From a virus (lineage: Duplodnaviria > Caudoviricetes): a DNA stretch of 40,146 nt. The position numbers were made by a program, and so were the translations under genes. Under the pieces are notes generated by a model, which saw only the letters and a program-made list of their open reading frames with translations, did not search any database and had not been told where the DNA came from. The DNA lies in IMG/VR virus record IMGVR_UViG_3300033076_000621, positions 1 to 40,146 of that record. One strand, given 5' to 3'. Positions 1-40,146 of the stretch are shown here, one piece after another; position 1 is the stretch's first letter; every line of letters starts with the position of its first letter.

Positions 1-86
1 CGGCGGGAGCGCGTGGCACCGCGACGGCGGGATACGCTGGCACCGCGACGGCGGGAGCGCGTGGCACCGCGACGGCGGGAGTTGGC
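1..86 (+). repeat. 24-bp coding tandem repeat (continues from the window end)
   Basis: Units GGCACCGCGACGGCGGGA + variable hexamer (GCGCGT, TACGCT, GCGCGT, GTTGGC); encodes GTATAG-xx octapeptides. Confidence 0.97.
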
Positions 87-239
87 GGTGTGATTTGTCT
101 TCAGTACTGGAACGGCAAACGGTATAAAACGAAGATCGCCCAGGTTAAGGATGAAGATGGCGACGGTGAATTGGAGCCTAACAAGCCGTACAGGCTGAAT
201 GAGATCGGCGAGTTTGTTTTGGCGGGGATGAAGAAATGA
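1..239 (+). CDS. 3' part of octapeptide-repeat phage protein (5' part at 39714-40146)
   Basis: Hand translation: AGARGTATAGYAGTATAGARGTATAGVGGVICLQYWNGKRYKTKIAQV...LEPNKPYRLNEIGEFVLAGMKK*; TGA 237-239 overlaps ATG of next gene. Confidence 0.9.
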   Translation, partial: AGARGTATAGYAGTATAGARGTATAGVGGVICLQYWNGKRYKTKIAQVKDEDGDGELEPNKPYRLNEIGEFVLAGMKK

Positions 240-1024
240 TCCACCACACCGTAGCACAAGGCTCCCAGGAGTGGCACGAACTCCGCGCCACCATCCCGAC
301 CGCCAGCGAGTTTGACCGCCTAATCACACCGGCCAAGTGGGAGCCGACCAAGGGCGAGACGCGGCGCAACTTCCAGTTGGAGCTGTTGGCCAACCGCATC
401 TTTGGACTGCCGGCGGAACTGCCCGGTATCTCCGCGCTGGAGCATGGCCGCGAGTGGGAGCCGATCGCACGCGCCGCCTACGAGTTCGAGCGTGGCGTTG
501 AGATTCAGGACGGCGGATTCTGGACCGACGACCAGATGACCTACGGGGCCAGCCCTGATGGTTTGGTGGGAGCCGATGGGTTGGTCGAGTTCAAGAACCC
601 CGAGAACCCGCGAGTTCACTTGGCCGCGCTCATCGACTCGCTGACCTACAACGCCATGCACAGCGAATGGACGGCGTTCGCCAAGCCGTCAGAGGTGACC
701 GGGTTCCTGCGTGACCATTGGGCGCAGGTGCAAGGTCAACTGTTCGTGACCGGCCGCGCTTGGTGCGATCTGGTCTGCAACTTCGCGCGGCTTCCTATGG
801 TGGTGGTCCGCGTCTATCCCAACCCGACGTATCAGGAGTTGCTGTCGGAGGCGCTTTTGGATTTTACATCCGGGCTCGACGTGCTGATTTTCAAGGCCAA
901 CAAACACGGCTGGATCAAGCCAAAGCAGACCGTGGTTGTAGAGGACCGCCTTGGAATCACCGACGCGGACGTTGACCAGATCGTCTCGGCCATCTACGGA
1001 AAACAGCAGGAGGCCACATGGTAA
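236..1024 (+). CDS. YqaJ/lambda-exonuclease family recombination nuclease
   Basis: QGSQEWHELR, TASEF, GREWEPIAR, ASPDGLV, EFKNP and QVQGQL motifs. Confidence 0.93.
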   Translation: MIHHTVAQGSQEWHELRATIPTASEFDRLITPAKWEPTKGETRRNFQLELLANRIFGLPAELPGISALEHGREWEPIARAAYEFERGVEIQDGGFWTDDQMTYGASPDGLVGADGLVEFKNPENPRVHLAALIDSLTYNAMHSEWTAFAKPSEVTGFLRDHWAQVQGQLFVTGRAWCDLVCNFARLPMVVVRVYPNPTYQELLSEALLDFTSGLDVLIFKANKHGWIKPKQTVVVEDRLGITDADVDQIVSAIYGKQQEATW

Positions 1025-1554
1025 TCGGAATCGACCCATCGTTAACGGCAACCGGCGTCTGTATCCTTCAGGACGGCAAGGCGCAACTCATCACGATCAA
1101 CAGTTTTCCCGGCGACGACTTGGCGCGGATCACCGAGATTGCCGAAGCAGTTGGCGACCTTCTGGCCGGATCACCTAAGCCGGTATGGGCTGCGATTGAG
1201 GGACTATCCCACGGAAGCCACAACGGCAAGGCGGCCGAGCGGGCGGCGCTGCATTACTTCATTCGGGCAAAGCTGCGGTTCTGGTCTATTCATGTGGCCG
1301 TCGTGGCACCGGCCAGCCTGAAGAAGTTCATCACCGGCGGCGGAAAGGCTGAGAAGTCCACCATCGTGCGCGAGGTCTACAAACGGTGGGGCATCGAGGC
1401 GAACGACGACAACCAGGCCGACGCTGCCGGTCTGGCATACGTTGCTGCGGCCATTGTCGGCGAATACGAGCCGGCGAACGCGGCACAACGCGAGGTGGTG
1501 GATAAGTTGACGGCGGCGCCGGTGGCGAAAAAGCGGAAAGGCAAACTGGCATGA
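1018..1554 (+). CDS. RuvC-like Holliday junction resolvase
   Basis: IGIDPSLTATG, AIEG, LKKFITGGGKAEK and NQADA motifs. Confidence 0.9.
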   Translation: MVIGIDPSLTATGVCILQDGKAQLITINSFPGDDLARITEIAEAVGDLLAGSPKPVWAAIEGLSHGSHNGKAAERAALHYFIRAKLRFWSIHVAVVAPASLKKFITGGGKAEKSTIVREVYKRWGIEANDDNQADAAGLAYVAAAIVGEYEPANAAQREVVDKLTAAPVAKKRKGKLA

Positions 1555-1754
1555 GCTTCGGCTGGAAGAAGATCACCGCGAACGTCTGGCGGCTGGACGA
1601 CACATGGCAGGTGGTGCAGGAGACGCCCGGCCAGTGGCGGGCCTACCGTGGCAACCATGCGCTACTGGCCGACTTCCCCACGGTTGACGGAGCCATGGCG
1701 GAGGCCGAACGGTTGAGAAAACAAGACAAAATGTATCGGAGTGGAAATGACTGA
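1551..1754 (+). CDS. hypothetical protein
   Basis: ATGA overlap with previous gene; 67 aa. Confidence 0.7.
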   Translation: MSFGWKKITANVWRLDDTWQVVQETPGQWRAYRGNHALLADFPTVDGAMAEAERLRKQDKMYRSGND

Positions 1755-3972
1755 ATATCAGAAGTTCATCGAATCTAAAGCCAAGCACGCGAAACCATGC
1801 GGGTTTGAGGCTGGACCGCTCAACCCTCGCATGAAGCCATTCCAGCAGTCCATCGTCCGATGGGCTTTGCGTGGCGGCCGCCGTGCGATCTTCGCCGATA
1901 CCGGGCTCGGCAAGACGTTCATGCAACTGGAATGGGCTCACAACATCCCCGGAAAAGTGCTGGTACTTGCGCCGCTGGCAGTGGCGGAACAGACGGCAAG
2001 GGAGGCTGAAAAGTTTGGCATCCATGGGGTAGCGGTAGTCAGCGATCCATCGGACGACCGCATCCAGATTACGAACTACGAGAAGATTCACCGTTTCACG
2101 CCTGGACGGTATACGGGAATCGTGCTGGATGAGTCATCGATACTCAAGGGTTTCACGTCGAAGTTCCGCGCTGCACTGACTGACTTTTCCGCGGCGATCC
2201 AGTATCGTCTGCCATGTTCGGCAACCCCGGCGCCCAACGACTTCATGGAACTCGGCAACCACGCCGAATATTTGGGCGTGATGAAGTGCTCCGAGATGCT
2301 GGCCATGTTCTTCACGCATGATGGCGGCGACACGTCGAAATGGAGGCTGAAGGGACACGCGCAATCGGAGTTCTGGAAGTGGGTGGCATCGTGGGCGGTG
2401 GCAGTTCGCCGGCCATCGGACATCGGCTTTGATGACTCTGGCTACGACCTGCCGAAGCTGCACATGCACCAGCATGCCATCGAAAGCGGCATCGTCCCGG
2501 AAGGCAAACTGTTCATGGTGGAGGCGGAAACGCTTCAGGAGCGGCAAGCGGCGAGGCGTGACACCATCGCGTTGCGAGTGGCGAAAGCGGCCGAACTGGC
2601 GAACGGCGACAGCGAGCCATGGATCATGTGGTGCGGGCTGAATGATGAATCCAAAGCCATCACGGCGGCGATACCGGGAGCGGTCGAGGTGACCGGATCG
2701 GATTCACCGGAACATAAGCGCAACTCTATGCTGGCGTTTCAGCGAGGTGAGATCCGCGTGATCGTCAGCAAGCCGGAGATCATGGGGTTTGGCATGAACT
2801 ACCAACACTGCCGGAACATGGCCTTCGTTGGCATGTCGGACTCATTCGAGCAGTTCTACCAGGCCGTGCGCCGGTGCTGGCGGTTCGGCCAGACGCGAGA
2901 AGTGCATGCCCACGTCATCACCACCGACATTGAAGGCGCGGTGGTGCGCAACATCGAACGGAAAGAACAACAGGCCAATGAAATGATGGCCGGAATGGTG
3001 GATCACATGAGGAGTGAAATGGAAAAGAATCTTGGTTTGGTGATGGATCAGAAGTCGGAATACCGCCGCGACGTGTTCGCCGGCGAAAGGTTCACCGCGC
3101 ACCTTGGCGATTGCGTTGAAGTGGTTGGAGAGTTGCCTTCGGACTCGATTCACTACAGCATTTTTTCTCCTCCGTTTGCCAGCCTGTACACCTACAGCAA
3201 CTCCGACCGGGACATGGGGAACTGCGCCAGCTATGACGAGTTCATGCGGCAATTTGAGTACCTCGTACACCAGTTGCACCGCGTCATCATGCCGGGGCGG
3301 CTGGTATCGTTTCACTGCATGAACTTGCCTTTATCGAAAGAGCGCGATGGGTTCATCGGCGTGCGCGACTTCCGCGGCATCCTCATCAAGCTCTTTCAGG
3401 ACGCCGGGTTTATCTTCCATAGCGAGGTATGCATCTGGAAAGATCCGGTCACCGCCATGCAGCGCACGAAGGCCATCGGGCTCCTGTACAAACAACTCCG
3501 TAAGGACTCGACCATCAGCCGCCAGGGCATTCCTGATTACTTGGTTACGATGCGGAAGCACGGCGAAAACCCGGAGCGCGTGACGAAGACCCACGAATCA
3601 TTCCCGGTGTCGCTGTGGCAGCGCTACGCCAGCCCTGTCTGGATGGATATCGACCAGTCGAACACTTTGGCACGCGCTGAAGCCCGAGAAGAGGACGACG
3701 AACGCCACATTTGCCCGCTCCAGCTCGACGTAATCGAGCGCGGCATCCGCTTGTGGTCGAACGAAGGCGAAACAGTTCTCAGCCCGTTCATGGGCATCGG
3801 CAGCGAGGGGTACCAGTCGTTGAAGATGGGCCGGCGGTTCATCGGAGCCGAATTGAAAGAAGCCTACTGGAAAGTAGCAGTCAAGAATCTGAAGCAGGCC
3901 GAACACGACAACGCCAAGCAGGGAGGGTTGTTCGATGCCGTCGATACAGCATGCGCGTGCGATGCAGGTTGA
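1747..3972 (+). CDS. SF2/SNF2-like helicase fused to a beta-class N4/N6 DNA methyltransferase
   Basis: DTGLGKT, LDESS, SAT, GFGMN, QAVRRCWRFGQ helicase motifs; C-terminal FSPPF followed by VLSPFMGIGS. Confidence 0.9.
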   Translation: MTEYQKFIESKAKHAKPCGFEAGPLNPRMKPFQQSIVRWALRGGRRAIFADTGLGKTFMQLEWAHNIPGKVLVLAPLAVAEQTAREAEKFGIHGVAVVSDPSDDRIQITNYEKIHRFTPGRYTGIVLDESSILKGFTSKFRAALTDFSAAIQYRLPCSATPAPNDFMELGNHAEYLGVMKCSEMLAMFFTHDGGDTSKWRLKGHAQSEFWKWVASWAVAVRRPSDIGFDDSGYDLPKLHMHQHAIESGIVPEGKLFMVEAETLQERQAARRDTIALRVAKAAELANGDSEPWIMWCGLNDESKAITAAIPGAVEVTGSDSPEHKRNSMLAFQRGEIRVIVSKPEIMGFGMNYQHCRNMAFVGMSDSFEQFYQAVRRCWRFGQTREVHAHVITTDIEGAVVRNIERKEQQANEMMAGMVDHMRSEMEKNLGLVMDQKSEYRRDVFAGERFTAHLGDCVEVVGELPSDSIHYSIFSPPFASLYTYSNSDRDMGNCASYDEFMRQFEYLVHQLHRVIMPGRLVSFHCMNLPLSKERDGFIGVRDFRGILIKLFQDAGFIFHSEVCIWKDPVTAMQRTKAIGLLYKQLRKDSTISRQGIPDYLVTMRKHGENPERVTKTHESFPVSLWQRYASPVWMDIDQSNTLARAEAREEDDERHICPLQLDVIERGIRLWSNEGETVLSPFMGIGSEGYQSLKMGRRFIGAELKEAYWKVAVKNLKQAEHDNAKQGGLFDAVDTACACDAG

Positions 3973-4099
3973 GTGCGCCAAAAAGCTCCAGGACGGATGG
4001 GACACGTTCACCGCGTTGGGCCTGCACGATTGGTTCGCTGAAGAGTTTCTGATTGAGCAGGAAAACGCTTTGCAATCCAAAGTAGTCGAAGTAAAATAG
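3935..4099 (+). CDS. small hypothetical protein (54 aa, not in ORF track)
   Basis: GGAGG upstream; MPSIQHARAMQVECAKKLQDGWDTFTALGLHDWFAEEFLIEQENALQSKVVEVK. Confidence 0.6.
   Translation: MPSIQHARAMQVECAKKLQDGWDTFTALGLHDWFAEEFLIEQENALQSKVVEVK
4070..4097 (+). promoter_or_regulatory. sigma70-type promoter for the replication operon
   Basis: TTGCAA (4070-4075), 16-nt spacer, TAAAAT (4092-4097). Confidence 0.7.
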
Positions 4100-4103
4100 T
4101 AGT

Positions 4104-4206
4104 GCGGGTAGCTCCCGCCGGTGAATTGTTCTCTCTCTTTGGGGGCCTCGGAAACGGGGCCTCAAACCGAGAAACGGTTCACAGAATCCAAAGAGAGTTG
4201 CACAAT
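4104..4206 (+). ncRNA. putative structured leader RNA
   Basis: GCGGG-TAGCT-CCCGC hairpin; 10-bp stem CTCTCTTTGG/CCAAAGAGAG enclosing a GAAA-tetraloop hairpin and an AACCG/CGGTT hairpin. Confidence 0.55.
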
Positions 4207-4244
4207 CAAATGAAACAGAACCGCAAATGGCGGAGTGCTGCGCT

Positions 4245-5330
4245 ATGAAACTGCCAGCAATCCAATGGTACCCCGGCGACTGGCTGAAAGATCCCGGCGT
4301 GCGTTCGCTGACATACGAGGAGCGCGGAATCTGGTTCGAGATTCTTATGCACATGTTCAACAGTAGCGAGCGAGGTAAGTTGACGCTGAATGGCCGTGCG
4401 ATGCCAATGGAAGCGCTGGCCAGACTACTGGGCTTGACCGACGAAAAAACCTCCAAAGTGCTGGACAAACTACTGTCCTATGGTGTCGCTTCGAGAGATG
4501 AGGAAACAGGCGTCTACTTCAACCGGCGAATGGTGCGCGATGAGATCGACCGGCAGGCGCGGAAAGAGGACGGCACGCGGGGCGGGAACCCGGCCCTTGG
4601 GGTGAATTACAACCGCCCTGGCTTCCTTTATGCGATGCAAAGAGCGTCAGACGGCTGGGTCAAAATTGGGATAAGTGAGAACCCGTCGAAGCGACTCTAC
4701 AAGGTCCGATACTCGCAGCGTATGGCGGTCGAGCTTTTAGGTACTAAGTTCGTGCAGGACATGGGCTTGGCTGAATCAAAGATGCACGCCAAATACGCCG
4801 GAAAAGGGAAGGGTGAGTGGTTTGCCCTTAACGATGATGAGATAGGGGAACTACTATCTACCCTTAAGGGGCAACCCAAGGGGAAAGAAACCCCTTCATC
4901 TTCATCTTCAATTTCATCTTCAATTTCAAAAGAAAACCCCCTACCCCCTTTCCAACAATCACAGCCGCCTGCCGCGGTAGAACTGACACCCGATGACGTC
5001 GGCTATTGGGTTGACCTCATCGTGGAGATGTACCCCAGCCCGGCAGACGCCCGCAGCGTGTACCGCTGGGTGGACGACAACGACAACCGGTTGAGCGCCA
5101 GTGGCCGCGATCGGTTCCTCAACTACATGACCGAAGTTCAGATCGGTTTGGAGGAGTGGGTGGCGTATTGGGAGACTCAGGGCAACCAGTTTGTGCCCGA
5201 CGTCATGAAGTGGTTGCACGGCACCGGCTGGAAGAAACATCCGCCGAAGCCGAAGCCTATTCCGGAAGGGCCGATACTCGACGGGCCCCTGTACGATGGG
5301 CCGCTTTACAAAGCCGGGGAGAAGGTATGA
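4245..5330 (+). CDS. replication initiator (YdaU/DUF1376-like N-terminus) with internal T5orf172/GIY-YIG domain
   Basis: MKLPAIQWYPGDWLKD...EERGIWFEILMHM; internal FLYAM..VKIGISENPSKRL..E..MH..GEWF; Ser-rich linker; GGAG upstream of ATG 4245. Confidence 0.8.
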   Translation: MKLPAIQWYPGDWLKDPGVRSLTYEERGIWFEILMHMFNSSERGKLTLNGRAMPMEALARLLGLTDEKTSKVLDKLLSYGVASRDEETGVYFNRRMVRDEIDRQARKEDGTRGGNPALGVNYNRPGFLYAMQRASDGWVKIGISENPSKRLYKVRYSQRMAVELLGTKFVQDMGLAESKMHAKYAGKGKGEWFALNDDEIGELLSTLKGQPKGKETPSSSSSISSSISKENPLPPFQQSQPPAAVELTPDDVGYWVDLIVEMYPSPADARSVYRWVDDNDNRLSASGRDRFLNYMTEVQIGLEEWVAYWETQGNQFVPDVMKWLHGTGWKKHPPKPKPIPEGPILDGPLYDGPLYKAGEKV

Positions 5331-5743
5331 TTTCCGAGGAGTTCGCCCGCCAACAGGTCAACCGGATGCAGGGGTTGCCGTACTTCGGCAAGATCGGTCA
5401 GCATGGCTACGCTGAACTAGTCTCTGTTCTCGTCAGGACGGCCAAGGACGAACGAGAAGCCGCGGAGGCTATCTCTACCCTACTCACTGATGAAACGCGC
5501 TCTGGCGACCGTGAGAAGGAAAGAGTCCCTACTCCTGGTGAGCTTCGCCAGTGGGTGCTGGCTCAACGAGGACCGGAAGTCGAGCAGCCGGCGCCCGGCG
5601 ACGGCCGACACTGCGACCGATGCCGGAACGGACGGCCGCCGGGGTGGGTAATGACCTCTCGATTATCCAAGGGCAACTATTACGAGTTTTGGGGAAAGTG
5701 CCCAAACTGCAACCCGAACTGGTACGGCTCGGCGCAGCAGTGA
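5327..5743 (+). CDS. putative replication accessory/helicase-loader-like protein with C-terminal Zn ribbon
   Basis: ATGA-coupled to initiator; PTPGELR motif; CDRC...CPNC. Confidence 0.6.
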   Translation: MISEEFARQQVNRMQGLPYFGKIGQHGYAELVSVLVRTAKDEREAAEAISTLLTDETRSGDREKERVPTPGELRQWVLAQRGPEVEQPAPGDGRHCDRCRNGRPPGWVMTSRLSKGNYYEFWGKCPNCNPNWYGSAQQ

Positions 5744-5752
5744 AAAAACCAC

Positions 5753-5780
5753 TTGCTAATCGCAATACGGTATGTATAAT
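5753..5780 (+). promoter_or_regulatory. promoter, probably giving a leaderless transcript
   Basis: TTGCTA, 16-nt spacer, TATAAT; ATG 6 nt downstream. Confidence 0.75.
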
Positions 5781-5786
5781 GATCGT

Positions 5787-5945
5787 ATGCGAGAGAACAG
5801 CATCAAAGTAGTTTGCACTCGGTTCAAACCGAAAGAATACAGCGCGATGAAGCAACGGGCCGACGAAGCAGGCTTGAATGTTTCCGAGTATCTGCGTTTG
5901 TTGGTGGCCAAGGATTTGGGGAGGAAAGCAAAATGCAAGTCGTAG
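5787..5945 (+). CDS. ribbon-helix-helix (CopG/MobC-like) regulator, 52 aa, not in ORF track
   Basis: MRENSIKVVCTRFKPKEYSAMKQRADEAGLNVSEYLRLLVAKDLGRKAKCKS; A..AGL.VSEYLR signature. Confidence 0.8.
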   Translation: MRENSIKVVCTRFKPKEYSAMKQRADEAGLNVSEYLRLLVAKDLGRKAKCKS

Positions 5946-6121
5946 GCGGTTTTATCGTTTTGGCGATCACTGCCGGCGCCATCTGGGTTCGACACGTTGG
6001 CATTGCCCAGACTGAACGCAGCGTGGCCAGGTGGTTGTTGGCCGATGCTAGGGCGCGGGATGCGCGGGACCGGGAGTTTGCCGCGGCTCGTGTGGCTTTG
6101 CTGGAGGTGGGGAATGGCTGA
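5933..6121 (+). CDS. small membrane-anchored hypothetical protein
   Basis: GGAGG RBS; hydrophobic N-terminus MQVVGGFIVLAITAGAIW. Confidence 0.65.
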   Translation: MQVVGGFIVLAITAGAIWVRHVGIAQTERSVARWLLADARARDARDREFAAARVALLEVGNG

Positions 6122-6389
6122 GAAGACGCTGGGGCAGGTGGCGTATGATGCCTGCACGTACAACAACGAAGGCCATGTTGCGGACTGGGATCGCATCGCC
6201 GACGCCGTTGTCGCCGCCCACGAGGCGCGGCGTTGGAATACGTGGCCTGACGAACTAGCGGCGCTGTACTGGCGGCGACTCGCCCACGCCATCAACCACG
6301 CCACGCCCTATCAGCAAGCCGAGGCGATGACGCGGCTCACACCGGGACAGGAAGAGATCGCACGGAGGTTCGAAGATGCCGGAAAGTAG
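6114..6389 (+). CDS. hypothetical protein
   Basis: GGAGG RBS; MAEKTLGQVAYDA start; overlaps neighbours. Confidence 0.7.
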   Translation: MAEKTLGQVAYDACTYNNEGHVADWDRIADAVVAAHEARRWNTWPDELAALYWRRLAHAINHATPYQQAEAMTRLTPGQEEIARRFEDAGK

Positions 6390-6588
6390 AGACCCACGAA
6401 AAGACCCGAGGCCGTGGGATGTGGTGCAGTTTCAGAAAAAGTGGACTCGCCACATAGAACAACGAGACGGGAACACGGTTGGGTACTATGCATTGTTTCA
6501 TGGCACGTACCTTGGTCCATTTCAAGACAAGTTGGAGGACTGGGTAAACGCTGTTGACCACGCGGAGGTGCTGCATGTCGCCGAGTAA
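6376..6588 (+). CDS. hypothetical protein
   Basis: GGAGG RBS; tiled in operon. Confidence 0.65.
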   Translation: MPESRDPRKDPRPWDVVQFQKKWTRHIEQRDGNTVGYYALFHGTYLGPFQDKLEDWVNAVDHAEVLHVAE

Positions 6589-6853
6589 CGAGCGTAGCGC
6601 GGAGTTTTTGCGGGGCGCAATCTGGCAGTGGTGCGAAGGGGTGACGTTGCCTGAGTTGAACACCCTCCTCGCCGCCGCCGAGGCCCGCGAAGCCGGGGAG
6701 CCGACGGCGGCGGAGGTGATCGCGGCGGCCGAGAAGGCGCTGGATTTGCTGGCGGAAGACATAGAGGGGAGTCTGTCTCAGGAGTCGTTCGATGCCCGCG
6801 AGGAAGCCACCGCCATCATCGCCCGCTGGAAGGAGGCGAGCGGTGGAAAATAA
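6575..6853 (+). CDS. hypothetical protein
   Basis: GGAGG RBS before ATG 6575. Confidence 0.65.
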   Translation: MSPSNERSAEFLRGAIWQWCEGVTLPELNTLLAAAEAREAGEPTAAEVIAAAEKALDLLAEDIEGSLSQESFDAREEATAIIARWKEASGGK

Positions 6854-7061
6854 CACAATCACAATCGAAGCGACCTGCATGATGTGCCGACAAACAAAGG
6901 CGCTGCAATTGCCAGCCAGTGGATACGCCGCGTACAAGGTTGGCATGTTAATCCAGCGGGCGATGCCATCGGTACCGGAAGGCGACCGGGAATTGCTCAT
7001 CAGCCAGACTTGCGGGCCTTGCTTCGACAAGCTATTCGAGGAGGTTGACGATGCCCAATAA
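6843..7061 (+). CDS. small Zn-binding hypothetical protein
   Basis: GGAGG RBS, GTG start; CMMC...RELLISQTCGPCFDKLF. Confidence 0.7.
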   Translation: MENNTITIEATCMMCRQTKALQLPASGYAAYKVGMLIQRAMPSVPEGDRELLISQTCGPCFDKLFEEVDDAQ

Positions 7062-7587
7062 CACCCCCATCCCCGACGCCGCCCTGGCGGAACTGGATCG
7101 GCTGCACGCGGCGGCAACGCCGGGACCATGGGAAGCAGGCGGAAAAGTGACATGCGATTGCGGATCAAGCCCCAACTGCTGGCACCAATACGAGGCACAG
7201 GCAGATATCTTTCCGCCTCTCGGGGAAAGCGGACCAGTGGCTACAGTGTCGGCTGTTGAGCATGAAAACGCTCCATACATCGCCGCCCTCCACAACGCCT
7301 ACCCGGCCATGCGCCAACGCCTTCTCGCAGCCGAGTCGCGGCTGGCGGAGGCGGAGCGGGAGCGGGACAGGTGGAAGGCTAGGTATGCCGAGGAGTACAG
7401 CGGGCCCACGCGGAAGGACCGTGACGCCCAGCAGCGGCGCGATGGGGCTCTAGCAGAGATTGAAGGCTTAGAGTTCTACACGCAGCTAGTGGAACAGTTG
7501 CTGACTCATCATCCATCTGAGATTCAGTCAGTGGCGGAGAGGGTATTTTACGAACGAGCAAAGGAGCTAAAAAATGGCATGGCCTAA
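7051..7587 (+). CDS. Ead/Ea22-like early protein
   Basis: L..L.AAATPGPW and NAPYIAALHN motifs. Confidence 0.7.
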   Translation: MPNNTPIPDAALAELDRLHAAATPGPWEAGGKVTCDCGSSPNCWHQYEAQADIFPPLGESGPVATVSAVEHENAPYIAALHNAYPAMRQRLLAAESRLAEAERERDRWKARYAEEYSGPTRKDRDAQQRRDGALAEIEGLEFYTQLVEQLLTHHPSEIQSVAERVFYERAKELKNGMA

Positions 7588-7903
7588 AAATAGTGGTGGG
7601 TATCGTGGATCAGTCAATCGCGGAGAAAATAACCCAGCATCTATTTTATCTAATGAGAAAGTAGAGCGTATCAGGAGAGAGTACCTTGATGGACATGCTT
7701 CCGCTGACAAGCTCTCTCAAAAATACGGAGTCGGTGCTTCTGCGGTGAAGCGGCTGTTGACGGGTGTATCTTTTCCTGATGCTGGCGGCCCGACATTCAC
7801 CCGGCTCTTGTTGCCGCAGGAAAGGGCTTGGGGTTACCACCCACGCGAATTTTTGAGAGAGAAGCAAGCGGCCCAACGGCTGCGGGAGGCGAAAGATGTT
7901 TAG
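7574..7903 (+). CDS. HTH protein resembling the C-terminal DNA-binding module of phage HNH endonucleases
   Basis: RGENNPASILSNEKVERIR...LSQKYGVGASAVKRLLTG; no HNH catalytic motif seen. Confidence 0.7.
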   Translation: MAWPKNSGGYRGSVNRGENNPASILSNEKVERIRREYLDGHASADKLSQKYGVGASAVKRLLTGVSFPDAGGPTFTRLLLPQERAWGYHPREFLREKQAAQRLREAKDV

Positions 7904-8450
7904 CGAACAGGAAGCAAAGCTGGTGACGGAAAACCGGGAACTCCGCGCCGAGGTGGACCGGCTGCGGGCCGACAACCAGCACCTTCAAAAGTCAATTGAG
8001 GAATTGGAAGACGAGGTGGACAAATCAAACGACAACCTGATTAGGTTTGTTCGTGCAAAGGCTGGTCGTCGCGATTGCCATGGCGTTTACGACGGCATAG
8101 AGCAAATCTGCAACCAACGCAAAGCCGCCGAATCCCTCGTCGCCGTGCTGCGCGGGGCGCTGGAGGTGTCGCTGCCGTATGTCAAAGCGTTCCCGCACAC
8201 GAACGCGCATGATCTAACTGAGATTCAGGCCGCTCTCGCCCTTACCCCGGCCAGCGCGGGGGCAAGGCTGAAAGCGGAGGCGTATCGAGAAGCGGCGAAC
8301 CTCATTCGGCAGACCACGCCAAGCCGCACCAGCCAGTACGACGACTACGGAAGCGGCAAGGAAGATGGACGCCACTACGCCATCGAGCAACTGGAGTCCG
8401 AGGCGGACAGCCTCACCGCCAAGGAGAAGGAGGCCGCGGATGGACGCTAA
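7896..8450 (+). CDS. coiled-coil hypothetical protein
   Basis: GGAGG RBS; heptad-rich N-terminus. Confidence 0.7.
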   Translation: MFSEQEAKLVTENRELRAEVDRLRADNQHLQKSIEELEDEVDKSNDNLIRFVRAKAGRRDCHGVYDGIEQICNQRKAAESLVAVLRGALEVSLPYVKAFPHTNAHDLTEIQAALALTPASAGARLKAEAYREAANLIRQTTPSRTSQYDDYGSGKEDGRHYAIEQLESEADSLTAKEKEAADGR

Positions 8451-8703
8451 ACGGGCGGCGGATTATTTGCGTGACGCGAGAGCGGGTAACCGTGAATTGC
8501 GAGAGGCCGAGGAGTTAGGCGCGCAAGCCCTGGAGGCGTGGGCGTGGGTGGAGCGGACTAAAGCCAAAGTTGCGCGATTCGGCGAAGGGTGGGCTGTGTC
8601 GTATCAAGGCACGGCAGCGGGGCGAAGGATGCACCAATGCAGTTTAGGCCCAGATGCGCTCGCCGCCGTGCTGGACGCGATGGAGAAGGAGGGGAAGGGA
8701 TGA
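8440..8703 (+). CDS. hypothetical protein
   Basis: AGGAGG RBS before ATG 8440. Confidence 0.65.
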   Translation: MDAKRAADYLRDARAGNRELREAEELGAQALEAWAWVERTKAKVARFGEGWAVSYQGTAAGRRMHQCSLGPDALAAVLDAMEKEGKG

Positions 8704-9236
8704 GCACAACAAATGAACAACGGTGCCGTAAATGCAGCGCTGACTGCACTGGGTACGCCTATTGGGTTGGGGCTTCAGGTCCTCTGTGCTCACAGTGCTC
8801 GATGGAGAAAATGCGGTTTTGCGCAACCCCGTATTCTGGGGAATCTATGCTTTTAGAGCGCATCACCAAACTCGAAGCCGAACTGGCCGAGGCGCGGCAA
8901 TGGAAGGACAAGTGGGAAACCTGCGAGAAGTGGCGCAAGTTTTACCAAGAGGCGAAGGGTAAGTTGTACGCCATGGGAGGAGAGGTTGCTGAGGCGTGCT
9001 GGAATCATATGCCGTGCAACGAAGCGCAAATAGACCAATGGTTTCGCGGGGAGTTTGTATACAAGGAGGCATATGACCGTGTAGGCGCCGAACTGGAGGC
9101 GGCGCGGAAGGACTCGGAGCGGCTGCGCTGGATATTGTGTAACTGCGAGCTTGTTCACGCTGGCAAATTGCGCAACGGTAAGCCGGTGTATTTGGAAAGC
9201 CTTGAAGAGTTAGACGCCGCCCGAGGTGCAAAATGA
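8700..9236 (+). CDS. hypothetical protein with N-terminal Zn finger
   Basis: ATGA overlap; CRKC...CSQC. Confidence 0.65.
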   Translation: MSTTNEQRCRKCSADCTGYAYWVGASGPLCSQCSMEKMRFCATPYSGESMLLERITKLEAELAEARQWKDKWETCEKWRKFYQEAKGKLYAMGGEVAEACWNHMPCNEAQIDQWFRGEFVYKEAYDRVGAELEAARKDSERLRWILCNCELVHAGKLRNGKPVYLESLEELDAARGAK

Positions 9237-9706
9237 GCTGCACAAAATGCCACAATGAACCGCAGAAGCGCAACAGCCGCAAAGGGCTGTGCGCGACCTG
9301 CACCAAGGAGGATGACGCCGAAAAGGCGCGGAAGCGTGCCGCGGCGCAGGCCAAGCGGCTGAAGGCCCAGCGCAACCCGGCGCAGTGTCGCTGCGGGTGT
9401 GGTGAGGATTGCCGAACGGGAGCCACCTACGCCACCAAGGCCCATCGCATCGAACACACTCGCCGGCTGAAGGCCGAGGCCAAGGCGCACCGCCAGACGC
9501 CCAGGCCACCAAAGCCAGAGCGCCACCAGAAGATGCAAACGATGCCAGTGGCGGCGTCAAAGCGAATGTTTGAGGCACATCCCATCACCGACATCCAACC
9601 GACGCCAGGAACCGAGGTACGCAAGCTGGCCAACCCGTTCTGGCGGCCGAGCCTGCGCAACCTATTCGGCGACGACAACGGGCAAACTTGGAACGCGGCT
9701 GATTGA
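9233..9706 (+). CDS. basic Cys-rich hypothetical protein
   Basis: ATGA overlap; CTKC, CATC, CRCGCG. Confidence 0.7.
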   Translation: MSCTKCHNEPQKRNSRKGLCATCTKEDDAEKARKRAAAQAKRLKAQRNPAQCRCGCGEDCRTGATYATKAHRIEHTRRLKAEAKAHRQTPRPPKPERHQKMQTMPVAASKRMFEAHPITDIQPTPGTEVRKLANPFWRPSLRNLFGDDNGQTWNAAD

Positions 9707-9952
9707 CTTCGCGCGGCGGGCGGCAACCATCTTTGCCGCCCTTTCTGCCCGTTGTTCTGGTGTTGCTGATCCCATGCCTTTGGTTGGCCGACGCACTGAT
9801 CCTCCTTTGCGCCCTAATTCCGATGCATTATTTCGGTTGAATGGGAATTTCCCAGTCCTCAGGTAATAGATTGCATGAAGTAACGTGTCAACGTGTTTTC
9901 CAGGGATCGTTTCATCGATGGCTTTAACAATCACTTCGATAGGGTCCAGCAT
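9662..9952 (-). CDS. KGG-motif small basic protein
   Basis: AGGAG RBS; ASELGRKGGS...TPEQRAERAAKMVAARR. Confidence 0.7.
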   Translation of the reverse strand: MLDPIEVIVKAIDETIPGKHVDTLLHAIYYLRTGKFPFNRNNASELGRKGGSVRRPTKGMGSATPEQRAERAAKMVAARRAKSISRVPSLPVVVAE

Positions 9953-10006
9953 CTTTCATCTCCTTTACGGGCTTTACGCCGCCCGCTGGCGTTGGGGTGT
10001 GGTGGG

Positions 10007-10366
10007 TTACGCGACGGGAGCGCCGTCGTACATCAGTTCGACGTCATCGTCGGCTTCGTTGGCAGCGTTAAAGGCAGCGACCTCGGCCAGATACACGGGC
10101 AAGGATTCGGGGTTGCCGATACGGAGCGCTTCATAAAACGCGATGCGGTCAACGATCAGGGCTTTTCGGCTGGCGTCGGCTTGGTTGACCTTAGCGCCGA
10201 AGCAGTTGGCGGCGTCATCGAAGGTCAGGTAAATGCGGTCGCGCTTACCCATTTCGACGTACAGTCTGGTTTCCGTCGCGCCGAACCACCATTTAGCGGT
10301 GCAGTTGCGGGCGTTGATGGCGGCGGCGAGTTGCTGTTGCTTTTCGGTTTGTTGTGCGCTGTTCAT
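10007..10366 (-). CDS. hypothetical protein, probably leaderless
   Basis: ATG 6 nt after -10 hexamer; 119 aa with acidic C-terminus. Confidence 0.75.
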   Translation of the reverse strand: MNSAQQTEKQQQLAAAINARNCTAKWWFGATETRLYVEMGKRDRIYLTFDDAANCFGAKVNQADASRKALIVDRIAFYEALRIGNPESLPVYLAEVAAFNAANEADDDVELMYDGAPVA

Positions 10367-10372
10367 GATCTA

Positions 10373-10401
10373 AATATAACAGTAACCGCTAACTGTTGCA
10401 A
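10373..10401 (-). promoter_or_regulatory. leftward promoter with overlapping palindromic operator
   Basis: TTGCAA, 17-nt spacer ending TGt, TATATT; imperfect palindrome AACAGTAACCGCTAACTGTT at 10378-10397. Confidence 0.8.
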
Positions 10402-10415
10402 GAGAAAAGTGGATC

Positions 10416-10443
10416 TTGACAAAAAAAAGATCATCCGTAGAAT
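10416..10443 (+). promoter_or_regulatory. rightward promoter for the packaging genes
   Basis: TTGACA, 16-nt spacer, TAGAAT. Confidence 0.8.
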
Positions 10444-10606
10444 TGGGGAGGGGGGTAGGGGGGCGGGGAGCGCGATGGCCGCGAGCGCTTCTTCTTCCGC
10501 GAGCATAGCGATGCGGACATTATTGAGCAGTGAAACCTCGCACAACAAGAACTTCGGACCCGGCAAGCGTTCCAACGCGCGCCGGACTACGGATATGCAG
10601 GAGGCT

Positions 10607-10777
10607 ATGATGCAGCAGCAGAACGTGGAACGGGACCAGCGCACGGCGGAGTTGATTGGCGCCATTGTGGGCAAGCGGTTTCCGATGTTGGACGAATATC
10701 GAGCCAACGTGGCCAAGGTTCAGGCCGAGAAAGCCAGCCGCGACCGCGCCTACCAGGACGACATGAGGCGGGGATGA
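10607..10777 (+). CDS. hypothetical protein
   Basis: AGGAGG RBS; 3' end of ORF 9893..10777. Confidence 0.65.
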   Translation: MMQQQNVERDQRTAELIGAIVGKRFPMLDEYRANVAKVQAEKASRDRAYQDDMRRG

Positions 10778-10875
10778 TCGACCAACGCGAGCAGATTGAC
10801 GAATACACCGGGCAAGTGCCCCCAGTTGCGCCAAACGCTTGAAAGCGCTAAATTTGCGGTAGAGATACGAAAAGC

Positions 10876-11289
10876 ATGGCAAGGCAGGTCGGAACACCTA
10901 ATAAACGCACCCAGGAGACGGCTGAAAAGCTGGCGCGTCTGGGCTGCGATCCGATCACCGGAATGGCCCACATCGCCATGAACCAACTGCCGTGCGGGGT
11001 GTGTCGGGGCGAACTTAAGACGCGGTACAAGCTGCTGCCCGGTGACCACAGCAAGGAATGCAACACGCAGGGCGCAGGAGCAGGCGCTGATTGTATTTGC
11101 GACGGCATCGGTACTCGTACATGTATGAGTTGCTACGGGAGCGGCTGGGAAGCGTGCTCGCCCGAGCTTCGCGGCAAGATGTACGCCGAAATCGCGCAGT
11201 ATGTGCTGCCGAAGCGGAAGGCCATCGAGCATTCCGGCGTGGATGGCGACGACATCGGCGTGCGGCTGGTAGTGGAGTTCAAGGAGTAG
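10876..11289 (+). CDS. terS: terminase small subunit with Cys-rich insertion
   Basis: RQVGTPNKRT N-terminus, AQYVLPKRKAIEHSG C-terminus; upstream of terL. Confidence 0.75.
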   Translation: MARQVGTPNKRTQETAEKLARLGCDPITGMAHIAMNQLPCGVCRGELKTRYKLLPGDHSKECNTQGAGAGADCICDGIGTRTCMSCYGSGWEACSPELRGKMYAEIAQYVLPKRKAIEHSGVDGDDIGVRLVVEFKE

Positions 11290-11291
11290 GC

Positions 11292-11456
11292 ATGTTTGAC
11301 CGCATCATTTTCAACGCAGGCGAGTGCAGTATTTGCCAACAGCGTTCCGACACGCAATTTGACGCTGGCGACGGATGCTCGTACATGGTCCCGATTTGCT
11401 TGGAATGCCTGCAACGGGCAGTGGAAGAAATCAAAAGTGTGGAGGCGGTGGTATGA
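11292..11456 (+). CDS. small Zn-finger protein
   Basis: AAGGAG RBS; CSIC...ICLECL. Confidence 0.65.
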   Translation: MFDRIIFNAGECSICQQRSDTQFDAGDGCSYMVPICLECLQRAVEEIKSVEAVV

Positions 11457-11626
11457 AAGTGATCATTGCGTTGTTGGTGATTGCGCTGGGCCTCATGGCC
11501 GCAGTAGCCGAGCGGTACAAGCAGCAGGCGGAAGAGGCCAAGCGGGACCACCAGGCCGAGTACGAGATGCGCGTGGCCTTGGACGCCATCCTGAGCGACT
11601 ACCGGGCGTCCTGTTCTGAGAGGTAG
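11453..11626 (+). CDS. small N-terminally membrane-anchored helical protein
   Basis: GGAGG RBS; MKVIIALLVIALGLMAAV followed by charged helix. Confidence 0.65.
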   Translation: MKVIIALLVIALGLMAAVAERYKQQAEEAKRDHQAEYEMRVALDAILSDYRASCSER

Positions 11627-11628
11627 CC

Positions 11629-11805
11629 ATGGAAAAGCCATACGTTGTTCTACATTCCAATGACATCGAATCTCTTGAACAGGAAGTAGCTGAAGCTCTA
11701 GCAAGCGGATATCGGCTATGCGGTGGCGTTGGCGTGGCGGTATTCGCTGCAACCAAGTTTGACGAAGAGTCATACGGTTTCTATCAGGCCGTCTATAAGC
11801 CGTGA
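11629..11805 (+). CDS. DUF1737-like small protein (58 aa, not in ORF track)
   Basis: MEKPYVVLHSNDIESLEQEVAEALASGYRLCGGVGV...FYQAVYKP; stop overlaps terL GTG. Confidence 0.7.
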   Translation: MEKPYVVLHSNDIESLEQEVAEALASGYRLCGGVGVAVFAATKFDEESYGFYQAVYKP

Positions 11806-13097
11806 CCACCAAGCGCATCCAGCTTCCACCGTGGGCCAAGATGCTGTTCCAGCCGGCGCGGTACAAGGTGGCCTACGGTGGGCGCGGGAGCGGCAAGAGC
11901 TGGTCATTTGCGCAGGCTCTACTGTTGGAAGGGGTGCGGCGCCCGCTGCGCGTTTTGTGCGCACGCGAAACCATGCAGTCAATGCGGGATTCAGTGCATC
12001 GGACCCTGAGCGATGCCATCGACCGTATGCACCTCAACGCGCACTACACGGTGCAGCAGGCCACCATCACCGGGAAGAACGGCACCGAGTTTATCTTTGC
12101 TGGCCTCTTGCACAACGTCAGCAACATCAAGTCGGCCGAGGGCATCGACGTGGTTTGGGTGGAAGAGGCGCAAACGGTGAGCGCGGATTCATGGGACACA
12201 CTGATCCCGACCATTCGCAAGGATGGCAGCGAAATCTGGATCGGATTCAACCCGCGGCTGGCGACTGACCCAACGTACAAACGATTCGTGGTGGACCCGC
12301 CAGCCAACGCCATCGTGCGCAAGGTGAACCCAGAGGATAACCCTTGGTTCCCGGAGGTGCTGCGGATCGAGATGGAGGAGGACAAGCGGCGGGACTACGC
12401 CAAGTATCTGCACATCTGGATGGGCGAGTGCACCACGGCCGTCGAGGGCGCCGTCTACGGCGACGAGATGTCGGCCGCGCTGAACGAAGGACGCATCACC
12501 CGCGTGAGCATCGACCGGACCCGCGCCGTTGATACCTTTTGGGATTTGGGTTTTGGTGATTCCACTGCTATCTGGTTTGCGCAGGCCTTGCCAGGCGGCA
12601 CGTATCACATCGTGGATTACCTGGAGTCGAGCGGCAAGCCGATTTCGTGGTACCTGATCGAGCTTCAAAAGAAGGGCTACCTCTACGGCACCGACTGGCT
12701 CCCGCATGACGGGGTGGACGCCATCATTCACAAGAAGTTGAGCAGCGGTGACCGCTCGCGGTCCATCGAGCAGATCATGCGGGCCAGTGGCCGGCGGGTT
12801 CGCATAGCTCCCAAGCTGAACATCACCACCGGCATCAACGCCGTGCGCTCCATCCTGCCGAACTGCCGGTTCGATGAAGAGCGCTGCGGCCGAGGGCTCG
12901 ACTGCCTCCGCATGTACCAGTGGGGCGCGAAGTCAAAGACTGGCGTGGAGAGGTCAGAGCCACTACACGACGAATACAGCCACGGCGCCGACGCGCTGCG
13001 CACGCTGGCCACCTCCATCAAGACGCCAACCATCATCCGCGAGGAAAACGTGTTTTCTGGCAACCAGAACTACTCTCCTGATGCTTGGATGGCGTAA
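11802..13097 (+). CDS. terL: terminase large subunit (PBSX/Terminase_3 type)
   Basis: YGGRGSGKS Walker A, WVEEA Walker B, FNP, WDLG, LPHD, SHGADA. Confidence 0.97.
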   Translation: MTTKRIQLPPWAKMLFQPARYKVAYGGRGSGKSWSFAQALLLEGVRRPLRVLCARETMQSMRDSVHRTLSDAIDRMHLNAHYTVQQATITGKNGTEFIFAGLLHNVSNIKSAEGIDVVWVEEAQTVSADSWDTLIPTIRKDGSEIWIGFNPRLATDPTYKRFVVDPPANAIVRKVNPEDNPWFPEVLRIEMEEDKRRDYAKYLHIWMGECTTAVEGAVYGDEMSAALNEGRITRVSIDRTRAVDTFWDLGFGDSTAIWFAQALPGGTYHIVDYLESSGKPISWYLIELQKKGYLYGTDWLPHDGVDAIIHKKLSSGDRSRSIEQIMRASGRRVRIAPKLNITTGINAVRSILPNCRFDEERCGRGLDCLRMYQWGAKSKTGVERSEPLHDEYSHGADALRTLATSIKTPTIIREENVFSGNQNYSPDAWMA

Positions 13098-13124
13098 AAT
13101 ATGCGAAAAAGTCTCAAAAATGCG

Positions 13125-13133
13125 TGATATAGT
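13125..13133 (+). promoter_or_regulatory. extended -10 promoter, leaderless
   Basis: TGaTATAGT; ATG 6 nt downstream. Confidence 0.6.
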
Positions 13134-13139
13134 GGCGTC

Positions 13140-13328
13140 ATGCCGCTGAACTGCCGAAATGCACTCGTTTTCTCGCTACTTGCGCTGTCATCCTGCGCCC
13201 GCCAAATGCCGCAGCACGCCGCCCCTCAGTCGTTCACGCGCTGCATCCAGACCACGCCGCCAGAGTGCGTTGCGTCGTCGGACGGACTCAATTGGGAGCC
13301 CGTCAAGAGCGTGGCGGTGACGCGGTGA
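13140..13328 (+). CDS. small lipoprotein
   Basis: ALVFSLLALSS-C lipobox; further Cys pair in mature part. Confidence 0.7.
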   Translation: MPLNCRNALVFSLLALSSCARQMPQHAAPQSFTRCIQTTPPECVASSDGLNWEPVKSVAVTR

Positions 13329-13702
13329 GCGACTACACCATCGACGGCTACTTGTGCGCAGCCGACGCCACCATAGATCAGGTGCACCCGCGCAAGGACA
13401 TACTGCTGGTGCGGCGCATCCCAGACGAGGAGATCACGGCCAGCGGCCTGGTGGTCCCAGGCATTGCGCGTGATCCCAAGCAGGGCGTGCGCATCGGAGA
13501 GGTGCTGAAGTGCGGGCCGGGGGATACGGTTGGGCAATTCGCCACGCTGGCCGACGGTCAACGACTGGTTGAAACCATCCCCATGGAGTGCAAGCCCGGA
13601 GACCGCATTCTTTACCACCGCTGCCCCGACAATGATGTCAACATCGGCGGCATCGACTGCGTGTTGCTGCGGGAAGAGCAGCACGTTCTGGCGATTCTGT
13701 GA
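13325..13702 (+). CDS. groES: GroES/Cpn10-like co-chaperonin
   Basis: P..D.LLVRR, TASGLVVP mobile loop, GEVLKCGPG, CKPGDRIL, LLREE..LAIL. Confidence 0.9.
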   Translation: MSDYTIDGYLCAADATIDQVHPRKDILLVRRIPDEEITASGLVVPGIARDPKQGVRIGEVLKCGPGDTVGQFATLADGQRLVETIPMECKPGDRILYHRCPDNDVNIGGIDCVLLREEQHVLAIL

Positions 13703-13747
13703 TACGATAGACCAAACGCTGTTCGTTATCTCCTTCAATCCCAAGAG

Positions 13748-13774
13748 AGGCCCCGTGGTGCAGCGGGGCCTTTT
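13748..13774 (+). terminator. intrinsic terminator after groES
   Basis: AGGCCCCG-N8-CGGGGCCT-TTT. Confidence 0.7.
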
Positions 13775-13792
13775 CGCGTGATCCGTACAAAG

Positions 13793-13844
13793 TTTAGACG
13801 TCTAAAAATTGAACGTTCAAAATTTAGACACTTTGTGCTATCCT
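13793..13844 (+). promoter_or_regulatory. portal promoter with tandem palindromic operators
   Basis: TTTAGACGTCTAAA, TTGAACGTTCAA and half-site TTTAGAC at 15-bp period; TTCAAA-17-TATCCT with TG extension; ATG 7 nt downstream. Confidence 0.7.
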
Positions 13845-13851
13845 TCCCTCG

Positions 13852-15945
13852 ATGGCTTATGCCGAACGCCAAGCCGGGGATAAAAAGCTGATCCAGCAGG
13901 CGCGTGAGCGTTTTCGGATAGCGAAAGAGGCGTCGGCAGACCAGCGCAAAGACTTCAAAGAGTCCATGCGGATGACGTTCGGGGAGCAATGGGACAACGC
14001 CACCAAGACCGCCCGCGTGAAGGCAGGACGGCCAGCGCTGTCGTTCCCGGTGCTGCACACCTACGTTCAGCGCATCACGAACCAAGCTCGCAAGGAGCGC
14101 CCGCAGCCCAAGGTGAACGCCGTGGGCGAGGGGGCCAGCCAGCAGGTGGCCGACGTGTACGAGGGCCTGTTCCGGCACGTTCACACCGCCTCAAATGCCG
14201 ACGTGGCCTATGACGGAGCGGTAGAGTCTGCGGCGGCCGGCGGTTGGGGCTACTACGAGTTCACCACCGAATACGTGGATGACGAGAGCTTCGACCAGGA
14301 GCCACGCATTCGGCGCGTGTTGGACCCTCTGAGCGTCTATTTTGACCCGCACGCTCTTGAACCGGACTACTCGGACGGCAAATACTACTTCAAGCTGCGG
14401 CGGATGTCGAAGGACACGTTCAAGGCTGAGTTTGGCGTTGAACCGGAATCCGATTGGGACGACGAGGACGCGCGGCAGGACTGGACGGACGGGGAAGACG
14501 TCTTTGTGGCGGAATACTGCTACGTTGAAGAGTCGCCCCGCACGCTGGAACAAATCGGGCCGCTGGGGGAGGTGATCGCCACACGGACGGTGATTGACCG
14601 GACCATCAAGAAGTGCATTATTGACGGCTCCCGCGTGCTGGAGCGCACGACTTGGCTGGGCAAGTGGCTGCCGATGGTCCCGGTTCTCGGGAAGGAAGTG
14701 GTGGTCGAGGAGAAGCGCCGGCTGTTCAGCGCGGTGCATTTCTCGCTGGACTCCCAGAAGCTCATCAACGCCACCGGTTCGGGTATCGCCGAACAGCTTC
14801 AACTGGCCAGCCGCGCTCCGTGGGTAGGCGCCAAAGGTTCGATGAAGGACAAGCGATGGGACGACAATACCCAGAACTTTTCCAAACTCGAATACGAACC
14901 GTTTGATGAGAATGGAATGCCGCTGCCGCCCCCGCAGCGCAACGCCTATGAGGCTCCCATCCAAGCGCTGACCCAAGCGAAGATGGTCTACACCGACGAC
15001 ATTCGGAAGTCGATTGGCTATGTGGACGGCGTGGTGAACCCGTCGCAGTCGGATCTGTCCGGTATCGCAGTGAAGCGCCGGGACGCCCAGAGCGACCTCG
15101 CAAACTTCCACTTCGAGGACAATCTGGTGCGCAGCCAGTGGCACGGTGGCCGCATCCTCCTCGACCTCCTCCAGAAGTACATCGACACGCCCCGCGCCAT
15201 GCGCATCCTGGCGCCGGATGGCACGGTATCCATGCAGGCGGTGACGATGGCGATGGATGGCGGCGTTGTTCCGGTCGTGCAGGGCTTCGAAGGCAAGCCG
15301 CATATCCGTATGGACGTCGGGAAATACGATGTGACCATCAGCACCGGTCCCGGGTACGCTTCGCGACTTGAATCCGAAATCGACGTGTTGTTGAAGTCTT
15401 TCGCCGCTGACCCGCAACTGTGGGGCATCGCTGGCGACTTGCTTTTCAAGGCCATGGGATACCCCGACCTGGAAGCCCGCCTCCGCATGGCCCTTCCGCC
15501 GCAGATTCAGGAAGCCTTGGCCAGCAAAGAGGCCAACATCAGCCCCGAAGCGCAGGCGAAGATCATGCAGTTGGCTCAACAGAATCAGGCGCTACAACAG
15601 CAGATGCAGCAGCTTGTGGCCGCTCTCCAGAAGCTCATGATGGAGCGCGAAGCGAAGATTATCGAAGGCCAAACCAAGGTTCTAACCACGCAGATGACCA
15701 ACGAATCGCGGGAGAAGATCGCCGCCGCGGACAACGTGACCGATGTTGCCGTGCAGGACCGCAAACACGGCCACGAATCAGCGCGGATGCTGTACGAGAA
15801 CGATCAGGAGATGACGCGGCAGATACGCCAGCTCCTCCATGAAGCAACCGAAACCCTCGCAGGCCACGGGCTTGAGCGGGAAAAGATGGCGACTCAGGCC
15901 CAATTTACCCTCATGAAGCCGACGCCGACGAAAGGTGTTAACTGA
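13852..15945 (+). CDS. portal protein, P22 gp1-like
   Basis: GEQW...GRPAL, YFDP, P.VPVLG, SGIAVKRR, GKYDVTISTGPGY and Gln-rich C-terminal helix; position after terL. Confidence 0.93.
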   Translation: MAYAERQAGDKKLIQQARERFRIAKEASADQRKDFKESMRMTFGEQWDNATKTARVKAGRPALSFPVLHTYVQRITNQARKERPQPKVNAVGEGASQQVADVYEGLFRHVHTASNADVAYDGAVESAAAGGWGYYEFTTEYVDDESFDQEPRIRRVLDPLSVYFDPHALEPDYSDGKYYFKLRRMSKDTFKAEFGVEPESDWDDEDARQDWTDGEDVFVAEYCYVEESPRTLEQIGPLGEVIATRTVIDRTIKKCIIDGSRVLERTTWLGKWLPMVPVLGKEVVVEEKRRLFSAVHFSLDSQKLINATGSGIAEQLQLASRAPWVGAKGSMKDKRWDDNTQNFSKLEYEPFDENGMPLPPPQRNAYEAPIQALTQAKMVYTDDIRKSIGYVDGVVNPSQSDLSGIAVKRRDAQSDLANFHFEDNLVRSQWHGGRILLDLLQKYIDTPRAMRILAPDGTVSMQAVTMAMDGGVVPVVQGFEGKPHIRMDVGKYDVTISTGPGYASRLESEIDVLLKSFAADPQLWGIAGDLLFKAMGYPDLEARLRMALPPQIQEALASKEANISPEAQAKIMQLAQQNQALQQQMQQLVAALQKLMMEREAKIIEGQTKVLTTQMTNESREKIAAADNVTDVAVQDRKHGHESARMLYENDQEMTRQIRQLLHEATETLAGHGLEREKMATQAQFTLMKPTPTKGVN

Positions 15946-18050
15946 TGGCCGGAAATGTGAAAGTCGCCAGCAACACGCTGAACAACGGCAATGTCGTCGC
16001 CATCGAGCTTCAGTGGACCGGTGACGCGGTGAATGGCAGCGTGCCGAGTACGGCTGTCCCCACGGCAAAATACGCCTGTGACGGGTTCGTGCTGTGCAAC
16101 GTGGCCGTCTCGAATGGTCCCATCGCGCCGACGTCTGGCTATACCGTGCGCGTGTTCAACTCGCAGTCGATCGACGTGCTGGAAGGCGCTGGCGTCGGCT
16201 TGACCGCAACGGCCCAGTCTTTCGGCGTCTCCTCGGCCATCCCGCCCATCTACGGCGGCATCACGTTGAGCATCACCGGCAACACGCAAGCCGGGGCCAG
16301 CGGGAAGGTGGTGGTGTACTTCCGGCAAGTTTCCACCTCGCAACTAGTCCAGCCGGCGGACCCGACCTCGACCGCATCCACCTCCCTCAGCGCGTCGGAC
16401 GTGACGAGCGCCTACATGTGGACGCGCACCCCGTCATCGAGCATCGCCTTGACTGGCGGCGTTCCGGTGACCGTTACGTTGAATCCCATGCCCGCGGGCA
16501 TCACGGGCGCCGCGGCCAACAAGTGCTACGTGTCTATCGTGACTGGCGCCAGCCGCAAGGCCGAACTCATCACGGCCGTGGGCGCCTCCTCGATCACCTT
16601 TACCCCAACTTCCAGCTACGCGGCGGGCTCGTGGGCGCTTCAATCGGCGTCCGGTGGCATTCAGGAAGCGATTTACGCGACCTCTTACAAGACGCTGAAA
16701 GTTCCTCAGGGTGTTGTCTCTTATGACGCTCTCCGCGTGTGGACACCGCGCAAGCTGCAACTCACTGGAGATGGAAGCGATTCCACCATCATTCGAGTAC
16801 GAGAGACAACGGCTAATGTGTTCTTGTCGGATGAGTTTGGATGGACGATCGTTGGAATTCGTTTTGAGCCGCTGACTGGTCCGCAAACGGCAGGCGTCTG
16901 CGTCGGCATCGTAGGCTCCACTCCGCAATACAACGGCGATGCAGACGTCAATGTTAGAGATTGCGAGTTTTCCGCAATGTTCGATTGCGTAAAATGCGAC
17001 TGGCCCGGCGGCTTCATCAGGCTGGAAAACAATTACGCTCGTTCAGTGAAAGGCTACTATGCCTATCACAAAGCCAGCGTCGCTGGTGCTATTCAATACC
17101 TTGGGAACTATGGAGACGGGGCAACTTCACCCGGTTTGTTTTGGATCGAAGGCACTCTTGCCGGCGGAATTATTGACGACAACTGGTTACAAGCAGCGCC
17201 TAACCACATCGTCGTTAACGCTGATAGCGGTGTCCCTGTCAACGAGCTGATCATCTCGAACAACATCATCGATCAGGACTTCGCTGGAACTGCTGGAATC
17301 ATCGTAAATGGGAATGGATTCGAAGGACCAAGCTCCAACAACATCCAGATCCTCGGCAACTACTTCTCGTCAGACAAGTACGGAGTTCTCTGCCAAGACG
17401 CTTGGTCTGTGCTGATTGGCGGCAGCAATAAATTTCGCCAACGTGCGGCACAAGCGGCAATCTGCATCGCTGGTACGAATTCCGGTCGCATCGCTATCAC
17501 TGATAACGTGATCACCTGTTCGAGCGCCATTCAGGGATATTCGATCCAGGTAAGCGCAACAAATACGGATCAGTGTTTGATTCAAGGTAATCGCGGTACG
17601 GCTACCGCGGCGATGTTGGCTTTTATCGGCGTATCAACGGCGATCGCAAACAACCTTCACATTCTTGATAACTCCGCTGGTGCGAATTACACCAGGATGC
17701 TTGCCAACGCAGGAAGCACGGGTGCTGGCTTGGGAGTAATGCAGGGCAATGTCAGCCAGAACACGCCATCTGTCACCGTGTCGGCCGCGGCGTCGATCAC
17801 CCTGCCGTTCGTGGATGAGTCCCAAATCGTCGGCATCAGCGCCACCGGGACGCCGATCACCGAGATTAACGGAATTCTGGCCCGCGCCGGCCGCCGCGTC
17901 ACGTTCCTGGTGGACGGCGCGGTGACCTTTGCCACCTCCAGCGTGGCGGACAACAAATTAGCGGTGGGTATCGGCCCGACCTCCGCGAATGACTCGATTA
18001 CGTGGGCCAAGTACAGCGACAACCTTTGGTATATCGTCGCCAAGTCGTAA
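15945..18050 (+). CDS. tailspike-like protein with right-handed beta-helix (pectin-lyase-like) core
   Basis: GIQEAI..LKVPQG..L.LTGDG.DSTII start of beta-helix; repeated I.NN/I.GN/I.DN rungs. Confidence 0.75.
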   Translation: MAGNVKVASNTLNNGNVVAIELQWTGDAVNGSVPSTAVPTAKYACDGFVLCNVAVSNGPIAPTSGYTVRVFNSQSIDVLEGAGVGLTATAQSFGVSSAIPPIYGGITLSITGNTQAGASGKVVVYFRQVSTSQLVQPADPTSTASTSLSASDVTSAYMWTRTPSSSIALTGGVPVTVTLNPMPAGITGAAANKCYVSIVTGASRKAELITAVGASSITFTPTSSYAAGSWALQSASGGIQEAIYATSYKTLKVPQGVVSYDALRVWTPRKLQLTGDGSDSTIIRVRETTANVFLSDEFGWTIVGIRFEPLTGPQTAGVCVGIVGSTPQYNGDADVNVRDCEFSAMFDCVKCDWPGGFIRLENNYARSVKGYYAYHKASVAGAIQYLGNYGDGATSPGLFWIEGTLAGGIIDDNWLQAAPNHIVVNADSGVPVNELIISNNIIDQDFAGTAGIIVNGNGFEGPSSNNIQILGNYFSSDKYGVLCQDAWSVLIGGSNKFRQRAAQAAICIAGTNSGRIAITDNVITCSSAIQGYSIQVSATNTDQCLIQGNRGTATAAMLAFIGVSTAIANNLHILDNSAGANYTRMLANAGSTGAGLGVMQGNVSQNTPSVTVSAAASITLPFVDESQIVGISATGTPITEINGILARAGRRVTFLVDGAVTFATSSVADNKLAVGIGPTSANDSITWAKYSDNLWYIVAKS

Positions 18051-18089
18051 AAAGGCCGCGTCGGGCCTAAAACCGGCGGTGAGGAAAAC

Positions 18090-19001
18090 ATGGTAGAAAC
18101 ACCTGAAGCAGTAGAACAAACCGAGATTCCCCAAACATCCGCTCCGCAGCCGGATCTGGGCTCGTTTGAGGCCTATGAGGCAGCGAAAGCCGCGCCCAAG
18201 GTCCAGGACGAGAAACCCGCTGCCGACACCGAAAAACAGACCGAACAGCCCGTAAAGCTGGAGAAACCGGGCGACTCCGAAAACCAGGCAGGAAAGCCGA
18301 AGCGGGACCGTACCGCCGAAGGCCGAATCGCCGAGTTGACAGCGCGTCAAAAGCAATTGGAAGCAGAGCTGAATGAGTGGAAGTCAAAGGCGCAGCCAGC
18401 GCCAGCGGCCCCCGCTCAGGTGGAAAAGAAGCCGGAAGCCACCAACGGCAAGCCCAAGCTCCAAGAGTTTGTGAACGCGCTGAAGGCAGACGAGACGTAT
18501 GAGGACGCGCAGGAGCGCTGGAACGATGCCGTGCTGGAGTGGAGGGAACAACAGACCGCCAAGCGCCAGCAGGAGCAGCAGGAAGCGCAGCGCACGCAGG
18601 AATCACAGGCCAAGGTTAACGCGAAAGTCGAGGCCGCCATGTCCAAGTATGAGGACTTCGGCGACTTGATGAACGCGCCCATTCCGGTGTCGATGGTTCC
18701 GGCGATTCAGGAGTTCATGCAGGAGTTCGACACTTTGGACGCACTGCACGCGGTCCTCTCGGACCCGGCTGAACTCCAGCGCATTGCCTCACTCTCCAAA
18801 GCCCGTCAACTCGTTGAACTCGGCAAGATCGACGACCGGCTGAACCGACCTGAACCGAAACCCACCGCGCCGCTCGTGTCGAAGGCCCCCGCCCCCATCC
18901 GAAACATCGGTGGTGGCGGCAGTGAAGCGAATGAGGATCCATACGCGGCTCCCAGCTTCGAGGCTTACGAACGGGCGCGGGAAAAACAAAGAAAACGATA
19001 G
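18090..19001 (+). CDS. scaffolding protein
   Basis: GAGG RBS; charged helical protein, RIAELT, ELGKID, VSKAPAPI; directly before coat gene. Confidence 0.85.
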   Translation: MVETPEAVEQTEIPQTSAPQPDLGSFEAYEAAKAAPKVQDEKPAADTEKQTEQPVKLEKPGDSENQAGKPKRDRTAEGRIAELTARQKQLEAELNEWKSKAQPAPAAPAQVEKKPEATNGKPKLQEFVNALKADETYEDAQERWNDAVLEWREQQTAKRQQEQQEAQRTQESQAKVNAKVEAAMSKYEDFGDLMNAPIPVSMVPAIQEFMQEFDTLDALHAVLSDPAELQRIASLSKARQLVELGKIDDRLNRPEPKPTAPLVSKAPAPIRNIGGGGSEANEDPYAAPSFEAYERAREKQRKR

Positions 19002-19010
19002 GAGCCATTT

Positions 19011-20261
19011 GTGAGCAACCAGCTTCTGACCTCCCAGGTCATCACGTATGAAACGCTTTCGGTCCTGAAGAACGATCTGCGCATCGTCAAAAACTTCTGG
19101 CGCGACGGCGACAAGGAATTTGGCAAGAAGGGCGACAAGATCGGCGACACGCTGTATGTGCGCAAGCCGCAACGCTTCATCGGCCGCGATGGTCAGGCGT
19201 ACCAGCCGGAAGGCCTTTCCGACACCCAGGTGCCCATCACGATCAACCAGCAGAGCGGCGTGGACTTCGAGTTCAGCACCGCTGAATTGTACCTGAGCAT
19301 CGACGACTTCCGGTCCCGGTACCTCGACAAAGCGGGCGAAAGCATCGCCAACAAGCTAGACCTCCGCTGCGCCCAGATGGCCGTCCTCAACACCGCGAAC
19401 AACGTTGGCACCGTGGGCACCATCCCCGGCCTGAGCGGTTCGGACGCCTTCTACATCTACAGCCAGGCGGGCCGGCTGCTGACCGAGAATGGCTTCCAGC
19501 GCAACGTGAAGCGGACCATGGCATTGACCGCTGGCGCCGAAGTTGGCTGGAACACCTACGCCAAGGCGTTCTTCAACCCGTCCGGCAAGTTGAGTGACCA
19601 GTGGGACACCGGGCAGGTGTCGAACGCCCTCGGCTACAAGTGGTTCGTTGACGAGAACCTGCCGACGCAGACCATCGGCGCCCTCGGCGGCACCCCGGCG
19701 GTTGATGGCGCGAACCAGACCGGGACCGTCATCAACCTCAAGGGCTGGACTCCCAGCGTCACGGGCGTGTTGAACGTCGGCGATGTCATCAGCTACAGCG
19801 GCGTCTACAACGTCAACCCGCAGTCGCGCCTGTCCACCGGGCAGCCGTTCCAGCAGGTCGTGCAGGCGATCGCGTCGAGCGACGGCGGCGGCCTATGCAG
19901 CGTGTCCGTCTACCCGGCCTTGGTTCCTTCCGGCCAGTATCAGAACTGCACCGGCTCCCCGGCGGATTCGGCTCTGGTCAGCGTGTACGGCGTGGCGGCG
20001 GCGGGCCAATCGGCCATCGCTGGCGTTTCCACCCGGCAGCAGTTGCTCTGGACGCCTGAGGCCTACGCCTTTATGAGCTTCCCCGGAGATGTCCCGAAGG
20101 GCGTTGACATGGGCTACTCGGCCAACGACAACTCCAGCGGCGTTTCGCTGCGGTTCGTCCGCGTCTGGGATGCGGTCCGCGATCAGTGGATCAACCGCTT
20201 CGACGTGTACTACGGCGCTTCGCCGATGTACCCCGAAGGCGGCGTTCGCGTCAACAGCTAA
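19011..20261 (+). CDS. major capsid protein, P22 gp5-like
   Basis: N.LLT..VIT.E.L, KIGDTLYVRKP, LSIDDFRSRYL, RFDVYYG; AGGAG RBS. Confidence 0.95.
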   Translation: MSNQLLTSQVITYETLSVLKNDLRIVKNFWRDGDKEFGKKGDKIGDTLYVRKPQRFIGRDGQAYQPEGLSDTQVPITINQQSGVDFEFSTAELYLSIDDFRSRYLDKAGESIANKLDLRCAQMAVLNTANNVGTVGTIPGLSGSDAFYIYSQAGRLLTENGFQRNVKRTMALTAGAEVGWNTYAKAFFNPSGKLSDQWDTGQVSNALGYKWFVDENLPTQTIGALGGTPAVDGANQTGTVINLKGWTPSVTGVLNVGDVISYSGVYNVNPQSRLSTGQPFQQVVQAIASSDGGGLCSVSVYPALVPSGQYQNCTGSPADSALVSVYGVAAAGQSAIAGVSTRQQLLWTPEAYAFMSFPGDVPKGVDMGYSANDNSSGVSLRFVRVWDAVRDQWINRFDVYYGASPMYPEGGVRVNS

Positions 20262-20266
20262 ACCTG

Positions 20267-20302
20267 CGGGGCAACTGTTTCCAAAACGGAAGCGGTTGCC
20301 CC
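20267..20302 (+). other. long hairpin after the coat gene
   Basis: GGGGCAACTGTTTCC-AAAAC-GGAAGCGGTTGCCCC, 15-bp stem with G-U pairs, no U-tract. Confidence 0.7.
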
Positions 20303-20314
20303 CATGGATCTACC

Positions 20315-20791
20315 ATGCGAACCATCATCCTCATTCTCGCCTCTGTCGCCTGCTTCGCGCAGACGGCAACCTTTATGGCGATTTCCTCGCAAACCGGAGT
20401 CACCTCTGACGCGCTGACGATTCAGCAAAACCAGAGCACGCCGGTTTACGCGCAGGGCGTCCGCGCTGTGGTCGTATCGACCACAGCCGGCACGTGCGTA
20501 ACGAAGCAAGGCGGCACGGCACCCACTGCCACCGCCACCACGATTCGCCAGACCAACGGCGCGGCTTCGTTCTCTCGCCTATCGGCCTACGCGGCTTCAA
20601 ATGTCGGCGCGGGCGTGGCCACCTCCCCGGTTTACGACCTGATCCAATCCGGAAGCTCCTATGTCCTGACCCTGGACATGACGCCCAGCGGATTCGTTGG
20701 ACCCGGCACCACCAAGAACATCACCGTCTTCTGTTCAATCAGCGCCGGTGACATTCAGATCGCCATGTATTGGAAGGAGCAACAGCAGTGA
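20315..20791 (+). CDS. signal-peptide-bearing beta-rich protein (decoration-like)
   Basis: MRTIILILASVACFA|Q; Thr/Ser-rich; 2 mature Cys. Confidence 0.8.
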   Translation: MRTIILILASVACFAQTATFMAISSQTGVTSDALTIQQNQSTPVYAQGVRAVVVSTTAGTCVTKQGGTAPTATATTIRQTNGAASFSRLSAYAASNVGAGVATSPVYDLIQSGSSYVLTLDMTPSGFVGPGTTKNITVFCSISAGDIQIAMYWKEQQQ

Positions 20792-21966
20792 ACCACCTGA
20801 AACTCTCGATTGGGCTCCTTTTCAGCCTCATGGCGTGGGGCCAGCTCACGACCACCTCCACGACACTCAGCAGCGCCGTCAACACCGTATCCAGCACTCA
20901 ATGGTGCCTGGCGTCGGCTACCGGCGTGGTCGTGCCGAACGTGGCCAGCGCCAATGGTTCGCTGCTTCTCGCCGACCGGGAAGTAGCGCAAGTCACTGGC
21001 GCCGGCACCTCGTCAACCTGTTTCAAGGTAAAGCGTGGCCAGATGGGAAGCACCGTTGCATCGCACTCGGCGGCGACGACCGTATGGGTTGGCCAACCGG
21101 CCACCTCCAGCGGCGACAGCAGCCGTCCGTTCAACGGGGCTTTCATCACGGCACTACCCACCGGCTCCTGCGTTGCGGCTGACCAGTACACCCTTCCGGT
21201 GTTGTTCGTCGGCTCGGCATCTCTCGGCGGCACACCTGGCACGCCCTACAACTGCGTGAACAGCCAGTGGGTGCCAACCGGAAACATCGTGGCGTCGAAC
21301 GTCGGCACCTCGCCGCTGTTCATCGCTGATGTTGTCGGCTCGGCCACTCCGGCGCTTATCACTCGGCGGGCGAACGGCACGCAAGCCAACCCCACAGCCA
21401 TCCAATCCGGCGACATCTTCGGCGTGTTCGGCGGGCGCGGCTACATGGACACCGGCTACAGCCCGGTTTCCCGTGCTGACGTGCAATTTTGGGCTACGGA
21501 GAATTGGACGGACACCGCCAACGGGGCGCGGATCGTCTTTGCGACCACGGCCAACGGCGCGGCGGCCCGTACCTCCCGCTGGTACATCGACCAGGACGGC
21601 GGCTTCAAGCCGTTCACGAATGGCGCTGTGGCCTTGGGCGACTCTACCCACCAGATCGCCTCGGCATCGATGGTCAACTGCACCTCTGGCGCTTCCCCGG
21701 CTGTCTGCGGGGCGTCGGCAGTGGGTGCTGTAGCGGTTGCGGCGGCGGCTACAACGCTGGTGGTGAACACCACGGCAGTTACGGCCAAGTCGCGCATTGT
21801 ATTGACCATGGATTCCAGCCTCGGCAGTGATCTTTCGGTCACCTGCAACACCTCAAACATCGCCGCGTGGGTCAGCGCCCGCACGGCTGGCACCTCGTTC
21901 ACCATCACCACGGCCAGCGGCCCGGTGACGAACCCGATGTGTCTCTCGTACCACATCTTCAACTGA
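20788..21966 (+). CDS. signal-peptide-bearing fibre/decoration-like protein
   Basis: GGAG RBS, GTG start; NHLKLSIGLLFSLMAWG|Q; fibre-like RRANGTQANPTAIQSGD..G.F.GRGY segment; 8 mature Cys. Confidence 0.85.
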   Translation: MNHLKLSIGLLFSLMAWGQLTTTSTTLSSAVNTVSSTQWCLASATGVVVPNVASANGSLLLADREVAQVTGAGTSSTCFKVKRGQMGSTVASHSAATTVWVGQPATSSGDSSRPFNGAFITALPTGSCVAADQYTLPVLFVGSASLGGTPGTPYNCVNSQWVPTGNIVASNVGTSPLFIADVVGSATPALITRRANGTQANPTAIQSGDIFGVFGGRGYMDTGYSPVSRADVQFWATENWTDTANGARIVFATTANGAAARTSRWYIDQDGGFKPFTNGAVALGDSTHQIASASMVNCTSGASPAVCGASAVGAVAVAAAATTLVVNTTAVTAKSRIVLTMDSSLGSDLSVTCNTSNIAAWVSARTAGTSFTITTASGPVTNPMCLSYHIFN

Positions 21967-21994
21967 CGGCGAAAGCCAATAAAGGAAAACAACC

Positions 21995-23035
21995 ATGCTC
22001 AAATTCTTGATTCCTCTGGTTCTTTCGGCTCTCGCCGTATTCAGCCAGCAGACCACCACTTCTACCACCCTTTCGACCGCCATTTCGGCCACCTCGCAGG
22101 CCGAATGGTGCATCGGCAGCGCCTCGGGCGTGGTCCTAAACACCACCAGCGGCAACGCCTCCTATCTGTTTGTGGACCGCGAAGCCGCGCAGATTACCAG
22201 CCAGGGAAGCACCTCGACCTGCTACAAGGTGAAACGCGCCCAACTCGGCACCAGCCAGCAGAACCACGCCGCCACCTCGAAGGTGTGGGTGGGACAGGCT
22301 GCTACCGGAACGGGCGACTCGTCCCGGCCCTTCACAGGGGCGTTTACCTCGTCGCTCCCCAGTGGCTCCTGCACGGCATCGGCGCAGTATACGCTGCCGG
22401 TGATCTACACGGGGCCGGCCAGCGGCGGCGCGTTCCCCGGTTCGGTAATCAACTGCATCGGCGGACGCTGGAGCGGGCAGGCGGATAAGACGTTTTTTGT
22501 CTCGCCGTCTGATTGCACCTTCGCGCCCACCACGTTGACGACCACCAACACGCTGACGCAGATCGGCGCGTCTTCGGTGTACGTCCTCAACGGCACTTCG
22601 AACGCCGCGGCTGGCACCAACACCCTGACCTGCAACATCGTCGTCCCGACAGCGGTTTCTGCCCTGCAAGGGGCGGTCATCACCGATATCGTCGGCTACT
22701 ACGGTTCGCAGACCACGGCGCCCACGTCGATCGGCACGGCCACGCTTGGCTCCATCTCCTTCGCCACCCCGGCGACGGGCGCTGCCGCCTCCACGGTCAC
22801 CCCGGTGTCGTTCGGCGGCACGATCACCAACACGGTTCCCACGGCGATCACCACCGTTACCACGGCTGGTTCGTTCCTCCCCATCAAGTCCTCGCTCGGC
22901 ACGCCGGTTACGCTGTCCACGGATAACCGGATTCTCGTGTACAAGCTGCCCTTCGTGCAGAGCGCGGCCGCGGCTATGACCATCAACACCCCCGGTTTGA
23001 TCGTCCACTACGCGGCTCAGACCACTTTGCCGTAG
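21995..23035 (+). CDS. signal-peptide-bearing decoration-like protein, N-terminal paralog of previous gene
   Basis: MLKFLIPLVLSALAVFS|Q; shared WC.SA.GVV, DRE.AQ.T, TC.KVKR, GDSSRPF.GAF, QYTLPV; 6 mature Cys. Confidence 0.85.
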   Translation: MLKFLIPLVLSALAVFSQQTTTSTTLSTAISATSQAEWCIGSASGVVLNTTSGNASYLFVDREAAQITSQGSTSTCYKVKRAQLGTSQQNHAATSKVWVGQAATGTGDSSRPFTGAFTSSLPSGSCTASAQYTLPVIYTGPASGGAFPGSVINCIGGRWSGQADKTFFVSPSDCTFAPTTLTTTNTLTQIGASSVYVLNGTSNAAAGTNTLTCNIVVPTAVSALQGAVITDIVGYYGSQTTAPTSIGTATLGSISFATPATGAAASTVTPVSFGGTITNTVPTAITTVTTAGSFLPIKSSLGTPVTLSTDNRILVYKLPFVQSAAAAMTINTPGLIVHYAAQTTLP

Positions 23036-23054
23036 CCACTCCGAATGCGGCCTA

Positions 23055-23084
23055 TGGGGCGGGATCACCACCGCCCCACCTTTT
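23055..23084 (+). terminator. intrinsic terminator
   Basis: TGGGGCGG-N8-CCGCCCCA-CC-TTTT. Confidence 0.6.
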
Positions 23085-23113
23085 CAACCCTCCAACCACA
23101 CATAAGGGAAATT

Positions 23114-23674
23114 ATGGCTTCTGAGCAAGAGATCACACGAGACATCCTGGCGCAGTTGAACGACAACCGGGCGACCAACGAACTCCCCCTTGGCATCGAC
23201 CAACTGGACCTGATGCGCGGCAAAAATGGCGGCTACCCCCGCGACATGTACCACGCCACCCACGCCCCCGTGCGCGTCACGAACCGGGACCAGGAAACGG
23301 CGATGGCCCAGCGCGGCTACACCCGCAACTACATCAAGCACGCCTACCCGCGAACCATCTTTCGGCGCAACCTCACCACCATCAAGCAGCGCATCGGCGA
23401 CACGAAGGAATACGAGGACGTGGCCAAGTACACGGACTTCGTGGAGACTCGCGTGGTGCTGTCGGCTGACCATGAGAAAGCATCGCTGGCGGAACGCGCC
23501 CCGCGCGGCTGTTCGGCGTGGATGACGGAGTACGCCGCCCTCCCCCCGGTCAGCGACGAAACCGCGGGCGACAAGGAAGCCGAACTCCAACGGCTGCGCG
23601 GCAAGGTCGAAGCCCTCGAAGGCACGCCGGAACCCCGGCGCCGCCGCAACCAGCACGTCGAAGCCAGCGAATAA
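23114..23674 (+). CDS. hypothetical head-region protein
   Basis: AAGGG RBS before ATG 23114; two YPR(D/T)(M/I)(Y/F) motifs. Confidence 0.75.
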   Translation: MASEQEITRDILAQLNDNRATNELPLGIDQLDLMRGKNGGYPRDMYHATHAPVRVTNRDQETAMAQRGYTRNYIKHAYPRTIFRRNLTTIKQRIGDTKEYEDVAKYTDFVETRVVLSADHEKASLAERAPRGCSAWMTEYAALPPVSDETAGDKEAELQRLRGKVEALEGTPEPRRRRNQHVEASE

Positions 23675-23689
23675 TACACAGGCGGAATC

Positions 23690-24409
23690 ATGCCCAGCCC
23701 CATCAATCTCACGACCATGGCTACCGACGCCCTCTCCTACTTGGGGGTTTTGGACGCTGGCGGCACGCCTTCGGCCACGGAATTGACCCAGGCGCTGCGG
23801 ACTGCCAACGACATGCTGGACAACATGTCGAGCGAAGAGCTCATGATTCCGTCTTTGTCCCTCGAAACGTTTGCGCTGGTGGCTGGAACGAACTCCTACA
23901 CCATCGGCACCGCGTTGACCTGGAACACGGCGCGGCCAATGGCGATTGAGGCGGCGGTCCACTATGTCACCGTCTACACCGGAACCCTCACCTCCCCGGT
24001 TCGCATCGTCAACGGCATTGAGTGGGCCAGCATCCCGAACCGCGATCAGAACTCTCCGCTCATTGAGGCGCTGTTCTACGATCGCGCAACGACGGGCGCG
24101 AAGGTCTACGTTTCGCCGATCCCCCTTGGCGGCAACATCCAGTTGACCATGTGGAAGGCACTCACGCAGTTCGCGGACGTGACCACCACGATTACCTTCC
24201 CGCCTGGCTACATCCAGCCCATCACCTACGCCCTCGCCATGGCTCTGGCGCCCCGGTACGAGGTCGCGCCCGGCGAAATCTTGGTCAAAAACTACATGGA
24301 CTCGATGGCCCGTTTGCGCAACCTGAACGCCGCGCTGCTTGGCCGCAAGCCTCCCGCCGGGCAGACCGACCCGGCCACCATTCCCCCGTCCACCATCCAG
24401 ACAAACTGA
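23690..24409 (+). CDS. head-to-tail adaptor, P22 gp4-like (copy 1)
   Basis: AL..LGVL.AG.TPS..E....L...NDMLD; SYTIG; RP..I; FPPGY. Confidence 0.8.
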   Translation: MPSPINLTTMATDALSYLGVLDAGGTPSATELTQALRTANDMLDNMSSEELMIPSLSLETFALVAGTNSYTIGTALTWNTARPMAIEAAVHYVTVYTGTLTSPVRIVNGIEWASIPNRDQNSPLIEALFYDRATTGAKVYVSPIPLGGNIQLTMWKALTQFADVTTTITFPPGYIQPITYALAMALAPRYEVAPGEILVKNYMDSMARLRNLNAALLGRKPPAGQTDPATIPPSTIQTN

Positions 24410-24410
24410 A

Positions 24411-24581
24411 ATGCTCAACTTCCTAAAAAAGCTCGTTTGTTCGCATCGAAACCTGTCGTTCTATTGCAACTTGTATGGCGACATGATCTTCCTGTCTGGC
24501 GGAAAGCGATCTTTGTGGAAATGCGACGACTGCGGAACGCTTGTGGCAAACAAAAACCTGTTCGTGGCACTTGAACAATGA
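24411..24581 (+). CDS. small Cys/His-rich protein (DUF1660-like)
   Basis: MLNFLKKLVCSH...WKCDDCG; AT-richer than flanks; fills gap between adaptors exactly. Confidence 0.65.
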   Translation: MLNFLKKLVCSHRNLSFYCNLYGDMIFLSGGKRSLWKCDDCGTLVANKNLFVALEQ

Positions 24582-25375
24582 GCATCCAAAGCTACAGCGC
24601 CGACCAAATCGCCTATCAGGCGCTCCGCGACCTTGGGGCGCTGCGGGCTGGCCAGGGGCCTTCTGTGGACGTGCTGGCGGACTGCTTCACGGCGGTCAAT
24701 CAACTCATCGACTCCTGGCTCACCGATCAGTTGCTCGTCTACGCCTACGTCCCGAACCAGTACACGCTGAACGGAACACAGATCACCTACACCATCGGGC
24801 CCACCGGTGCCGACTTCACGGCGCCGCGGCCAACCGGCATTCAAGACGCGAATATCATCTTGAACTACACATCCCCGGTGGTTCGCCAGCCGGTATCCAT
24901 CATCAATGTGGACCAGTGGGCCTCGATTCGCGTCCAGCAGTTGCAGCCGGCCATACCGCTGGTCCTCTATTACGATGCGAACTTCAATCCCACCTACGGG
25001 TATGGCTCCATCAACCTCTGGCCGGGGCCGCAAAGCTCCTACATCCTCGAAATCTACACCTGGCAGCAGTTGACGGCGTTTCCCGACCAAACCACGGCCA
25101 TCAAGTTCCCCCCGGCCTATGCGCAAGCCCTGAGGAAGTCGCTGGCCGTGTCGATCGCGCCCATGATGCTGCTGTACGGCAAGGAAAACGGCATCGTGGG
25201 CTCTGCCATCGACAAGGCTCTGCCACTGGTCCAACAACAGGCGCGGCTGGCCATGGCTGCATTGCGCTCCTACAACGCCAAGACGCCCGTGCTGGCGCTC
25301 GATCCGGCTTTTGACGGGCTGGAGAACATGAACGGGTTCAATTGGCTCACGGGCAACGCGGGGAGGGGCTGGTGA
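24578..25375 (+). CDS. head-to-tail adaptor, P22 gp4-like (copy 2)
   Basis: ALRDLGALRAGQGPS....DC...NQLIDSW; TYTIG; RP..I; FPPAY. Confidence 0.8.
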   Translation: MSIQSYSADQIAYQALRDLGALRAGQGPSVDVLADCFTAVNQLIDSWLTDQLLVYAYVPNQYTLNGTQITYTIGPTGADFTAPRPTGIQDANIILNYTSPVVRQPVSIINVDQWASIRVQQLQPAIPLVLYYDANFNPTYGYGSINLWPGPQSSYILEIYTWQQLTAFPDQTTAIKFPPAYAQALRKSLAVSIAPMMLLYGKENGIVGSAIDKALPLVQQQARLAMAALRSYNAKTPVLALDPAFDGLENMNGFNWLTGNAGRGW

Positions 25376-26844
25376 GCCTAAAAACCATCCCTGTACCCGG
25401 TTTCGGCGGTCCAACGTACCTCGCGGTGTCGCCGGTCATGGACGCCGAACGCGCCATCAACCTGTACCCGGAACCTGGCAGCGCAAATTCCAAGTCGCCG
25501 ATGTCGCTTGTTGGCCGCCCTGGCCTGTCATCCCCGTTCTGCACGCTTGCCAACACCCCCATCCGCCCCGGCGGATTGTGGGCTGGGGATTCCAGGCTGT
25601 TTGCGGTTGGTGGCACTCACTTCTACGAGATTTCGAGCGTTGGCGCGATCATCACCGACTACGGGGCCATGGGCGGGACCAACGTAGGGCCGGTCCAAAT
25701 CAGCGCGAACGGCACGCAACTGCTGGTGATGAACTCGGCCGACAACACCATCTATAACGCCGATCCGGCTGGCCCGGTGATGACTTCGGTGTTTGCTGGG
25801 CGGGCGCTGGAATACCTCGACGGATTCTACATCGCCTTGGACTCGTCCGCGGCAAACAAGCTCAACGTCTCAGCATATCTCGATGGCACCACCTGGAACG
25901 CATTGGACACCGTGGAGCGCACCGGGAGTGCCGATCGCTGCGTGCAACTTGCCGTCCTCAACGGGCAGTTGTGGATCTTCGGCCAGCAAACCACCGAAGT
26001 CTGGTACAACGCAGGCAACCCGCTGTTTCCGTTCGCCCGCGTACCCGGTGCCACCCTGAACTTCGGCTGTGTCGCCCCGTGGTCGGTGGTCAAGTTCTAC
26101 AACACGATCATGTGGCTGGGCTGCGATACGACCGGCTGCGTTCAAGTCTACATGACGCAGGGCATCAACCCGGTTCGAGTCTCCACGTGGGCCATCGAGA
26201 ACATGATTTGCGGGATCACTGCGGCAGCGCCGGAAGGCAACATCTCCGAACTGGAGTTCGCCAGCGCCTACGGGTACCAGGAGAACGGCCACACCTTCTA
26301 CGTCCTCACGATGAAGACGTCCCACGCAGCGCCCACTGCCACCTACGTCTACGACCTCACCACTGGCCTCTGGCACGAGCGCGACTACCTGGGAGTCTAC
26401 CCGATTTGTTTTGCCTCGGTGCCGGGGTTTTCGTTCAACACGGCCGGGGCCTTCTTCGTCGGTGACGCGCTGACGGGCAAGATCTGCCACCAGAGCCAAG
26501 GCTACCCGTCCGACGCCGGGACCGCTATCACCTACACCCGCACCTTCCCCACGGCCAGCGACCGGCAACACCAGATCCGGTATCCACTCCTTCAGCTCGA
26601 CGCCGACATGGGGACCGCGACGGCATCGCTGGAGTGGTCGAACGACGGCGGCAAGACGTTCCCCTTCTCCCGCGCCGCCATTTCTCCATCGGCTGAAACC
26701 TCGCAGGGCAACGCGCCGCGGTATATGTGGCGGCAGTTGGGCATGGGGCGGCAGCGGACGTTTCGCATCAAGACGACGAGCAGCACGGAACTGGTGCGCT
26801 ACGTCAACGCCTACATGGGCGTGTCGGCGGGGACTGAGCAATGA
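25372..26844 (+). CDS. tail hub / packaged-DNA stabilisation protein, P22 gp10-like
   Basis: INLYPE, RPGL, YLDGFYI, FGQQTTEVWYN, YQENGHTFYVL, YDLTTGLWHER, WSNDGG, WRQLG..R.R.F. Confidence 0.92.
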   Translation: MSLKTIPVPGFGGPTYLAVSPVMDAERAINLYPEPGSANSKSPMSLVGRPGLSSPFCTLANTPIRPGGLWAGDSRLFAVGGTHFYEISSVGAIITDYGAMGGTNVGPVQISANGTQLLVMNSADNTIYNADPAGPVMTSVFAGRALEYLDGFYIALDSSAANKLNVSAYLDGTTWNALDTVERTGSADRCVQLAVLNGQLWIFGQQTTEVWYNAGNPLFPFARVPGATLNFGCVAPWSVVKFYNTIMWLGCDTTGCVQVYMTQGINPVRVSTWAIENMICGITAAAPEGNISELEFASAYGYQENGHTFYVLTMKTSHAAPTATYVYDLTTGLWHERDYLGVYPICFASVPGFSFNTAGAFFVGDALTGKICHQSQGYPSDAGTAITYTRTFPTASDRQHQIRYPLLQLDADMGTATASLEWSNDGGKTFPFSRAAISPSAETSQGNAPRYMWRQLGMGRQRTFRIKTTSSTELVRYVNAYMGVSAGTEQ

Positions 26845-27779
26845 TTTCGCCTAACGTCAACTTCGGCTTGGCACCGCTTCAGTCGCCCATAACGGACGGC
26901 AGCGCGGAGCAGACGGGTATTCCGTTTCAATCCCGCGCCACCAACCCGGTTCCGGCTGGCGTGCTGAACCAAGCGTGGCAAGGCTGGTTCAACCAGTTGG
27001 GCAAGCTCGTGAAGCAGTTGCCGACCATCTCCGACGTGGCGGCAAACATGGTGCCAAGCGGCGGCGGTGCGGCGGTGACCGACTGGACGCCTGACGCCTG
27101 GAAACAGTTCGCCTATTACCAGACCGACACGGGCCTCCTCTACATTTCAATGATCGTGGTGGACACGTGGGAATGGGTGTACGCGGCTGGCGCGATGACC
27201 GTGGCCCTGCTGTCCGACCTGCCGTCAACCTTCGGTGTGAACGACGCCGGGGCCATCGTCTACGAGCTTGAGTTTCATCACGCCTACCAGTGGACCGGGA
27301 GCGCGTGGCGGTTCCTGCCGGGCGACCCCGGCGCCGGCTACATCATCGCCACCGTCAGCGGAGCGCCCATCGGTGGGGCGTGGGCGCTGTGCGATGGCAC
27401 GGCGGCGGACATCTCCCAAGGTGACGGGACGAAGGTATCGACCACCACGCCAAACCTGATGACGCGGGGGCTTGGGGGAGGCCCGGTGCTCATCGGCGGC
27501 GGTGGAACCGGGTTCCAAGCGGCCACCACGCCTCAATGGCAGACCGGGGCGAAGACGGACGACGAGTCCACCCACACCCACCCGCTGACCAATGCGACGG
27601 TTCAGAGCGGGGCCGGGGCCACTGTGGCGGCGGCGGGAAGCACGGGGGCAGGCACGGCGCACAATCACGGGCTATCGGACGCCAACGCCAAGCTGAAGGC
27701 CCCCAGCGATGGTTCAAATGCGACACACGGAGGCGGTATGCCGGACAGATTCTTCCTTGAATGGTACGTGAGGCAATAA
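26841..27779 (+). CDS. tail needle/short fibre with collar-like motif
   Basis: After hub; AWQGWF N-terminal motif; WALCDG...TPNL, HTH, HNH. Confidence 0.7.
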   Translation: MISPNVNFGLAPLQSPITDGSAEQTGIPFQSRATNPVPAGVLNQAWQGWFNQLGKLVKQLPTISDVAANMVPSGGGAAVTDWTPDAWKQFAYYQTDTGLLYISMIVVDTWEWVYAAGAMTVALLSDLPSTFGVNDAGAIVYELEFHHAYQWTGSAWRFLPGDPGAGYIIATVSGAPIGGAWALCDGTAADISQGDGTKVSTTTPNLMTRGLGGGPVLIGGGGTGFQAATTPQWQTGAKTDDESTHTHPLTNATVQSGAGATVAAAGSTGAGTAHNHGLSDANAKLKAPSDGSNATHGGGMPDRFFLEWYVRQ

Positions 27780-28840
27780 TGGCATCAGCAATACTTCCCT
27801 TTATCGGACCAACGACCAGCCTCCTGAGTTCCATTCTCGGGTTTGGCTCGGCGGGCAGCGCGGCGAACCAGATCAGCGCGGCGAACCAAGCGGCCATGAG
27901 TGGCGTCTTGGGCGCTTCGGCCAACGGGCAGGCTGGCGTCAGCAACGCGGCCAACCTCGGCATTCAAGGCGTCGAGAACGCCAGCCAAACCGGGCAAGCG
28001 GGCGTCAATGATGCCTTTGCCACCGGCTCCAACAACCTCAACGCGGCGGGCGGGACGGCCATCAACGCCGTCAACAACGCTACCGGGCAGGCCAACACCA
28101 CGCTGGCCGACATGCTCGGCACGCAGACGGCCGCCATCAACCCGTATTTGACGGCGGGGCAGACCGGGCTGACGAACCTGCAAAACATCGCCAACGGCCC
28201 TGGCTTTTCGTTCAACTACGACGACTACAAGAACGATCCGGCGTTCCAGTTCCAGATGGAGCAGGGGCAGCGGGCCATCCAGAACAGCGGTTCCGCCCGC
28301 GGCCTCGGTTCATCCGGCGCAATTCTGAAGGAGTTGCAGAACTTCGGCACCGGGCTTGCTGCCACGCACTACGGCGAAGCATTCAACCGGGCGCGTGACA
28401 CCTTCGGCCTCAACCAGAACGCCAACCTCGCCAACAACACGGCGCTCATCAACGCCGGGACCACTGGGCTGGGGCAGTTCAACGCGGCACAGGCCAATGC
28501 CGGCAACCAGATCGCCGCGAACACTATCGGCGCGGGCAAGTACGAAGGCGACACGACCACCAACATCGCCTCTTTGCTGGCTTCGCTCGGCCTCGACGCC
28601 TCCAAGTTCAACAGCCAGACCGGATTGACCGGGGCGCTGGCGAACAGCACCACCGGGCTACAGTCGGCACTCGCAAACAGCGCCACGGGGCTCAACGCGG
28701 CCAACAGCGCGGGCAACTTTGCCGTCGGCGGTGCCAATGCGCGGGCATCCGGCACGCTGGGCCAAAGTTCGGCACTTGGCGAGGGTATCGCTAGCCTTGG
28801 CGATATTCTTTCCGCGTACCTCGGGAAAGGGAAACCGTAA
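27779..28840 (+). CDS. DNA ejection protein (gp7-like)
   Basis: Gly/Ala/Asn/Gln-rich; NPYLTAG, DPAFQFQMEQG, SARGL..SGA.LKEL. Confidence 0.85.
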   Translation: MASAILPFIGPTTSLLSSILGFGSAGSAANQISAANQAAMSGVLGASANGQAGVSNAANLGIQGVENASQTGQAGVNDAFATGSNNLNAAGGTAINAVNNATGQANTTLADMLGTQTAAINPYLTAGQTGLTNLQNIANGPGFSFNYDDYKNDPAFQFQMEQGQRAIQNSGSARGLGSSGAILKELQNFGTGLAATHYGEAFNRARDTFGLNQNANLANNTALINAGTTGLGQFNAAQANAGNQIAANTIGAGKYEGDTTTNIASLLASLGLDASKFNSQTGLTGALANSTTGLQSALANSATGLNAANSAGNFAVGGANARASGTLGQSSALGEGIASLGDILSAYLGKGKP

Positions 28841-30324
28841 TGGGAACCCCTGCCTCTCTCCTCGACCTCATCGCCCGTGGCGGCTCGATGCAAGCAAACA
28901 TCGACCAGCGCAAAGAAAAGGCCATGACGCTGGCCGCCATCGCCAACGCCAAGCAGTCGGAAGCGGCCGCACGACACGCTGAAGCCGAAACGGAAAAGTC
29001 CACCCTTGAGGCCGATGCCATGCGGCAAGCGCAGGCCGATCAACAGGTCTTTTCCGACGCATTCAAGCACTCGGCCAATCCAAAGCACATCGACGCCTAC
29101 ATCCGCGCCAACGCATCCGGCAGCGGTATCAACGCGTGGCAGAAAGCCTCCGACGAACACCAGAAAAGCCTTCTGGAGATGGATGAAAAACGCCGTAAGG
29201 GTGAGGCTGACAAGGCGGAGAGAATCGGCTCAATCGTGGCTTCAGTGCTGACGCTTCCACCGGAACAACGACCGGGAGCTTGGGCGCAACAGGTCATTCC
29301 CGGCGTTCGTGAAGTGGACCCATCAATCCAGCTATCTCCCGACTATGACGAAGGGTCTATCCCCGTCATGCTCGGAAAGCTGAGGTACACCAAAGCAGCG
29401 GCGGAACAGGCTGACGCTATTGCAAAAGCGGAAAAGCAAAAGGTTGACACCGCCAACGCACGGCAGGAAGGCGCACGTAAAAGCGCCGATGCGTTCATGC
29501 AGATGGTAAGTGCTGACCCGACACAAGAAGGGCTGAACCAAGCGCTTGAGCTGTACCCTGAGATGAAAGGGAAGGTGCCATCGTATCCGGGGGCGTGGAT
29601 GACGAGGGGCGGGCGCGGTACGGTGCCAATGAAGGATCGTCCCAAGATGGATCAGGACGCCTTAACGCTGGCCGGGACAGATGAGTTCGGCGTGCCGAAA
29701 TTGGAACGCGACAAGCTGGCAATCGAAGCCGCTGCGAAACAGGAACAGGTACGCCACAACCGCCAAATGGAAGGTCTACAGGCCAGCTCCCAGCGCATCG
29801 CTCAGGCCAATTCCAACGTTCAGCGTGAGGGGATGCTCCGCGACGACTTCGCCAAAGAATCCAAAAAATTCGTGCAGGTCCGCGATGCCTACGGAAAGAT
29901 TCAGCAGGCAGTTCAGGAACCATCGGCGGCCTCTGATATTTCCGTCATCTTCGGATACATGCGAATGCAGGACCCTGAATCCACGGTACGAGAGGGAGAA
30001 CAGGCCACTGCTTCCAATGCTGGCGGCATTCCTGACCGCGTTCGAGCCCTTTACAATCGAGCGTTGAACGGCGAGAGGCTTTCGCCTGCGATGCGTGCCG
30101 ACTTTGCGCATCAAGCCACACGGCTTTATTCCCAAGCCGAAAAGGATCACGCCAAAATTGAGGGCTTTTACAGCGACACCGCCAAGCGCTACGGCATGGA
30201 CCCCAAGCAGGTTCTACCCGACTACCGCAGCACATTTGGCGAAAACAAAGGCGGCGGTGCTGACCCGAACATCGAAACCCTTCAGAAGCAGTTCCCCGGC
30301 GCGAAGATCACGAGGGTACCGTAA
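28840..30324 (+). CDS. DNA ejection protein (gp20-like by position)
   Basis: TAATG coupling; helical; DP.STVREGE motif. Confidence 0.7.
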   Translation: MGTPASLLDLIARGGSMQANIDQRKEKAMTLAAIANAKQSEAAARHAEAETEKSTLEADAMRQAQADQQVFSDAFKHSANPKHIDAYIRANASGSGINAWQKASDEHQKSLLEMDEKRRKGEADKAERIGSIVASVLTLPPEQRPGAWAQQVIPGVREVDPSIQLSPDYDEGSIPVMLGKLRYTKAAAEQADAIAKAEKQKVDTANARQEGARKSADAFMQMVSADPTQEGLNQALELYPEMKGKVPSYPGAWMTRGGRGTVPMKDRPKMDQDALTLAGTDEFGVPKLERDKLAIEAAAKQEQVRHNRQMEGLQASSQRIAQANSNVQREGMLRDDFAKESKKFVQVRDAYGKIQQAVQEPSAASDISVIFGYMRMQDPESTVREGEQATASNAGGIPDRVRALYNRALNGERLSPAMRADFAHQATRLYSQAEKDHAKIEGFYSDTAKRYGMDPKQVLPDYRSTFGENKGGGADPNIETLQKQFPGAKITRVP

Positions 30325-32264
30325 TGGCTGACTACGAGATCACTACCCCGGACGGGAAGAAATACCGCATCTCGATGAACGCTCCGATGGACGCCCGCAC
30401 GCCGCCATTCGTCGCGCCCGGTGTCGGCGCCGGCGGCCACGTTCCCGGCACGCCTTGGACGAAGGAACAGGAACGCGCCGTCTCTGGTGATCCTGAGGAG
30501 CGCTCTTGGTGGGACACCGCCGCGTCTGTCGGCACCGGGGTGTTGAACGCCGCTAAGGGCGTGGTGGACATGGGAAAGCGCGTTGTAGCCGGGCCGCAGG
30601 GCGTTGACGAGGAGATTCTGACCGCCCTCGCTGGTCCCCTTGGCCCACTCATCAAGGATACGGTGCTGGGCCATATTCAAGTGGCGAAGAAAGCCAAAGA
30701 GGAAATCGGCAAGGGCGACTATGCCGCGGGGGTTCCGCGGGCGGTTTTGGCCGCGGCCCCCGTTGTTGGCCCCATCGCTTCCGGCATCGCCGACAAGATG
30801 AGCGAGACGGACGCCGAAGGCCGTCCCCGCCCCGGCGCATTCGCCGAAGGTGTCGGCGAACTGGTGGCGAACGTCGCCGCCCCGGAAGCCATGCGGAAAG
30901 CCGCAACCGTGGTACCCGGTGGTCTGCGCCCGTCCAACCCGGTGACGCGGGCGGCCATGGAGTTCAAGGACGCCAACGGCATCCCCTCCTCGATGCGCAC
31001 GGCTACTGGCTCCCCGTTCATCGGCTACGCTCAGGCGGCGGCCGATCTCACGCCCATCGGTGCCATGGTGTCAGAAGGTGCGCGGCGGGCAGAAGTCGAA
31101 GGCTTTAAGCGAGTCGGCGGCGAGTTGGCCGAGAAAATCGACCCCGGCGCACCAGCCACGCCGGAATCGGCTGGACTCGCCATCCAGAAGGAACTGGCAT
31201 CCCGCGAGAACATGCTCGGCCAGTCGGCGGGCGGCGAGTACGGACGCTGGCGGCAGACGATGGAATCCCCGGCGGCAGAGCGCATGGTGCCGGTCAACGG
31301 GCAAATGACCATCATGAACGCACCGGTTGACATCTCCGCCATGAAACCGCGCATCGCGCCCATTGTGGAAGAGTTGCAGCTCATGCCCGCTGCCGAACGC
31401 TCGGCCATGCGCGGATACTCGGCGATGCGGCAGATCCTCGACGGCCCCGACCACGTTCCGGCCACTACGGCAGAGATTGCCCTCGGCGAGTTCAAGCGGA
31501 TGGCGCGGGAGGAAACCGGCCGCAATCAGGGTTTGGCCAAGCAACTGGTAAAGGAGTTCCAGCCGATTGTTGACGCCGCGGTGAAGGACGTGGACCCGGC
31601 AGCGCTGACGGCTTTGGAACAGGCCCGCGCACTGACCGCCAGGCAGATGGAAGTGAAAGGCGTGTCGCGGGGCGTGCGGGAGGAACCCGTACAAGCCTAC
31701 GGCCAGATGATCTACGCCAAGGACGCCGGAATTGAAAACCTGAAGCGCGTCATCAATGAGGCTCCAGCCGCCGCGCCAAAGATCGCCCGCGCTTGGCTGG
31801 AAGACGCGCTGTCGAAGGCCGAGTATGAGGGCGGCTTTGACAAGCTCGACGGGCTTCACGCCAAATGGCGAGACATGGGACCGGAGACGAAGCGCATCCT
31901 GTTTAAGAATCCGGCGCTCATCAAGGATATCGGCGACTTTTTCCAAGCCGCGAAGGACAGCGCCAAAGACATGAATCCAAGCGGTTCCGGCAAGCTCATC
32001 TCCGTTGGCGGACAACTCACCTACATCTTCACCGAACCCACCACGGGAATCCCGCTGGCTATCGGCGCGGGGGCATTATCAAAACTGATGCACTCGCCGT
32101 CCGTCGTGCGGGCGCTGACGCAGGGGATGAAGGTAAATCCGGCGGACGTAGGGGCGGCGACATCGGCGGCAATGAAGATTCGGGTGCTGACGAAGGACGT
32201 GGCGGTGCCGCTCGATAAAGTCGCCGGTAAAGACCAAGACCGAGAGCGGGAGGCAAAGCGATGA
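30324..32264 (+). CDS. DNA ejection protein (gp16-like by position)
   Basis: MADYEITTPDGKKY start; Ala/Gly-rich helical; NPSGSG motif. Confidence 0.7.
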   Translation: MADYEITTPDGKKYRISMNAPMDARTPPFVAPGVGAGGHVPGTPWTKEQERAVSGDPEERSWWDTAASVGTGVLNAAKGVVDMGKRVVAGPQGVDEEILTALAGPLGPLIKDTVLGHIQVAKKAKEEIGKGDYAAGVPRAVLAAAPVVGPIASGIADKMSETDAEGRPRPGAFAEGVGELVANVAAPEAMRKAATVVPGGLRPSNPVTRAAMEFKDANGIPSSMRTATGSPFIGYAQAAADLTPIGAMVSEGARRAEVEGFKRVGGELAEKIDPGAPATPESAGLAIQKELASRENMLGQSAGGEYGRWRQTMESPAAERMVPVNGQMTIMNAPVDISAMKPRIAPIVEELQLMPAAERSAMRGYSAMRQILDGPDHVPATTAEIALGEFKRMAREETGRNQGLAKQLVKEFQPIVDAAVKDVDPAALTALEQARALTARQMEVKGVSRGVREEPVQAYGQMIYAKDAGIENLKRVINEAPAAAPKIARAWLEDALSKAEYEGGFDKLDGLHAKWRDMGPETKRILFKNPALIKDIGDFFQAAKDSAKDMNPSGSGKLISVGGQLTYIFTEPTTGIPLAIGAGALSKLMHSPSVVRALTQGMKVNPADVGAATSAAMKIRVLTKDVAVPLDKVAGKDQDREREAKR

Positions 32265-32388
32265 GCCACGGCACCGCCAGCAACCACGCACCTTTGGCCG
32301 CAAGCGGCATTCCTGAGGTGGCAATGGCATACGAAGCGAGACACGCAAACCATGCCGACGACACCGCAAGCCAGAAACCAACCAGCAC
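32059..32388 (-). CDS. antisense two-TM membrane protein, probably leaderless
   Basis: GTG 6 nt after TATCCT; VLVGFWLAVSSAWFACLASYAIA...AWLLAVPWLIALPPALGLGLYRR. Confidence 0.6.
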   Translation of the reverse strand: MLVGFWLAVSSAWFACLASYAIATSGMPLAAKGAWLLAVPWLIALPPALGLGLYRRLYRAAPPRPSSAPESSLPPMSPPLRPPDLPSSPASAPARRTASASVLIMPPRR

Positions 32389-32404
32389 ATTAGAAGGATA
32401 CCTT

Positions 32405-32788
32405 ATGTCACAACTCCAAGCGCCCAACAAGGCCGACAACATCATCATCGCCGACGCCGCCAAGTTCTGCGCCAAGCTGAACGCGCTCGGCTTCCGCCTT
32501 GGCCCGCTGCACATCAACGAGACGGTGAGCGGAGAAACCCTGGCCAACATCGCCCCCATCGAGGCTTTCGAGGGGCTGGAAGCCGACAAACCGTACAACG
32601 TGGTGGTTTGGGCCGGCGGCGACTGGCACAACGTGGCGCAACTCGTCCGTATGTGGGGCGAAGGCACGGCGCAGGACTTCCGCGAGGTCTACACCGACAT
32701 CTACCCCGGCAAGGACGCCAACGCGGGCCTTCTGAACATTGCCGGCGCCACCAAGGCCATTGAAAAGCTGATTGAGAAGGCGGCCTGA
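32405..32788 (+). CDS. hypothetical protein heading the lysis-like cluster
   Basis: GAAGGA RBS before ATG 32405; GC3-rich codons. Confidence 0.75.
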   Translation: MSQLQAPNKADNIIIADAAKFCAKLNALGFRLGPLHINETVSGETLANIAPIEAFEGLEADKPYNVVVWAGGDWHNVAQLVRMWGEGTAQDFREVYTDIYPGKDANAGLLNIAGATKAIEKLIEKAA

Positions 32789-32789
32789 T

Positions 32790-33020
32790 ATGAACTGGAA
32801 AGCACTCTTTGAAGGACTCGCGGCGGCTGCGATCGGCGGCGCCGCGACCGGTGGCGCAACAGCCTTGGGCGATGGGCCGGTGAGCATCAAGCACATCGGC
32901 GCGGCTGCGGCGGCTGGCGCTCTCGTCGGCATCTCGGCGTATTTCAAGCAGAATGCGCTGAAGCCCAAGCCGCAGCCGCAGCAAGCCGACCCGCCGCCCG
33001 ATCCCGGCCCGCAGGGATAG
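32790..33020 (+). CDS. holin-like small membrane protein
   Basis: Two Ala/Gly-rich hydrophobic segments, AYFKQ, charged Pro-rich tail. Confidence 0.65.
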   Translation: MNWKALFEGLAAAAIGGAATGGATALGDGPVSIKHIGAAAAAGALVGISAYFKQNALKPKPQPQQADPPPDPGPQG

Positions 33021-33048
33021 CAGTTCATTTCAACCCATGGGAGGGTCA

Positions 33049-33378
33049 ATGACCCCTGACGATTGGAAAGCACTTGGAGAGGCCCTGACGTACCTGCTGG
33101 TTGGCGCCGGGAGCCTCTTCACGGTCCAGAAAGTTCAATCCAAACGCTCGGGCTCGTCGAAGCCGGATGACACCCACGAGCTCGTCGTAGCGGTGGGCAG
33201 GATTGAGGAGAAGTTAGACCGCAAGTTGGGAGAAGTGCGAGAGATTCGCGTGCAAGTCGAGGGGCTGGCAGAGGATCTTCAGCGACAAGGCCAGAGCATC
33301 AACCGGCTGTCGTCGGGCTTCCGTGAAGTAGTTGGCCGAGTGGATGCCCTGGAATCTCGAATGCAGCGGCCCATATGA
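33049..33378 (+). CDS. membrane-anchored coiled-coil protein (holin/antiholin-like)
   Basis: GGAGG RBS; one N-terminal TM followed by heptads. Confidence 0.6.
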   Translation: MTPDDWKALGEALTYLLVGAGSLFTVQKVQSKRSGSSKPDDTHELVVAVGRIEEKLDRKLGEVREIRVQVEGLAEDLQRQGQSINRLSSGFREVVGRVDALESRMQRPI

Positions 33379-33952
33379 GGTAGAGCAGTGAGCAGGCGGC
33401 GTAACTGGCATCATTCGCCGCCTGCCAGATCCCGACAGGGGAAGCCATGCGAAGGATTGCAGAAGCGCCCATGACAGAACAAAGCAGAAACAGCAGAACA
33501 ACGTGAAAGTCGATCAAACCTGACCGCCGATAGCCAACAGACCACATCAGCATCATGTACACGCCGAGAAAAGCCGCCAATCCGACAATCACCACCCGCC
33601 GCGCCTGTATGGCGCTGTGCAGCACATCGGCCGCGGCGAACCGCCAGGCGATCACCGCGGCGAACAGCAGCGCCAAGAACAGCGCCGAAGCCGCGATCAT
33701 CCGGCGTTGCCGGAACCCGCGAGAGGACACCACAAAGCTCTCAGCGACGGCCAGCGCACGGCAGGCCAGCAACGGCGTGATGAGCCATGGGTACCAAGAT
33801 TTCAACCACGCCAGAGAGTACGGCTGGTACGCAACCTCAAAGGATATCGCGGCTCCCGTCGCCAGCGTGAACAGCGGAAGCCGGCGAACGAATCCCGACC
33901 GTATCAACTGCACCAAGCAAACTACCATCGAAACCAAGTACACGAGGTCCAC
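33299..33952 (-). CDS. polytopic (~6-7 TM) membrane protein, antisense, probably leaderless
   Basis: Perfect TATAAT 6 nt before GTG 33952; successive hydrophobic segments. Confidence 0.8.
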   Translation of the reverse strand: MDLVYLVSMVVCLVQLIRSGFVRRLPLFTLATGAAISFEVAYQPYSLAWLKSWYPWLITPLLACRALAVAESFVVSSRGFRQRRMIAASALFLALLFAAVIAWRFAAADVLHSAIQARRVVIVGLAAFLGVYMMLMWSVGYRRSGLIDFHVVLLFLLCSVMGASAILRMASPVGIWQAANDASYAACSLLYLIWAAAFEIPGHPLGQLLHGSPTTAG

Positions 33953-34975
33953 ATGTTCATTATAAAGCGTTTTCTGCCCATCATCCTTGCCGTGTCGGCA
34001 TGGGCGCAATACCCGGTACCAGGAACCACAGGGGGCGGCGGGGGCGGTAGTGGCTGCACGGCAGGCACGGGCATCACTTGCTCTGGCTCGACCATCAACG
34101 TCGATACCGCCGTGATCCAGTCTCGCGCTACGGCGCAGGCTGGAACTTCAACATATTGCCGGTCGGCCACCGGAAACGACACCTACACCTGCGCCCTTAC
34201 GCCGACGCTTACCGCCTATACGACTGGCATGTGCTTGGCCGTAAACCCAGATACCGCAAACACTGGAGCGGCGACAATTAACGTGGATGCACTCGGCGCA
34301 AAAAACATCCTCACGCGGTCGCTCGCCACGCTCAGCGACGGCGACCTCCCAGCCAACATCAACACCACACTCTGCTACGACGGGACGCAGTTTGTGCCAC
34401 CCTCTAGCGGCGGATCGCTGGCTACACTGACACAGATATGGTGTCCGTTCGGCAACTGCTACAACAACGCCACGGATCGAATCTTCTATTCAACTGCCGA
34501 CCGAGTGTACATGTTTCGATTCACCATGGACCGAACTCGCAACGTGCGCGTTATGGGCGCTCCAGTCTTTCCTTGGAGTGGTGGCGTGGACAACCTGGTG
34601 ATGGGTATTTATAGCGGCGACGGTAGCACCCTGGTGGCGTCCTGTAACACCACCGCCACGGCGGTCAACCCGTCCGGCGCGGCCCCGCTTTGCCGGTTTT
34701 CCTCCACGGTCGCGCTGGCGATGGATACCGAGTACGTGTTGGCCGTCGCCAGCGATACGACCACGGTTGGCATGTATTGTTCCGCGAACACCTACGAGTG
34801 GAATCAATGGTTCGGCGCACAGCCGACCTGGTTTCCTAACTCGCGCGCGATTGCCGGATACGGCGCAAACACGGCGACGAGTTCCGGTGCTACTTATGCG
34901 TTGCCGTCTACTACTGGGGCAATGACCGCATCCAGCATTGGCTGCTTTCCGCAGATGATTTTTCTTCCTCAGTAA
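33953..34975 (+). CDS. signal-peptide-bearing tail-fibre-like protein
   Basis: MFIIKRFLPIILAVSAWA|Q; fibre motif NTGAATINVDALGAKNI..L.DGDL..YDGTQF; 12 mature Cys. Confidence 0.85.
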   Translation: MFIIKRFLPIILAVSAWAQYPVPGTTGGGGGGSGCTAGTGITCSGSTINVDTAVIQSRATAQAGTSTYCRSATGNDTYTCALTPTLTAYTTGMCLAVNPDTANTGAATINVDALGAKNILTRSLATLSDGDLPANINTTLCYDGTQFVPPSSGGSLATLTQIWCPFGNCYNNATDRIFYSTADRVYMFRFTMDRTRNVRVMGAPVFPWSGGVDNLVMGIYSGDGSTLVASCNTTATAVNPSGAAPLCRFSSTVALAMDTEYVLAVASDTTTVGMYCSANTYEWNQWFGAQPTWFPNSRAIAGYGANTATSSGATYALPSTTGAMTASSIGCFPQMIFLPQ

Positions 34976-34976
34976 C

Positions 34977-37877
34977 ATGCGATCACTCATTCTCTGTTTG
35001 CTATCGATAGTCCCAGCGTGGGCGCTACAAAACGGCGACTTCAGCGGAAGCAACTATCTCTCGTTCACTGGGCCGTCTACATCGCTCACTGACTACCGGA
35101 TTGAGTTCAGACTGAGCGGCTTTGCTGCGGCGGGTACGCAGGGAGTCATGGGAAATAATGGGTCAAGCGGGCCGCACTGCTTTCTGGTCAGTGGGACGAC
35201 GGACCTTCGGTGTCGTGATTTCACAGGGGCAGGTGACCATGTGACGATCTCGCTGTCGGGTCGAACTGACGTGCGTGTGCGCTTCCAGCGGTTTTACAGC
35301 ACTGGCGTTCGCTTGCTGGAGATTTGGAACTCAGACGGTACGAACTACACCTCGTCTTCGATCACTAACGCCGTGGCAACCATTTCCTTCGGTAATACGC
35401 AGTATGTCGGGGCCTACTTCGGCGCTGGTTCTGAATGCGATTGCGTGATTGGCTTTGCCAGATGGTGGACGAGTACGATCACTGCTGGATCGTCGGCACC
35501 ACCGGACACTTTGCTTCTCGGCTACGCCAATCTCGTGGATTTGGAGTTGGAAGGCAACACCGACGACAGCGGACCAAGCGCGGTCACGGTCACAACCACT
35601 GGCGGCGCTCTATCCTACACCACGACCGTTCTCTACCCGCCTTCCGCCGCGATCACGTCGAGCGGCGCGGCTCGGGCTGGGGCCACTTACGCGCTATCCG
35701 GGGTGTCGTCGTCAAACCTCACAACGGACTCGCCGTTGTTGTATTTCTGGCAGTCAACAGTGTGGACCACCGCCGCGCCGACGTTCTCCAGCCGTACCAC
35801 ATCGACGACTAATGTGACCATTCCAACTGCACAGACGGCGACGATTCTGCTGCGGGTGACGGATGGCATCGGACAGGTAGGCACAACTACAACCACACTG
35901 GGGTCGGTCGCAACAGATAGCACCTCGGTTGTTATAGGCACAGATTCCACACTAGCTTCTGTACTCGGTGTAAACCTACGCAGTGGCGCGGCTCTGTGGA
36001 CGTGGTTCGATCTCAAGGAAAAGGCGATCGCCGACGCGCTCATTGCCACCATCCCAGAGGCCCCAGGCGACACACCAGCGGCAGGCACACTCACGCTCAC
36101 TTCTGGAAGTGCTGCGGTGACGGGCAGTGGCACCTCGTTTCTATCCACTTTTTCGTGCAATGGGACCGATATCGTGGTGGTTCTCTACCCGCTGGCAGTC
36201 GGCACGGGACGGCGGGCATACACGGTTAGTTCATGCGCTTCAGATACGGCAATGACGCTGGCGACGGTCTACGACGCACCGTCTTCCCCATCGTCCCCGT
36301 CAGGCGTCCAGTACCAGCAGATGAGCACGGATACTTCCGCTTCCTGGGTGAACGGGTCTAACAATTGGAACTACTATGACGCGGTGGTGGCCTTCTACCG
36401 GCTGTACTACCGGACGGGCGACACCACGTATCGAGACGCCGCCCGTTCCTTAGCCGACAAATGGTGGAAATACCCGTATGACGGTGGGCGGGCGTGGGAG
36501 TACGGCGACGGAGCCTATCAACTCAACCCGCGCATTGCTGCTGGCTTTGGATTGATGTTGCGGGCGAATGATGGGAAGAGTGAGTATTGGCCCGGTATTT
36601 TAAATCAGGTCACGGCGCAGTACGCGAGCTGGCTTAGCGGCTACTACCCTTTCCAGCCAAACCAAGGCATCGGTGAAATTCGTGAACAGGGCTACGCCTT
36701 TCTGTACACCCAAGCACTCTCCATGCTGCACCCAAATGGAGCCACACGCACGACATGGGCGGCTAACGCGGCGCTGGCTAGAGATTACTTTATCGCCAAT
36801 CAGACAGCTTATGGCGGATGGAAGTTTGAATTGGGCGCGAATCAAAATTACTACGGCGCTGGCAATTTCCCTTGGCAGGGCTTTGCGCTCATGCAGGCGC
36901 TCAGGCTGAATTACGAGGCCACCGGCAGCAGTGCCGCGAAGGCGTCCCTGAAGGCATACGTCGACTACCTGCTAGTTGAAGGCATTGACCCGACCAACGA
37001 CGGCGGGTTCTACGAGGACAGCTACTTCACGTTCTGCCCTGACTACGCGGCTGAAAAGACCGGAACGGTCACGGCAACCAACGGTAGCACCACGGTTACT
37101 GGCAGCAGCACTTTATTCCAAACTCAGTACGCTTGCAACGGCACTGATACGATCGCCATTCAGGACTCGACTGGGTTCAGGCGCGGATACACCGTGGCGT
37201 CCTGCTCCTCGCAAACGGCCATGACTCTCGCGGCCACCTACGCCGGATCGACGGAGAGCGGGCTTCGCATCCTGCAATACGCGGGCGCCGGCACAACGCC
37301 GCCTTCGGCCTGCCATGTTTCCTATGGCACAGCACCATCGGATGTGAGCGCGGCGCGGACGCTTTTGAACGGCATCCACTGGGGCCTTGGGTGGGCGTAC
37401 ACCGAGTACGGGACGCCATCATACTTGACTGATGGGGATGTTCTATTCGGACAGAACTTAGGCCTGGGCGGCCCGGATAACGACGGAATCGTTGGCCACT
37501 ATGCGGATGTGGTCAGCGGAGGTTCCGCGCCGTCCTACCTCGCCCAGACGTATCTATCCAAGGAATACGCCTTCGTTGGCGGAGCGCCTGGGTCGCAAGG
37601 GTATTTGGCATGGCGCGTGGGGGGCGGGGTGCCGCTCTCAACAACAAGCATCACTGTTACGGTCAAGCGGTCGGCTGTGCCTACTGCCACCAAGGTGCGC
37701 GTGACGATCACCCAGCCATCTGGCGCGACGGCGACCAACACATGCGCGGCGGATACCTGCACCGTCAGCGGCATTGACACCCGGCAAGGATCGCGGGCGC
37801 TGATGCGCCTGGAGTACCTCTCCGCTGGCGATGTTGTGCTGGCCGTGAGCGACCAGCAGTCAGTTCCAATCGCATAG
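34977..37877 (+). CDS. large signal-peptide-bearing modular protein (ConA/LamG-like, PKD-like, two fibre-type modules, aromatic helical domain)
   Basis: MRSLILCLLSIVPAWA|LQ; LELEGNTDDSG; YFWQ..LRVTD; YRLYYRTGDTTYRDAAR; 12 mature Cys. Confidence 0.8.
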   Translation: MRSLILCLLSIVPAWALQNGDFSGSNYLSFTGPSTSLTDYRIEFRLSGFAAAGTQGVMGNNGSSGPHCFLVSGTTDLRCRDFTGAGDHVTISLSGRTDVRVRFQRFYSTGVRLLEIWNSDGTNYTSSSITNAVATISFGNTQYVGAYFGAGSECDCVIGFARWWTSTITAGSSAPPDTLLLGYANLVDLELEGNTDDSGPSAVTVTTTGGALSYTTTVLYPPSAAITSSGAARAGATYALSGVSSSNLTTDSPLLYFWQSTVWTTAAPTFSSRTTSTTNVTIPTAQTATILLRVTDGIGQVGTTTTTLGSVATDSTSVVIGTDSTLASVLGVNLRSGAALWTWFDLKEKAIADALIATIPEAPGDTPAAGTLTLTSGSAAVTGSGTSFLSTFSCNGTDIVVVLYPLAVGTGRRAYTVSSCASDTAMTLATVYDAPSSPSSPSGVQYQQMSTDTSASWVNGSNNWNYYDAVVAFYRLYYRTGDTTYRDAARSLADKWWKYPYDGGRAWEYGDGAYQLNPRIAAGFGLMLRANDGKSEYWPGILNQVTAQYASWLSGYYPFQPNQGIGEIREQGYAFLYTQALSMLHPNGATRTTWAANAALARDYFIANQTAYGGWKFELGANQNYYGAGNFPWQGFALMQALRLNYEATGSSAAKASLKAYVDYLLVEGIDPTNDGGFYEDSYFTFCPDYAAEKTGTVTATNGSTTVTGSSTLFQTQYACNGTDTIAIQDSTGFRRGYTVASCSSQTAMTLAATYAGSTESGLRILQYAGAGTTPPSACHVSYGTAPSDVSAARTLLNGIHWGLGWAYTEYGTPSYLTDGDVLFGQNLGLGGPDNDGIVGHYADVVSGGSAPSYLAQTYLSKEYAFVGGAPGSQGYLAWRVGGGVPLSTTSITVTVKRSAVPTATKVRVTITQPSGATATNTCAADTCTVSGIDTRQGSRALMRLEYLSAGDVVLAVSDQQSVPIA

Positions 37878-37907
37878 CACTTTGTTTCGCAAAGGTTGAT
37901 TTAGTGC

Positions 37908-37954
37908 TGGACAGGCGCAGAGTGCGCGTGTACTCTTGTGTTGTGAGCAACACA
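37908..37954 (+). promoter_or_regulatory. early promoter with two palindromes
   Basis: TGGACA-17-TACTCT; GCGCA-gag-TGCGC in spacer; TGTGTTG-tgag-CAACACA over start codon. Confidence 0.65.
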
Positions 37955-38098
37955 GAAACCACACAGGACCAACGGAAGCCGGTGCAAGTCACCATGCGAC
38001 CGTCTGTGTACCAAATCGCCAAGGAAAAGGCCGTCGAACAGGGTACGCACCCGGGCCGCATCATCGAAGTCGCATTGCTGAAACTGGTGAAAAAATGA
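37943..38098 (+). CDS. ribbon-helix-helix (Arc-like) regulator, probably leaderless
   Basis: RKPVQVTMRPSVYQIAKEKAVEQGTHPGRIIEVALLK; GTG 6 nt after -10. Confidence 0.7.
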   Translation: MSNTETTQDQRKPVQVTMRPSVYQIAKEKAVEQGTHPGRIIEVALLKLVKK

Positions 38099-38280
38099 GC
38101 CAGCCAACCACATTCCGCACTCACTCCGGGCCGTCCACCATTCATGACTGCCGTATCAATCGGGCGTGGTCCGAGTACGCCCAAACGATCGACATAACCG
38201 GAACTACCAGGCAGCAACGGGAAGCACTGCGGGCGGCTTTTTACGCTGGCGCCGTGGCGCAGAAGGGCGGCAAACAGTGA
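38095..38280 (+). CDS. hypothetical protein
   Basis: ATGA overlap; RAAFYAGA motif. Confidence 0.7.
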   Translation: MSQPTTFRTHSGPSTIHDCRINRAWSEYAQTIDITGTTRQQREALRAAFYAGAVAQKGGKQ

Positions 38281-38369
38281 GCCCGCGCAACTTCAACCGG
38301 GCGTGCTACGGCGTGGCCGGGTTCGCGCTGATCCTTCACGCCATCGCTTTTTCTTTGGCCGGAAAGTAG
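38277..38369 (+). CDS. 30-aa single-TM peptide
   Basis: GTGA overlap; YGVAGFALILHAIAFSLA. Confidence 0.5.
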   Translation: MSPRNFNRACYGVAGFALILHAIAFSLAGK

Positions 38370-38375
38370 GACACC

Positions 38376-38612
38376 ATGGACTGCGACAAGATCATCAACG
38401 AGATCGACCAACTTATTGCCGACGCCAAGGAAGCATTTGGCGAACACTCGGACACTGTGCGGCTCCTTCGGGATGCCTACAAGGTGGCCGAGAAGGAAGC
38501 CGAAGAACTGGCCGAATGGCAGCGACTTGGCGACCAGCAGGAATACGCCGCCGCACACGCTGCGGGGCGAATATCAGACGCGAGAGCGATTAACCAGGAG
38601 TGGAAACGATGA
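38376..38612 (+). CDS. hypothetical protein
   Basis: AGGA RBS; acidic helical. Confidence 0.7.
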   Translation: MDCDKIINEIDQLIADAKEAFGEHSDTVRLLRDAYKVAEKEAEELAEWQRLGDQQEYAAAHAAGRISDARAINQEWKR

Positions 38613-38899
38613 ACAATCCGTACACGGAAAAAAAGAGCGCGTTTATGACCCGAAACAATGCCACCGAACTCGCCGTGGCGATTGCGATGCAGGTGGACGA
38701 CTACTACAGCGGCCTGAACAAGAAGGACGCCGGGAAGCTGGCCCGCGCCATTGAGGAGGTGCATGGGCCGCGCACCGCCAGCGTGGTGCAGGACGGCAAA
38801 GGCAGCGACACCTACTCATGTGGCCGCGTGATGCCCCGCCCCGCCGTCACCCGCAAGCCGCGCACCAAGAAGCCCACTGACGCCACGGCGGTGAAGTAG
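38609..38899 (+). CDS. hypothetical protein
   Basis: AGGAG RBS; ATGA overlap. Confidence 0.7.
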   Translation: MNNPYTEKKSAFMTRNNATELAVAIAMQVDDYYSGLNKKDAGKLARAIEEVHGPRTASVVQDGKGSDTYSCGRVMPRPAVTRKPRTKKPTDATAVK

Positions 38900-38901
38900 C
38901 C

Positions 38902-39717
38902 ATGAGCGAAACCCAACTGGCCACGGTCCAACCCGCAGCCATGACGGCACCGGAGGGCAAGCAGCCCTCCATGCTTCAAGCGGTGATGCAAGCGGCCATG
39001 AACCCGGATCTGGACCCAGAGCGCGTCGAGAAGTTCCTCGCCATGGGGATGCAGCTTGAGGCCGACAAACGGGCGCAGGAGTTCGCCGCAGCCTTTGCCG
39101 CCGCCAGCCTGCAAATCTCGGCCATCAAGATAACCAAGGCTGGCGAAATAACGTATCAAGGCAAGAATGGCGCCCCCTCCAGCGTAATTAAGTTCATCAA
39201 ACACGACGACATCAGCCGCGTCATCAAGCCGATTCTCGCCGAACACGGGTTGGTTGCCACCTACTCGGCCGAGATCCTGCCGAATCCGCCGAAGGCCGTT
39301 ACCGTCATGACCGTGATGCACCGGAACGGACACAGCCGCGAATGGCGTTCAATTCCGATGCCGTTGGTGGACTCTGGAGGGGGCAAGAATGACGTGCAAG
39401 GCGCTGGCAGCATCAGCACCTACGGGCGCCGATTCGTCACCGTGGCGGCGTTCGACATCGTGGCCGAGGGCGACGACAACGACGGCAATCTGAACGCCAC
39501 GCAGGCGCATCCCATCACGCAGGATCAGGCCGACACTATCGCCAACATCCTGCACGAGCTGAACAACCGTGAGCCGGGAAGCTCCAACAAGTTCAACAAC
39601 TGGATCCGCCAGCAGTTCCGCGTCGAATCCGTGGGCCAGCTTTTGCAGGGCGACCAATACCAGGAAGTCATGGCCAAACTGAACGAAAAGCAGCGGGCGG
39701 CGGGGATGAAGCGATGA
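38902..39717 (+). CDS. erf: ERF-family single-strand annealing protein
   Basis: IKPILAEHGL, HRNGHS, QGAGSISTYGRRF, DDNDGN motifs. Confidence 0.92.
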   Translation: MSETQLATVQPAAMTAPEGKQPSMLQAVMQAAMNPDLDPERVEKFLAMGMQLEADKRAQEFAAAFAAASLQISAIKITKAGEITYQGKNGAPSSVIKFIKHDDISRVIKPILAEHGLVATYSAEILPNPPKAVTVMTVMHRNGHSREWRSIPMPLVDSGGGKNDVQGAGSISTYGRRFVTVAAFDIVAEGDDNDGNLNATQAHPITQDQADTIANILHELNNREPGSSNKFNNWIRQQFRVESVGQLLQGDQYQEVMAKLNEKQRAAGMKR

Positions 39718-40146
39718 AAAACACAATCTTGATCATGCGGTCGTGCGGACCTGATCTCCGCTCGTACAATGATTTTCAATGGCCGGAATATGGCCCCGTC
39801 GCCGCGCCCGACTGGAAAGCCACGGAAGAATGCGGTAATGGGCTCCACGGCTTCCTATGGGGCGAAGGTGATTACTACCTGGCGAATCAAGCGCCCGATG
39901 CCAAATGGCTCGTCGTTGAAACTGACGGCGCGAACGTGATCGACCTGGGCGGCAAAGTGAAGTTTCCATCGGGCACGGTTGTCTTCTGCGGGGAAGCCAA
40001 AGGCGCAGCCGCCTACATCCAGGCCAACGGGGGAGCCGGAAAAAAGGTCATACACGGCATTGCGACGGCGGGAGACGCTGGCACCGCGACGGCGGGAGAC
40101 GCTGGCACCGCGACGGCGGGATACGCTGGCACCGCGACGGCGGGAG
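39714..40146 (+). CDS. 5' part of octapeptide-repeat phage protein (DUF7666-like N-terminal domain), runs off the end
   Basis: MKNTILIMRSC...FQWPEYG.V.APDW....CGNGLHGFLWGEG...IDLGGKVKFP...IATAGDAGTATAGDAGTATAGYAGTATAG. Confidence 0.88.
   Translation, partial: MKNTILIMRSCGPDLRSYNDFQWPEYGPVAAPDWKATEECGNGLHGFLWGEGDYYLANQAPDAKWLVVETDGANVIDLGGKVKFPSGTVVFCGEAKGAAAYIQANGGAGKKVIHGIATAGDAGTATAGDAGTATAGYAGTATAG
40056..40146 (+). repeat. 24-bp coding tandem repeat
   Basis: GGCA(TT/CC)GCGACGGCGGGA + GACGCT, GACGCT, TACGCT; last 9 nt equal first 9 nt of window. Confidence 0.97.

Follow-up and report, generated by a model that had tools for sequence, protein, structure and literature searches.

According to general teaching, tailed-phage particles are assembled wholly in the cytoplasm, and their proteins have no export signals. 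P22-type tailspikes are leaderless cytoplasmic proteins, and Dec is likewise cytoplasmic. Virion proteins with cleavable leaders (pIII, which is also disulfide-bonded, and pVIII) are found in the filamentous phage M13, whose coat proteins stay in the inner membrane and whose particle is extruded without lysis. The N-terminus of Dec is leaderless in the accessible part of PMC2629481. The stretch of DNA analysed here (the window; 40,146 nucleotides, IMG/VR record IMGVR_UViG_3300033076_000621) is a near-complete genome of a P22-like podophage, probably infecting a member of the Bryobacteraceae (Acidobacteriota). It shares with P22 and P22-like podophages (epsilon34, Sf6, and phage L with Dec) the order of the terminase, portal, scaffold, coat, adaptor, hub, and ejection genes, and, unlike the M13 particle, the head of this phage is of the portal-and-terminase type and is put together in the cytoplasm. 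In contrast to P22, five of its late proteins (SP1 to SP5; Table 1) carry leaders and paired cysteines, and none of them has a profile match to P22 gp9 or Dec. As leaders and paired cysteines occur on all five, and one of the genes is kept beside the capsid gene, these parts of the phage probably acquire their fold outside the cytoplasm; they would join finished particles at the burst. We assign a probability of roughly 0.6 to the reading that the five proteins are exported and disulfide-folded in the periplasm and that at least the coat-linked pair, SP2 and SP3, docks at lysis.

Table 1 Features of the window, with predicted leaders (arrow, predicted cleavage site)
Feature	Position	Strand	Size	Leader	Cysteines	Remarks
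Spike-like protein	15945..18050	+	701 aa	leaderless		between portal and scaffold
Coat, P22-type	19011..20261	+		leaderless		putative binding partner of SP2/SP3
GC-rich hairpin	20268..20302	+				between coat and SP1; z -6.0
SP1	20315..20791	+	158 aa	20315-20359 (CFA↓Q)	2 in mature part	
SP2	20788..21966	+	392 aa	20788-20841 (AWG↓Q)	8	
SP3	21995..23035	+	346 aa	21995-22045 (VFS↓Q)	6	
Two adaptor paralogues	23690..25375	+		leaderless		
Tail hub (head closure Hc3)	25342..26844	+		leaderless		
Fibre/needle-position protein	26841..27779	+	312 aa	leaderless		no family match
Multi-pass membrane-type ORF	33299..33928	-	209 aa			just before SP4, P22-like moron slot
SP4	33953..34975	+	340 aa	33953-34006 (AWA↓Q)	12	
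SP5	34977..37877	+	966 aa	34977-35024 (AWA↓L)	12 in mature part	

Profile searches recovered the P22-type portal, coat, scaffold, adaptor, hub, and ejection genes in P22 order (PF16510, E 3e-130; PF11651, E 4e-25; phrog_8865, phrog_578, and phrog_598). No endolysin, integrase, or repressor was recognised among the ORFs queried against PHROGs (60), Pfam (25), and NCBIfam (14). Where the late operon ends, the tailspike position of P22, which follows a moron-like slot (PMC2629481, as far as accessible), is occupied by the leader-bearing SP4 and SP5 and not by a leaderless tailspike with a gp9-type head-binding domain; no gp9-type match was obtained for SP4, SP5, or the 701-aa protein. The latter had no family or PDB match and is called a spike from its composition and position. 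The 209-aa membrane ORF matched no family and nothing in two Acidobacteriota genomes, and the ORF at 32294 had no match in the ESM Atlas. In codon usage SP3 resembles the other late genes, whereas SP4, SP5, and the spike have a lower GC3.

An earlier note on this DNA had placed Sec-type leaders with SPase I-type sites on five genes covering about 6.6 kb; all five open reading frames were found at those positions, with a combined length of 6,621 bases. Each N-terminus has one or two basic residues, then a hydrophobic core, and then an SPase I-type site. A basic n-region, an h-region, small residues at -3 and -1, and no lipobox were seen in the window sequence and in homologues by means of a home-made heuristic and by eye, not with SignalP. 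Since the cleavage rule favours Gln at +1, the count of sites with Gln at this position is circular. The signals are not a chance feature, being kept in homologues, as the note had proposed to check: leaders were called in 112 of the 120 homologues of SP3, in 33/37 of SP5, and in 49 of 78 carriers of the fibre module of SP4, all of these being counts of related sequences and not of independent observations. The eight leaderless calls for SP3 comprise seven N-terminal fragments and one over-long start call. Across homologues the leader sequence drifts with its character kept, and the mature start is conserved. Of the 25 window proteins to which it was applied, the heuristic picked out the five and also the ejection protein at 27761 and the membrane protein on the reverse strand; the coat, portal, scaffold, both adaptors, the hub, the 701-aa spike, and the 312-aa fibre-like protein went unflagged.

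Shine-Dalgarno-like words precede SP2, SP3, and SP4, and SP5 starts one base past the stop codon of SP4; SP1 has GGA only, yet its start position is the same in five relatives. It would be very surprising if the hydrophobic N-termini anchored the proteins in the membrane, resulted from wrongly placed starts, or were left over from host genes, with assembly taking place in the cytoplasm. Such an explanation could draw on the heuristic nature of the leader calls, on the flagged ejection protein, and on the longer open frames upstream of SP1, SP2, and SP4, but homologues start at the leader, small-residue sites precede a conserved mature start in more than 100 homologues, and in one and the same module cysteine pairs accompany leaders (see below). 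No conserved Met follows a leader at short distance. Export by Sec, cleavage by signal peptidase I, and disulfide formation by host enzymes are, judged from sequence, almost certainly the fate of the five proteins.

Pairing of the cysteines is evident from their co-variation. An even number is present in the mature part of 110 of 112 leader-bearing homologues of SP3, 27/33 of SP5, and 46/49 of the SP4 module. Residues C39 and C76 of SP3, compared in 100 homologues, are both present in 43, both absent in 56, and split in one. The fibre module of SP4 has at least two cysteines in 46 of 47 leader-bearing carriers versus 8 of 33 others, and by eye seven of these eight are leader-bearing or truncated; for the same module in loci the figures are 21/31 and 4/61. 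This tail-fibre module thus acquires cysteines mostly where a leader is present. The earlier note had proposed a particle assembled in two compartments, with appendages folded in the periplasm; export and oxidative folding are strongly supported by the conserved leaders and the even, co-varying cysteines, whereas addition to particles is something we infer, with support from gene order, the leader of the L206 tailspike, and the virion annotations of Cellulophaga phages.

SP3 consists of a small N-terminal beta domain, a Cys-paired linker domain, and a C-terminal jelly roll resembling carbohydrate-binding modules (CBMs). The N-domain, 53% identical to that of SP2, resembles phage tail-tip chains (8vjh, E 3e-5; 8rk3, E 0.004). 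The middle of SP2 resembles tail fibres, namely the T5 L-shaped fibre (E 0.003) and Klebsiella phage fibres; its residues 213-287 match phrog_24159 (E 3e-8), and a K1-lyase_C-like stretch at its C-terminus scored below the cut-off. No family or fold match was obtained for SP1, the homologues of which occur in close relatives only. The motifs of phage fibres or decoration proteins that had been noticed are supported for fibres by tail-fibre and tail-tip homology; as to a decoration fold, CBM jelly rolls filled the list when the whole SP3 model was searched with the N-domain not separated (best Z 11.4), and a solved decoration protein was not among these structure matches. Against BFVD this model gave mixed partial matches to phage proteins, none assignable, and in the ESM Atlas SP3 hit only sub-0.9 unnamed clusters.

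Among 30 loci with enough DNA, the coat gene lies directly upstream of the SP3 homologue in 22, and in another five SP1/SP2 homologues lie in between, giving 27/30; the linkage persists down to 29% coat identity. The hairpin between coat and SP1, of which three relatives have similar forms with a short U run, likely reduces the expression of the genes behind it. No leaderless full-length homologue of SP3 was found, nor a full-length chromosomal non-phage copy in 401 genomes of the class, where the best match was in a prophage. Neither SP3 nor SP5 matched GenBank phages, and a first scan of a genome collection with the SP3 alignment gave no match. In five GenBank relatives (EBPR podovirus 1, PBR31, VvAW1, MW202520, and PAE2) the genes that follow the coat lack leaders and have no homology to SP3. 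SP3 appears to be phage-specific, and SP3 and SP2 are likely head appendages. The exported proteins might instead first encounter the particle outside the cell, in the lysate or on the surface of the next host, as loosely bound helper adhesins and not as fixed structural parts. The evidence for export would fit equally well, as would the modular lectin-type tips and the swapping of the cassette between unrelated phage lineages, but we regard this as improbable: identity of SP3 among close relatives (87-90%) is like that of the portal (88-92%) and unlike that of the spike (58-70%), as would be expected of a protein in fixed contact with the coat.

In SP4, a module found in leaderless tail fibres (PB1 gp46, RR1-B) has gained cysteine pairs; residues 60-144 of SP4 match phrog_4900 (E 1e-10). 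SP5 combines a LamG-like lectin domain, a PKD domain, an (alpha/alpha)6 barrel, and a C-terminal beta sandwich. The barrel (residues 338-886; Z 20.4, rmsd 3.8 over 320) holds two inserted tail-fibre-type beta domains, and SP5 matches phrog_17834 (E 4e-14); GH76, GH88/105, AGE, and PL26 enzymes are matched at the level of the fold only, at 8-12% identity and with several families tied. Of 301 genomes searched in the probable host family, 29 contain full-length homologues of SP5 (E <= 1e-20). In five of six chromosomal loci inspected a gene with the SP4 module lies upstream, and in five of six the SP5 homologue is flanked by glycosyltransferase, flippase, ABC, or O-antigen-ligase genes; such pairs in host polysaccharide loci have no phage genes nearby. 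In a tree of SP5 homologues (49 sequences, 393 columns, FastTree, midpoint root), most rows of which carry no context, phage and chromosomal copies interleave and show no direction of transfer. The treatment of the five proteins as a single set has consequently been abandoned in favour of two groups, the coat-linked SP2/SP3 and SP4-SP5. The latter may act on the host sugar coat instead of joining the particle, an alternative to which the full-length homologues in host polysaccharide loci give about even odds.

That none of the five is ever on the particle, and that all serve as decoys or as lectins and glycanases (periplasmic, at the surface, or released) that open up the host sugar coat so that progeny can leave, or that remove or mask receptors, is unlikely. 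The SP5 homologues amid polysaccharide genes and its sugar-enzyme barrel speak for such a role, as do the lack of a recognised endolysin and the presence of a leaderless spike, since a phage that keeps such a spike may not need exported receptor-binding parts. It would, however, leave unexplained the coat adjacency of SP3, its confinement to phages and prophages in the genomes searched, and the leader found directly before the head-binding domain of the tailspike of a related prophage, L206. The coat of L206 is 39% identical to that of the window and its neck is Sf6-like; the head-binding domain matches 7eeq and 9vyg (E 3e-7), and no SP3-like gene follows the coat gene. A particle-binding N-terminal domain was not recognised in the five window proteins. 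In the open-literature listings searched, no paper describing exported virion proteins of tailed phages was found, and the accessible part of PMC3556154 deals with lysis genes only.

In the preferred reading of export followed by docking, the leaderless core (coat, portal, adaptors, hub, ejection proteins, and 701-aa spike) would be assembled in the cytoplasm as usual, and SP2 and SP3 would probably attach to the completed particles once lysis brings the compartments together. SP3 would quite probably be a head appendage displaying a glycan-binding jelly roll, SP2 a protein with the same N-domain and a fibre-type tip, and SP1 a small accessory of the group. More tentatively, SP4 could be a fibre and SP5 a lectin/glycan-cleaving enzyme, both attached to the tail or to the other appendages; otherwise the two would act in free form on the host sugar coat. 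We lean slightly towards a wider generalisation, in which tailed phages of Acidobacteriota combine a cytoplasmic head and tail core with periplasmic, disulfide-stabilised head appendages and fibres added at lysis, and exchange a fibre-plus-glycanase cassette with host polysaccharide loci. If exported disulfide-bonded parts do join the particle, lysis would be an assembly step and the Sec and disulfide machineries of the host would be phage dependencies; a signal peptide would then fail as proof of a non-virion protein for many soil and freshwater phages.

Residues of SP2 match PDB 8oml/8on4 (E 1e-8), which we take to be MAT entries. The MAT fibres of Bdellovibrio bacteriovorus are phage-fibre-like and have a signal peptide, after which comes a conserved beta-rich domain, according to the accessible part of PMC10769870; MATs are bacterial surface proteins, whereas SP2 and its neighbours are encoded by phage late genes beside the coat gene. 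A further parallel is with the exported glycanases of bacterial polysaccharide loci: SP5 homologues of the probable host family lie in loci of this kind and share the sugar-enzyme barrel. The window pair, with its tail-fibre modules, belongs instead to the late operon of a phage. Leaders are present at the N-terminus of gp091-094 of Cellulophaga phage phi10:1 and gp085-087 of phi18:3, annotated in GenBank as structural by MS/MS; these phages differ from the window in their Bacteroidota host, their low number of cysteines (0-3), and their lack of homology to the window proteins. Co-purification is possible in those preparations. Tunturiibacter phage Tunturi 1 (PP887698; PMC11924767, accessible in part) is a cultured Acidobacteriota podovirus of a different capsid lineage, with no homology to the five proteins. 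After its adaptor gene, gp12, 13, 14, 16, and 17 have leaders by eye (gp15 is doubtful), with 10-32 cysteines in gp12-14 and gp17; gp14 is annotated as tail spike and gp17 as virion structural protein. The terms "signal peptide" and "mass spectrometry" do not occur in the main text of PMC11924767 as accessible. The late proteins checked in Tunturi 3 and 4 are without leaders. Tunturi 1 thus provides a cultured phage with an analogous cassette, which makes the idea testable, and the window contributes a head-side case, in which a gene has stayed next to that of the coat, as well as a connection with the polysaccharide loci of the host.

The five open reading frames SP1 to SP5 have the starts and leader motifs (N-terminal Sec-type signal peptides) that the earlier note had described, and the core virion genes are leaderless, as it had stated; so are the 701-aa spike-like gene and a 312-aa gene. 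Leaders were called with a simple rule and inspection by eye. Among 120 listed of the 135 SP3 homologues, 112 carry a leader, the rest being seven fragments and one protein with an over-long start; the start of the mature protein is conserved and the leader sequence varies freely. For SP5, 33 of 37 homologues are leader-bearing. The leaders of these late proteins are real and conserved, and export of all five is predicted from sequence with near certainty.

The mature proteins all have even numbers of cysteines (2 in SP1, 8 in SP2, 6 in SP3, 12 each in SP4 and SP5), as do most of their leader-bearing homologues (SP3, 110/112; SP5, 27/33; carriers of the SP4 module, 46/49). Variable cysteines of SP3 homologues appear as pairs: over 100 rows, C39 and C76 are both present in 43, both absent in 56 and split in 1. 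Comparable pairs occur in SP4 and SP5. The SP4 module (residues 59-145) is also found in leaderless tail fibres, e.g., PB1 gp46 and RR1-B. At least two cysteines were present in the module of 46 of the 47 leader-bearing carriers versus 8 of the 33 others, and seven of these eight, scored as leaderless, were leader-bearing or truncated by eye. Across 93 loci, the values were 21/31 with and 4/61 without a leader, one open frame being excluded; the two sets overlap partly, and related sequences in them are not independent. This association of cysteines with leaders is the pattern that periplasmic disulfide folding would be predicted to leave.

By analogy with other phages, namely L206, Cellulophaga phi10:1 and phi18:3 and, as a cultured system in which the question can be tested, Tunturi 1, we infer that exported SP1-SP5 may join the particles. 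L206, a related prophage (coat 39 % identical) on a 446-kb contig of the 'Solibacteraceae' MAG family, has the same gene plan. Its single spike gene within the 20 kb read (L206:4804-6714, minus strand; G211:C6) encodes a leader followed directly by a head-binding domain with matches to 7eeq and 9vyg (E 3e-7), and then an Sf6-like neck. Late addition of exported parts would be mechanically plausible because the P22 tailspike and several decoration proteins reportedly bind finished heads in vitro. Against attachment, no particle-binding domain was recognised in any of SP1-SP5, the whole SP3 model matched carbohydrate-binding modules and no solved decoration protein, the phage retains its leaderless spike-like gene, and L206 lacks an SP3-type gene.

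On the head side, 44 SP3 loci (a few of them duplicates) were available, 14 with too little upstream DNA. In the 30 informative loci, the SP3 homologue lies directly downstream of the coat gene in 22 and behind intervening SP1 and SP2 in 5, while 3, in other phage types, have only the jelly-roll part. Coat identity among SP3-carrying loci drops to 29 %. In close relatives, SP3 is 87-90 % identical, similar to the portal, and the spike 58-70 %. Across 401 genomes from the class of the probable host, the sole jelly-roll match lies in a prophage and is again leader-bearing. Judged by locus order, conservation level and this prophage-only match, SP3 behaves like a phage core gene linked to the capsid. 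Two further contigs binned to the L206 family have a gene with an SP2/SP3-type N-domain downstream of the coat, its leader visible in one. Attachment of the head-side group to particles is given a probability of roughly 0.65.

The SP3 model (pLDDT 87) comprises a small N-terminal beta domain, a Cys-paired linker and a jelly roll resembling carbohydrate-binding modules (Z 11.4, rmsd 2.9 over 127). The N-domain profile matches tail-tip proteins (8vjh, 8rk3) and also, in bacterial genomes, tail and sheath proteins that lack a leader. SP2 shares its first 160 residues with SP3 (53 % identical), followed by tail-fibre sequence; SP1 received no assignment, with homologues in close relatives only. 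Leader-bearing, stand-alone SP3 jelly rolls occur two genes past the capsid-position gene in phages with a gene order similar to that of Tunturi 1 (L026:9797-10585, L027:7725-8513). In one close relative, ~700 additional bases separate the SP2 and SP3 homologues (L005:9284-10001).

In several unrelated phage types, SP4/SP5 homologues sit in groups of genes that encode leader-bearing proteins. SP5 matches at E <= 1e-20 occur in 29 of 301 genomes of the 'Solibacteraceae' MAG family; 3 of 151 genomes of another Acidobacteriota class have partial matches, and 201 genomes of the phylum of a Chitinophagales MAG have none. Since SP4/SP5 homologues, as well as coat homologues (5/301 genomes), occur in that family, the sequences point to Bryobacteraceae as host. 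Six bacterial SP5 loci were examined for context: five have an SP4-module gene upstream, five have glycosyltransferase, flippase, ABC or O-antigen-ligase genes on their flanks, and phage genes were recognised around none of the six. Chromosomal and phage copies interleave in the SP5 tree. A free action of SP4/SP5 on the sugar coat, instead of a place in the particle, is therefore a serious rival, and attachment of the tail-side group has slightly less than an even chance. The SP5 model (pLDDT 89) contains a LamG-like domain (Z 20.4), a PKD domain, and an (alpha/alpha)6 barrel (Z 20.4) resembling sugar epimerases, hydrolases and lyases, into which two beta domains with matches to tail-fibre families are inserted.

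In the probable host family, loci for polysaccharide biosynthesis (L190/L191 in G232; L192-L196) contain chromosomal leader-bearing genes that carry a phage tail-fibre module and an SP5-like barrel; two SP5-like genes are present in each of G232 and G594. Many genomes of the class encode a phage-tail-type protein of near-constant length (1,300-1,380 aa; e.g., L199 in G010), which suggests that a domesticated tail or a gene-transfer element is widespread among them.

The 40,146-base viral record (CheckV 63 %) has both ends in one and the same short tandem repeat, which lies within a single gene; the genome is therefore probably near-complete and circularly permuted. Although it is apparently near-complete, it showed no recognisable gene for an endolysin, integrase or repressor among the ORFs queried against PHROGs (60), Pfam (25) and NCBIfam (14).

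Features of the viral genome
Feature	Position	Strand	Remark
SP1	20315-20791	+	head-side group
SP2	20788-21966	+	head-side group
SP3	21995-23035	+	head-side group
SP4	33953-34975	+	tail-side group
SP5	34977-37877	+	tail-side group
Helicase-methyltransferase fusion	1741-3972		743 aa
ORF	13140-13328		lipobox-like start
GroES-like co-chaperonin gene	13265-13702		terminase-portal interval; kept in close relatives
Strong hairpin	20268-20302		after coat stop codon; three relatives have another hairpin and short U run at the matching position
ORF	32261-32788		no assignment
Small membrane protein candidate	32772-33020		by look of sequence
Small membrane protein candidate	33037-33378		by look of sequence
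Gene across contig break	39714-40146 + 1-239		DUF7666-like N-domain, tandem 8-residue Gly/Ala/Thr repeats

Literature searches turned up no description of virion proteins that tailed phages export; if confirmed, an assembly route via exported parts would be new for them. The late genes share the gene order of P22-like phages: terminase, P22 portal, scaffold, P22 coat, two adaptor paralogues, hub and ejection genes. The cultured Acidobacteriota podovirus Tunturi 1 (PP887698) carries, downstream of its adaptor, a run of genes with leaders, most of them Cys-rich and one annotated as tail spike, whereas Tunturi 3 and 4 have no such run. In the Cellulophaga phages phi10:1 (gp091-094) and phi18:3 (gp085-087), leader-bearing proteins are annotated in the GenBank records as structural by MS/MS.
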